NCBI RefSeq assembly: GCF_001306055.1 | Contig: NZ_LGHJ01000028.1 | Span: 1-32,000, forward strand | Origin: Bellilinea caldifistulae | GTDB lineage: Bacteria > Chloroflexota > Anaerolineae > Anaerolineales > Anaerolineaceae | Length of the DNA stretch: 32,000 nt | Reading direction: 5' to 3' | The notes under the pieces: model-generated | Told to the model about the DNA's origin: nothing | Seen by the model: only the letters and a program-made list of their open reading frames with translations | Database searches by the model: none | Shown here: one piece after another, positions 1 through 32,000 of the stretch | Layout of the letters: every line of letters starts with the position of its first letter | How positions within the stretch are numbered: position 1 is the stretch's first letter | Translations under genes and position numbers: made by a program

Positions 1-59
1 TTGCGCAAAATTTCTTCGATCGTCCCTGCAGAAAGGTTATAATCATTTTGGTGAGTCAT
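1..59 (-). CDS. hypothetical protein, 5' end only (continues past window start); possible immunity partner of the orphan toxin cassette
   Basis: ATG at 59-57 follows AAGGAG (revcomp of 66-71) with a 6-nt spacer. The frame is open to the window edge (MTHQNDYNLSAGTIEEILR...). It lies directly downstream of the 134-778 toxin cassette on the same strand. Confidence 0.4.
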   Translation of the reverse strand, partial: MTHQNDYNLSAGTIEEILR

Positions 60-133
60 TGGGTTCTCCTTATTTGGTTTGGTCACCGTATAAGGATACT
101 TCTGACTCACCATTTTTGTTAAGGTCCAAGAAT

Positions 134-778
134 TTACAGAAAGAATGATACATCAACCCCACGCGAAATAGCATCATGGTAGATTGGATTATTTGGAGAA
201 ATACTGTTAATTTGATTATAGAGGTTTGCTAATCCATACTTCTCAATCAGAACCTGTTCAACCGCTCTAGCATCTGCGCGACTAAAGTGCTCCAGGCCTT
301 GGATAGGCTCGATAACCCAGCTCCGTGTTCTGAGATGCTCTCCAGCTCGACGAACAAAATCATTTGGTATGCCCACGTATTTTGTTACGCCATTTTGAAC
401 CACCTGATAAACGGTGTAAGCACCAGTCCGTACTTCATTGGTTGGGTCTCCATCTGCGGAGAGGGTGGTGGCGATGGTGGTCGCGGTACCCAGATGGGCA
501 AGCAAGGGGTGAATGCTAGCGGTTCCTGCCCCCAAACCGGTTCCGAGCAGTGTGCCTACCGCCGCGTAAAGCGCCACCTGCCCGGCATCAATGTTGAACG
601 AGAGCGCATCCCAGAAGCACAGCCCTTGGTTGAGGTTGCGGATGACCTGAACGCCATACCCGTAGGCCACCCCACCCAGCAGGCCGCCGAAACCGCCTAA
701 CAACAGGAAGGGGTTTTCCCCGCTGGGGTCGGTGAAGCGGAGGGGGCAAGGAAAGCTCGTGTTATTAAGGTGCAGCAA
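134..778 (-). CDS. orphan RHS C-terminal toxin cassette: core-junction remnant (PLRFTDPSGE), Gly-rich hydrophobic linker and GIY-YIG-like nuclease domain
   Basis: The ORF begins (TTG) almost at the PxxxxDPxGE junction motif and has no YD repeats upstream. The C-terminal part reads YTVYQVV-x9-KYVGI ... RRAGEH ... AVEQVLIEKYG ... LYNQIN, which matches the GIY / YIG / R / E / N spacing of GIY-YIG nucleases. Confidence 0.7.
   Translation of the reverse strand: MLHLNNTSFPCPLRFTDPSGENPFLLLGGFGGLLGGVAYGYGVQVIRNLNQGLCFWDALSFNIDAGQVALYAAVGTLLGTGLGAGTASIHPLLAHLGTATTIATTLSADGDPTNEVRTGAYTVYQVVQNGVTKYVGIPNDFVRRAGEHLRTRSWVIEPIQGLEHFSRADARAVEQVLIEKYGLANLYNQINSISPNNPIYHDAISRGVDVSFFL
717..746. repeat. RHS core/tip junction repeat, orphan copy
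   Basis: 28 of 30 nt are identical to 1756-1785 (mismatches at 735 and 740). It encodes PLR(F/Y)TDPSGE on the minus strand. Confidence 0.85.
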
Positions 779-852
779 AAATGGGAAAAATTACTAATCT
801 GGATACCTTAGGAGCAAATCTATGTCGGCTATGTTGGGAAAGATTTTCGGCA

Positions 853-1155
853 TTAAGATTTCCTCTTAGATAACTGGTTATAATCCCAAAAGTTTTGTTC
901 TGCTTTGATGATTATCTCTCCAAGGATAGAATTTAATGGCCAAGAGTCTATAATTATCCATCCCATCATCCCCCTAGTGCTCAGGCTCTGACGATTTTCC
1001 TGAATGCATTTGAGCATATCCAATAACTGTTCGCGAAAGAATTCCAATTGCTTTCTTGACATAGGCCCAGATTCAGGAACTGAAACGGATGCAACATGCT
1101 CATCAAGGGCATCAACTGCTTGTTGAATGGTTGTAACCACCTGCTCTTTTTTCAT
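853..1155 (-). CDS. putative cognate immunity protein of the RHS toxin (100 aa)
   Basis: Its ATG overlaps the RHS stop codon (ATGA at 1152-1155). It is small and AT-rich like the toxin tip, and its position is typical of rhs immunity genes. No recognisable motifs. Confidence 0.6.
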   Translation of the reverse strand: MKKEQVVTTIQQAVDALDEHVASVSVPESGPMSRKQLEFFREQLLDMLKCIQENRQSLSTRGMMGWIIIDSWPLNSILGEIIIKAEQNFWDYNQLSKRKS

Positions 1156-4100
1156 GGCATCAAATCCTCTAAGCTCAACACGAATTTTTGAATTTGACCC
1201 CCTGGTAAGAACTGTCCTTGAGGAGCGGCTCGACCTTCAATGATTGTTGTGCCAGGGCGGATTTGCCATTGTCTGAAGCGAGTCATTTGATTCCATTCGC
1301 GCTTAATAGCCAAACTTTGTTGAGAGGCAGGAAATGTCTCGAAGAGAAAGCGGCCTTTTTCAAAAGCATTGATATTGTCATAGTACCTGATTCCATATTC
1401 AGCAAAAGTAGATACCCTAACTCTAATGGTGGGGATCTCAAACGACTCGATAATTTGCTTTCTTAGCGAATGTGGAACTCCCATTTTTTGAAGGTAAGCG
1501 GAAGCAGAACGAACACCGTCATATAAGGAATTAATGTCTCTTGTCAGTCTTGCCACATCACCTGCATCATCGGCGTGGGCGGCAAAGCGGATGACCAAGC
1601 CCCCAGCAGGCAGGAAGGGCACTGCCAGGCTGAGGGCATCCAGACCCAACGCAGCCCAGTCTCCCCAGCCAACGGCACAGCCGCGCCTGGCCTTATCGGC
1701 AATCGTGTAAAGGTCAAAGCCCAACATGGCTGCATCGAAGAGCGTCTCGATGAACTCCCCGCTGGGGTCGGTGTAGCGAAGGGGGTTGTTGAGGGCGTAG
1801 GGATAAGGGTTGAGGGTGGCGGGCTGGGAGAGGATGCCGGGGAAGGGGTCGCGGGTGAGGAAGCGCCCCCATTGTGGTGCGTAGTAGCGCGCTCTGAGAT
1901 AGATTAGTTCAGTGGGGTCGTGCCATTCGCCGGTGAAGCCGTAATTTGTTAAGGTGCTGCCGCTGGCCGAAAGCAAATTCCCGAAGGGGTCGAAGGACTG
2001 GCTGCGGATGACATTTCCGCCCGCATCGGTCAGCAGACGCACAGAGCCGAGCCGATCGGTGAGGAAGTAATCCAACTCGCCAGCGGCATCCTGCCGGGCG
2101 ATGCGCTCCAATCCATGATAATACAGAGCGTCGCCTGCGGCAAGTACCTGCGGGAGTGAGGCGGCGCTATCCAGCGTGAAGGTGGTGAGGCTGCCATCGG
2201 CAGTGGTCCGGTAGCGGTTGCCCAGCCCGTCGTAGGCAAAGGAGTAAGCAGCGGCGGGGCCGGTGAGTGTGCTCAGGCGGTTGGCAGCATCGTAGGTATA
2301 GGTGTTGAGCCCGTCGGAGCGCAAATTACCGTTGTCGTCCCAGCTGAAGGCTGTTCCTGCGGCGCTCAACAGGCGGTTGGCGGCGTCGTAGGTGAAGAGG
2401 GTGGCCACGCCGTTTTGCGTCTGGCTGAGGCGGTTGCCGGACGGATCGTAGGTATAGGTGAAGGTATCGCCGGTGCTGGATTGAGCCGCAGTCAGGCGGT
2501 CGAGCGCATCGTATTCGTACCCAATTTGGATAACCTCGGCAGCGGTTTGCGGAGCAGAGGCAGGTGGTGGAACGGCCAGCCCTTTGCCGGTAACGGGCAG
2601 CAGCGCGGTCTGCAGGCGGGTCAGGAAAGTCTCGAAGAAATCAGCCAAGGGCTGCAGCCAGGGCCACGGGTTGAGGGAGGTTTGGGAGGGGGTTGTCTGG
2701 CTTTCCGGCAGCGGGGCGGGGTAGGGGTCGAGCGGCGGGCTGCTACGTTGGGCATCCATGCCGCCGGAAGAAGGTGGTGGCGGATAGGGCGGTGGGAGCG
2801 TTCCACTGCAGAGGTTGCAGACCAATGGCAGGAAGACCTTGCGAAGCGGTAGTGGTGTTGGCGTGGGGGTGCGGGTGGATGTGGATGTGCGGGTGGGGGT
2901 TGGGCTGGCGGTAGCCGTGCGGGTTGGGGTACGGCTCGGCGTTACGGAGGGGGTGGGCGTCAGGGTAACTGTGCTGGTGGGGGTTGGGCTGGGGGTGAGC
3001 GTGACGGTCGGGGTGGATGTAGCCCGGCTCTGGCGGCTTTCCTCGCTCAGGGTCAGGTTTCCGACCGCATCGTATTCGTAGGCATAGGTGTAGATATCGT
3101 CTTGGGTCAGGTGCTGGAGTTCGATTAGCTGCCCGCTGAGATCGTAGGTGTAGTGACTGGAGACGCCGTTGGCTAGACTGCGCTGGATCAGCCGCCCGGT
3201 GACATCGTAGGTGTACTGCACCAGCGGCGTGCTGCCCTCGCGTACCTCAACCAGCCGCCCGGGCGGGTCGTAGTAGTAAGTGAGCGCTTTTCCGGCGGTG
3301 GGCGGGTAGGTAAGGCTGGTGCGCCTGCCTTCGGCATCATAGCCGTAGGTCAGAGTCTTGCCGAAGGGGTCGGTAACCGCCGTAATGCGTCCGAGGGGGT
3401 CGTAAGACCAGCTGGTGCGGCCGAGCCCGTCCTGCATGTCCGTCAAACGGCCGAGCGAATCGTATTCGAAGGACACATCCGCCGTGCCGGGCGGATAATC
3501 CACCGCCTGCAGCCGGTTGGCGAGGTCGTAAGAATTGAGGATAGTGTTGCCGTTGGGGTCGTGTTGGGCGGTGAGGTTGCCGAGCGGATCGTAAGAAAAG
3601 GTCGTCACGTTGCCCAACGGGTCGGTGATGCCGATCAGTCGGTCGAGTACATCATACGTAAAAGTGGTGCTGTGGCCGTTGGCATCGGTGATGCCGGTGA
3701 GGTTGCCCAAAAGGTCATAGTCGTATTGGGTGCGCACGTTGGTCTGGGCGTCGGGAACTGCCCCGGAAACGGCGTTCTGGACCACCGCGCTCAAGAGCCC
3801 CAACGAGTTGTACTCATAACGCGTTACCCGGCCAAGTCCATCCGTGCGCGAGGTAACCTGCCCGGATTGGTTGTAGGTCAGTTCGATGGTGTGTCCAGTG
3901 TTATCCATGATTCGCAGCGGATGGCGCAGGGCATCGTAGGTTTCGTAGAAGATGAGATAGTCCCCGGCGGCGGTGGGATGACTTTCCTCAGCCAGTGTGC
4001 CATCGGGGTTGTAGGAAAAGGTCACCACCATGCGGTTCAGGGCATCCCGCACCCGCCACAGCCGCCCGGCAGTATCGTATTCGTACGAGGTTGTCTGGCC

Positions 4101-6539
4101 GAGCCGGTCGGTTTGGGCAATCAATTGCCCGGCGGGATTGTAGGCAAAGTGGAGAGAGTTGCCGAGCGGGTCGGTGATTTGAATCAAACGTCCGGCCGGG
4201 TCGTAGGTGAAGGAGGTGGTCTGACCGAGCGGGTCAGTGGCTTGCTGCAGCCTGCCGAGCGAATCGTAGGTGAAGGTTTCGGTCAGGTTGAAGAGATTGT
4301 CCTCGTTTTGGGTTTTGGCGGGGTCGTAGTTACGCACCCACCGGATCAGGTTGCCCGCCGGGTCGTAACTCAGGTGGGTAACGCTGCCGCGCGGGTCGGT
4401 CAGACTTACCGGTCTCCCAATCTCGTCATATTCGAAATGGGTGAAGTTCTGGGCGGCATCCTGAATTTGCACCAGCTGACCGAGGGAATCATAGGTGTAG
4501 GTGGTGGTGCGGCCGAGGGCGTCACTGACAGCTTTGAGCAGTCCCGGCGGTTGGGGAAAATCGGCAGCAGTGGTGTAGGTGTAGGTGGTGGTGAGCGTGG
4601 CGCTGCCGGTGTGCAGGCTGGTGGATTGCAGCAACGCCCCCGCATAGGTGAAGGTCAGGGTACGATTTAGCGGATCGGTCAGCTGCACCAGTCGGTTGAC
4701 CGGGTCATATTCCAAATGGGTTTCGTTACCCGCCGCATCGCGGACATAGGTCAGATTGGCTCCGTTGGCGCTCCACTGATACTCGATGCTGCGGTTGTAT
4801 GGATCACGCACCTCAATGGGCCGGAAGTTGGCATCGTAGGTCTTGTTCAGCAAATAGCCGGCCGGATCGCTCTGCCAGATGTTGGTGTGGCGGTCATCGT
4901 AGCCGTCCGTGCGGGGTCGGTCGAGTGCGTCCAGCACGGTGGTGCTGCCATCGGGGTTGAAGGTCAGGTGGACAATACGCTCATTGGCTGCGTTGTATTG
5001 CTGGAAGGCGCGTCCCTGCGAGTCGTAGTGAACGATCAGTTCCACAAAAGGCGGATTGCCGGGGGCAATGACGGTGGTCAGGCGGTGATCCTGATAGGCA
5101 TACTGCCAGACCTGGCCGCGCACATCATTGAATTCAGTCAGGTCACCACTGGCATTGTAACCAAAACTGACCTGACGGTTGGCCGAGTCACTCACCGCAG
5201 CCAGACGGCCGTTCTGGTACTCGAATTGCAGAAAACGCCCGCTGAGCGGCTCGCTCACGCGAGTCAATTGTCCCTCCGTGTAGGTATAATCGAAGCCGAA
5301 ACCACGCTCATCCCGCCAAGACTGTAAACGTCCACTGCCATCGAAAGTATATCGGGAACGGTCGGCTGCAATGAGCATGTAGGTGTTGGTAGGGGAATTA
5401 TAGGTCAGTTGAGCCAGCACTCCCGGGTAGGGTGAGTAAGTGCCGTCGCCTTGTACAAGGAAGCGGTATTGGTTGAGGGTGTGAGCCTTGAACCAGACCG
5501 TATCGTCTTCGAAGAGCAGGCGCACATCCTGATTGTGTGTCCAGCCCGGGCCGAGGTTGGTGGGGTAGAGGGTGGTGTTCACAGCGAGGGAAGCATAGGA
5601 GCGCTGGAAGGAGAGTTCCCCAGCAACGGTATGGAGGGAGAGATCTACAAGGCTGTAATCGAAATTGCCGGTGCGGGTGTCAATCGGGTCACCGGCCGTT
5701 TCGCTTGCATCCCCGCAGGCGCTGACGGCACACTCGCGTGGGTCACCCTGCCCGTTCTTGGGTTGATTGGAGGACAGGGTGGAGCGGTTGGAGAGGGCCG
5801 ATAAAGTTCCATAAACTCGAACCGAGTCGATATAGAATTCCCTTGGATCACAAAAAGCGTTACCGCCATTACTCCAAACGCGAATCCGAACGGCTTGTAC
5901 ATCACCGGTATAGATTCCACCATACCACCCTGCCCCTTGATACCCTCCCACTTCCTGATAAGGATAGGCAATGACCCAATCCGGCGATTCGCAGGGGAGA
6001 GGGGTAGGGGATACGGATAACTCCATGCCCATATCCTGCGTGACATTTTGTGGTTGATGTACAAAGGCTTGAATAGCTGCGTTGGTGAGGTGAACGATTT
6101 GCCCTAGTGTGACCACCATGCAGGCTCGCAAGCCGTTCCCATCCGCATAATGGGAGGAATTGATCAACCTGGCGCTGGCCCCATCCTGCACACCAATGGC
6201 ATTGAGGGGGGAAGACCAGGATACTGTACCAACGCAGTTAAAATAGCCCGAACAGGGGCTGCCATCGAAGCCGGTTTCCAGAATCCCATTGGCGTAGTGA
6301 TATGCAGCGGGGAGGCTGGATTGAGAGACCGAGGCAGGGACCGGATATTGGGAGACAATAGGAAGGGGGGATGAGGCCAGATTGGATGATAGAGCAGCCG
6401 GTTGAAAGTGGCCTGCGGAAACCGGATTTGCCGCTGATGAGACCTTCCGGATGGGGAGGAAAGTGTTGGTCAGTAGGCTGATGACAAGAAAGAAGCGAAT
6501 AATATTTGCATGGAGGTTTTTAGTCGTGAGTGTATGCAT
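1152..6539 (-). CDS. RHS/YD-repeat polymorphic toxin (1795 aa) with N-terminal signal/TM segment, internal Pro/Thr-rich insert and variable C-terminal toxin
   Basis: Dozens of YD repeats are present ([21 protein letters not shown]...). An RHS core follows ([15 protein letters not shown] ... [11 protein letters not shown]). The N-terminus is hydrophobic ([18 protein letters not shown]). GC is 40/60 at 3361-3420. Confidence 0.95.
1756..1785. repeat. RHS core/tip junction repeat, resident copy
   Basis: Pairs with 717-746 (28 of 30 nt identical). It encodes [10 protein letters not shown]. Confidence 0.85.
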
Positions 6540-6722
6540 GGAAAGTATGGTATCCGGTTGGAAGGAGATTTTTGGTTCGAAAAAAGACGGGAAACGGTAT
6601 TTTCTTTATGATACTCAGGGGCAGACTGCCAGGGAGGCTTCCATAAGGGCAATTTTGAGGTCGTAAATGTTAACAATAGGTTAACAAGTCCTTAGAATTC
6701 AGGTGCAAACGGCCATTTTGCG

Positions 6723-6759
6723 CGTCGTACAACATAGTCGTACAATAACTATTGTAAGA
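6723..6759. promoter_or_regulatory. repeated GTCGTACAA motifs and imperfect palindrome upstream of the integrase (candidate recombinase or repressor binding sites)
   Basis: GTCGTACAA occurs at 6723-6731 and 6736-6744. GTCGTACAATA-AC-TATTGTAAGAC (6736-6759) is an 11-bp inverted repeat with one mismatch. A related GCGTCGCACAAT lies at 6823-6834. Confidence 0.3.
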
Positions 6760-6859
6760 CGCAGAAACCCCAAAAACAGCCCCAAAATCCCCATTTTTCG
6801 GGCTTAAAACCGCCTTAAACTGCGTCGCACAATGTTTTTAGCGGGAGGAAAACGCACCC

Positions 6860-7678
6860 ATGAACCCCATGGACGAGTATCTTGCAACCCTCACCAGCCC
6901 CCGCACGGCAGAGCGTTACCGGGCGGCACTGAACGAATTTGCCGACTGGTACACCCAAACCACCGGCGCAAGCGTGGACTGGAACCTGCTCACTGCCGTT
7001 GAGGTCAAGGACTACACCGCCTACCTGCAAACCGTCCGCAGGCTCTCATCGGCGAGCGTCAATCTGCGGTTGGCAGCCCTCCGTTCGTTCCTGCGCCACC
7101 TGGGACGCACCTTGAAGGTGAAAGGCCCCAAGCAGGTCACGCCGCCGGTCAAGGCTCTCTCCGCCCGTGAGTTGGGCAGACTGTTGGCTGCCGCCGAAGG
7201 CAGCACACGGGATACCGCCATCCTCAACCTGATGGCACGGGCAGGTCTGCGGGTGGGTGAGGTAGTCCACCTGCGGGTGGGTGATGTCGAAATGAACGGG
7301 CGTTCAGGGTGGCTGACGGTAAGAGGCGGCAAGGGCAACAAGACCCGCCGTGTACCGCTGAACGGCGAGGTGCGCCAGGCGTTGAAAGCCTGGCTGGACG
7401 AACGCCCCCAGGTAGCAGGCGATGACCTGTTCCTCTCCCGCACGGGCAAGCCGCTCTCGGAGCGGGATGTCCAGCGCATGGTGGCGGAGTATGCCCGCAT
7501 CGCCGGTGTCGAAGCCAGCCCGCACACCCTGCGCCACACCTTTGCCACCCGTGCCATCGAGAAGGGTGTGGATGTGGCCACTCTTGCGGCGATTTTGGGA
7601 CATTCCCGGTTGGAGACGACCGGGCGCTATCTGCACCCGACCGCCGAGCGAATACAGGAGGCGGTAGAGGGAATATGA
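6860..7678 (+). CDS. tyrosine recombinase / phage integrase family (XerC/D-like, 272 aa)
   Basis: Box I is AGLRVGEVVHL. Box II is HTLRHTFATRAIEKGVDVATLAAILGHSRLETTGRYLH, giving the R..HxxR..Y catalytic signature. Confidence 0.9.
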   Translation: MNPMDEYLATLTSPRTAERYRAALNEFADWYTQTTGASVDWNLLTAVEVKDYTAYLQTVRRLSSASVNLRLAALRSFLRHLGRTLKVKGPKQVTPPVKALSARELGRLLAAAEGSTRDTAILNLMARAGLRVGEVVHLRVGDVEMNGRSGWLTVRGGKGNKTRRVPLNGEVRQALKAWLDERPQVAGDDLFLSRTGKPLSERDVQRMVAEYARIAGVEASPHTLRHTFATRAIEKGVDVATLAAILGHSRLETTGRYLHPTAERIQEAVEGI

Positions 7679-7965
7679 CCACCTGGAAGCACACCGAACG
7701 GGCGATTGCAAAGCGGCTGAACGGCAGGCGTCTGGGCGCAACCGGCGGAGCAACGCCGGATGTCATTACTGACCGGCTGGCGGTGGAAGTCAAGCATCGC
7801 AAGGAACTGCCGGGCTGGTTGAAGGACGCTTTGGCGCAGGCAGTCCACAACGCCGGTGAACGCCTGCCGCAGGTAGTGCTGCACGAGGCGGGCAAACGCC
7901 ATGCGGACGATTTGATCTTGCTGCGGATGCAAGACCTGGAACGACTGCTTTCCAAACAATTTTGA
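7675..7965 (+). CDS. PD-(D/E)XK-type nuclease, Holliday-junction-resolvase-like (96 aa)
   Basis: Its ATGA overlaps the integrase stop. The motif TPDVITDRLAVEVKHRK fits D...E-x-K. The protein is small and basic. Confidence 0.55.
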   Translation: MTTWKHTERAIAKRLNGRRLGATGGATPDVITDRLAVEVKHRKELPGWLKDALAQAVHNAGERLPQVVLHEAGKRHADDLILLRMQDLERLLSKQF

Positions 7966-7973
7966 AAAGCCAC

Positions 7974-8002
7974 TTGCACTCTGTCTTTTCTTTTGCTAGA
8001 AT
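7974..8002 (+). promoter_or_regulatory. candidate sigma70-type promoter
   Basis: TTGCAC (7974-7979), a 17-nt spacer, then TAGAAT (7997-8002). Confidence 0.4.
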
Positions 8003-8008
8003 ACGGTC

Positions 8009-8114
8009 AGGAGCGGCTCACAAAGCCCCTCCACCTGACTGAAAGCGTCAAAGCGTCAAACCGGCTTACAAAGCCCGTTGGACGAATGCGAAAGCATTTG
8101 CCAACGGGTTTTTT
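8009..8114 (+). ncRNA. candidate ~105-nt small RNA or attenuator leader bounded by a promoter and an intrinsic terminator
   Basis: It lies between the promoter at 7974-8002 and the terminator at 8074-8114. It contains hairpin GTCAGG...CCTGAC, tandem AAGCGTCAA x2, and two GGCTYACAAAGCC hairpins (8015-8027, 8063-8075). No ORF with an SD site is present. Confidence 0.3.
8074..8114 (+). terminator. rho-independent terminator
   Basis: CCCGTTGG (8074-8081) pairs with CCAACGGG (8101-8108). An inner AATGC-GAAA-GCATT stem sits inside, and TTTTTT follows at 8109-8114. Confidence 0.6.
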
Positions 8115-8142
8115 GGTTATCGGCTGGCGGATAAGCCGCCTT

Positions 8143-8206
8143 CTGGGTGCAACTCCCGGACAGCCACTTTCCACCGGCTTACAAAGCCCGTGGCGGGACT
8201 TTAACA
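8143..8206 (+). promoter_or_regulatory. repeated structured module, copy A (T-arm-like hairpin, second hairpin, TTAACA)
   Basis: CTGGG-TGCAACT-CCCGG at 8143-8159. CCCG-TGG-CGGG at 8187-8197. ACTTTAACA ends at 8206. Confidence 0.4.
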
Positions 8207-8320
8207 AGCGAGCAGTTCACCGGCTTACCGGCGTCCACTGGGACAAATCCCTTTCGTTCCCCACTCCGAAGGGAGAGCAGCACTCTCCCGCCGGAATGGG
8301 GAACGAAAGGAGGTGATGCC

Positions 8321-8479
8321 ATGAACCTGCTCCAAGCAATCCCCCTGCTGGTCATCTTTGCCGTGTTGCTGATTGCGTATGACCTGGCGCAAAAATACTT
8401 CATCCTTCGGATGCTAAAACAGGCAAAAGACAAGGATGAGCGTGAGGTCATCATCACGCTTTTGACCCGCAGGCGGTAA
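8321..8479 (+). CDS. small membrane protein (52 aa)
   Basis: AAAGGAGG SD lies 7 nt upstream of ATG 8321. The N-terminus is hydrophobic (LLQAIPLLVIFAVLLIAY) and the tail is basic. Confidence 0.6.
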   Translation: MNLLQAIPLLVIFAVLLIAYDLAQKYFILRMLKQAKDKDEREVIITLLTRRR

Positions 8480-8542
8480 AGTCCCCCCGGAGAGCGGCCA
8501 CAAAGCCCCTCTCCAAATTTACCGCTCCGCAGAGTGCCGTGT

Positions 8543-8596
8543 GCGGGTGCAAATCCCGCAGGAGTGATCTGCCCGAAAGGGCGCAGTACCTTAACA
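8543..8596 (+). promoter_or_regulatory. repeated structured module, copy B
   Basis: GCGGG-TGCAAAT-CCCGC at 8543-8559. GCCC-GAAA-GGGC at 8571-8582. GCAGTACCTTAACA ends at 8596. Confidence 0.45.
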
Positions 8597-8627
8597 CCGC
8601 CGCTTGTCAACGGCAGTCTCTTTTCTG

Positions 8628-8693
8628 GGCGGCTGCACCCGCCACCAAACTATTTGGTCGGCGGTGCAGCGCCGACCCGAAAGGAGGAAAACC
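8628..8693 (+). promoter_or_regulatory. structured 5' leader L1 (two hairpins, the second abutting the SD)
   Basis: GGCGG-CTGCAC-CCGCC at 8628-8643. GGTCGGCG-GTGCAG-CGCCGACC at 8656-8677, followed directly by CGAAAGGAGG and ATG 8694. It is a paralogue of 9393-9467. Confidence 0.5.
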
Positions 8694-8891
8694 ATGTTCG
8701 TCTTCTTTTACGTATTCTTTGAGTTTGACGAAATGATTGCCGTTGACGCCTCCGATAAAGCCCACCGATTCCACGCAAAACACCCGGTCTCTTTCGTGTG
8801 GGTAAGAGACGATGGTGACTGGGTTTGGCGTTGGGAGCATGGGATGGTCTGGCCGGTAAGACCGGCTAGTGAGGAGGATTGGCGGCGGTAA
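8694..8891 (+). CDS. hypothetical small protein (65 aa, Trp-rich)
   Basis: GAAAGGAGG SD lies 7 nt before ATG 8694. The ORF is in frame with track ORF 8604-8891. Confidence 0.6.
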   Translation: MFVFFYVFFEFDEMIAVDASDKAHRFHAKHPVSFVWVRDDGDWVWRWEHGMVWPVRPASEEDWRR

Positions 8892-8894
8892 AAT

Positions 8895-8914
8895 GCAGGG
8901 CTACCCAGCCCTGC
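8895..8914 (+). terminator. post-gene hairpin with conserved TACCCA loop (copy 1)
   Basis: GCAGGGC-TACCCA-GCCCTGC starts 4 nt after the stop codon. A second hairpin AGAGGGCTT-GGGTA-AAGCCCTCT follows at 8921-8943. No strong U-tract is present. Confidence 0.4.
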
Positions 8915-8983
8915 CCCCCAAGAGGGCTTGGGTAAAGCCCTCTTTCCGAGAACTCCGCTCCGTTTTGGAGCGATGATATACCG

Positions 8984-9025
8984 ACAGCACATTACCAACA
9001 GCACATTACCAACAGCACTAAGCCA
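8984..9025. repeat. 14-bp tandem repeat x3 (third copy degenerate)
   Basis: ACAGCACATTACCA at 8984-8997 and 8998-9011. ACAGCACTAAGCCA at 9012-9025. Confidence 0.9.
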
Positions 9026-9026
9026 A

Positions 9027-9070
9027 CCGCCCTCGCAGTCCCGCCGGTGCAACTCCGGCAGGGCGGTTTT
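9027..9070 (+). terminator. branched terminator-like structure containing a T-arm-like hairpin (module copy C1)
   Basis: Outer stem CCGCCCT (9027-9033) pairs with AGGGCGG (9060-9066). It encloses GCCGG-TGCAACT-CCGGC (9043-9059) and is followed by TTTT (9067-9070). Confidence 0.4.
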
Positions 9071-9321
9071 GGCAGGGCAGTATAAACAGGCGTCCCTCTA
9101 CCCGGAGGGATGTGTACGGGAAGCGGAAACCGTGCGCTTGACAATTCCGGCTCTGCCCTGCCGGATGCCAAAACCCACCCGAAAGGAGGTGAGAGCCTGC
9201 AATACCCAAATTCATTTCAGGGAGAGCGGGCGCAAACTCCGGCACAGCCGGGAACGGGTTGCGGCGTCCAATCTCCCGCCGGGAAGGACACCCTCCTGCC
9301 CGCCATGCCAACCTCACCGCT

Positions 9322-9356
9322 GACGGGACGGATAAATCCCGTCTTGCACCTTAACA
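9322..9356 (+). promoter_or_regulatory. repeated structured module, 3' half copy (C2)
   Basis: GACGGGA...TCCCGTC hairpin at 9322-9343, followed by TTGCACCTTAACA ending at 9356. Compare GCAGTACCTTAACA in copy B and ACTGCACATTAACA in copy D. Confidence 0.4.
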
Positions 9357-9392
9357 AGGTTATATCGCTCGCCAATCGCCTCGTTCTCTTTC

Positions 9393-9467
9393 GGGCAGCC
9401 GCACCTGCCCGCCGACTCATACACCACATGGGTCGGCGGTGCGGAGCCGACCCGAAGGAGGATTGCC
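9393..9467 (+). promoter_or_regulatory. structured 5' leader L2 (paralogue of L1)
   Basis: GGGCAG-CCGCAC-CTGCCC at 9393-9410. GGGTCGGC-GGTGCGGA-GCCGACCC at 9430-9453, followed directly by GAAGGAGG and ATG 9468. Confidence 0.5.
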
Positions 9468-9845
9468 ATGTCTTTCACCCCTCTACCGGGCAAAATCGTT
9501 GCCCAAGTCACCGTTACCGAAGAGGACGTTTTCTACGCATTGGTCTATCGGGAACAGGCAAAAGATTGGCGGAAATTCATCGAATACCTGTGCGATCATC
9601 TGGCAGATGCGCTCAATGAGCATGTGTACGATGAAATCCGCTACCTCTACGATGCCTGGCTGGAACAACAGCAGGAAGAATGTCCTCACCGGCGAACCAC
9701 CGTCATCACTACCGGCGGCTATCACTTTGACGCAGGAGAGGTTTGGGATGACCTCCACGAGGAAGTCCACTGCCTCGACTGCGGAGCCGTGCTGACTGTG
9801 CTGACTGATGAAGACGAAGAAGAGCCTGCTGAGGATATGCCATGA
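9468..9845 (+). CDS. hypothetical acidic protein with a possible Zn-binding pair (CPH ... CLDCG), 125 aa
   Basis: It has a strong SD site, and its stop overlaps the next start (ATGA at 9842-9845). Confidence 0.65.
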   Translation: MSFTPLPGKIVAQVTVTEEDVFYALVYREQAKDWRKFIEYLCDHLADALNEHVYDEIRYLYDAWLEQQQEECPHRRTTVITTGGYHFDAGEVWDDLHEEVHCLDCGAVLTVLTDEDEEEPAEDMP

Positions 9846-10048
9846 GACCAGAAGTAGGCGAAATCGTCCGAATTGGTAAAAGCACTTTTGTCGTCATCCT
9901 GGTCTCCGACCTGGGAGATGACCGTTGGGTAGTCTGGCTGCGGTTACTGGGGCGTGGAAAACGCCGTTACACCACCCACGCTTGGCGTTCTGCCAGCGGT
10001 CAAATCGTGTATGGCGAACCCTTGCAAGCCGTCCCTTCCTTTCGGTAA
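9842..10048 (+). CDS. hypothetical small protein (68 aa)
   Basis: It is translationally coupled to the upstream gene by an ATGA overlap. No motifs are recognised. Confidence 0.5.
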   Translation: MRPEVGEIVRIGKSTFVVILVSDLGDDRWVVWLRLLGRGKRRYTTHAWRSASGQIVYGEPLQAVPSFR

Positions 10049-10125
10049 CGCCAAAAACCCCGCCGTGCCGGGGAGAACTAGTCTCTCCCGGTGCGGCACG
10101 GCGTACCGGGAAAAGGAGGATTATC

Positions 10126-10434
10126 ATGTTGCAAGAAGCCACACTCAAACGGCTGGAAAAAGGGCTGCTGGGTGCAGCCAACGGGCTGATCAAAATTGTC
10201 TCGCGGATGACCGCCAAAGCCCCTGACGGGAATACCGCCATACTGTGGGAGATTTTCTCCCGGCAAAGCAATCCGCAAGGCACGACCTACTTTGTGGGTT
10301 ACAAGCCTGCAACCGGTGAATGGCGTTGTACCTGCCCGGACTTCCAGAAGCGGGGCCACAAAACGCCTTGCAAGCATATCTTGCTGGCACAGGTGGAACA
10401 CCAGCAACGGGTAGAGGAGGCGCAGCATGGCTAA
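10126..10434 (+). CDS. SWIM zinc-finger protein (102 aa)
   Basis: AAAGGAGGA SD lies before ATG 10126, in frame with track ORF 9925-10434. WRCTCPDFQKRGHKTPCKHIL matches the CxC-x(n)-CxH SWIM signature. Confidence 0.7.
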   Translation: MLQEATLKRLEKGLLGAANGLIKIVSRMTAKAPDGNTAILWEIFSRQSNPQGTTYFVGYKPATGEWRCTCPDFQKRGHKTPCKHILLAQVEHQQRVEEAQHG

Positions 10435-10696
10435 GATCACCCTGTGGTACCCGGAAGAGAGACCGTCTTATGCCATCTACGACTGGGACGGCAATCTCCT
10501 GGAAGAGGGTCCAATGCTGACCGCCGATGAGGTGTACTGCGATCTGTGTAACGCAGAAGTACCGCTGAACCCGGCACCGATGATCGGCAGTTATGTTCTT
10601 TGTCTCGACTGTCTGGAAAAGATCGAACCGTCCTGGCGGAAGCAGATCAGTCCCTTATTGGAGATGATCTGGCGAGAGCAAATGGCGAGCGAGTAA
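10427..10696 (+). CDS. hypothetical zinc-ribbon protein (CDLC ... CLDC), 89 aa
   Basis: GAGGAGG SD lies 6 nt before the ATG. It overlaps the upstream gene by 8 nt. Confidence 0.6.
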   Translation: MAKITLWYPEERPSYAIYDWDGNLLEEGPMLTADEVYCDLCNAEVPLNPAPMIGSYVLCLDCLEKIEPSWRKQISPLLEMIWREQMASE

Positions 10697-10701
10697 CACC
10701 C

Positions 10702-10723
10702 GGCAGGGCTACCCAGCCCTGCC
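10702..10723 (+). terminator. post-gene hairpin with conserved TACCCA loop (copy 2)
   Basis: GGCAGGGC-TACCCA-GCCCTGCC starts 6 nt after the stop codon at 10696. Confidence 0.4.
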
Positions 10724-10755
10724 CATCCGAAAATTCCACCCTGCACAGTGCGAAA

Positions 10756-10806
10756 GGCGGTGCAAGTCCGCCAGGGTGATTTCCCGCAAGGGACTGCACA
10801 TTAACA
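10756..10806 (+). promoter_or_regulatory. repeated structured module, copy D
   Basis: GGCGG-TGCAAGT-CCGCC at 10756-10772. CCC-GCAA-GGG at 10783-10792. ACTGCACATTAACA ends at 10806. Confidence 0.45.
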
Positions 10807-10977
10807 ACAGCATAGGCGGATACGGGACGGGTAAATCTCCCTGCCGCACGGCCTCCCTCTGCTCACGATTGTACATCGTGGGTGGAGCGAGACTGTGTGG
10901 CTTACCCCTGACGCAGCAGGGCAATACACTCTGAATTGCCCTCGGCTGCGGACGAGGGCGCAAAAAGGAGGTTTACC

Positions 10978-11787
10978 ATGTCCACTCTTTCTAACATCTT
11001 CACCCTAACCGGTCTGACGCTGGATGAAGCCATCCAGCAGTTGGATCAAGAGTTGCCCGCCGGGGCATACAAGGCAGTGCCGGGAGCGGTTGACCTGACC
11101 GACATTGACCCGAACTGGATGCGGAAAACGCTTAATCATGTGTTTGGGTTGTGTGGGTACGGCTGGGGATACGAGTATGACCCTGCCAATCTGGAATACC
11201 GCTACGAGTCCCGCACCAATGCGAGGGGCAATGAATATGGCGTCTGGTCTGCGGTGTTGACGCATTTGAAGTTCTGGTACAGGCTTCAAAATGATACTGC
11301 CAGCGTGACCCATGTCTGCTCCATCCATGCCAGTGGCGCAAGCGAAAACGCAAACATTGCCTACGCCATGAAAGGGGCGATTACCAACGCTTTGGGGAAC
11401 GCCGTTAGCAATATCGGCTTCCAGGAAAGCGTGTACCTGGGACTGCGGTCTCACAAGGATTTTGCCCCGAACGGCAATGGCAAAGTGACACCCCAGCCTG
11501 CGCCGAAACCCACCCTTGCGCCTGCGGTTGCGTCTGCTGAACCGGCTGAAACGCCTGCACCGGTAGCGGAACTGGCCGATCCGGGTCAGACCGTCATCCA
11601 CTTTGGCAAGATGAAAGACAAGACCATTGCCGAAGTGTGGAAGTCTGGCCCTGCCGGTCAGGGATGGGTACGCTGGGCTGCAAACACGGATGGCAAGGGC
11701 TATGACCCACAAGGCAAGCCCGAAGGCATCCACTTGCAGCGCATGGCGCGGGCATTCCTCAGCCTGCAATCCGCCTATGCTGGCTAA
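10978..11787 (+). CDS. Rad52/Sak-like single-strand annealing protein (269 aa)
   Basis: AAAGGAGG SD lies before ATG 10978. WMRKTLNHVFGLCGYGWGYEY and AMKGAITNALGNAVSNIGF resemble the two conserved Rad52-family blocks (xLNxxFGxxGW and K.A.TDALKRA..xFG). The C-terminal tail is Pro/Ala-rich. Confidence 0.6.
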   Translation: MSTLSNIFTLTGLTLDEAIQQLDQELPAGAYKAVPGAVDLTDIDPNWMRKTLNHVFGLCGYGWGYEYDPANLEYRYESRTNARGNEYGVWSAVLTHLKFWYRLQNDTASVTHVCSIHASGASENANIAYAMKGAITNALGNAVSNIGFQESVYLGLRSHKDFAPNGNGKVTPQPAPKPTLAPAVASAEPAETPAPVAELADPGQTVIHFGKMKDKTIAEVWKSGPAGQGWVRWAANTDGKGYDPQGKPEGIHLQRMARAFLSLQSAYAG

Positions 11788-11802
11788 TTCCCTGCGGGAA
11801 CA

Positions 11803-11826
11803 GAGCCGGACTACCCAGTCCGGCTC
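11803..11826. terminator. hairpin with conserved TACCCA loop (copy 3), placed between convergent transcription units
   Basis: GAGCCGGAC-TACCCA-GTCCGGCTC has a 9-bp stem. It lies at the GC-content break between the two elements. Confidence 0.4.
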
Positions 11827-11829
11827 ATA

Positions 11830-11838
11830 GGCTTAAGA
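11830..11838. repeat. GGCTTAAGA, left copy of a 9-bp direct repeat flanking the AT-rich island
   Basis: It is identical to 30582-30590 and sits where composition switches from GC-rich to AT-rich. Confidence 0.45.
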
Positions 11839-11914
11839 ATGCAATAATAATACCATTTTCAGGATATCCAGTGCCTATCGTAACTTAGCTAAAAAGAAAT
11901 TTGAGTTTGGTTTT

Positions 11915-12622
11915 TTAGCCAAGGATAACTGAATAATTGATACCAATTATCTCTTCACCGCTTGCATCTCGATGTATGCTAAAGGAAGGATTTTCGTAGA
12001 TTGACAAAATAGGTAATTGAATATCAAATGGAAAAATTTCATTTGCCCTGATTAAGTCTTGAAGCGGTAAATATCTGTCCGGAGATTTTAAAATTACTGC
12101 TTCAAATAACCACTCAATCAACTCAGTATTTGAGATTATCCTTGGAGATGATGTGATGAAGCCATTTTCTCTTTGTTCCAGGACTCCCCAATTGAGAAGA
12201 GTTTGAATTATTCGTTCTATTGATCTCTTAATCGTTATCTGATTGCTATATTCTCCTAGAATTCTAGAAATGACCTCTTGCTTTGTGATGGTCTCTTGGA
12301 TTTTCGATAGAGAACCAATTATTTTTACCGTCTGGCTAAATATAGGGAATATACACAAAGACATTCCCCAGTGAAGAGCCAAATGCTCATTAGTGGATAA
12401 ATTGGGTAAAAGGACTACTGCTTTTTCCTTCAATCGTTGGTAAAGTGGTTCTTTGGGAAACCACATATTCGATAAAATGTTTGCTGTTCTTCGCCCTGAT
12501 TGAGGAGCTATCCCTTGCATTATCAGAAAAGGTTTAATCTGAGAGGGATCCCCTTTTTGCATGGCCACATTCAGCGCAAATTCTGCCCACTCATAACGGA
12601 TAAATCGGTCAAAAATGGTCAT
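11915..12622 (-). CDS. all-helical 235-aa protein, BrxA (DUF1819)-like by pattern; last gene of the operon
   Basis: ATG 12622-12620 overlaps the helicase stop codon (ATGA). The segment order resembles BrxA blocks: APQSGRRTANILSNMW / EHLALHWGMSLCIFPIF / ITIKRSIERIIQTLLNWGVLE. This similarity was judged by eye only. Confidence 0.75.
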   Translation of the reverse strand: MTIFDRFIRYEWAEFALNVAMQKGDPSQIKPFLIMQGIAPQSGRRTANILSNMWFPKEPLYQRLKEKAVVLLPNLSTNEHLALHWGMSLCIFPIFSQTVKIIGSLSKIQETITKQEVISRILGEYSNQITIKRSIERIIQTLLNWGVLEQRENGFITSSPRIISNTELIEWLFEAVILKSPDRYLPLQDLIRANEIFPFDIQLPILSIYENPSFSIHRDASGEEIIGINYSVILG

Positions 12623-15600
12623 ATAGCATCCTCGTGTGGTAGAGGTTTGTCTAGAATCTGCCCAAGAACTATCCAAGCCAAACGACGCTCAAGTTTATCA
12701 TGGAGATACTGATTCTGATAACTGCGCAGACATGAGTAGCAACTGGTATCTTGACTGCAACCTTTACATCCTACCACCCGATCATAAGCGCCTTCAAATA
12801 CTTTATACAGATTGTCATAAATCATGCGGACATAACCTGCGCCTCCGGGGGTGTTATCATACAAGATGAATGAGGGTGTACCCTCTCGGTAATACACAAC
12901 CCCGTCCACTTCATTTACAGGTATATCCAATTTTTCCACAGCACCAAATAACAGGGCATAGAGGACCGAATAAATAGTTTTCTCATCTTGAATTGAAATA
13001 CTCAAGTTAAGCTCCAGCACATCGGTCATAAAGCGGTGTCCAAGGTGATAAATTGCATAAGTTCCACTACATTCCTTGCCAGTTTCCGGGTTTTTGTGAT
13101 TGGGTTTCTTGTGACGATGTTGAGAAGGATTAACCACTTCAGCGTATCCGCATGTTCTGCACACTCGAAAGCCATCCCCGTAGCCGTTATTCACCCGCAC
13201 TAACCAACCATATCGGGAATAACCCTTGTAGACGGAGATACCTGATGAGAACTCTGGGTCGATTTCCAGAGGTAAATCTAGTTTTTCGTAGGTGTTCGAT
13301 TGAGTTGTGTAGTGTGAGAAATAAACCTTGCTTGCGTAGATCCGTTCTGGGGGTTGTTCTCCCGGTATATCCGTTTCGCTTGAAGCCACAAAACCAAGTT
13401 CTGGTATAATGAAAGTTCCTGCTAACCTGTTCCTGATATTAACCATCGTCCCACACACAGCACAATGATCAATGGGTGCTGTCTCACCCGCTCTTATATT
13501 CATTCGCTTACAATTTGGACAAACTGCATACGAGAAAGGTTCCCATGATTTTTGGGGATGTTTTTTGATCCCCTTGCTGTACCAAATCCGCTTTGCGGCA
13601 ACCACCTGTCCACCGGGAGCAAATTCAGAAATAGCTATTTGTAAATCACGTTCTAACTGAATATCTTTTGCAATTTCAATATTAAGGTGATTCGTCTGCA
13701 ATGTAACTACATCAGTTGGAAAACCATATTTTGGTAGGACATTCGTAGAACCCAAATACCCTAATAAATCTCGTTCACGAATCTGTTTCTGGATTTGCAT
13801 GTATTTTTGTGCCTGGGAATAATTTCGGTTCGCAGATGCTTGTTGCTCTAAATTTTGGAATTCATTGATTTCTCTCTGAATGGTTTGAACAGATTTATCT
13901 AAAACAGCTTCGTCACTTTCCAGTAAATAAACCTGCCATTCCCAATTTTTCAATTTTAATGTTTCGCGCAGTTCGTCATCATTGGGAATAATTCTCTCAA
14001 GTGCAAGTTCAATTTCAGACGGACGATTTTGAAGGAATTTCTTAAGCAATTCAGGCCCATTAGGGTAAGATATGTTTTCCGGATCCACAAAATCTCCCAC
14101 ATTCCGGTACTCAATGTTGTAATTTTCTTTCACCCATCGGAAAAATGCAGCAAAGACTACCGAATGTAAATGGCGTCGAATAATTTTGTCATTCTTCAGT
14201 GAAATGATGGGTGGACGGATTTTTCCGGAAACCATCGTTTCCGGAGAATCATAAAACATCAAGTCATGAGGACGACGTTGGGCAAAGGTGACTACCATTG
14301 CTACGCTATCCGTCCTACGCCCAGTCCGTCCAGCACGTTGAATGTAGTTTGCACTGGAAGGGGGCATATTGCGCAGTACCACTGCATTCAAGTCTCCAAC
14401 ATCTACCCCTAATTCAAAGGTGGTGGAAGAACTCAGAACATTGATTTTCCCTACAACAAAATCTTTTTGAACTTCTGCTGCTTTTGCAGAGACCCATTGG
14501 GCAGTGTGTTCTTCAGCCTCTAAAGGGACAATGTACTCGTGAAGATATTGGGAACGATACATGTTATCTTTAAGCCATGCACCATGATCACCGAGCGGAT
14601 GCAAGGATCCCATGCACCCGTATGTGGGACACACATTATTCAAATTATGTGGGGTCAGGTTTTGGCATTTATCGCAAATATACCATTTCCCTATACCTTC
14701 ATCTATGGCTGGAATAACTTCCCAGGCTTGATGGTTCAGGCGGTACAATACCCCTTCACCTTTGATGTTTGCTTTTTTCAGCCAAAAGTCTTGCACAGGA
14801 CTGGCGTTTCCTGTGAGATATTCCCAAATTTCCATTAATAACTCGAGACTAAGCGTAAGAACTTTGTCTTCTGCTAACTGAGACTGTTGGCGCCTTAACA
14901 ACCGCGTCAAATAATCAAGGCGCGTATTCTTCATATTGGGTGCAGGACACCAACTATAAATTCCTTGTTGACTTGTTACACTCGCTCCATTATTTCGCAC
15001 ATAGAACAATTTATTTCTGGGCAGAAAGGCATTTTGCCTTTCTGCTAACAAATCAATCCCTTCATCTTCCAACAGATAAGTTACCGCTCCTTGCCGACGG
15101 AGTGTATTTAGCAAAATGGTTAAGAGGTTTTTCGCTTCGTCTGAAGTCAGATTCCACGGAGATTGGTTGAAAACTTCTGGAAGCATCCACCCTGCCCCAA
15201 ATTTTGGTTGGAAATAGACCAGCCCTACCCCTTCGAGACTAATTCGTTTATCTAAACCACTGAATTCTTGCATGAGCCAGGATGCTACCTCTATTCGCTT
15301 GTTCCTGATCGACTCTTCTATATAAAAAACCCCATATTGATCAACCAATTTGATTAGGGGGGGCAAACAATCGGGTACACGCATGGGTTCTCCCATGTCC
15401 AGTTGACTTTGTTGTTTCAACATCTTTGTAATTAAACGACGCTGCAAAATCTTCTTTTGAGCACGTTCCAGATAAGCAGCAAAAAAAGCCGCTTGCTGGC
15501 GATTATCGGAAAAAACCAGCATTTTCCGTCCTTCACCGGGGTATTGACGCTCCGTTTCTTTTCGCGCAGGAGGTACATGCTCATATAAAGCGCCAGCCAG

Positions 15601-17643
15601 AACACTCACCGGAGCATCCTGACCGGTAAGAAAGCGATATACCACCCCGTTCCGGTTGTAAGTTGAACAGGAAGTACATCGAATTAAGGTCTTCCCTTTT
15701 TCCATTTCGATTTTCGCTAATTTCAAGAATGGGACTCCACAATCACAACGTCTTGCGCCCGTTCCAGGAAAATACAAAGCACCACATTTTGGGCAAATTT
15801 CAACGGGATTAGGCTTTTCAGTGCCAACATGAGTATCAATTTCTGCTTTTTCCTCAATCAGGGCATCTTCATCCACTTCAACGTTATCTAATTTCTCTTC
15901 TAAGGAAAAATACTCTACTCGCTTGGCTTCCAGTTCGTTCTGATATAGCACACTGTTTTGAGTGAGGTATTCTAAATCTAAATCGAGACGGACATACTTT
16001 TCATCCGCAATATCTTTACCCGATGTTTCGTTCCCAATCAGGTACGTTACCCCACATCGTGTGCAGTTGGCTATTTCAAACACTCGACTTCCGCAGTGAG
16101 GGCAGAACTTTTGTCGCTTGAGAAACAAAATTGGTTTTGGATTAGGGCTTTGATGTTCAGGCGCATGGGTGTTAAGACAAACAAATGCTCCTTCCAAAGC
16201 CCGAATAAAAACATGATACCTGGCAGGTAAGAGCGGGGCACTTTGAGGCATTTCCCGCGCTAAGATAGCCGCAGATACCAGGTTGGCGAGGGAAGATTGG
16301 GCTTGTTCCTTTGGCAGATCCTCAAAAATAATGCCAGCGATTTCGTTGAACTTATAGGGTTTCTCTCTCAAAAAACTGCGGAGTTTATGGATGCGACCAT
16401 CCCCTCTAAGCACCTGGTAAATATATCTTGGCACTGCCTGTTCCGGGTGAGATTGAGCTTCCTTAGCAGCCTGTGAAAGAATGTTATCAGGAACTCCAGA
16501 AAGTTCATCAGGAATGAATGGCTGTTGACCTTGCCGCCACCCTTCTGCAAGAGAAGCCACTTCAACATACAATTGCTCAGTGCCTTCTCCCCATACATCT
16601 CCTAATTCGCTTTCGGGTTTGCGTTTCCCTAAAACCACATCCTGACGATTGGTGTCTTCAGGAATCCATTCAAAAGGTAAGTTAAATAACCGGGAAGCAA
16701 ACTCAACAATTTTTTGTAAATTCTCAGGACTTTCGTCTCCCAGGGTTGCGCTTGTGGCAATGGCTTGGAGTGTTTTTGGGCTTTTTCGAGTAACACGTTC
16801 CTGTAAACGGCGCAAAAGCATGGCGATTTCTGTACCCTGCGCGCCATCATACACATGGGCTTCGTCCAGCACAATAAATCGCCAGTGCTGTCCGGTTTCC
16901 CCATCAAAAAGCGGAGAGTCTTTCGGACGCAATAAGAGATATTCCAGCATCGCATAGTTGGTCAACAATAGGTGTGGTGGGGTTTGTTGCATTTGCTGAC
17001 GACTGATTAATTCATTGGGTAGGGGCTCCGGGAAAGGACTTTCCCGATGTAATTCTCGGTACAATTGCTCCGCCATATTCTGACCATCTGGAGTCTCTCC
17101 AATATAGCGTCCAAATGTAATAGCAGGATATTGCTTCAATATACTCCGCAAACGATCCATTTGGTCGTTTGCCAGAGCATTCATGGGGTATAACAACATT
17201 CCACGCACCCCCGGCTGGGAAAGCGTGCCGTTTTCTTCTTCCCGAAGCAATGCGTCGAGTATAGGAATTAGAAACGTTTCGGTTTTTCCACTACCAGTAC
17301 CTGTAGTGACCACAACATTACGTCCGTTGCGGACTTTGCGGATGGCTGTCTCTTGATGAAGGTATAATGGACGCTCGTAGTCCAATCCTCCTGGATCACA
17401 CAGGGTTTGAAACTTTTGTGAAAGAATTCCCTCCTGAACCAATTCACGAATGCTCTTTCCTGTCTCAAAAGGTGGGGTAATTTCCAGATACGGTCCCTTG
17501 ATCAATAGGTCTTCTTCTTCCAGGGCTTGGGCAAACTCCTTGCGCAAGCGCTCATCTTGAAAAGGCTTGATGGTCTTCAAGTAGCGAATATAGGTATCCC
17601 TTAGATGGGCTGTGGTGTGAATTGGATGAAGGGTGTTTTTCAT
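12619..17643 (-). CDS. giant SF2 DEAH-box helicase fused to a C-terminal DUF1998 (MrfA-type Zn-binding) domain; DruE / DrmA+DrmB / BrxHII-like (1674 aa)
   Basis: Motif I TTGTGSGKTETF, motif II VLDEAHVYDG, motif III TSATL, motif VI QRAGRTGRR. Zn ribbons lie between the RecA lobes (CPHCG..CTRCG; CPKCG..CDCG). The C-terminus carries CPNCK..CAVCG, CRTCG and GCKGCSQDTSCYSCLRSYQNQYLHDKLERR. AAGGAG SD is present, and the gap to the upstream stop is 2 nt. Confidence 0.95.
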   Translation of the reverse strand: MKNTLHPIHTTAHLRDTYIRYLKTIKPFQDERLRKEFAQALEEEDLLIKGPYLEITPPFETGKSIRELVQEGILSQKFQTLCDPGGLDYERPLYLHQETAIRKVRNGRNVVVTTGTGSGKTETFLIPILDALLREEENGTLSQPGVRGMLLYPMNALANDQMDRLRSILKQYPAITFGRYIGETPDGQNMAEQLYRELHRESPFPEPLPNELISRQQMQQTPPHLLLTNYAMLEYLLLRPKDSPLFDGETGQHWRFIVLDEAHVYDGAQGTEIAMLLRRLQERVTRKSPKTLQAIATSATLGDESPENLQKIVEFASRLFNLPFEWIPEDTNRQDVVLGKRKPESELGDVWGEGTEQLYVEVASLAEGWRQGQQPFIPDELSGVPDNILSQAAKEAQSHPEQAVPRYIYQVLRGDGRIHKLRSFLREKPYKFNEIAGIIFEDLPKEQAQSSLANLVSAAILAREMPQSAPLLPARYHVFIRALEGAFVCLNTHAPEHQSPNPKPILFLKRQKFCPHCGSRVFEIANCTRCGVTYLIGNETSGKDIADEKYVRLDLDLEYLTQNSVLYQNELEAKRVEYFSLEEKLDNVEVDEDALIEEKAEIDTHVGTEKPNPVEICPKCGALYFPGTGARRCDCGVPFLKLAKIEMEKGKTLIRCTSCSTYNRNGVVYRFLTGQDAPVSVLAGALYEHVPPARKETERQYPGEGRKMLVFSDNRQQAAFFAAYLERAQKKILQRRLITKMLKQQSQLDMGEPMRVPDCLPPLIKLVDQYGVFYIEESIRNKRIEVASWLMQEFSGLDKRISLEGVGLVYFQPKFGAGWMLPEVFNQSPWNLTSDEAKNLLTILLNTLRRQGAVTYLLEDEGIDLLAERQNAFLPRNKLFYVRNNGASVTSQQGIYSWCPAPNMKNTRLDYLTRLLRRQQSQLAEDKVLTLSLELLMEIWEYLTGNASPVQDFWLKKANIKGEGVLYRLNHQAWEVIPAIDEGIGKWYICDKCQNLTPHNLNNVCPTYGCMGSLHPLGDHGAWLKDNMYRSQYLHEYIVPLEAEEHTAQWVSAKAAEVQKDFVVGKINVLSSSTTFELGVDVGDLNAVVLRNMPPSSANYIQRAGRTGRRTDSVAMVVTFAQRRPHDLMFYDSPETMVSGKIRPPIISLKNDKIIRRHLHSVVFAAFFRWVKENYNIEYRNVGDFVDPENISYPNGPELLKKFLQNRPSEIELALERIIPNDDELRETLKLKNWEWQVYLLESDEAVLDKSVQTIQREINEFQNLEQQASANRNYSQAQKYMQIQKQIRERDLLGYLGSTNVLPKYGFPTDVVTLQTNHLNIEIAKDIQLERDLQIAISEFAPGGQVVAAKRIWYSKGIKKHPQKSWEPFSYAVCPNCKRMNIRAGETAPIDHCAVCGTMVNIRNRLAGTFIIPELGFVASSETDIPGEQPPERIYASKVYFSHYTTQSNTYEKLDLPLEIDPEFSSGISVYKGYSRYGWLVRVNNGYGDGFRVCRTCGYAEVVNPSQHRHKKPNHKNPETGKECSGTYAIYHLGHRFMTDVLELNLSISIQDEKTIYSVLYALLFGAVEKLDIPVNEVDGVVYYREGTPSFILYDNTPGGAGYVRMIYDNLYKVFEGAYDRVVGCKGCSQDTSCYSCLRSYQNQYLHDKLERRLAWIVLGQILDKPLPHEDAI

Positions 17644-17645
17644 CG

Positions 17646-20600
17646 TTACTCCTTATCAGAAAAAACATCTTGGGGGGAGTGAACAGAAAAGCGAAGAGGA
17701 AGGGTCATTTTGTAAGGGAAAACAATAGGGAAAGTATCATATTGGTGCTGGGTGGTGTGACGATGCCTCTCCCAAGCAATAATACCTTTACAGGTGATAA
17801 ATCGCTTACACTTTGTGCAAATTTGGCCTGCGTTTCTTCCTATAAAACTCAGTTCATTTGCTTCAAGGTCAATAGTTGCTTCCTCGGCAATTGATGTCTC
17901 TTCACGCGTCTCTTCCTCCCTCAAAACAATGTGCAAACGCGGTTTCTCTTTTTCGAGAAGGAAATAATCATTGCTGCTTGAACCTTCAATTTTGACAATT
18001 TTTCCCCAGCCCGCATCACTGAGCACCCAGTATCCCTTATGTACCACTAAATCAGGACAACTGTGTTTGGCTGAGAAAAAGCCCAGTAATCTCCATCGAA
18101 TTGGACTATCTGGCATTTCTCTCAAGAAAGGAAACGAAAATTCAGGATTCGCAAGAAGTACGTTTGCAGCGCCCTCTTCCGAAATTTTTCCCTGCTGCAA
18201 ATAATTTTGCAATATATCCAAACCACGACTATCTGAATTTTTGATGAGCACCTCCAATGCTCTCAGCATGACCAGAGGATTTTTGGACATTCCTGTTACG
18301 AGATAGGCACTTTCCGGGTTCAGAGTTCTTGCATTCACAACAAGATCAAGATACCTTTGCACAAAATTTTTATCTGAATCTTGCTGAAGTCTCAAAAGAG
18401 TTTCTTTCCGGAACATGTTTAGAAGGATAGCTTTCCTGCTCGAAGGGTCAATCTCTGCCAACCAATCCTGCAGAAAGTAAAGCAGTCGCAGGGGAGCACT
18501 GGACCAATTTGAACATAACCATTGGATTTCATGATTAAGCTGGCTGGCATTTTTTTGGCTGTGGTAAATACAGGCTTTTTCCAGATGCAAGGCAAAGGAT
18601 CGTTGAGGATGTATTTGCAGTTGTTCCTCAATTTCGTCTAACCTTTGAGGTGGAGAAACCATCTCTATAAGGATGGAATTCTCCGGTGGTCTCGGAGGTG
18701 GATCTTGCAAATCATACCGTCCCATAGCCACAAATTGAAGGCGATATTGAGAAGGCGGCAAAGAATATTCTTTCGGAATATCCATTTGCCACCAACCCGG
18801 CTCGTTATGTCGCGTGCTGGGAGAAAGATCGTCAGGAACAGGAATCTGAATTGGATCTGACCAGGGTTGCCACAGACCCCAAATACGCACATATCGTTGA
18901 CGCAACGGCTCAGGCTCAAACCAGTGCAACCGCCTGCCTCTGTTCTGGAGAATCTCGATTTCACATTTTTGAATATTAAGATCGCGATGGGCTTGCAAAA
19001 CCGGTAACTCAATGCTTTGCTCATTGAATTGCATTTTCAGGATGAAATATAAGATAGACGCCCTGGAATGGCTTCGTAAAGTATCATGAAATGCATTGAG
19101 TTGAAAAACCAATTCCCGTTGATATGTTTGTTGGGGAGGTTGTACTTGTAGGGTTTCATTCTCGTTGTCATCCGTTAAATGGAGCTCCACAATATCCAAT
19201 TCCATCGCAGAAGGAATTTTCAGGAATAACCGGGGATTGTCGCTTTGGAGTATTTTGGCGAGGGATAAGGATAAAGGCTTATCTTGCCATTCACGGGGTT
19301 TACCGGATATCAATTCTAATGACCACTTCAAGTGTGGAATTTCAATCTTGAAAGGTACCCGAATGATCTCTTTCTCGGTGGGCTTTTCAATTTGCAGAGC
19401 AACCTGTTCGTCTTCCGCAGGTACGTTGATTTGCCACCTGTCGCCTATGTTTTGTATTTCCGCCTCGCTATCTTCCAACAGGGAAAGAGAGAAACCCTCT
19501 GGAAGCCGAATCGAAAACTGCACATCCTTTGCCCCTTGCCAATCAGGAAGATAATAAGGGTGAAGATCTTCCACCTGAATAGAAGAGGGCAAAACACGGA
19601 AGGGGAGTTCTGCTTGAAAACTATTGCCCCGCTGGATTGTAAGATGAAAAGTACCGCAGGGGGCTTCTCCCAGCACCTTATGGAGAGATAATCGAACCAC
19701 ATTGTTTTCCGGAACGTTCTCGCCCGGAAAATCGCCGGCAGAATACTCCCACTTCCCTTGCGGGTTTGCAGCGAAACGAGACTGCAGGTGAATTTTCCAG
19801 CGGCTCAGTTCACTTTCCAAATGCTCAAAATCATGAACAGGGAGTTCCAAACCGGGACTTCCCAGATAGACGGGTTTCTCTTCTATCGGCAGGCTTTGGG
19901 GTAAAAGTATGCCAACAATTTTTGGCTCTTGTGTCCACCGGACAGGCAAAGGGGGGCAAACATCCTGCCCCTGGCGCTGTAAACGAATGAGGCTGGCATT
20001 CCTGAGATCCCACGCTTGGGATTGCCAATTGTCCAAAGGTGGTGGGAAAGGATGTAAATGTTCAACTTCATGAACAGACCCTGAAAACAACAATTCAGCA
20101 TCCGCCGGATAGAAAAGCCACAACGTCTCTGCAGGGATTACCGGGTTGAGAGAACACGCGCTATTATCCCTGTAACGGAAGGCAAAAACAGGCACTTCGG
20201 AAGAGGGCAAAAGACGCAGAGAACGCTTAAAAAGCGTTGTTTCGTTTCCTTCTTCACTTTGCCCTACAAAGGAAATTTCGGCATATGGAGCAAGCGTCTC
20301 CGGCTGGTAGGAAACTTCATCCGTATGTACTTCTGAACCACTGCGTCGAACACGCAGACGAAGGGTTCCTTCTTCCCCAACAGGCTGGGTGCTATCAACA
20401 AGGCGTATCCTCCAGAAAAAACAGACATAACGCGATTGCTCTTCAGAAGAGATAGGTTGGGCAGGCAATTGAATGTTTAAGCCGGGAGCGTAGGGATCAA
20501 AATACAAACGCGGCAAACGCCGGCGAATGGATAATTCAGCCCGGTTTTGCCAGAAATGCTCAAAGGCTTGTACCACATACGGGCGGATACCTAAAGTTGC

Positions 20601-21248
20601 TGCATCGGGAATGGGGTTCCCTTGCACGGCTTCACGCGCCATCTGGCGGCATTTGCTGAAAAAGCGTTGGGCCGGTTCCCCCCCATATTGGAAAAAGTGA
20701 CGCACAACGTCATCCACAAACAATTCAGCCGTATAATGGTTGAGCAATTCTTCCAGTGCTCGACCGTCTTCCAGATCTTTGTAAGGGGGTTTTTGCACCG
20801 AAGGAAGCAAAATGTGCTGAAAGAAATCCGCTAGAGAGTAAGCCGGAATGCCCCCATGAAGACGGATGGGATTTATATATCCTTCTTCGAACTCATTTCG
20901 AAAGTCCCGGAGATTGGGGTACTGCTGAATAATTTCGCGGAACAATCTTCCCCAGTGATGGTTTGGGTGAAATATTGCGACGTGATCTATTTCAAACGCT
21001 TCGGCTACCTTATCCCAAAAACTGCGTTCGTCGTTGAATGCTGCCTTAAATGACAGATAGGTCACAAAAACGGCGGGAAAATGTGTCCCGAAGTTTCGAG
21101 TGGCTTGGGTTAATCCGTACCGACGTATCCATTTTTCCAGCTCTATTTCCAATTCCGCATGCTGTTCCCGAGAAAGCGGAATTTCTCCCAGCAACTGAAT
21201 TTGGCTGAGATAAGGTTCTAAGTAAGTTTCCCATTCGTGAAGGTGCAT
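17646..21248 (-). CDS. 1200-aa protein of unknown function (no catalytic motif recognised); candidate DruH-like or novel component
   Basis: One long uninterrupted ORF embedded in the operon, with a 27-nt gap upstream and a 2-nt gap downstream. The only feature seen is a C-terminal CTKCKRFITC...HRHTTQH Cys/His cluster. Confidence 0.9.
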   Translation of the reverse strand: MHLHEWETYLEPYLSQIQLLGEIPLSREQHAELEIELEKWIRRYGLTQATRNFGTHFPAVFVTYLSFKAAFNDERSFWDKVAEAFEIDHVAIFHPNHHWGRLFREIIQQYPNLRDFRNEFEEGYINPIRLHGGIPAYSLADFFQHILLPSVQKPPYKDLEDGRALEELLNHYTAELFVDDVVRHFFQYGGEPAQRFFSKCRQMAREAVQGNPIPDAATLGIRPYVVQAFEHFWQNRAELSIRRRLPRLYFDPYAPGLNIQLPAQPISSEEQSRYVCFFWRIRLVDSTQPVGEEGTLRLRVRRSGSEVHTDEVSYQPETLAPYAEISFVGQSEEGNETTLFKRSLRLLPSSEVPVFAFRYRDNSACSLNPVIPAETLWLFYPADAELLFSGSVHEVEHLHPFPPPLDNWQSQAWDLRNASLIRLQRQGQDVCPPLPVRWTQEPKIVGILLPQSLPIEEKPVYLGSPGLELPVHDFEHLESELSRWKIHLQSRFAANPQGKWEYSAGDFPGENVPENNVVRLSLHKVLGEAPCGTFHLTIQRGNSFQAELPFRVLPSSIQVEDLHPYYLPDWQGAKDVQFSIRLPEGFSLSLLEDSEAEIQNIGDRWQINVPAEDEQVALQIEKPTEKEIIRVPFKIEIPHLKWSLELISGKPREWQDKPLSLSLAKILQSDNPRLFLKIPSAMELDIVELHLTDDNENETLQVQPPQQTYQRELVFQLNAFHDTLRSHSRASILYFILKMQFNEQSIELPVLQAHRDLNIQKCEIEILQNRGRRLHWFEPEPLRQRYVRIWGLWQPWSDPIQIPVPDDLSPSTRHNEPGWWQMDIPKEYSLPPSQYRLQFVAMGRYDLQDPPPRPPENSILIEMVSPPQRLDEIEEQLQIHPQRSFALHLEKACIYHSQKNASQLNHEIQWLCSNWSSAPLRLLYFLQDWLAEIDPSSRKAILLNMFRKETLLRLQQDSDKNFVQRYLDLVVNARTLNPESAYLVTGMSKNPLVMLRALEVLIKNSDSRGLDILQNYLQQGKISEEGAANVLLANPEFSFPFLREMPDSPIRWRLLGFFSAKHSCPDLVVHKGYWVLSDAGWGKIVKIEGSSSNDYFLLEKEKPRLHIVLREEETREETSIAEEATIDLEANELSFIGRNAGQICTKCKRFITCKGIIAWERHRHTTQHQYDTFPIVFPYKMTLPLRFSVHSPQDVFSDKE

Positions 21249-21275
21249 ACGCCTATTCTCCCCCTTTCCAATTTT

Positions 21276-23999
21276 TTATAAAAGGCTCTGCTGTCTTGGC
21301 TGATCCTCCCAACGCAGGCGCGCGTTGTCGGCATACATTAACAACTGAGAATCATCCTCAAATACCCGTTCCGGAAGGCGATTGGCAACCTGGACAATGG
21401 CAGCGTAATTGCGTTCCTTCCACGCCCGGCTGAAGCCCGCTCGGATGGCTTCCAATCGAAAGGCTTTCAACTTCCCCTTACTCTGCAGATAGGCGGCAAA
21501 CTCGCGCAGTAAACTCTTCTCCCGCAGGGCTTGCAAGTCGCTTTCTTTGGAGGGATCCGGTAACCGCCAGAGCCCCTCTGCATCCTCCAGAAAGTTTTCC
21601 TCCAGCATTGTTTTCAACTCGGGCATGGCTTCGTAGGGCAATTTGCGGCTTTCCTGGTTGAAGCGGATGAGCAAATCCGAGTACGTTTTGGGACCTTCTG
21701 CCAGTTGAACCCTCAACCACTGGATGGCGCTCTTCTCATCCGTGATCAACAGCGGCATTTGCTCTACCCGCTCGGCTTGCAGGCGCAATCGGTCAAACTG
21801 GCTGGCTTGGGGATAGGTGAAAATCATCCCTTCGCGTTCGGCAAAGCGCTCTTTTAAGCCAGCGTAAAATTGCGGCGCAGAGAGGGGCACGGCAAACCCA
21901 TGCTGAATGTGATAGGCAACCATGCGGTCGAACAGTACATAGGGGGCGCGCTCTTGGACGAACTCGAGCAGAACGTCGTTCTTCAGCATCGGCATGGGCA
22001 GGAACTCCAGATGCTGACGCACAAACTCCCAGGCCCCCTCCACCGTACCGGCTTCCAGCGCAAACTGCTGTTCAAATATGGCGGTGGGCTTGTAAGCCGA
22101 GATGATCAGGTCCTGCTTGACGGCGCCAAAGGCGTTGACCTGATTGAATGTTCCTTGTATTTTGTCTATCGTACGTACATCGGCGATCACAAAACCGGCG
22201 CGTAACAGGGCTTCTTGAATGGCGTTCCAGACGGCGTTTTGCGAGTTATGGAACTCTACCGTCATCCAGCGCCCGGGTTTGAGCACGCGGTAGAACTCGC
22301 GGAAGCAGGCTTCCATGAGGGCTTGATATTCGGGCAAGCCCTTGCGCTGGGTCTTGTTGACCACCGCCTCGGGCGCGTTGTTGGTGAAAACGCCCAGCCA
22401 GGCTTCCCAGAGGAAGTTGAGTTCGCTGTACATCAGGTTGGCGCCGAAGGGAGGGTCAATAAAAATGTAATCTAATGAATTATTAGGCAAGTTTAATCTG
22501 TTGCTCGATTGGGTTGATAATAAACCAAAACTATTCTTCTTAGTTCTTATCAGTAGATTTAGAAGTTTATAGAATTTTCTTGAGATAAAAGGAATTGGAT
22601 CTATCTCTCTAATTGTGGATGCAATATATAAAGTTCTAGATAATTTACTAGGTATACCACTTGTCCTTTCTCGGTTTAATTTTGAGGAGCCTTCAGTAAT
22701 TCCTGTAAGTAGCCAAAGCAAATAATTTTTGTGTGGAGATTTTCCCATTTTTTTAAAAATTTCCGCCAGCGCCCATAGATTGCGGCGGGTGTAGAAATGG
22801 TGCACGTGGGTAACTCCCACGTTAAACGGGTCGCTGGTTTTGTCACCCTTCGGCAAAGGATAGGTCGGGAACGGATAAGGAATGTCGCTGTTTTCGATTT
22901 TCTCCAGCAGGGCAAGGTCTGCGGCATCCGGGCGTTTTTCGTAGCGCTTCTTGCCCACGCTGTAGTTGATCAGCACCGGCACCTGCTTGGCTTGGCGCAC
23001 GGTTTGCCCGATGGCGCGGTCGTACTTGGTTTCAAAGGCGCGCTCCACCCGCAGGGTGCGGCTTTCTTTGCGCGGGCTCTTGCTGAGCAGGGCGCCACAT
23101 CCAGGACAGTGCCAATCGTCGCGAATCTGCCCGTTTTCATGATCCACCGCCACGTCCCAGAAGACCATCTCTGCCCCACACTGCGGGCAGAGAAAGACAT
23201 CCGACCAGACGGTATAGTTGATTTTGCCTTTTACCCCCTCACCCCCAGCCCCTCTCCCAGCGGGAGAGGGGGGCGTGTGCCAGGTTTCGTACATCCAGTC
23301 GCATTCTTTTTCTACTTCCCGGAGAATGCGCTGGGCTTCACGCTCAAAGGCGCGCGCATCGGCCGGGGTGTTGTAGTTGTAAGCGATGAACGTGGCGGCG
23401 GGGGAGAGATCAATGAGCACGGCTTTACGCGTCCCCAGGCGGGAAATGGGCTTATCACCTTCCCAGATGATGTCCTGCTCATCCACGCGGTAGCCCAGGC
23501 TCTCCACAGTTCTTTGATCGCCACATAATTGCGCCGCCACGCCGGTCATGCCGGTGCCGCAGAATCCGTCCAGCACAATATCGCCCGGTTCGGTGTAGTG
23601 CAGAATATAGCGCATGATGGCTTTGTGCGGCACTTTGGTGTGATACGAATGGGCATTGTAGATAGGATCGTTCTTACCCTCCGAGACATCTGCGGCAAAT
23701 GGCTCGCGATGGTAGTGGTTCTCGGCATCGTTGGGCAAGCCCATTTTCTCGCGGGTCTGGCGCCGTTCTTCCTGCCATTGCGCCAAAATTTCCTCCATGA
23801 AGGGATTGGGACAAGCCGTGTAGTAGGGTGGATCGGAGAGGTTGAGGATGGCTTCGTCGCTGGCAATGGGAAAGCCGGGAATCTGGCGGAATTGCGCATC
23901 TTTTAGGTGCTGGCATAGTTTCTCCCGCCATTGCTGACGTTCTTCTTCGGAAACCATTGGGGTAGCATTGACTTGCTCAAACAGTTCGTCTTGATGCAT
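21276..23999 (-). CDS. DNA N6-adenine/N4-cytosine methyltransferase (N6_N4_Mtase-like) with permuted motif order and an inserted zinc ribbon (907 aa from ATG 23999; the ORF extends to TTG 24026)
   Basis: HTKVPHKAIMRYILHYTEPGDIVLDGFCGTGMTGVAA is the SAM motif I block. LDYIFIDPPFGANLMY (motif IV) lies about 350 aa later. CPQCG...CPGCG lies between them. ATG 23999 sits 10 nt after the upstream TAA and follows AGGAAG. Confidence 0.9.
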   Translation of the reverse strand: MHQDELFEQVNATPMVSEEERQQWREKLCQHLKDAQFRQIPGFPIASDEAILNLSDPPYYTACPNPFMEEILAQWQEERRQTREKMGLPNDAENHYHREPFAADVSEGKNDPIYNAHSYHTKVPHKAIMRYILHYTEPGDIVLDGFCGTGMTGVAAQLCGDQRTVESLGYRVDEQDIIWEGDKPISRLGTRKAVLIDLSPAATFIAYNYNTPADARAFEREAQRILREVEKECDWMYETWHTPPSPAGRGAGGEGVKGKINYTVWSDVFLCPQCGAEMVFWDVAVDHENGQIRDDWHCPGCGALLSKSPRKESRTLRVERAFETKYDRAIGQTVRQAKQVPVLINYSVGKKRYEKRPDAADLALLEKIENSDIPYPFPTYPLPKGDKTSDPFNVGVTHVHHFYTRRNLWALAEIFKKMGKSPHKNYLLWLLTGITEGSSKLNRERTSGIPSKLSRTLYIASTIREIDPIPFISRKFYKLLNLLIRTKKNSFGLLSTQSSNRLNLPNNSLDYIFIDPPFGANLMYSELNFLWEAWLGVFTNNAPEAVVNKTQRKGLPEYQALMEACFREFYRVLKPGRWMTVEFHNSQNAVWNAIQEALLRAGFVIADVRTIDKIQGTFNQVNAFGAVKQDLIISAYKPTAIFEQQFALEAGTVEGAWEFVRQHLEFLPMPMLKNDVLLEFVQERAPYVLFDRMVAYHIQHGFAVPLSAPQFYAGLKERFAEREGMIFTYPQASQFDRLRLQAERVEQMPLLITDEKSAIQWLRVQLAEGPKTYSDLLIRFNQESRKLPYEAMPELKTMLEENFLEDAEGLWRLPDPSKESDLQALREKSLLREFAAYLQSKGKLKAFRLEAIRAGFSRAWKERNYAAIVQVANRLPERVFEDDSQLLMYADNARLRWEDQPRQQSLL
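23249..23271. repeat. GC-rich perfect palindrome (10-bp arms, 3-nt loop) embedded in frame in the methyltransferase gene
   Basis: CCCCTCTCCC-AGC-GGGAGAGGGG, flanked by C-rich and G-rich runs (23235-23275). It encodes PPSPAGRGAGGEG. Confidence 0.85.
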
Positions 24000-24009
24000 A
24001 TCTCTTCCT

Positions 24010-27000
24010 TTACCAGTCAATCTCAATGCGTACTTTGGTGAGATCCTTATCGCCGATTTTCTTATCCAACAAAGTTTTCAACCGTTGGTAGAGTTCTTCG
24101 ATGGTGCAGGGCATTCCCGGCTGGGTAAGAGCAATCAAGAAGTCGCTGCCTTCCAGCACCACTTTATCCAAACCGCGTAGCGCGTCGTTGATAGCCTCAA
24201 CGAGATTCCTGGATACCGGAGAAGTAAACTCGCCCTTTTCCACGAACTCCTTGATCTGCTCGCGGTAGGGCGATTTGAGCAAAGTGATATTTTCGGCAAC
24301 TTCGGGTTTTTGTAATTCCTCACGCAGCCGGGCAATCCACTTGCTGTGCACCAGGTTCAGGTTTTCTTCTAATTTCTCCAGTCGCTCCACAGCAGAGAAG
24401 GAGAACATTTCACTGCGCGGGTCAAAGCCACAGTGAGGGCATTCGGTGTATTTGGATAAATCCTCAAGCGTAAGGTTCGGACAGGAACGCAATTCCGAAA
24501 ATTCTTTTTGCAAGCGAGTCAGTTCACTGTTGGGCAGGATAATCACCTCTTGTAAGGTAAGCAAATGGCGCCAGTGCGGGTTTTGGGTCAACTTCTGCTT
24601 TCGCTCATCGCCCAAACGGTCGAGCCGCGCTCTGGCATGTAGATTAAGATATGCCTGCGCATAAGACGACCGCAGATTGCTCAGTCCGCCATTCAGACGG
24701 GAATACAGCGAAGGGTCGGCGCGTTGTTGAGGATTTCTTAACCAGGTAAGATGCTCATTCCTCAAGCGCTGAGCCTCGAGATGCCATGGATGATGCTCAG
24801 GAAGATGCAAATCAGCCCGTGTTATGTACTGGAGATGAGATTGTACCGATTGAAGGACATCCCGGAGCATGATAAGAACTTTGAGAGTGTCTCGTCCCTT
24901 CAGTTGTGCTTGCACTTCCCCAACTTCGAGAGAAAACTGCTGCAAACGCCCGGGGGTATTCAAGCGTTGAATCATCTCCAGCAAATTTTTATAGTTATCC
25001 AACGACTTACGATAAGATTGAATTTCATCTGAAGATAGAACAGGCTCTCCCCAATACTGTAAGCCATCCCGCAGTCCATCCATCACCATCACTAGGCGTT
25101 GAAGTTCTTCATTAGCGAACTGATTCAGTTCTTGGACCATGCGTTCATGCTGTTCGGAGTAATCTACCCATTCTGGAGGGAACCCCAGTCCTTGCAAGAG
25201 CGCTTTCAGCGCTTTTTCGGGTATCGGCTTTGGCCGAGAAATAGCAGAAAACTGCATGAAATCTTCAATTTTCAGACGCGCTACTTCATTAAGATCATCT
25301 GAAGTGAATGTTTTTCCCATCCAGTTAATAGTGATGGCGCCTTGACGGAGAAGCGCCGCTAGAACAACCATCAACAGTTCCGGCTCAAGGCCAAACTGAA
25401 CTTCACGCTCTTCATGACGTGGGTCAGGCGGGGCTATTAAGTCCTTGCGGTTGAGTACCTGAGCGGGAGGAAGTGTATCCAATTTATTGAGCACTGCCCG
25501 GGCGTAACGAGATTCCAGAACAGTGAAGACTGGTTTATTATTCTCTTTTCGAAGTAAATCAAGTCCTTCCAGAATACTCTGGGCTTGGATATTCATCGAG
25601 CCACCTGTCATTGCGCGAATTGCCCATTCCGCGGCTTCCGGTAAGGACTTCAAGGTAAGTTGCATGCCGACAAAGGATGGGTATTCGGGGTACTTTTGGT
25701 CAAAAACAGGCTGGAGGATGGCGGAAGCAAGTTGATAGATCTGATCGCGCAAATTGATTTCCTGGCGGAAAAGACGATACTCGCCCTTGTAATCAGCCAC
25801 CCGGCGAGAAACCGCCCCGTATCGAATGGAAAAAGCCTTGTCGAAGTATTCCCGAATCCAGCGGGAAAGGTCTCTCAGATGGTTTTCTGCTTTTTTTTCA
25901 TACTGCATCTTATTACTTCCGGAAGAAATTGTCGACATTTCGCGTGCGCCAGCATATAACCTGAGCGAGCGCAGAAAATCTTCCTGAGGGGACTCAAGTA
26001 CAAAGAAAATTTCATCCGAACGGGGCTGGTCATTTTTTCCGTTAGTTTTGAATAGGTGCAAGAAGTGAATATAAAAGTCGCGCTCCGGGTGGGTGGTGGA
26101 GAGTTCATCGCGCGTACCCAGGAAAATATAACCATCCCGGGTAATTCCATGACCTTGCCAAGGGATCTCAACCTGCCAGATGCGAAAACCGGTCCGGTAG
26201 GTGCTATCGCTTAATTCCAGAAGGCGCCTTAAGGCATCGAAGTAGTAGCGGTCAAGAGTATCCGGATCCAATACAGCGGCACGTTGCTCGATTTGAGCAT
26301 CAAAATCAATGTCTTTATCTAAATCAAGATAATACTGATCGTTTTCCGGATTACGGGAGAGAAATTGCCCGCTAACTGTTCGGGAAATTTCCTGCAGAAC
26401 ATTTTCCACACTGGTCAGTAGGAAAGTTGCATCGGTTTCAGGAATAGGCAGATACAGACACAGACGATCGCGCAGTTCTCTGGGGGTCAATCCAATCGGC
26501 ACACGCAGGTCGCCGGTAGTGAGGCGATGAAGCGAAAGACTGTGGATGATCCGAATAGCGGCATCTCGGTAAATGGGAGAAAGGGCATTACGCACCCGCT
26601 CTTCCAGCACCTGGCTCTTGTCCATCACCTCCCGAATTTCTGGGATTGCTCTGTAAGAAGGGTCTTCGAGAATCAAACGCCAGAATGCATCAAACGAAAT
26701 CAGCCCAGGGCGGTCTTCTGGGACTTCCTGTTGAAGTATTTGACGTATTTCGTGACTGACTGCCTTGAGGGCTTGCCGTTTTTCAATAACTGTCACTCGC
26801 TCGAACATTTCCAAGTATGCCGGGTGAATGGGGAACAACGCAACAAAGTCTTCTAAACGCTCTGCCATTGAGTCGTACAGGGGGGTGAACTTTTGTAAGT
26901 AAGTTCGAATCTGTTGGCGTTGTTTCTCATACTTCGCAAGTAAACGGCGAGAGACGACAAAAGCCACATCTTCGCGGACAATGCGGACTTGTTGATACCG

Positions 27001-27717
27001 ATCACGCACCCGGCGGATTGAATCTGCGGCAAATTGGAAGCGTGGGCTGTCAAACAATGATTCCTGTAACCCGGCTATGAAGCGCAAGTCGGTCGTAGAG
27101 CAAATCTCACCGATTTCTCGAAGAAACGAAAGATCATGGATCAACTCACGTTCATTTCGTCCTTGCAAGTAGTCCAGTAATTCATCAATAACAATCAATA
27201 GGCCCTGTCTGGGGTATTTTGCTTGAAAAGCGTGGATAGCGTTTTGGAGCAAATCTTTGGTGTTGGGAACCTGATTCATGGGCGGGAAATGCACTTCAAC
27301 CCCCATTCGGGCTAGCCCTTCTTGCAAGTATTGGAGGACAATATCCCGCAAAGTCATCGCAGAATTGCCGATTTCCTGGCGGATCACACTGAAGCGACCT
27401 GCAATAGGCTGAAGGCCTTGCTGGACAGCAGGATGAGTGACCTCACTAAGTAATTCGGCATGTTCTGCAATAGCAGAAATAAGCGCCATTAAGTGCGATT
27501 TACCGGTGCCATAGTATCCCACAATGAATAAACCACCGTTATCTTCACTCCGTTCAAGGCTGATAGTAGGCAGGATGCGGAGCAGGATGACATCCGCCAT
27601 GCGGTCAGAAATGACATACGTGCGCACAAGTTTTTCGGCAATACGGTGGTCATCTGCCTCACGGACATGGACTACATTTTCGACGGGTTCGAACTGAACT
27701 AGGTCAGAATACTTCAT
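24010..27717 (-). CDS. BrxC/PglY-like large P-loop ATPase (1235 aa from ATG 27717; an alternative ATG at 27729 overlaps the upstream stop)
   Basis: Walker A is FIVGYYGTGKSHLM at about aa 70. Walker B is LLIVIDELLDYL. The N-terminus (MKYSDLVQFEPVENVVHV...) and the long helical remainder match BREX ATPase architecture. The C-terminus has CPHCG. GAGG lies 6 nt before ATG 27717. Confidence 0.9.
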   Translation of the reverse strand: MKYSDLVQFEPVENVVHVREADDHRIAEKLVRTYVISDRMADVILLRILPTISLERSEDNGGLFIVGYYGTGKSHLMALISAIAEHAELLSEVTHPAVQQGLQPIAGRFSVIRQEIGNSAMTLRDIVLQYLQEGLARMGVEVHFPPMNQVPNTKDLLQNAIHAFQAKYPRQGLLIVIDELLDYLQGRNERELIHDLSFLREIGEICSTTDLRFIAGLQESLFDSPRFQFAADSIRRVRDRYQQVRIVREDVAFVVSRRLLAKYEKQRQQIRTYLQKFTPLYDSMAERLEDFVALFPIHPAYLEMFERVTVIEKRQALKAVSHEIRQILQQEVPEDRPGLISFDAFWRLILEDPSYRAIPEIREVMDKSQVLEERVRNALSPIYRDAAIRIIHSLSLHRLTTGDLRVPIGLTPRELRDRLCLYLPIPETDATFLLTSVENVLQEISRTVSGQFLSRNPENDQYYLDLDKDIDFDAQIEQRAAVLDPDTLDRYYFDALRRLLELSDSTYRTGFRIWQVEIPWQGHGITRDGYIFLGTRDELSTTHPERDFYIHFLHLFKTNGKNDQPRSDEIFFVLESPQEDFLRSLRLYAGAREMSTISSGSNKMQYEKKAENHLRDLSRWIREYFDKAFSIRYGAVSRRVADYKGEYRLFRQEINLRDQIYQLASAILQPVFDQKYPEYPSFVGMQLTLKSLPEAAEWAIRAMTGGSMNIQAQSILEGLDLLRKENNKPVFTVLESRYARAVLNKLDTLPPAQVLNRKDLIAPPDPRHEEREVQFGLEPELLMVVLAALLRQGAITINWMGKTFTSDDLNEVARLKIEDFMQFSAISRPKPIPEKALKALLQGLGFPPEWVDYSEQHERMVQELNQFANEELQRLVMVMDGLRDGLQYWGEPVLSSDEIQSYRKSLDNYKNLLEMIQRLNTPGRLQQFSLEVGEVQAQLKGRDTLKVLIMLRDVLQSVQSHLQYITRADLHLPEHHPWHLEAQRLRNEHLTWLRNPQQRADPSLYSRLNGGLSNLRSSYAQAYLNLHARARLDRLGDERKQKLTQNPHWRHLLTLQEVIILPNSELTRLQKEFSELRSCPNLTLEDLSKYTECPHCGFDPRSEMFSFSAVERLEKLEENLNLVHSKWIARLREELQKPEVAENITLLKSPYREQIKEFVEKGEFTSPVSRNLVEAINDALRGLDKVVLEGSDFLIALTQPGMPCTIEELYQRLKTLLDKKIGDKDLTKVRIEIDW

Positions 27718-27725
27718 GATAAACC

Positions 27726-29420
27726 TCATTTTGTAGATGGTAGTATTTTTTCAAGTAGGCTTTTTGAGCGTTCATGAGCAACAATAATCAGATAGGTTCG
27801 AGCGCGTGAACAGGCAACGTATAGAATCTCATTGATCCAATATGCATCACTGTCTTCAAGCCCGGTCAAAATAACGACCCGATTTTCCAAACCCTTGAAA
27901 CGCGAAGTACTGCTGACGCGAATATCAATGTGACGAGAGGTTTTATCACTCCACTCCCGAAGGATGAAATTTCCCAACTTCCTCCCAGGATTGAATATGG
28001 TATGTTCTGGTGCCCGCGTGGTCAGCAATGTGATATGTCTTGGCTCTACCTTTTCGGTATTTACCAGACGATCTAAAGATTTTCTAACAATTTCTTCTTG
28101 TTGGGCCGAATTAGAGAAGAAATACACTTCGGGAGAGAGACCTACTGGACCATAACACACAAGTTCGTTTGAAGCAGTATGAAATTCTTTAACCACATTA
28201 TGGATAGACTGGGTATTCCGGCAGTTCTCATTCAAAATAAACGGGGGGATCTTCAACCAATTATCCAGATCTTTGAGACGATGATAGATATTCTGATTAT
28301 TATCATAGAAGACATAGAAGATACCCTTCTCACCGTCATGAAGAGCCATCATTAGAGTTTTAAGCCATTCTATATGAAAGTCTTGTCCTTCATCTACAAT
28401 AATGGCATCATATTGAGTTCCTAAATTCTCTAAAGCCTCCAAAAGCATTTCGGGTAAGACATTATTATAGTAATCCTCATCATTTAGAAAAGAACGATAA
28501 CCCAATCCAGCATCCTTCGCCAATTTTGTGCATAGTCCATGAAAATGAAATACATCAACTTCTTGTGGCGCAACTTCTCGTAAGTATTCAGCTAGAGGTA
28601 CATTAAAACAGACCAGTAACGTTGCAAAGCCCTGTTCTGATAATTGGCGTGCTTTTTCCAAAGCCAGCATGGTTTTTCCAGAGCCTGCACATCCTTCGAT
28701 GAGTGCACGTCGTTGCCGTTGGATGAATTGCAACAGAGCCATTTGTTGTTCGGTTAATTCAATAATTTTTTGCTCCTCATATTCAAGTTGTACGCCCATT
28801 GGGGTACTCAGCGTAATAGAATTTGCAAGAAAAGACTCAAGAATCTCAATCCCTTGTTTTCCCAACGCGCCGAATTTATTTCCATCTCTATGGAACCAGT
28901 CAAAAGTCTGTTCAATTTTATCTAACAGGTTTCTTAGATCCACCGCATCTATTATCAGTTCACGTGACAGGTCCGGACGTATGAGAATTTTTTCGGCGAT
29001 TACATCTGGAAATACAACCGAATAAGCAATATTGATATAACGATTTCCCCAAGAGGGTAATTCTCTTAACTTGGAAATCATAGCCCCCTTGCTTCTTCGG
29101 AGTTGATTTACAGGGTCTTTGATAGGATGCTCTTGTCCATAACGATCTTTGCTATACCATTGCTGAAGATTGGCATCATAATGGATCTGTCCCCCTTTTA
29201 CTTCTAAAATCAAAATACCTTTATTGGGGTGGGCAATAATAAAATCTGCTTCTCCGTCTTCTACACCTTGTTGAAGACTACGTATTTGCCAGGCCACGTG
29301 GTAGAACACGGTGTAATTATCGGGTAAGGTGGATAAGGCCGCGTAAACCTTCTTTTCTGCCGATAGCTTTTCATCTTTCAGTGCCCATTCAGGGAAGTGC
29401 TGAGGGTACATTCTTGCCAT
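27726..29420 (-). CDS. NERD nuclease-related domain fused to a UvrD/RecD-like SF1 helicase (564 aa from ATG 29420; start uncertain, ORF open to 29507)
   Basis: NERD block GEADFIIAHPNKGILILEVKGG. SF1 motifs GCAGSGKT, AIIVDEGQDF and YVACSRARTYLIIV. Confidence 0.9.
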   Translation of the reverse strand: MARMYPQHFPEWALKDEKLSAEKKVYAALSTLPDNYTVFYHVAWQIRSLQQGVEDGEADFIIAHPNKGILILEVKGGQIHYDANLQQWYSKDRYGQEHPIKDPVNQLRRSKGAMISKLRELPSWGNRYINIAYSVVFPDVIAEKILIRPDLSRELIIDAVDLRNLLDKIEQTFDWFHRDGNKFGALGKQGIEILESFLANSITLSTPMGVQLEYEEQKIIELTEQQMALLQFIQRQRRALIEGCAGSGKTMLALEKARQLSEQGFATLLVCFNVPLAEYLREVAPQEVDVFHFHGLCTKLAKDAGLGYRSFLNDEDYYNNVLPEMLLEALENLGTQYDAIIVDEGQDFHIEWLKTLMMALHDGEKGIFYVFYDNNQNIYHRLKDLDNWLKIPPFILNENCRNTQSIHNVVKEFHTASNELVCYGPVGLSPEVYFFSNSAQQEEIVRKSLDRLVNTEKVEPRHITLLTTRAPEHTIFNPGRKLGNFILREWSDKTSRHIDIRVSSTSRFKGLENRVVILTGLEDSDAYWINEILYVACSRARTYLIIVAHERSKSLLEKILPSTK

Positions 29421-29497
29421 AAATAACCTGCGAGTCAAGGAATAGATTTTTGGAATAAGAATTTCGCTCAGGAAAGACTGTATAGGCCAAAAACTCA

Positions 29498-29613
29498 GCC
29501 CGCGCATTTCGGTTCGCTTGCGCGGGCGGCAAAAGTTTGCTATGCTTGTTTTTGCCGCAACGCGCCTTCACCGCGTTGCCGTCTCAGCCTCGCCGATACC
29601 AGCGGTGGGGCTG
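29498..29613 (-). promoter_or_regulatory. GC-rich array of four consecutive hairpins; candidate structured 5' leader of the defence operon, or a REP/MITE-like insert
   Basis: GCCCGCGCA...TGCGCGGGC (29498-29527). GCGGCAAAA...TTTTGCCGC (29526-29558). CAACGCG...CGCGTTG (29558-29578). CAGCCTC...GGGGCTG (29585-29613). Confidence 0.4.
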
Positions 29614-29630
29614 AATTTGTCTTTCTAGAT

Positions 29631-29658
29631 AGTATATAGCAAAAGTTTATGCTTTCAA
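29631..29658 (-). promoter_or_regulatory. candidate sigma70-type promoter for the defence operon
   Basis: On the minus strand: TTGAAA (29658-29653), a 16-nt spacer, then TATACT (29636-29631). Confidence 0.35.
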
Positions 29659-29720
29659 AGCCGTTTTGAGGTGGCAGAATCGGAATACCAAAAAATTACC
29701 ACCAATTAACGGAGGACGCC

Positions 29721-30593
29721 ATGTTGTTTAGCACTGCAGTCAAACAATTTATCGAAGAACGGATTGCGATGCGATATTCACCGCATACCATCCGGGATTA
29801 TGGGGTCATCTATAAAAAATTTCTTGCTTGTGTGGGAGATGTGGATATTCGTACAATCAACAAACAAAACATCGTCCAGTTCATGGCTTCTCAATCGAAA
29901 ATATCGGCAAAAACCCTGCGCAACTATCATGCCGACCTGTCAGCGTTATGGCAATGGGCTATCCAGCAAGGTATTTGTGATGAGAACCCGGTTCGCCAGA
30001 TCAAAGCGCCAGTAGCGGAAAAGAAAACAATCTTACCTTTTTCCAAAATTGAGATATTTACAATTTTAGAGGCAGCAAACCACTCTTCCAATCCCTTCCA
30101 AAATCGAGCCATAATATTGCTGTTACTGGATACCGGAATACGGGCATCTGAATTATGCAACTTGACAATAAATGACCTAAACAAAGCGACAAATCATATT
30201 TTGGTCTTTGGAAAGGGAAAGAAAGAGAGAAACATTCCGATCTCAAAAAATACTTCCAACGCGATTGAGGAATGCCTCTGGTACAGAAAATATACAACCG
30301 CTAATTCGCCACTATTCGCTAAAACCAATGGCAAACCTCTCGACCGAGTTTTACTAGGACGAATTCTAACAAGATTAGGAATGGACGCGGGGGTAAGTCA
30401 TGTTTTTCCACATCGGTTCAGACACACATTTGCGATTCAATTTCTGAGAAACGGGGGAAATATATATTCACTTCAAAAGATTTTGGGACATTCAACTCTG
30501 GATATGGTGAAGAGATATTTGGCAATTGCCCAACACGATCTTGATCGTGACCATGAGATCGCCTCACCGGTAAATCATTGGGGCTTAAGATAA
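29721..30593 (+). CDS. tyrosine recombinase / phage integrase family (290 aa)
   Basis: GGAGG SD is present. Box I is TGIRASELCNL. Box II is HRFRHTFAIQFLRNGGNIYSLQKILGHSTLDMVKRYL. Confidence 0.9.
   Translation: MLFSTAVKQFIEERIAMRYSPHTIRDYGVIYKKFLACVGDVDIRTINKQNIVQFMASQSKISAKTLRNYHADLSALWQWAIQQGICDENPVRQIKAPVAEKKTILPFSKIEIFTILEAANHSSNPFQNRAIILLLLDTGIRASELCNLTINDLNKATNHILVFGKGKKERNIPISKNTSNAIEECLWYRKYTTANSPLFAKTNGKPLDRVLLGRILTRLGMDAGVSHVFPHRFRHTFAIQFLRNGGNIYSLQKILGHSTLDMVKRYLAIAQHDLDRDHEIASPVNHWGLR
30582..30590. repeat. GGCTTAAGA, right copy of the 9-bp direct repeat (overlaps the last integrase codons)
   Basis: It is identical to 11830-11838 and sits immediately before the integrase TAA stop at 30591-30593. 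Confidence 0.45.
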
Positions 30594-30631
30594 CTCAAAT
30601 TCGAACTCCCGACTCACAGTTCACATCCGTG

Positions 30632-30659
30632 AGGTTCGGGGGTTCGACCCTCTCCGCGC
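30632..30659 (+). repeat. tRNA/tmRNA 3'-end-like segment, copy 1 (AGGTTCGGG-GG-TTCGACCCTCTCCGCGC)
   Basis: It contains GGTTCGA, which resembles a T-loop. It shares 9-nt and 17-nt blocks with 30695-30742. No matching 5' acceptor strand lies upstream. Confidence 0.35.
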
Positions 30660-30666
30660 CCACTCT

Positions 30667-30692
30667 ACACCCCGCGATGGGGTGTTTTTTTT
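30667..30692 (+). terminator. rho-independent terminator
   Basis: ACACCCC (30667-30673), loop GCGAT, GGGGTGT (30679-30685), then T7 (30686-30692). Confidence 0.7.
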
Positions 30693-30694
30693 AC

Positions 30695-30742
30695 AGGTTC
30701 GGGCGTCCCCGCAAGGGGGATGCAATTCGACCCTCTCCGCGC
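30695..30742 (+). repeat. tRNA/tmRNA 3'-end-like segment, copy 2, with a 22-nt insert containing a GNRA hairpin
   Basis: AGGTTCGGG (30695-30703), then CGTCCCCGCAAGGGGGATGCAA, then TTCGACCCTCTCCGCGC (30726-30742). Confidence 0.35.
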
Positions 30743-30926
30743 ACACCTGATACCCCACCACAGGTAGAGAACCAATGGTTTAACTTTCCGTTCTTTCGTC
30801 ACAAGCAACAGGTTAAAAAAGCCTGAATTTTCTTTTCAAACTTGAAAATAATCTTTACAAAGATGTTACGGAGTCCGTGGGAAAGACTTTTTATAATCTT
30901 TTTAAAGGTTGTGTGGAGGTAATGCT

Positions 30927-32000
30927 ATGCGCGAAAAAATCTTCATTGTAGATGACAATGAAGTCAGCCGTAAATTGGTGGGTGGGATACTCAAAAAAGA
31001 AGGATACGAGGTTTACGCTGCCGCCAGCGCCACCGAAGCCCTGGCAGCCATTCCCAATATCATGCCGGATCTGGTGATTCTGGATGTGATGATGCCCGAA
31101 ATGGACGGGTATCAGCTTTGCCGCCGGTTGAGGGATCGTTCGGACACCGCCCGACTACCGATCATCATTCTCACTTCACTCAATCAACTGGAAGAACGCC
31201 TAAAAGCCTTTGAAGCCGGCGCGGATGACTTCATTCCCAAACCGTTTCAACCGCAGGAGTTTCTGGCTCGGGTGCAGGTCGCCCTGCGGCGCTCTGGGTT
31301 TTACCTGCCCACACCGACCAAAACCGAAGCCAGTACAATTGCGGTATTTTCCTTACGCGGCGGCAGTGGCGTTTCTTCGATTACCGCCAATACGGCCATC
31401 GGGCTCAGCCAGTTGTGGAAGAAACCGGTTGTGCTGGTAGATCTGGCACTTGAAAACGGCATTTCCGCTCTGATGTTGGATTTGCCTCTGCGTCACAGTT
31501 GGGCGGAATTATCCAAAATCCACGCCGAAGAAATAGACAGTGAGGTGGTCTATCAAGTCCTTTTGAAGCACCCTAGCGGCGCCAATGTGCTGGCAGCCCC
31601 GCGCCGCCCTTACGAGGCTGAGTTGTTGAACGCCGATCAGGTCAAACAGGTGCTGACTTTGCTTTCCCAACAAAACGAATACCTTGTGATTGACCTGCCC
31701 CACAATTTTGCAGAAACGACTCTGGCGGCTTTGGACCAGGCCGATTTGATCCTGCTGGTGCTTTCCCCGGAACTGGCATCGGTGCAATGTGCCAGCATTG
31801 CGCTGGATGTGTTTTCCAAAATCGGTTATCCGCCCGAAAAAGTCAAACTGGTCTTGAACTGGACTTTCAAAGGCAAAGGACTGCCCAGAGAAGAGATTGA
31901 AAAGGTTCTCCAAAAACGAATCGAGATTGTCTTGCCCTTCGCCGGAGATGAGCTGATCAACGCGCTGACGTTGGGTAAGCCACCCGTTTATGAAGCGCCG
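30927..32000 (+). CDS. response-regulator receiver domain fused to a CpaE/TadZ-like MinD/ParA-family domain (partial; continues past window end)
   Basis: GGAGG SD lies 7 nt before ATG 30927, and the frame is open to the window end. REC signature: FIVDDNE ... LVILDVMMPEMDG ... ILTS ... KPF. A MinD-like domain follows (AVFSLRGGSGVSSITAN, VVLVDL, YLVIDLP) with a degenerate P-loop. The gene is absent from the ORF track because it has no stop codon in the window. Confidence 0.85.
   Translation, partial: MREKIFIVDDNEVSRKLVGGILKKEGYEVYAAASATEALAAIPNIMPDLVILDVMMPEMDGYQLCRRLRDRSDTARLPIIILTSLNQLEERLKAFEAGADDFIPKPFQPQEFLARVQVALRRSGFYLPTPTKTEASTIAVFSLRGGSGVSSITANTAIGLSQLWKKPVVLVDLALENGISALMLDLPLRHSWAELSKIHAEEIDSEVVYQVLLKHPSGANVLAAPRRPYEAELLNADQVKQVLTLLSQQNEYLVIDLPHNFAETTLAALDQADLILLVLSPELASVQCASIALDVFSKIGYPPEKVKLVLNWTFKGKGLPREEIEKVLQKRIEIVLPFAGDELINALTLGKPPVYEAP

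Follow-up and report, generated by a model that had tools for sequence, protein, structure and literature searches.

A predicted tRNA-like RNA without an anticodon arm recurs in intergenic regions of Chloroflexota elements and phages

Here, we describe a structured RNA of ~47 nt that occurs four times in the window (the whole 32-kb stretch of DNA analysed) and that, judged from its sequence and that of its homologues, constitutes a new, widespread RNA class. Its core is modelled as a tRNA-like fold of three helices in which the anticodon arm is missing: P1 as the outer stem, a small GCA/UGC hairpin and a hairpin capped by the T-loop. Most likely, the modules mark cut sites or protected ends of long transcripts. 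The specific reading that we favour, tentatively and with somewhat less than even confidence, is a tRNA-like punctuation signal at which RNase P and RNase Z would cleave, followed by a reload site for Nus factors. The evidence points to processing and antitermination, both of them candidate roles in an earlier note on this DNA.

The core is built around hairpin 1, whose loop UGCAANU sits on a 5-bp stem. This hairpin is enclosed by P1 (6-7 bp), and the conserved junction GCAnAGUGC links the two. P1 and the T-loop hairpin stack directly in a 12-bp acceptor/T-arm geometry, and in most sequences the 3' strands of the T-stem and P1 abut with zero nucleotides between them, while ~30% of copies carry an extra nucleotide there. 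At the seventh position of P1, 41 sequences have a Watson-Crick or G-U pair and most of the others a C-A mismatch, and P1 reaches 8-9 bp in 16/67 copies. The position equivalent to the tRNA variable loop is occupied by a linker of 4-5 nt and takes larger inserts, namely a 13-nt hairpin (L021/L026) or ~75 nt (phage tRNA arrays). Immediately 3' of P1 the flank reads R-Y-Y-U, with a purine at +1 (64/67), mostly pyrimidines at +2 and +3 and U at +4 (62/67); the leader 5' of the core is A/U-rich and poor in G. The earlier note had proposed a two-hairpin architecture, which overlooked P1, and its separate conserved follower AGG(A/G)TGAT(C/T)T proves to consist of the 3' strand of P1 and the R-Y-Y-U next to it. 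In the D-like hairpin GCA-nAG-UGC, the A-G would dock into the U-G-C-A-A of the T-loop and form a tRNA-type elbow, in which A is predicted to stack between A4 and A5 and touch G2, and G to pair with C3. Such docking is plausible because the AG-into-UGCAA contact has been solved in class 3 xrRNAs and the twister-sister ribozyme; UGCAANU is the T-loop of twister-sister and of plant-virus xrRNAs.

Support for this architecture comes from an alignment of 71 distinct homologues, drawn from Chloroflexota elements, metagenomes and the phages in IMG/VR. Of the cells that should pair, 98.9% do so, versus 61% in shuffles and at most 49% with slid partners, and compensatory changes occur at 9 of 11 base pairs (all six P1 pairs and three outer T-stem pairs). 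The proposal of a functional-looking structured RNA with compensatory changes is thereby borne out, and every stem, 7-nt loop, hairpin 2 sequence and TTAACA tail that the earlier note lists is at its stated position. The 71 homologues hold 30 G-U cells versus 2 A-C cells, which shows that it is the sense strand that folds. No family in Rfam 15 matches the core, as the earlier note had surmised, and neither ARAGORN nor the Rfam tRNA model (RF00005) detects it. To our knowledge, from Rfam 15 and literature searches, no dedicated tRNA-like family of such a kind has been described in bacteria or phages.

In the window, GGTGCAANTCC occurs exactly four times (8146, 8546, 9046 and 10759), always on the + strand; shuffled sequences average 0.09 matches, and none of 100 reaches four. 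When a covariance model derived from homologues outside the window is run over it, the four copies reach 66, 55, 46 and 27 bits (E 2e-16 to 2.5e-5), and no other hit appears on either strand. Three full and two partial copies had been reported previously: the repeats are real, but the complete cores number four, as copy C is complete but has a short junction and the other supposed partial copy, at 9322-9357, is a hairpin-plus-tail module only.

8120..8169, + strand: core copy A (model R2 26.9 bits, E = 2.5e-5); P1 8122-8126 with 8161-8165, T-loop hairpin 8143-8159, flank A-CUU-U
8521..8570, + strand: core copy B (model R2 54.6 bits, E = 3.8e-13); P1 8523-8528 with 8561-8566, junction GCAGAGUGC 8529-8537, T-loop hairpin 8543-8559, A bulged at 8560, flank A-UCU
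9026..9069, + strand: core copy C, short-junction type (model R2 45.8 bits, E = 1.2e-10); P1 9027-9033 with 9060-9066 (7 bp), junction CGCAGUCCC, T-loop hairpin 9043-9059
10735..10782, + strand: core copy D, the best match (model R2 66.3 bits, E = 1.9e-16); P1 10737-10742 CACCCU with 10773-10778 AGGGUG, junction GCACAGUGC 10743-10751, then linker GAAA, T-loop hairpin 10756-10772, flank A-UUU

The junction of copy A is a true 4-bp hairpin, GCGG-AUAAG-CCGC (8127-8139), with an ..AAG loop, and the minimum-free-energy fold of this copy is a three-way junction; copy C folds with z = -2.3. The cores are accompanied by a putative promoter and by hairpins on their 5' side:

7974..8002, + strand: promoter-like site TTGCAC-N17-TGcTAGAAT (extended -10), read from the sequence
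8070..8118, + strand: leader hairpin followed by U6, intrinsic-terminator-like (-29 kcal/mol, z = -6.7)
10702..10724, + strand: hairpin GGCAGGGC-UACCCA-GCCCUGCC (-18.8 kcal/mol, z = -4.9)

The site at 7974..8002, missed by a consensus scan (its -35 hexamer matches 3/6 positions), probably promotes a rightward operon holding all modules. Between it and copy A lies the leader hairpin, ending ~9 nt before P1. The hairpin at 10702..10724, past a stop codon and ending ~12 nt short of core D, is a candidate 3'-end protector, and similar hairpins are present at 8895-8916 and 11803-11827. Flanking hairpins are enriched among the homologues as well: in 56/67, a hairpin on the 5' side ends 1-13 nt from P1.

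Hairpin 2 and the boxA-like tail nGnACnUUAACAA, previously placed in the same unit as hairpin 1, are a second module that is separable from the core. The two are physically coupled in 32/68 modules, the tail module is absent from most phage copies, and at 9322-9357 it stands alone; the GNRA cap attributed to hairpin 2 is not conserved.

8171..8207, + strand: downstream module of copy A; hairpin 8171-8193 (UUACAAA loop), tail GGACUUUAACAA 8196-8207
8571..8597, + strand: downstream module of copy B; hairpin GCCC-GAAA-GGGC 8571-8582, tail GUACCUUAACAC 8586-8597
8987..9012, + strand: tandem pair of degenerate boxA-like sequences (GCACAUUACCAA, twice), just 5' of copy C
9322..9357, + strand: stand-alone hairpin and tail without a T-loop core (fold z = -3.3); hairpin 9322-9343, boxA-like tail GCACCUUAACAA 9346-9357
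10783..10807, + strand: downstream module of copy D; hairpin CCC-GCAA-GGG 10783-10792, tail GCACAUUAACAA 10796-10807

This arrangement, a hairpin, a gap of 1-3 nt and then single-stranded nGnACnUUAACAA, resembles rrn boxB-boxA, a likeness that concerns the tail module and not the core. The tail agrees with boxA consensus sequences, for which GYTCTTTAANA and the cyanobacterial GAACCTTGAAAA have been given. The E. coli rrn boxA sequence is GCUCUUUAACAA; the best tails match it at 10/12 positions. Relative to gamma-proteobacterial boxA, tail position 3 is a conserved A instead of U and position 5 is variable. The tail site recurs after presumed processing sites, as boxA recurs in the 16S-23S spacer. 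Unlike rrn or lambdoid antitermination, however, there are 4-6 tail sites per 5 kb, and no N-like protein is evident alongside the boxA-like sites.

Could the whole assembly serve processive antitermination? In the manner of put or nut, the T-loop fold might serve as a binding site for RNA polymerase, a Nus factor or a protein encoded by the element and, in concert with the neighbouring boxB-boxA-like site, carry transcription past terminators and Rho sites. The frequent attachment of tail to core would fit, as would the strong leader terminator and very long untranslated spacers of the element, the Rho-exposed position of untranslated RNAs (tRNAs, ROOL) after the motif and the presence of replication-type genes downstream (helicase, primase, possible recombinase). 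We nonetheless consider it unlikely, as one site per operon is needed whereas here there is one every 0.4-1.7 kb, the sole intrinsic terminator seen on the + strand lies upstream of all copies, most phage copies lack the tail, and no protein co-occurs with the motif over loci of 39-77% GC.

The motif is found in phage-like elements, in phage tRNA clusters and arrays, beside ROOL RNA and also in 5' UTRs, at Chloroflexota, low-GC rumen-type and high-GC Actinobacteria-like loci. Its intergenic position had been recognised before, yet the gene downstream is not always small: it may encode a 269-aa protein, a helicase or a primase, and tRNAs or ROOL RNA may take its place. The 269-aa protein, which weakly matches phage exonuclease families, is possibly a recombinase. 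At four loci (L004, L006, L032, L063) tRNA genes begin 12-17 nt downstream of the motif, and three independent contigs share the order motif, ROOL, tRNA-Tyr, which places ROOL between two tRNA-shaped elements. A contig holds 2-6 copies, one in each intergenic region, which suits a junction signal rather than a once-per-operon signal. The downstream genes are mutually unrelated and GC content varies between 39% and 77% across the loci, both of which argue for a universal host factor.

An integrase lies at one end of the array of small genes, with structured repeats between them, and gene order varies among related elements. Together with the inverted repeat that hairpin 1 forms around a conserved 7-nt spacer, this would be compatible with a DNA-level site, an attC/dif-like ssDNA hairpin that serves the element's tyrosine recombinase and marks gene-cassette borders. 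Such a role seems very improbable: recombinase arm sites are expected to be conserved and not covarying, the RYYYAAC/GTTRRRY core pair is absent, the motif is present in phage tRNA arrays and 5' UTRs, the loop is that of known RNA T-loops, and the sense strand is the one that folds.

What might such a fold do within a transcript? In the punctuation model that we favour, each module would be an RNA-level punctuation mark within a single long transcript. The data establish the fold together with its conservation, strand and genomic contexts, whereas the elbow contact, the responsible enzymes, the points at which they cut and the binding of Nus factors are inferred. Universal tRNA-processing enzymes would recognise the shape of the core, RNase P cutting at the 5' foot of P1 and RNase Z or another 3' activity at the R-Y-Y-U just 3' of it, which would free a small tRNA-like RNA and split the cistrons apart. 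The hairpin ending 1-13 nt upstream would shield the new 3' end, and the one starting 3-5 nt downstream the new 5' end. In Chloroflexota elements, the boxA-like nGnACnUUAACAA that follows the downstream hairpin, in the rrn boxB-boxA layout, may reload NusB/NusE onto RNA polymerase once the RNA tether is cut, and let long untranslated spacers escape Rho. Several observations speak against this model. The loop UGCAAGU and the junction GCAnAGUGC are conserved far beyond the needs of RNase P shape-mimicry, the signal is redundant immediately 5' of a genuine tRNA, real tRNAs never have the nucleotide that ~30% of copies carry between T stem and acceptor stem, P1 is 8-9 bp in some copies, ARAGORN and the Rfam tRNA model are blind to the motif, and the tail departs from gamma-proteobacterial boxA at the conserved position 3. 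The G at the position of U55 and the extreme conservation of loop and junction hint at a function, tertiary or catalytic, that is more specific than this.

If catalytic, the core might form a new class of small self-cleaving ribozyme, built on the T-loop module of twister-sister, that would cut itself at or near P1 and separate the transcription units. The ~21 near-invariant unpaired nucleotides per 47 nt are typical of catalytic cores, phage contexts often hold small ribozymes, and a copy lies in every intergenic region. The core shares its 7-nt T-loop and its G-C closing pairs with SL4 (CUGG-UGCAAGU-CCAG) of twister-sister (RF02681; PDB 5Y87). Its junction GCA(n)AG resembles the twister-sister L1 strand GCAAG; in the ribozyme, an adenine of a GCAA(G) strand is inserted between A4 and A5 of the loop, where it pairs with G2. 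The core lacks, however, the P1-L1-P2 internal loop bearing the C-A scissile step, the P2/P3 junction topology, P3 and the P5 junction. The twister-sister Rfam model aligns to the core hairpin only (17/81 positions, 12.6 bits versus a 34-bit threshold), no Rfam ribozyme family matches, and no conserved dinucleotide stands out as a cut site, making a ribozyme quite unlikely.

The predicted tertiary contact is equally that of class 3 xrRNAs, in which P1 and P2 are coaxial and the A-G of a 5'-side bulge docks into a U-G-C-A-A T-loop. The motif may be an xrRNA of phages and mobile elements that in every intergenic region stalls RNase J, a 5'-to-3' exonuclease, and yields stable, 5'-trimmed downstream RNAs (mRNAs, ROOL), comparable to the action of plant-virus class 3 xrRNAs on subgenomic RNAs; we regard this as possible but rather unlikely. 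Like the plant xrRNAs, most of which are intergenic in viral genomes, the core is a small, presumed tRNA-elbow mimic in an intergenic position. It always lies 5' of the unit to be protected and has conserved nucleotides 3' of P1, and its loci belong to Chloroflexota, low-GC rumen-type and high-GC Actinobacteria-like lineages, which possess RNase J. In contrast, the xrRNA T-loop lies within a large apical loop that also forms a ring-closing pseudoknot with the 3' tail, whereas the apical loop of the core is a 7-nt T-loop and nothing more; no pseudoknot is detectable in the core, nor was consistent complementarity found between linker or junction and the R-Y-Y-U flank. The xrRNA bulge is 2 nt and its P1 3-4 bp, compared with a core junction of 9-16 nt, and a block to RNase J has no evident purpose immediately before a tRNA.

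HK022 put, present in early transcripts, is likewise a structured phage RNA that acts in cis and depends on nothing more than a universal host machine, but it consists of two stem-loops without a T-loop, occurs once per operon and has no sequence or model similarity to the core. The comparison with tRNA reaches further. As in the acceptor/T-arm minihelix, a stem of 6-7 bp stacks gaplessly on one of 5 bp that carries a 7-nt T-loop, and the core shares G53-C61-type closing pairs, U1...A5, a U as the seventh loop nucleotide, a presumed loop partner resembling the D-loop and a 4-5-nt linker at the variable-loop position. It differs in lacking the anticodon arm, in a D-like hairpin of only 2-4 bp, in the loop UGCAAnU (tRNA UUCRAnY) with G at position 55, where every tRNA has U55, and in an A-G partner that replaces G18-G19. 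Its placement between cistrons and in tRNA arrays is that of tRNA-like punctuation signals (t-elements, mascRNA and the mitochondrial tRNA punctuation model). At plant mitochondrial t-elements, RNase P and RNase Z cut and make mRNA ends; unlike t-elements and mascRNA, the core is found in bacteria and phages.

The repeated two-hairpin module that the earlier note picked out is genuine, and both larger and more interesting than described there. It is a new and widespread RNA motif of phages and integrative elements, built on a tRNA-like elbow and with a putative function, and in the window element it comes with a boxA-like site. All sequences quoted in the earlier note are present in the window and its hairpin 1 exists, but comparison with relatives reveals an enclosing outer stem (P1) and a junction that had been missed, and the string AGG(A/G)TGAT, previously taken for a separate conserved element, is really the 3′ strand of P1. 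The conserved junction GCAnAGUGC and a linker of 4-5 nt separate the 5′ strand of P1 from hairpin 1. GGTGCAANTCC occurs exactly four times in the window, always on the + strand and within 8146-10769 (mean expectation in shuffles 0.09), and the model rebuilt from the homologue alignment finds only the four window copies, at 66 (D), 55 (B), 46 (C) and 27 bits (A):

8120-8169, + strand: core copy A, whose junction is a true 4-bp hairpin, GCGG-AUAAG-CCGC
8521-8570, + strand: core copy B
9026-9069, + strand: core copy C, with a shorter junction, CGCAGUCCC
10735-10782, + strand: core copy D

The core measures ~47 nt, ~21 of them near-invariant, and is preceded by a leader rich in A/U and poor in G. 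P1 comprises 6 bp and a seventh position occupied by U-A, C-G or C-A (also G-U). The junction GCA-nAG-UGC is possibly a 3-bp mini hairpin, a pairing that covariation can neither prove nor disprove because the junction is nearly invariant; in minimum-free-energy folds P1, the GCA/UGC mini-hairpin, the T-loop hairpin and hairpin 2 all form, and the tail stays unpaired. After the purine-rich linker, a 5-bp T stem closed by G-G/C-C carries the loop U-G-C-A-A-n-U, and the P1 3′ strand abuts this stem directly in ~70% of copies, with one extra nucleotide in ~30%. The 3′ flank reads R-Y-Y-U, with a purine at +1 in 64/67 and U at +4 in 62/67. Insertions are confined to the linker, as a 13-nt hairpin in two Chloroflexota elements (L021, L026) or as ~75 nt in the version found in phage tRNA arrays (L040-L045). 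Two further pairings were dropped: junction GUGC with tail GCAC is without covariation support, since the tail is often GAAC though the junction is constant, and a pseudoknot of the linker or junction with the R-Y-Y-U flank pairs inconsistently, a mutual-information scan showing only the -1/+1 pair.

The expanded version in phage tRNA arrays (L040-L045, L066, L078; e.g. L043 2090-2225) reaches ~135 nt: its 10-bp outer stem, junction GCAUAGUGC and terminal T-loop hairpin surround a further UGCAAAU hairpin together with a T-arm of canonical sequence, GGUUCGAUUCC; ARAGORN and Rfam make no call on it. In copies B and D and in most Chloroflexota copies, the P1 3′ strand and flank (GGAGUGAUCU, AGGGUGAUUU, GAGGUGACUU) look like an extended Shine-Dalgarno sequence and the P1 5′ strand (CCACUCC, CCACCCU) resembles the 3′ tail of 16S rRNA. 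Because phage copies with an unrelated P1 are without this likeness, it is lineage-specific or coincidental.

Sister elements, reached via relatives of a 269-aa protein that the window element encodes, include a second Bellilinea copy (L004) and those of Anaerolinea thermolimosa (L006), an Anaerolinea thermophila MAG (L007) and other Chloroflexota MAGs (L005, L021, L024, L026, L032); each carries 1-6 motif copies on the gene strand. Later pattern scans, in which only the junction and loop were fixed, yielded 16 IMG/VR contigs and 39 metagenome contigs, the latter nearly all full-length model matches and many with several copies per contig. The first viral pattern scan (GGTGCAANTCCNNCAGGRTGAT) gave a single match, in a coding region and with no stem, which we judged to be chance, and the search for cultured-phage relatives turned up tRNA or helicase similarity alone. 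The motif is hosted by Chloroflexota phage-like integrative elements and by phages of very different GC content.

In the alignment of 73 matches, 71 of them distinct, 98.9% of cells are paired, against 61% in shuffles and at most 49% with partners slid, and shuffling lowers the covariation score from 0.89 to 0.18. Compensatory changes are found in 6/6 P1 pairs and in the three outer T-stem pairs; the two inner T-stem G-C pairs are invariant, and the loop is U-G-C-A-A in 70 of the 71 distinct sequences. With nine covarying pairs, the earlier reading of a covarying structured RNA is borne out. G-U fills 30 cells and A-C only 2, and the folded strand is therefore the sense strand.

The window derives from Bellilinea caldifistulae (Anaerolineae, Chloroflexota; record DF967971.1), where the motif copies lie in a small phage-like integrative element spanning about 6670-11830:

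6860-7678: tyrosine integrase
7675-7965: RusA-like protein
7974-8002: promoter-like TTGCAC-N17-TGcTAGAAT, read from sequence
8070-8118, + strand: intrinsic-terminator-like leader hairpin with a U6 run (-29 kcal/mol, z = -6.7)
8321-8479, rightward: gene with strong Shine-Dalgarno
8694-8891, rightward: gene with strong Shine-Dalgarno
9468-9845, rightward: gene with strong Shine-Dalgarno
9842-10048, rightward: gene with strong Shine-Dalgarno
10126-10434, rightward: SWIM zinc finger gene with strong Shine-Dalgarno
10427-10696, rightward: gene with strong Shine-Dalgarno
10978-11787, rightward: 269-aa protein gene with strong Shine-Dalgarno

The seven rightward genes appear to form one transcription unit, and the window scan found no + strand terminator-like site other than the leader hairpin. 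The 269-aa protein matches phage exonuclease families weakly and may be a recombinase; a search for its viral relatives found none. The leader hairpin lies ~60 nt past the putative start of transcription and shares part of its 5′ strand with one copy of a repeat, ACCGGCUUACAAAGCCCGU, that folds to a hairpin with a (U/C)ACAAA loop; the operon leader (8005-8118) looks like a terminator/antiterminator switch. Long related hairpins at 8632-8670 and 9394-9452 stand directly 5′ of two genes' Shine-Dalgarno sequences (GGUCGGCGGUGCRG..GCCGACCCGAA-GGAGG) and may be translational control structures. The stretch 3′ of copy C (9070-9323) is highly structured, UUUUGGCAGGGCAG pairing with CUGCCCUGCC..GCCAAAA ~90 nt off, and includes a possible 44-codon GTG ORF (9189-9323) that is preceded by AAAGGAGGUGA and has a partly similar Cys/Pro-rich counterpart in L004. 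To the left of the element is an RHS toxin gene (1152-6539), an RHS/YD-repeat gene with an orphan C-terminal cassette. To the right is a low-GC island (11830-32000, ~40-45% GC) with helicase and methylase genes, encoding a 1674-aa DEAD/MZB helicase, a 1200-aa protein and an N6/N4 methyltransferase, that resembles a defence island, and sister element L004 has a HigB/HTH pair and a type I R-M system as neighbours.

Where does the motif stand relative to genes? It occupies intergenic regions or 5′ UTRs, 29-58 nt upstream of the start codon in phage contigs and 100-230 nt in Chloroflexota elements. The earlier note had each copy upstream of a small gene; the intergenic position holds and some of these genes encode small membrane proteins, but others encode the 269-aa protein family, an SNF2-type helicase, a primase or further products. 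As these downstream genes are mutually unrelated, a cis-regulator of a single gene family was rejected. At the ends of sister elements a tRNA-Val or tRNA-Asp gene starts 12-17 nt after the motif, which also occurs within phage tRNA arrays, and on three contigs (L051, L069, L088) the motif, a ROOL RNA and tRNA-Tyr follow one another directly in this order. A stable hairpin ends 1-13 nt before P1 in 56/67 instances (mean z = -2.5), and a downstream hairpin usually starts 3-5 nt past +1.

Several observations accompany these contexts. The element-borne tRNAs (L004 13840-13915, L006 8882-8959, L032 538-614, L063 5728-5805) have near-identical acceptor, D and T arms and different anticodon arms (Val-CAC or Asp-GUC), each with the motif 5′ and a terminator 3′; the window element is without such a motif-tRNA end and adjoins the low-GC island instead. 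In the L051 locus (3525-4237), part of a phage tRNA array, the ROOL RNA scores 335 bits in Rfam; L052 has no ROOL and only a degenerate copy of the motif. Another type of hairpin, whose stems covary below a conserved CUACCCAG apex, comes after stop codons in the window (hairpins at 8895-8916, 10702-10724 and 11803-11827) and in L004, L006 and L032, and versions with a U-tract come after element tRNAs; in L004 the apex is inverted (GGGUAA), and Rfam PhotoRC-I matches these hairpins locally and weakly (17 bits, E = 0.018, 161-nt search). On four metagenome contigs (L062, L065, L083, L086), long G-rich tracts 3′ of the motif, with a period of ~8 nt and GGC-containing units (..GGCGAGGCGGGGCCGGGCGAUG..), look non-coding.

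A sense-strand fold that sits at unit junctions whatever the gene, in hosts of diverse GC content and in association with tRNAs, speaks for a universal role in defining RNA ends. We consider a single-stranded DNA recombination site very improbable in view of the strand bias and the genomic context; integron attC sites pair RYYYAAC with GTTRRRY on the bottom strand, whereas the motif is without a GTTRRRY partner and folds on the sense strand. Tentatively, we read the motif as a tRNA-like punctuation signal.

The second module consists of hairpin 2 and a tail ending in TTAACA: nGnACnUUAACAA lies 1-3 nt after the downstream hairpin in 32/68 non-redundant modules. Hairpin 2 varies and frequently has a GNRA cap; in some modules a GGUGGMCACAAKCCCUG-type hairpin stands in for it:

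8196, 8586, 9346 and 10796: boxA-like tail
8987 and 9001: degenerate tandem boxA-like copies
9322-9357: hairpin and tail without the core
8012-8030, 8060-8078, 8173-8191 and 8492-8512: second hairpin family (GGUGGMCACAAKCCCUG type), with a conserved CACAA(A) or UUACAAA loop (also in L006, L063, L064, L070 and L082), which may be a protein-binding site

Hairpin 2 and tail are separable from the core, since most phage copies are without the tail. In sequence the tail resembles boxA: it departs from the gamma-proteobacterial consensus GYTCTTTAANA at position 3 and is variable at position 5, and it is closer to the cyanobacterial boxA, GAACCTTGAAAA. The E. coli rrn boxA is GCUCUUUAACAA, and rrn leaders place a hairpin first and then boxA. 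No rRNA genes were found in any locus examined. BoxA-like matches outside the element, all on the minus strand, were judged coincidental (1946 in the RHS coding sequence, 762 in an apparent RHS remnant, 116 intergenic). A promoter-like TTAACA-N17-TAGAAT (6670-6698) belongs to the integrase gene and has the same hexamer that ends the tail; a role of the tail's TTAACA as a -35 hexamer was rejected, as no copy has a -10-like hexamer 16-18 nt downstream. The motif could also be a put- or nut-like antiterminator or protein-binding site, to which the boxA-like neighbour might seem suited, but its copy number argues against this and we hold it to be distinctly unlikely.

The motif is apparently absent from Rfam 15 and the searchable literature. 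As the earlier note supposed, it is not a known Rfam family: a gathering-threshold scan of the window with Rfam 15 gave 0 matches, tRNAs and ROOL were the sole reports in related loci, with nothing at the motif, and permissive scans of the window, related loci and phage copies were negative, the one relevant match being local, to the twister-sister hairpin. ARAGORN finds no tRNA in the window, and RF00005 gives no match even at E <= 10 (161-nt search). The layout is that of a tRNA minus its anticodon arm: like an acceptor stem on a T arm, a 7-position P1 (6 bp and a seventh) stacks on the 5-bp T stem with its 7-nt loop, alongside a small D-like hairpin and a linker of variable-loop length. Only 4-5 nt take the place of the anticodon arm, and where the tRNA T-loop has U54-U55-C56-R57-A58 the motif has U-G-C-A-A, with G at position 55. 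A tRNA or att-site tRNA fragment was rejected on the negative ARAGORN result, the G55 and the covarying stems; the T-loops of cobalamin, FMN and SAM riboswitches, considered as leads, gave no model match.

Two other RNA classes share the loop. A literature string search showed that SL4 of twister-sister (PDB 5Y87 chain B, CUGGUGCAAGUCCAG) has a T-loop hairpin identical to that of the motif, and RF02681 matches locally at positions 31-47 (17/81 model positions, 12.6 bits against a gathering threshold of 34), with SL4-type GGUGCAAGYCC present. In twister-sister, an adenine of the L1 GCAA strand stacks between A33 and A34 of the loop while pairing with G31. The P1-L1-P2 internal loop (GCAA / G.UCA, C-A cleavage step) and the three-/four-way junction are not in the motif, whose P1 is an uninterrupted covarying helix. 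In plant-virus class 3 xrRNAs a bulged A-G docks into a U-G-C-A-A T-loop, mirroring the D-loop/T-loop elbow of tRNA, and the motif conserves both sequence elements, the AG whatever the junction type, and the UGCAA loop. Because the same contact occurs in twister-sister and class 3 xrRNAs, we infer by analogy that the junction A-G docks into the T-loop, which would explain a G at loop position 2 in place of the tRNA U55.

It is conceivable, if somewhat doubtful, that the motif is an unrecognised catalytic or nuclease-blocking RNA class using this AG-into-UGCAA module as twister-sister and plant-virus xrRNAs do. It would then be either the first bacterial or phage xrRNA, stalling RNase J, or a new small self-cleaving ribozyme, with which phages and integrative elements would set the 5′ ends of mRNAs, tRNA precursors and ROOL RNA. 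Taken singly, an RNase J-blocking xrRNA is unlikely: no ring-closing pseudoknot was found, the complementarity of linker or junction to the 3′ flank being inconsistent, and the apical loop has only 7 nt. A new self-cleaving ribozyme is improbable. Should one of these two readings hold, the motif would represent a new class of ribozyme or the first xrRNA of prokaryotes.

If the motif is instead a tRNA-like punctuation signal, RNase P would cut 5′ of P1 and RNase Z or a similar activity within the R-Y-Y-U flank, the flanking hairpins would shield the new RNA ends, and the boxA-like site would reload Nus factors once the RNA tether is severed, by analogy with the second boxA in the 16S-23S spacer. 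Against this punctuation model stand a core conservation far beyond the needs of shape mimicry, the G at loop position 55, redundancy beside real tRNAs, and the bulge between T stem and P1 in some copies. If the model holds, it would explain the defined 5′ end of ROOL RNA and why the boxA-like site is repeated past each junction.

Either way, the motif would be a small portable element that sets an RNA end or insulates adjoining units, of use in synthetic biology, and a clear third case of the AG:UGCAA T-loop docking module. For punctuation, the closest documented precedent is the t-elements of plant mitochondria, tRNA-like folds whose ends match mapped mRNA 5′ and 3′ termini and which RNase P and RNase Z cut, and the conserved flank and flanking hairpins are consistent with a processing signal of this type; bacterial mobile elements would then punctuate their operons with dedicated tRNA mimics, as organelles do.

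Follow-up and report, generated by a model that had tools for sequence, protein, structure and literature searches.

Six genes on the minus strand of Bellilinea caldifistulae carry parts of more than one defence system, and the question that they raise is whether they belong to a known system or make up one of their own. They lie close together in a low-GC island, from position 11915 to 29420 (29507 in the longest open reading frame) of the window, by which we mean the whole 32,000-nucleotide stretch of DNA that was analysed. An earlier note on this DNA had described six close-packed genes that mix BREX-3, Druantia and DISARM parts.

Gene content of the locus

We found long open reading frames (ORFs) at all six places. 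They are given here with a candidate promoter; ORF coordinates run from the most upstream start codon of each ORF.

Gene 1: 27726..29507, minus strand; NERD (PD-(D/E)xK) nuclease domain and SF1/UvrD-like helicase; likely start ATG 29420
Gene 2: 24010..27729, minus strand; BrxC/PglY-type AAA+ ATPase (DUF6079); likely start 27717
Gene 3: 21276..24026, minus strand; PglXI-type N6-adenine DNA methyltransferase of the BREX-3 kind; likely start 23999
Gene 4: 17646..21248, minus strand; 1200-aa protein of a family with no earlier description
Gene 5: 12619..17643, minus strand; DruE-type YprA-family SF2 DEAH helicase of 1674 aa with C-terminal MZB/DUF1998
Gene 6: 11915..12676, minus strand; BrxA-like small DNA-binding protein; likely start 12622
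Candidate promoter: 29631..29658, minus strand; sigma-70-like TTGAAA-16-TATACT upstream of gene 1, 10/12 matches

Conservation in alignments of homologues sets in at the internal ATGs 29420, 27717, 23999 and 12622, the same starts that the earlier note had chosen. With these starts the intergenic gaps are 2–27 nt; in the longest ORFs, the NERD-helicase and BrxC genes overlap by 4 nt. The candidate promoter was the top-scoring site of a scan in which the total number of sites was not above the shuffled expectation.

Profile searches named five of the six genes, the exception being the 1200-aa protein, and together with conserved motifs they agree with the domain calls that had been made for all six. 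Gene 1 matched the PADLOC models RTasNERD-Hel (E = 2.8e-97) and NERD+UvrD (1.7e-33) as well as Pfam NERD (2.6e-12), AAA_19 and UvrD_C_2, and its motifs GEADF...LEVKGG, GCAGSGKT (Walker A) and DEGQDF reach at least 95% conservation across 13 homologues. BrxC is complete: residues 5–1237 align with positions 1–1237 of the 1238 in the Pfam DUF6079 profile (E = 0), the sole PADLOC matches are to BrxC (PDLC02482, E = 0) and SspC models, and identity to the BrxC proteins in annotated BREX-3 plasmid loci is 38%. Its Walker A GTGKSH and DELL motifs are conserved among homologues.

The methyltransferase matched PADLOC PglXI (E = 0) and Pfam N6_N4_Mtase (7.5e-19). Motif I of this PF01555-type enzyme (FCGTGMTG, from residue 154) stands ahead of motif IV (DPPFG, from residue 524), and the insert of about 350 aa between them holds two CxxC pairs (CPQCG...CPGCG, residues 280–310). 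These three elements are all conserved among homologues, and the architecture is that described for BrxXI, with a nested TRD/4-Cys insert (PMC12839542). The last gene matched PADLOC BrxA (1.2e-39 and 4.1e-34); BrxA also closes the array in 11 related loci and takes the same place in BREX-3 plasmid loci.

Gene 5 matched PADLOC DruE1 at 1.1e-216 and DruE3 at 4.3e-189 (DruE models span 1e-216 to 1e-134), and Pfam DEAD, Helicase_C and MZB, the last at residues 1562–1639. GTGSGKTE, DEAH and QRAGRTGRR are conserved among its homologues, and there are several CxxC zinc modules. The protein stops 35 aa past DUF1998, with no nuclease domain after it and no PLD match. A nuclease-less helicase is the commonest state in the 'Druantia Type III-like' branch, according to a survey of YprA helicases (PMC12458937), and DExD/H, helicase-C and DUF1998 are the only domains reported for the 1667-aa DruE of M. 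smegmatis (PMC13316683). Catalytic motifs of all four enzymes encoded by the locus are at least 95% conserved among homologues. PADLOC, Pfam and NCBIfam gave no PglZ match in any of the six proteins.

The 1200-aa protein

Neither the 1200-aa protein nor any of 37 relatives had a match in Pfam, PADLOC or NCBIfam, and PDB sequences searched with the family profile returned noise only (E about 0.14). The family comprises 1928 representatives at E<=1e-3 (some 1,900 clusters, at 50% identity). An AF2 model (pLDDT 87.9) predicts a helical N-terminal domain (residues 1–235), an Ig-like beta array (about 245–862), a second helical region (866–1061) and a beta domain at the C-terminus that has a predicted C2H2-like zinc site (C1144, C1147 and H1162). 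Ig/FN3 arrays were the sole Foldseek matches to this model, and the N-terminal domain modelled in isolation (pLDDT 94.4) had no PDB fold match in Foldseek (best E 0.83).

Whether a PglZ fold might hide in this protein had been raised in the earlier note as a point that would count against its reading. None appeared in the AF2 model or the Foldseek search, and we rejected this candidate on the predicted order of domains, all-alpha, all-beta, all-alpha and beta, which has no alkaline-phosphatase alpha/beta fold. Profiles, tblastn and the model thus bear out the claim that PglZ, PLD and SNF2 components are missing from the locus.

The same note had heard an echo of DruH in the 1200-aa protein, and here the name was not supported. 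Ten PADLOC DruH3 models match E. coli DruH (E 0 to 1e-20) and never the 1200-aa protein or its 37 relatives (E<=1), and hmmsearch and phmmer of the family against full-length E. coli DruH found nothing. The Pfam copy that we used lacks YjiT domains (E. coli DruH has 0 matches in it), so that Pfam says nothing on kinship with DruH. When the 1200-aa profile was compared with a YjiT/DruH alignment using hhalign, we obtained a long collinear alignment with a score of 28.8, which pairs invariant W78/W89, HGG/EGG and P135/P142; the GG pair is a loss-of-function site in E. coli DruH. Column-shuffled controls scored 18.7 +/- 3.2 with a maximum of 28.2, and the reversed control scored 27.8. Because we do not take the score to stand above the shuffled null or the reversed control, and because hmmsearch and phmmer were negative, we do not claim homology to DruH from these sequence comparisons.

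In behaviour the protein resembles DruH by analogy. It evolves faster than DruE (mean identity 31% versus 52%) and its predicted fold is Ig-rich, and both fast evolution and Ig-richness have been reported for the DruH sensor (PMC13192584). The putative sensor role of the 1200-aa protein draws on this analogy.

Conservation of the array and its interpretation

The gene neighbourhood is conserved, a point that the earlier note had proposed to check: at least 13 loci from genomes and 9 from metagenomes share the six-gene order, with no seventh gene conserved alongside it in related loci. As the order recurs, the array is not a product of chance. We compared 80 metagenome loci seeded with BrxC. 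The NERD-helicase lay upstream of BrxC in 17 of the 80, all of them DruE-type loci, with BrxC 44–89% identical to that of the window, and BrxF did so in 61, with BrxC 37–45% identical; BrxF was found solely in loci that contain PglZ. The 1200-aa gene followed PglXI in nine of the ten NERD-type loci long enough to show it, and DruE came next in all eight that reached it. One exception, L042, has NERD-BrxC-PglXI without the pair downstream. The pair followed PglXI in none of the 61 BrxF-type loci. When two PglZ proteins and a BrxHII of canonical BREX-3 were run by tblastn against the NERD-type loci of this set, none of them gave a match. Pairwise distances of the six genes correlate (Spearman 0.56–0.93).

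The pair of 1200-aa protein and DruE also occurs by itself. In a set of 35 loci gathered with the 1200-aa protein as seed, DruE adjoins it wherever the contig extends far enough, and about 11 of 28 informative loci have no BREX gene within 10 kb of the pair, some of them lying beside housekeeping genes. On an unbootstrapped neighbour-joining tree of DruE, pair-only and six-gene loci are intermixed. Because the pair is often alone and the two kinds of loci interleave on the tree, it may be autonomous, and the BREX genes may be a separable add-on.

This pattern would also be expected if two non-cooperating systems shared one operon, an autonomous pair having been inserted in or beside a PglZ-less, possibly defective remnant of BREX-3. 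Other points speak for it: defence operons commonly have further defence genes embedded in them (bioRxiv 10.1101/2024.01.29.577857), in one relative of this operon (L041) an AbiEi/AbiEii pair separates PglXI from the 1200-aa gene, and in M. smegmatis a two-gene DruH-DruE system, with a DruH of 1132 aa, is enough for defence (PMC13316683). Simple insertion, however, predicts BREX-3 loci that hold PglZ and BrxHII together with the pair, and it predicts NERD-type loci that lack the pair; the counts from the metagenome set were 0 of 61 for the former, and for the latter the pair was present in 9 of 10. The six genes moreover co-diverge, at gaps of 2–27 nt, and the BREX part is not a decaying remnant, because its catalytic motifs are all conserved. 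We regard two separate systems as unlikely, while giving this explanation real weight.

That the locus is a canonical BREX-3 system whose PglZ (within gene 4) and BrxHII (the 1674-aa helicase) have diverged beyond recognition is scarcely credible. Gene number and order agree with BREX-3, but the model of the 1200-aa protein matches Ig arrays and no phosphatase, the PglZ searches of NERD-type loci were negative, and the helicase is a YprA/DruE protein with DUF1998 (1e-216), not a Snf2/RapA-like BrxHII. Membership in Hma or the BREX-related (DUF499) systems, DISARM, ARMADA or TALON is very improbable. The locus has the theme of helicase, methylase and ATPase in common with this group, and the YprA survey gives a YprA helicase to DISARM, ARMADA and TALON and to TALON also a NERD domain and Chloroflexota hosts (PMC12458937). 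Against membership stand the ATPase, which is DUF6079 and not the DUF499 of Hma (PMC12839542), the lack of the Snf2 proteins HmaA, DrmD and ArmA, and the differences from DISARM, ARMADA and TALON given below.

We consider it somewhat probable that the six genes form a single composite anti-phage system, based on methylation and descended from type-3 BREX. Behind this reading of the sequences stand the genes present, the intactness of their catalytic motifs, an order collinear with BREX-3, the strict co-variation of the parts that were exchanged and the co-divergence of all six genes. The composite system would have kept from BREX-3 a module for self-marking and recognition, made up of BrxC, of PglXI together with the zinc-finger insert for target recognition inside it, and of BrxA. 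The execution module of BREX-3 (the Snf2 helicase BrxHII and PglZ) would have been swapped for a Druantia-III-like pair, the Ig-rich 1200-aa protein and DruE, with the NERD nuclease-SF1 helicase in place of BrxF. PglXI, with BrxC and BrxA, would methylate a motif in the host DNA. Unmethylated incoming DNA, or a phage protein sensed by the Ig-rich protein, would act as the trigger and license the DruE helicase onto 3' single-stranded DNA of replication intermediates; cleavage by the NERD-helicase would follow, and phage DNA replication would be blocked. We assign cleavage to the NERD-helicase because DruE here lacks a nuclease domain; giving this role to the NERD domain is a guess, made for the sole reason that no other nuclease can be recognised among the six genes.

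The locus bears on how BREX stops phage DNA after an unmethylated site has been recognized, and on what PglZ contributes. The replacement of PglZ and BrxHII (and of BrxF) while BrxC-PglXI-BrxA was kept suggests that the BREX core serves as a module for discrimination and the Druantia-type pair as an effector, both of them portable. If this is true, PglZ with BrxHII and the Druantia-like pair are functionally interchangeable, and the restriction step of BREX and the licensing of Druantia both become open to direct test. The analysis also defines a large unannotated protein family whose members lie outside the recognised DruH family and partner DruE-type helicases. PADLOC 2.0 models and NCBIfam would report the locus as an incomplete BREX and an orphan DruE.

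Comparison with known systems

Canonical BREX-3 has the order brxF-brxC-pglXI-brxHII-pglZ-brxA (Goldfarb 2015; PMC12839542), and the canonical plasmid and metagenome loci that we compared read brxF-DUF6079-MTase-helicase-pglZ-BrxA. Our locus has in common with them a full-length BrxC/DUF6079, PglXI with the internal 4-Cys insert and BrxA as the last gene, with order and strand identical at positions 2, 3 and 6. It differs in lacking PglZ, the gene that defines BREX, the Snf2/RapA-like BrxHII and BrxF; gene 1 takes the slot of BrxF, an inactive STAND P-loop protein that comes first in BREX-3, and the 1200-aa protein and DruE replace BrxHII and PglZ. The likeness to BREX-3 and to Druantia seen in the earlier note was real, and takes the form of BREX-3 collinearity with a pair of large unknown protein and DruE swapped in.

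As in Druantia III, a big, fast-evolving and Ig-rich protein lies just upstream of a DruE of about 1670 aa that ends in DUF1998, and the two are always adjacent and often alone. The likeness applies above all to the M. smegmatis system and to the nuclease-less 'Type III-like' branch (PMC12458937). In contrast to Druantia III, the 1200-aa protein cannot be recognised by sequence as a DruH (YjiT/STY4851 family), gene 5 has none of the two C-terminal PLD domains of E. coli DruE (type III-A), and around the pair lie genes for a methylase, an ATPase, BrxA and a NERD helicase.

Hma and the BREX-related (BR) systems are, like our locus, PglZ-less combinations of helicase, methylase and AAA+ ATPase akin to BREX-3, and Hma had been suggested for this locus. 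That suggestion was wrong: Hma consists of three genes, a Snf2 helicase(-nuclease) (HmaA), a methylase and a DUF499 ATPase (HmaC) (PMC8565338, PMC12839542), whereas here there are six genes, the ATPase is a full-length DUF6079/BrxC, and the helicase is of the YprA family and not Snf2.

The Dpd, BRIGADE, ARMADA and DISARM systems couple a YprA-family helicase to a DNA-modification module and to BREX-derived proteins, which are DpdHI/BrxC in Dpd and PglX-like and BrxHII-like proteins in ARMADA and DISARM (PMC12458937). Our locus instead has PglXI, not PglX/YeeA-like or 7-deazaguanine genes, with a true BrxC and BrxA, and a NERD-SF1 helicase in place of any BrxHII-like Snf2, PLD or Vsr component. 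The echo of DISARM in the earlier note held for the common YprA/DUF1998 helicase and for nothing further: DISARM has DUF1998 in a separate DrmB, a PLD protein (DrmC) and Snf2 DrmD or DrmMI/MII, whereas here DUF1998 is fused to the helicase and neither a PLD nor a Snf2 protein is encoded, and gene 5 matched DrmA models weakly (1.8e-20, versus 1e-216 for DruE). ARMADA differs in its Snf2 gene, in the Vsr tail of its helicase and in a PglX/YeeA-like methylase where ours is of the PF01555 type, and a true ARMADA I locus that we compared (L122) has a different layout. TALON resembles our locus in its NERD domain and Chloroflexota host range (PMC12458937); our locus has no TPR-CSD or TBP genes and no inactive RNase H tail, and its NERD domain is fused to an SF1 helicase.

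We found no description of a BREX-3/DruE hybrid in the literature. That BREX, DISARM, Dpd, Druantia and ARMADA exchange modules is an already published theme (PMC12458937), and PglZ-less BREX-related systems are known (PMC12839542). The statement that the gene set fits no characterised subtype was upheld, and we read the locus as an unclassified BREX-3/Druantia-like hybrid subtype, neither canonical BREX-3 nor Druantia III. Tentatively, it may represent an unclassified type found mainly in Chloroflexota, in which BrxC-PglXI-BrxA would be wired to DruE, a NERD nuclease-helicase and a new family of Ig-rich sensors whose N-terminal fold is absent from the PDB.

Operon layout and flanking features

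The locus is a BREX-3 scaffold (canonically brxF-brxC-pglXI-brxHII-pglZ-brxA) with two replacements: a NERD-SF1 helicase takes the place of BrxF, and a 1200-aa protein with a DruE helicase takes that of BrxHII and PglZ. Profile matches in the window were as follows.

29721-30593, plus strand: tyrosine recombinase (Phage_integrase 1e-36), divergent from the operon promoter
27726-29507, minus strand: gene 1, NERD plus SF1/UvrD-like helicase (PADLOC RTasNERD-Hel 2.8e-97; Pfam NERD 2.6e-12)
24010-27729, minus strand: gene 2, BrxC (Pfam DUF6079 E=0, 1237/1238 profile positions; PADLOC BrxC E=0)
21276-24026, minus strand: gene 3, PglXI (PADLOC E=0; N6_N4_Mtase 7.5e-19)
17646-21248, minus strand: gene 4, 1200-aa protein
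12619-17643, minus strand: gene 5, DruE-type YprA helicase (PADLOC DruE1 1.1e-216, DruE3 4.3e-189; Pfam DEAD, Helicase_C and, at residues 1562-1639, MZB/DUF1998)
11915-12676, minus strand: gene 6, BrxA (PADLOC 1.2e-39)
9925-10434, plus strand: small ORF with SWIM zinc finger (1.2e-6); G+C is high here and many spurious ORFs overlap
6860-7678, plus strand: tyrosine recombinase (Phage_integrase 7e-41)
1152-6539, minus strand: RHS-repeat protein, 1795 aa (RHS_repeat 4e-124, DUF6531)
853-1155 and 134-778: two small ORFs downstream of the RHS-repeat protein, no Pfam match

Six long ORFs fill 11915-29507 on the minus strand when the most upstream starts are reported. Conservation in homologue alignments begins only at internal ATGs (29420, 27717, 23999 and 12622), the starts chosen in the earlier note, and with these the intergenic gaps are 2-27 nt. 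The G+C content of the block is 39-52% over most of its length, compared with 54-65% in the neighbouring 2-11 kb, and the region is bracketed by the two recombinase genes; together these features suggest a horizontally acquired mobile island. Comparison of neighbouring genes showed that the recombinase is not kept in related loci. A 22-nt palindrome, GCAGGGCTACCCAGCCCTGCCC, is repeated at 8895-8916, 10703-10724 and 11805-11826; two of the copies are exact and one matches at 77%. The copy at 11805-11826 lies some 90 nt beyond the stop codon of BrxA. The repeat is possibly a REP-like element or a terminator hairpin. The RHS-repeat protein and the ORFs downstream may form a polymorphic toxin with its immunity gene.

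Catalytic signatures and the 1200-aa protein

When 12-24 homologues of each protein were aligned, the catalytic signatures were at least 95% conserved: NERD GEADF...LEVKGG and SF1 motifs GCAGSGKT and DEGQDF in gene 1, GTGKSH in BrxC, the series FCGTGMTG, two CxxC pairs and DPPFG in PglXI, and GTGSGKTE, DEAH and QRAGRTGRR in DruE. PglXI is indeed permuted relative to PF01555, as the earlier note had it, with motif I before motif IV; the published description of BrxXI gives the same order with a zinc-finger insert (PMC12839542). DruE ends 35 residues past DUF1998 and thus is without the PLD domains present on E. coli DruE (PMC13192584). A YprA survey describes a 'Druantia Type III-like' branch as most frequently without a nuclease domain (PMC12458937), and the domains reported for M. 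smegmatis DruE (1667 aa) are only DExD/H, helicase-C and DUF1998 (PMC13316683).

The window matches Bellilinea caldifistulae (Chloroflexota, Anaerolineae), and its 1200-aa product has the same sequence (100% identity) as hypothetical protein BECAL_03056. This protein had no match in Pfam, PADLOC, NCBIfam or PDB sequences, and it shares no common Pfam or PADLOC match with 37 relatives at E<=1. A confident AlphaFold2 model (pLDDT 87.9, 67 homologues) has four parts: residues 1-235 are helical, about 245-862 all-beta and 866-1061 again helical, and the C terminus is a beta domain in which a C1144-x2-C1147...H1162 site is conserved. The earlier note had allowed for a PglZ fold hidden here; Foldseek searches of PDB and BFVD returned only tandem Ig/FN3 arrays (such as titin, CD109 and phage tail proteins) and no alkaline-phosphatase fold, which tells against that possibility. 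The N-terminal domain is best conserved (invariant W78, H131-G132-G133, P135, L139 and F143); a model of this domain by itself (pLDDT 94.4) matched nothing in the PDB (best E 0.83).

This is a large family: of 1.84 billion cluster representatives, 1928 match it at E<=1e-3 and 789 still do so at E<=1e-30, and those labelled by organism are mostly Chloroflexota. Homologues P0091 and P0106 carry an RNA polymerase alpha C-terminal domain and sigma-70 region 4, N-terminal in P0091, where the family match starts at residue 807; in P0104 the additions are Rex-like domains for CoA and DNA binding, and the source records of P0283 and P0291 call them sigma factors. Such additions suggest a connection with binding to DNA or RNA polymerase.

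Gene order across loci and two readings of the operon

With the 1200-aa family as seed and a single genome taken per species, 35 loci were recovered. Wherever the contig is long enough, the 1200-aa gene lies next to DruE; the complete six-gene order is found in at least 13, the NERD-helicase plus the pair in a few, and the pair without other operon genes in about 11, some beside housekeeping genes. No seventh conserved gene was found. Loci with all six genes and loci with the pair alone are intermingled on an unbootstrapped neighbour-joining tree of DruE, which implies that the BREX part has been gained or lost repeatedly.

Seeding metagenomes with BrxC gave 80 loci. A NERD-helicase lies upstream in 17 (BrxC 44-89% identical to the window); in 9 of the 10 that are informative, the 1200-aa gene comes after PglXI and, on contigs that extend to it, DruE comes next. 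BrxF lies upstream in 61 (BrxC 37-45% identical), and BrxHII-PglZ-BrxA follow PglXI wherever the contig extends far enough. None of the 80 mixes the two architectures, and the canonical order is borne out by annotated BREX-3 loci on plasmids. NERD-type locus L042 (13708-18371) runs from NERD-helicase, BrxC and PglXI directly into an opposite-strand ABC transporter, without the pair; it represents a truncated array or else a variant lacking the pair. Metagenomic locus L041 (BrxC 89% identical) has an AbiEi/AbiEii toxin-antitoxin pair (9605-11300; AbiEii 3.6e-39) between PglXI and the 1200-aa gene, a defence-within-defence insertion.

The six genes co-diverge, with Spearman correlations of 0.56-0.93 between their pairwise distances; the values for PglXI are lowest (0.56-0.67). 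Locus L016 has two tandem PglXI copies (3759-9986) separated by a 255-aa ORF without a Pfam match, and L046 a 6.2-kb PglXI-matching stretch (13727-19889). Tandem copies and lowest co-divergence hint at specificity switching or exchange.

We lean towards a single integrated system, in which BrxC-PglXI-BrxA would provide methylation-based discrimination, the Ig-rich 1200-aa protein and DruE would act on phage DNA intermediates, and the NERD-helicase would supply the nuclease that DruE lacks. The main rival, which we consider less likely, holds that a Druantia-like pair sufficient by itself is nested in a BREX-3 that lacks PglZ, the two being functionally uncoupled. Such nesting would fit the pairs that stand alone and the experimental sufficiency of the two-gene M. 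smegmatis system (PMC13316683), but it is at odds with the perfect co-variation of the swapped parts, the intact catalytic motifs and the co-divergence of all six genes.

Comparison with Druantia, BREX and related systems

The 1200-aa protein parallels DruH (PMC13192584) in gene position and length, in its Ig-rich middle part and in evolving faster than its helicase (mean identity 31% versus 52% for DruE). Homology to DruH gains no support from sequence: the ten PADLOC DruH models, which do match E. coli plasmid DruH, miss the entire family, HMMER comparison was negative and the hhalign score fell inside the shuffled null. By analogy it is a candidate DruH-like partner, homology unproven. A 967-aa cyanobacterial (Nostoc) protein adjoining a 2097-aa DruE-like helicase is hit by the family HMM with a per-sequence E of 3.7e-9 for a search space of one sequence, so the family partners DruE-type helicases outside Chloroflexota. 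The closest plasmid relatives of the helicase, in Clostridium butyricum (L036, 8783-16668; 31% identity) and Nostoc (L037, 8173-18294; 30%), are likewise preceded by large unannotated proteins: a 1069-aa protein overlapping the helicase by 4 nt in L036, and the 967-aa protein, annotated 'ParA', with a 307-aa protein in L037. The Clostridium protein, unlike the Nostoc one, does not match the family HMM.

The locus falls outside BREX for PglZ, BrxHII and BrxF, outside Druantia III for DruH, and belongs to none of DISARM, ARMADA and TALON. The Hma grouping raised earlier does not hold, since Hma/BR combines a DUF499 ATPase with an Snf2 helicase. We found no account of such a BREX-3/DruE combination in the literature searched. 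Its design principle is already published, in that YprA helicases recombine with BREX-derived parts (PMC12458937) and PglZ-less BREX relatives exist (PMC12839542), and the locus is therefore not categorically new.

What the first reader, a model, noticed from the sequence alone, without database searches (positions are those of the whole stretch)
17646..21248. 1200-aa motif-less protein at the position where BREX-3 would carry PglZ
This is the largest unknown in the operon and is tightly coupled to the helicase (2-nt gap). Reading the sequence, I find no Walker motifs, no nuclease, phosphatase or PLD signatures, and no TM segments. The only feature is a C-terminal Cys/His cluster (CTKCKRFITC ... 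HRHTTQH). Its size and its position directly upstream of a helicase-DUF1998 protein fit DruH of Druantia type III. Equally, it may be a functional replacement for PglZ. In either case the likely specificity or effector component is uncharacterised.
Basis: inference. Interest (0 to 1): 0.7.

Follow-up and report, generated by a model that had tools for sequence, protein, structure and literature searches.

The report
DruH-like partner of a Druantia helicase
The 1200-residue "motif-less" protein is a real, widely conserved but unannotated partner of a Druantia-type defence helicase, built like the known DruH protein, and here the pair sits inside a BREX type 3 DNA-methylation cassette in place of the usual BrxHII helicase and PglZ.

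Summary
ORF 21248..17646 (minus strand) encodes 1200 aa, ends 2 nt before the helicase ATG, and matches nothing in Pfam, NCBIfam or PADLOC. It has no Walker, PLD, PD-(D/E)xK or TM features. It carries a conserved C-terminal Cys/His cluster.

It is Bellilinea caldifistulae BECAL_03056, one member of an unannotated family of about 1700 clusters at 50% identity, almost all from Chloroflexota.

In every locus with downstream DNA (29 loci, plus three more), the gene lies directly upstream of a compact DruE-type (YprA-family) helicase. About half of these loci hold the full set NERD-helicase, BrxC, PglXI, X, DruE, BrxA. Others hold only X and DruE among housekeeping genes. X therefore belongs to the helicase, not to BREX.

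The AlphaFold2 model (pLDDT 88) has an α domain, about six Ig-like domains, an α domain, a β-barrel and a C2H2-like zinc finger. The first three parts follow the order solved for DruH.

Sequence membership in DruH is not met: all 11 PADLOC DruH models, Pfam YjiT and the NCBIfam model miss it. Only the N-terminal domains align weakly (hhalign P 1.6e-4).

Relatives repeatedly fuse σ70 or RNA polymerase α-CTD modules.

Verdict: a DruH-like component of a Druantia-III-like module embedded in a PglZ-less BREX-3 cassette. This is a new variant of a known kind.

The parts
17646..21248 (-). Target gene X (1200 aa + stop): DruH-like partner of the DruE-type helicase; BECAL_03056
   Evidence: ORF. RBS. 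100% identical to an NCBI protein, with a large family. No hit in any HMM library.
20529..21248 (-). X residues 1-240: all-alpha N-terminal domain. It is the most conserved part (mean pairwise identity 0.40) and a weak remote match to the DruH N-terminal domain.
   Evidence: AF2 DSSP. Conservation. hhalign N-N Prob 50%, P 1.6e-4, against P>=0.044 for all non-cognate domain pairs.
20820..20867 (-). X residues 128-143, signature motif IRLHGGIPAYSLADFF. H131, G132, G133 and F143 are invariant.
   Evidence: Invariant columns. Aligned by hhalign to the invariant EGGLPF..L of DruH.
18657..20528 (-). X residues 241-864: array of about six Ig-like beta-sandwich domains
   Evidence: AF2. Foldseek finds only tandem-Ig proteins such as titin, CSF-1R, ICAM-5 and NCAM2. 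The secondary-structure order matches the DruH beta region: Q3 0.775, z 7.5 against shuffled elements.
18054..18656 (-). X residues 865-1065: all-alpha C-terminal domain. By analogy this is the surface that would contact the helicase.
   Evidence: AF2. In DruH the C-terminal helical domain binds the DruE stalk (10.64898/2026.05.13.724313). No sequence similarity to the DruH CTD was detected.
17835..18053 (-). X residues 1066-1138: small beta-barrel domain. Solved or predicted DruH has no such tail.
   Evidence: AF2 DSSP strands 1068-1135. The DruH model ends with helices.
17649..17834 (-). X residues 1139-1200: C2H2-like beta-beta-alpha zinc finger (C1144, C1147, H1162 plus H1164/H1168), net charge +4. 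It is a variable accessory slot that holds a full sigma-70 in some relatives.
   Evidence: Conserved ligands. A hairpin followed by helix 1156-1166. Charge. Sigma-70 in this position in L028 and five other relatives.
12619..17643 (-). Compact DruE-type (YprA-family) helicase, 1674 aa: DEAD, Helicase_C and MZB/DUF1998. It has no C-terminal nuclease domain.
   Evidence: PADLOC DruE1 1.1e-216 and DruE3 4e-189, against BrxHII only 1e-27. Pfam places MZB at 1562-1639 of 1674. Orthologues carry YjiV_N.
21276..24026 (-). PglXI-type DNA methyltransferase (BREX type 3)
   Evidence: PADLOC PglXI PDLC02541 E=0, Pfam N6_N4_Mtase.
24010..27729 (-). BrxC/PglY ATPase (DUF6079)
   Evidence: PADLOC BrxC PDLC02482 E=0 over its full length. 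Pfam DUF6079 1256 bits.
27726..29507 (-). NERD nuclease domain fused to a UvrD-like SF1 helicase. It occupies the BrxF position.
   Evidence: PADLOC RTasNERD-Hel 2.8e-97. Pfam NERD, AAA_19 and UvrD_C_2.
11915..12676 (-). BrxA-like DNA-binding protein. The likely true start is M18 at 12625, which overlaps the end of the helicase gene.
   Evidence: PADLOC BrxA 1.2e-39.
29721..30593 (+). Tyrosine recombinase, divergent from the operon; one of two that flank the low-GC island
   Evidence: Pfam Phage_integrase 1.2e-36. GC profile.
6860..7678 (+). Second tyrosine recombinase, on the other side of the island
   Evidence: Pfam Phage_integrase 7e-41.

Best explanation
X is the DruH-equivalent subunit of a two-gene, Druantia-type-III-like restriction module made of X and a compact DruE helicase.

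Shown here:
- X is translationally coupled to the helicase and is always found next to it.
- The pair also exists as a free-standing module.
- X has the domain order of DruH: an alpha N-domain, about six Ig-like domains and an alpha C-domain. It adds a beta-barrel and a zinc-finger tail.
- Its N-domain shares the invariant W...GG[IL]P...L signature with DruH.

Inferred by analogy with the 2026 DruH-DruE work:
- X engages ssDNA-containing phage replication intermediates, such as 3' tails or forks, and/or phage proteins through its fast-evolving Ig array.
- Its C-terminal helical domain docks on the helicase.
- Docking converts the helicase from an autoinhibited form into an active unwinding or degradation complex.
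- The basic zinc-finger tail probably adds nucleic-acid binding. Relatives carry sigma-70 or alpha-CTD modules in that slot.

In Bellilinea the pair has replaced BrxHII+PglZ inside a BREX type 3 cassette. BrxC, PglXI and BrxA are retained, and a NERD-UvrD protein stands in for BrxF. PglXI methylation would then mark self DNA. X, DruE and the NERD nuclease would act on unmarked DNA.
For: Synteny.
- In one search, all 29 loci with downstream sequence have the DruE-like helicase immediately after X on the same strand. The same holds in L038, L039 and L041.
- About 15 loci carry the full six-gene set. At least 9 loci with 6.6-10 kb of upstream flank carry no BrxC or PglXI. One of these, L037, has the pair between Sua5 and GntR genes.

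Coupling. The gap is 2 nt and the helicase RBS lies inside X.

Helicase identity. PADLOC DruE1 1e-216. YjiV_N is present in orthologues.

Architecture.
- The target model has pLDDT 88 and reads alpha 1-235 / beta 247-862 / alpha 866-1061.
- The E. coli DruH model reads alpha 1-265 / beta 272-818 / alpha 834-1095.
- The beta-region secondary-structure alignment gives Q3 0.775 over 538 positions. It scores 188, against 149+-5 for shuffled elements and 150-172 for domain rotations. Three internal helices pair up.

Remote homology. hhalign N-domain against N-domain gives P 1.6e-4 and Prob 50%. The same register was recovered in four independent runs. W78, G132, G133, P135 and L139 align to the DruH invariants W89, G139, G140, P142 and L146.

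Properties shared with DruH.
- X evolves fastest among the four large proteins (BrxC, PglXI, X, DruE): 44% identity where DruE is 61%, and 25% where DruE is 47%. The same pattern is reported for DruH against DruE.
- X is acidic, with net charge -38. The DruH surface is reported as largely negative.
- Foldseek neighbours are ICAM/NCAM-type Ig arrays, as reported for DruH.
Against: - No DruH model recognises X or its relatives: PADLOC x11, the precomputed Pfam PF27205/PF27201 and NCBIfam.
- HMMER cross-searches score 3 bits or less.
- Profile-profile similarity is confined to the N-domain and is not conclusive. The beta and C domains give P>=0.047.
- In the hhalign register the region of DruH R23/D29/R31 falls in a gap of X. 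This region lies near the proposed PaDruH catalytic residues R22/K28. A DruH-type exonuclease site is therefore not evidently conserved.
- No 3D superposition could be made, so the fold argument rests on secondary-structure order.
- The helicase lacks the PLD nuclease domains of type III-A DruE, so the effector chemistry may differ.
- The published roles of DruH disagree with each other: ssDNA binder inhibited by ATP, 3'-5' exonuclease, dimer-dependent nickase, or protein sensor and scaffold.
Confidence: 0.7

Rival explanations
1. X is a functional substitute for PglZ. It would be a core BREX subunit that works with BrxC and PglXI in methylation and restriction, and the helicase would substitute for BrxHII.
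For: X and the helicase occupy the slot held by BrxHII+PglZ in canonical BREX-3. BrxC, PglXI and BrxA are all bona fide. No PglZ-sized ORF exists elsewhere in the window. The six-gene order is conserved down to 25% identity of X.
Against: The model has no alkaline-phosphatase-type alpha/beta domain, and no PglZ HMM hits. X occurs with the helicase but without any BREX gene in at least 9 loci. It never occurs with BREX genes in the absence of the helicase.
Confidence: 0.1
2. X is mainly a transcription-linked sensor. It would bind RNA polymerase or promoter or open-complex DNA, or mimic polymerase parts as a decoy for phage take-over proteins. It would be only superficially DruH-like.
For: Of 31 extended relatives, 14 carry Sigma70_r4, 12 carry RNA_pol_A_CTD (up to 6 copies) and 5 carry a complete sigma-70 with regions r1.2-r4. 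One carries a Rex-like module.
Against: The window protein itself has none of these modules. It has a beta-barrel and a zinc finger instead. Only about 40 of the 256 family sequences held here have such extensions. The fusions fit equally well as extra DNA-binding modules added to a DruH-like DNA sensor.
Confidence: 0.12
3. X is a structural or surface Ig-repeat protein, such as an adhesin or S-layer-like protein, that merely lies next to defence genes.
For: Foldseek neighbours are Ig-repeat ectodomains and S-layer proteins.
Against: X has no signal peptide or TM segment. It is translationally coupled to a helicase. Its association with the helicase is invariant across phylum-level divergence. 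Relatives fuse cytoplasmic sigma and alpha-CTD domains.
Confidence: 0.02

Closest known systems
DruH (YjiT / STY4851-ECs_5259 family) of Druantia type III, with DruE
   Same: - The gene lies directly upstream of, and is coupled to, a DruE-type YprA-family helicase.
- The pair can stand alone as two genes.
- Size is about 1100-1200 aa.
- The domain order is N-terminal alpha domain, about six Ig-like domains, C-terminal alpha domain.
- The protein is acidic.
- It evolves faster than the helicase.
- No catalytic motif is recognisable.
- The N-domain has a GG[IL]P signature at the same position.
   Different: - It is not detected by any DruH, YjiT or NCBIfam model.
- HMMER similarity is nil, and only the N-domains align weakly.
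- It has an extra C-terminal beta-barrel and zinc finger.
- The partner helicase is compact (1674 aa, no PLD domains).
- It is often embedded with BrxC, PglXI, BrxA and a NERD-helicase.
- It is found almost only in Chloroflexota.
- Relatives fuse sigma-70 or alpha-CTD modules.
BREX type 3 (BrxF-BrxC-PglXI-BrxHII-PglZ-BrxA)
   Same: BrxC (DUF6079), PglXI and BrxA are present in the canonical order and match the type-3 models over their full length.
   Different: There is no PglZ, no Swi2/Snf2 BrxHII and no BrxF. These are replaced by X, a DruE-type helicase and a NERD-UvrD protein. By the usual definition, which requires PglZ, this is not a BREX system.
TALON, ARMADA and DISARM (other YprA-helicase systems; 10.1101/2025.09.15.676423)
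   Same: All are centred on a YprA-family helicase. TALON is likewise largely confined to Chloroflexota and includes a NERD nuclease. ARMADA and DISARM likewise combine the helicase with a methyltransferase.
   Different: - TALON has TPR-CSD and TBP genes and a helicase with a C-terminal inactive RNase H domain. Here the helicase ends 35 aa after MZB, and no such genes are present.
- ARMADA has a BrxHII-like helicase, a PglX/YeeA-type methylase and a Vsr nuclease on the helicase. None of these is present here.

Membership tests
DruH (Druantia type III accessory protein) | Recognised by DruH sequence models (PADLOC DruH3 x11; Pfam YjiT_N PF27205 and YjiT second domain PF27201; NCBIfam STY4851/ECs_5259) | tested here: not met
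   The target has 0 PADLOC hits at E<=10 and 0 NCBIfam hits at E<=1. None of the 120 listed homologues carries PF27205 or PF27201 in the precomputed Pfam, whereas all full-length DruH do. As a positive control, E. coli DruH hits all 11 PADLOC models, while four further family members hit no PADLOC model and P0091 hits none of the DruH models. HMMER cross-scores are 3 bits or less.
DruH (Druantia type III accessory protein) | Remote homology detectable by profile-profile comparison | tested here: inconclusive
   Full-length hhalign gives Prob 1.2%, E 0.045, collinear over 620 columns. N-domain against N-domain with broad profiles gives Prob 50%, P 1.6e-4, with shared invariant W/GGxP/L. The beta and C domains are not significant.
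DruH (Druantia type III accessory protein) | Architecture: N-terminal alpha domain, six Ig-like domains, C-terminal alpha domain | tested here: met
   AF2 models of the target and of E. coli DruH. Beta-region secondary-structure alignment z 7.5, Q3 0.775. Published cryo-EM descriptions. This test uses secondary-structure order only, because 3D superposition was not possible.
DruH (Druantia type III accessory protein) | Encoded immediately upstream of druE, with the pair able to stand alone | tested here: met
   29 of 29 loci, plus L038, L039 and L041. A stand-alone pair lies among housekeeping genes in L037.
DruH (Druantia type III accessory protein) | ssDNA binding or 3'-5' exonuclease activity, and DNA-dependent binding to DruE | not testable with these tools
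   This requires biochemistry. The proposed PaDruH catalytic region is not evidently conserved in the weak alignment.
PglZ (BREX) | Alkaline-phosphatase-superfamily PglZ domain (Pfam PF08665; PADLOC PglZ models) | tested here: not met
   No Pfam or PADLOC hit. The model is all-alpha plus Ig-like beta domains, with no alpha/beta phosphatase-like domain.
BREX type 3 (the whole operon) | BrxC, PglXI and BrxA present | tested here: met
   PADLOC E=0, E=0 and 1.2e-39 respectively.
BREX type 3 (the whole operon) | PglZ, BrxHII (Swi2/Snf2, RapA-like) and BrxF present | tested here: not met
   No PglZ hit among all ORFs of 200 aa or more. The helicase scores DruE 1e-216 against BrxHI/HII 1e-27, and the latter match covers the Helicase_C motif only. 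The first gene is NERD+UvrD-like, not BrxF.
TALON | YprA helicase with a C-terminal inactive RNase H domain, plus TPR-CSD and TBP genes and a NERD nuclease | tested here: not met
   MZB ends at 1639 of 1674, so there is no extra C-terminal domain. The operon has no TPR-CSD or TBP genes. Only the NERD feature is shared. The definition is taken from 10.1101/2025.09.15.676423.

The most novel reading that the evidence does not exclude
The X family is a second, sequence-novel lineage of DruH-type sensors with two unreported properties.

(i) It couples a Druantia-III-like helicase module to a PglZ-less BREX-3 methylation cassette. This would give Druantia an epigenetic self/non-self switch, and would show that the BREX methylation core can run without PglZ.

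(ii) It has repeatedly captured RNA-polymerase modules: a complete sigma-70, sigma region 4, and one to six alpha-CTD copies. Two readings fit. These could be integrated decoys for phage proteins that hijack sigma or alpha-CTD. Alternatively they could target the helicase to promoter or open-complex DNA.
Probability: 0.25. Interest if true: 0.8.

Novelty: new variant of a known kind. Interest (0 to 1): 0.62.

Why it matters
DruH is under active and conflicting study. Five 2026 studies (four preprints and one journal paper) variously call it an ATP-gated ssDNA binder, a 3'-5' exonuclease, a dimer-dependent nickase, or a protein sensor and scaffold.

A deeply diverged lineage of about 1700 clusters keeps the architecture but almost none of the sequence. 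It therefore shows which features are essential. The N-domain W/GG[IL]P motif stands out, and it is not among the residues those studies report mutating in the sections read here.

The operon is also a natural experiment. BrxC, PglXI and BrxA are retained without PglZ or BrxHII and are joined to a Druantia-type effector. This makes two open questions testable: what PglZ contributes to BREX methylation, and how Druantia tells self from non-self.

The sigma-70 and alpha-CTD fusions point to an unexplored link between helicase-based immunity and the transcription machinery.

On the practical side, current annotation tools would report this locus only as incomplete BREX plus an orphan DruE.

Tried and rejected
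- HMM libraries. Pfam, NCBIfam and PADLOC gave nothing for X, even at permissive thresholds.
- PDB by sequence profile. Only chance hits appeared, with E>=0.097.
- Foldseek of the full model against PDB and BFVD. It returned only generic tandem-Ig arrays with TM<=0.13. The Ig array dominates the match, so the alpha domains could not be assigned. A control search with a DruH model shows that the PDB copy (to April 2026) holds no DruH, so its absence from the target's hits says nothing.
- Baseplate-J similarity reported for DruH. It was not reproduced for X in BFVD. "Tip attachment protein J" hits appear, but through their Ig/FN3 parts.
- hhalign with AF2-derived secondary structure added. It gave no real gain.
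- Secondary-structure-string alignment of the alpha domains. It is uninformative, with z about 0.
- Test of whether the C-terminal helical domain is a degenerate sigma-70. It gave only P 0.007 against the helical linker of the sigma-fused relatives, and no match to the sigma regions.
- First representative search. It failed because the profile exceeded 1200 positions. It was repeated with a 48-sequence alignment. Only the best 150 of 1706 hits are listed, so the weak tail could not be inspected.
- Metagenome locus scan. It failed with a tool error and the cap was consumed.
- Viral contig scan. No relatives were found.
- Search for tRNA or att repeats bounding the island. None was convincing.
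- Supplementary Table S1 of the YprA preprint. It is held only in part (ARMADA I rows), so the authors' classification of this helicase clade could not be read.


Full report
**1. The observation**

The ORF is real and lies as described. It runs 21248..17646 on the minus strand, encodes 1200 aa and starts with ATG. A strong Shine-Dalgarno (GGAAAGGGGGAG) precedes the ATG. The ORF ends 2 nt before the ATG of the next gene, and that gene's GGAG ribosome-binding site lies inside the last codons of the target.

The protein is 100% identical to the NCBI entry "hypothetical protein BECAL_03056 [Bellilinea caldifistulae]". The window therefore comes from this thermophilic member of the Anaerolineae (Chloroflexota).

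- X matches no family in Pfam (E<=0.1), NCBIfam (E<=1) or PADLOC (E<=10).
- It has no Walker A, PLD, PD-(D/E)xK or DExH pattern and no TM-like segment. It is acidic, with net charge -38.
- The Cys/His cluster is at residues 1144-1168. C1144, C1147, F1150 and H1162 are at least 90% conserved.

**2. The operon**

Six co-directional, tightly packed genes lie on the minus strand.

| Coordinates | Product | Evidence |
|---|---|---|
| 29507..27726 | NERD nuclease domain + UvrD-like helicase | PADLOC RTasNERD-Hel 2.8e-97 |
| 27729..24010 | BrxC (DUF6079) | PADLOC BrxC E=0, full length |
| 24026..21276 | PglXI methyltransferase | PADLOC PglXI E=0 |
| 21248..17646 | X, the target | no hit in any library |
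| 17643..12619 | Helicase with DEAD, Helicase_C and MZB/DUF1998 | PADLOC DruE1 1.1e-216, DruE3 4e-189; BrxHI/HII only 1e-27 |
| 12676..11915 | BrxA | PADLOC BrxA 1.2e-39 |

- Orthologues of the helicase carry the Pfam domain YjiV_N, named after E. coli DruE.
- The helicase ends 35 residues after MZB. It therefore lacks the C-terminal PLD domains of type III-A DruE.
- No PglZ, Swi2/Snf2 BrxHII or BrxF is present anywhere in the window.
- The operon has low GC (0.39-0.49, against 0.55-0.65 next door). It lies between two tyrosine-recombinase genes and beside an RHS toxin gene, so it sits on a mobile island.

**3. The family and its contexts**

- A word-indexed search found more than 130 clusters of full-length homologues down to 24% identity. 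Those with a source name are called "hypothetical". None has a precomputed Pfam domain apart from fused modules.
- An exhaustive profile search found 1706 clusters (50% identity) at E<=1e-3 and 713 at E<=1e-30.
- A scan of one genome per species returned 31 loci, all from Chloroflexota: Anaerolineae, Ktedonobacteria and Chloroflexia.
- No relatives were found in viral contigs.

I mapped the six window proteins onto these loci by tblastn.

- In all 29 loci with downstream DNA, X is followed directly by the DruE-like helicase on the same strand.
- L038, L039 and L041 show the same arrangement.
- About 15 loci, the window among them, carry the complete NERD-helicase, BrxC, PglXI, X, helicase, BrxA set. 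This order is kept even where X is only 25% identical (L001).
- At least nine loci with 6.6-10 kb of upstream flank have no BrxC or PglXI. In L037 the pair lies between Sua5 and GntR genes.
- Some loci have only the pair plus the NERD helicase (L017, L029, L038, L039).
- X is the fastest-evolving of the four large proteins (BrxC, PglXI, X, DruE). In L004 it is 44% identical where DruE is 61% and PglXI 68%. In L001 it is 25% where DruE is 47% and PglXI 59%.

So X and the helicase form a self-contained two-gene module. In some genomes that module is embedded in a BREX-3-derived cassette.

**4. Structure**

AlphaFold2 with a 71-sequence alignment gave a confident model, with mean pLDDT 88 and pTM 0.66.

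- Residues 1-235: all-alpha domain.
- Residues 247-862: beta-rich region. Strand runs repeat about every 100 residues, which suggests about six beta-sandwich domains.
- Residues 866-1061: all-alpha domain.
- Residues 1068-1135: small beta-barrel.
- Residues 1140-1166: a beta-hairpin and a helix carrying the Cys/His ligands. This is a C2H2-like beta-beta-alpha zinc finger in a basic segment (net +4).

Foldseek against PDB and BFVD returned only tandem-Ig proteins such as titin, CSF-1R, ICAM-5, NCAM2 and phage tail Ig/FN3 arrays, all with low TM.

**5. Comparison with DruH**

Three 2026 preprints solved DruH.

[quoted passage not shown] - The surface is largely negative.
- Structural neighbours are ICAM/NCAM-type Ig domains, and there are no InterPro hits.
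- DruH is more divergent than DruE.

I retrieved full-length E. coli DruH/YjiT (L036:9001-12291, 1096 aa), which lies upstream of a 2114-aa DruE. I collected its family and modelled it. The model has pLDDT 82 and reads alpha 1-265, beta 272-818, alpha 834-1095.

*Sequence-level membership fails.*
- E. coli DruH hits all 11 PADLOC DruH models. X and four relatives hit no PADLOC model, and a fifth relative, P0091, hits none of the DruH models.
- DruH homologues carry Pfam PF27205 and PF27201. No X homologue does.
- NCBIfam names DruH "STY4851/ECs_5259 family". X gets no NCBIfam hit.
- Reciprocal HMMER searches score 3 bits or less.

*Profile-profile comparison is weak but consistent.*
- Full length gives E 0.045, collinear over 620 columns.
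- Among nine domain-by-domain comparisons, only the cognate N-domain pair stands out.
- With broad profiles (240 against 115 sequences) it reaches Prob 50%, P 1.6e-4 over 144 columns. Every non-cognate pair has P>=0.044.
- The register is the same in all runs. It aligns residues invariant in both families: W78~W89, G132-G133-x-P135~G139-G140-x-P142, and L139~L146.

*Fold order agrees.*
- A global alignment of the DSSP strings of the two beta regions gives Q3 0.775 over 538 positions, with a nearly constant offset.
- It scores 188. Element-shuffled controls score 149+-5 (z 7.5), the reversed string 143, and whole-domain rotations 150-172.
- Three short helices embedded in the Ig array pair up.
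- The alpha domains cannot be judged in this way (z about 0).

I could not superimpose coordinates, and the PDB copy holds no DruH.

My reading is that X is very probably a deeply diverged homologue of DruH. It is certainly an architectural and positional equivalent of DruH. It is not a member of the DruH family as currently defined.

**6. What differs from DruH**

- X has an extra C-terminal beta-barrel and zinc finger.
- This tail is the least conserved part of the protein. It behaves as an exchangeable slot.
- In Ktedonosporobacter rubrisoli (L028:9950-13990, 1346 aa) and five other representatives, family similarity stops near residue 860. A helical stretch of about 190 aa follows, and then a complete sigma-70 with regions 1.2, 2, 3 and 4.
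- Other relatives carry N-terminal extensions of 120-970 aa with one to six RNA polymerase alpha-CTD domains plus sigma region 4, or a Rex-like module.
- Of the 31 extended members scanned, 14 have Sigma70_r4, 12 have RNA_pol_A_CTD and 5 have the full sigma-70.
- These are all nucleic-acid-binding or RNA-polymerase-derived modules. At the least, they argue that the tail of the window protein is a nucleic-acid-binding accessory.

**7. Mechanism**

*Shown:* the coupling, the invariant partnership, the architecture and the modular contexts.

*Inferred from the DruH-DruE literature:*
- X recognises ssDNA-containing phage intermediates and/or phage proteins.
  - DruH trims 3' tails, and forms a DNA-dependent 1:1 complex with DruE through its C-terminal helical domain, which opens the helicase.
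  - DruH has also been proposed as a protein sensor that acts through its Ig-like domains.
- X would then activate the compact DruE.
- This DruE lacks PLD domains. DNA cleavage may therefore come from X itself or from the NERD domain of the first gene.
- In the six-gene form, PglXI methylation, helped by BrxC and BrxA, would protect host DNA.

The proposed PaDruH catalytic residues R22/K28 fall in a region that is gapped in the weak X-DruH alignment. I therefore do not claim exonuclease activity for X.

**8. Rivals**

- *PglZ substitute.* Disfavoured. The fold is wrong, and X travels with the helicase, not with the BREX genes.
- *Specificity subunit for PglXI.* Disfavoured for the same reason.
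- *Surface Ig-repeat protein.* Excluded by the lack of export signals and by the operon coupling.
- *Transcription-linked sensor or decoy role.* Not excluded. It is the most novel reading.

**9. Known systems and literature**

- The locus fails BREX type 3, because PglZ, BrxHII and BrxF are absent.
- It fails TALON, because the helicase has no C-terminal RNase H domain and there are no TPR-CSD or TBP genes.
- It fails ARMADA and DISARM.
- The searchable library holds no paper that mentions both Druantia and PglXI.
- The only relevant paper mentioning both DruE and BrxC is the YprA preprint, which does not describe this arrangement.
- The BREX-diversity preprint does not mention YprA, MZB or Chloroflexi.

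I therefore rate the finding a new variant of a known kind. It is a Druantia-III-like module with a sequence-novel DruH-like partner, hybridised with a PglZ-less BREX-3 methylation cassette.

Noticed in passing
L028:9950-13990 (Ktedonosporobacter rubrisoli); also P0341, P0347, P0359, P0364, P0367, P0368; L040:244-4281: These relatives of X carry a complete sigma-70 factor (regions 1.2, 2, 3 and 4; residues 1045-1326 in L028) in place of the beta-barrel and zinc-finger tail. They still lie directly upstream of the DruE-like helicase.
   Followed up: partly
L039:2987-9571 (P0279, 2194 aa); L003:3-6071 (P0091); P0270; P0104: Other relatives have long N-terminal extensions with one to six RNA polymerase alpha-CTD domains plus sigma-70 region 4. 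One has a Rex-like Put_DNA-bind_N + CoA_binding module. P0091 also has about 250 aa of coiled coil that hits the PADLOC JetC and LmuB models.
   Followed up: partly
window 12619-17643 (minus strand): The DruE-type helicase ends 35 residues after its MZB domain, so it has no fused nuclease, unlike E. coli DruE with its PLD domains. The only recognisable nuclease domain in the operon is the NERD domain of the first gene (27726-29507). The stand-alone X+helicase pairs have no recognisable nuclease at all.
   Followed up: partly
window 7700-11900: This GC-rich stretch (0.54-0.63) has many overlapping ORFs on both strands, and none of those tested has a Pfam hit. It contains repeated GC-rich palindromes: GCAGGGCTACCCAGCCCTGC at 8895, 10703 and (77% identical) 11805; GGTCGGCGGTGCAGCGCCGACC at 8656 and 9431; ACCGGCTTACAAAGCCCGT at 8012, 8060 and 8173. 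They look like REP-like or terminator hairpins.
   Followed up: no
window 1152-6539 (minus strand), 853-1155 (minus strand): A 1795-aa RHS-repeat protein (13 RHS repeats, DUF6531) is followed by a 100-aa ORF that overlaps its stop codon. This is probably a polymorphic toxin with its immunity gene, in a high-GC segment beside the defence island.
   Followed up: no
window 6860-7678 (+) and 29721-30593 (+): Two tyrosine recombinase genes bracket the region that holds the low-GC defence operon. No tRNA gene or convincing direct-repeat att sites were found.
   Followed up: partly
L001:18619-19605; L041:18579-20056; L038:19196-23555: Homologous loci sit in defence islands. A WYL+WCX (BrxR-like) regulator follows BrxA in L001. 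An AbiEi/AbiEii pair follows in L041. DUF499, ASCH and GmrSD_N genes follow in L038, which also has a 95-aa ORF inserted between X and the helicase.
   Followed up: no
window 12623-12676 and 23999-24026: The mechanical ORF starts of BrxA (TTG 12676) and PglXI (TTG 24026) are probably too far upstream. The family alignments begin near M18 of BrxA (ATG 12625, overlapping the helicase stop by 7 nt) and M10 of PglXI (ATG 23999).
   Followed up: no
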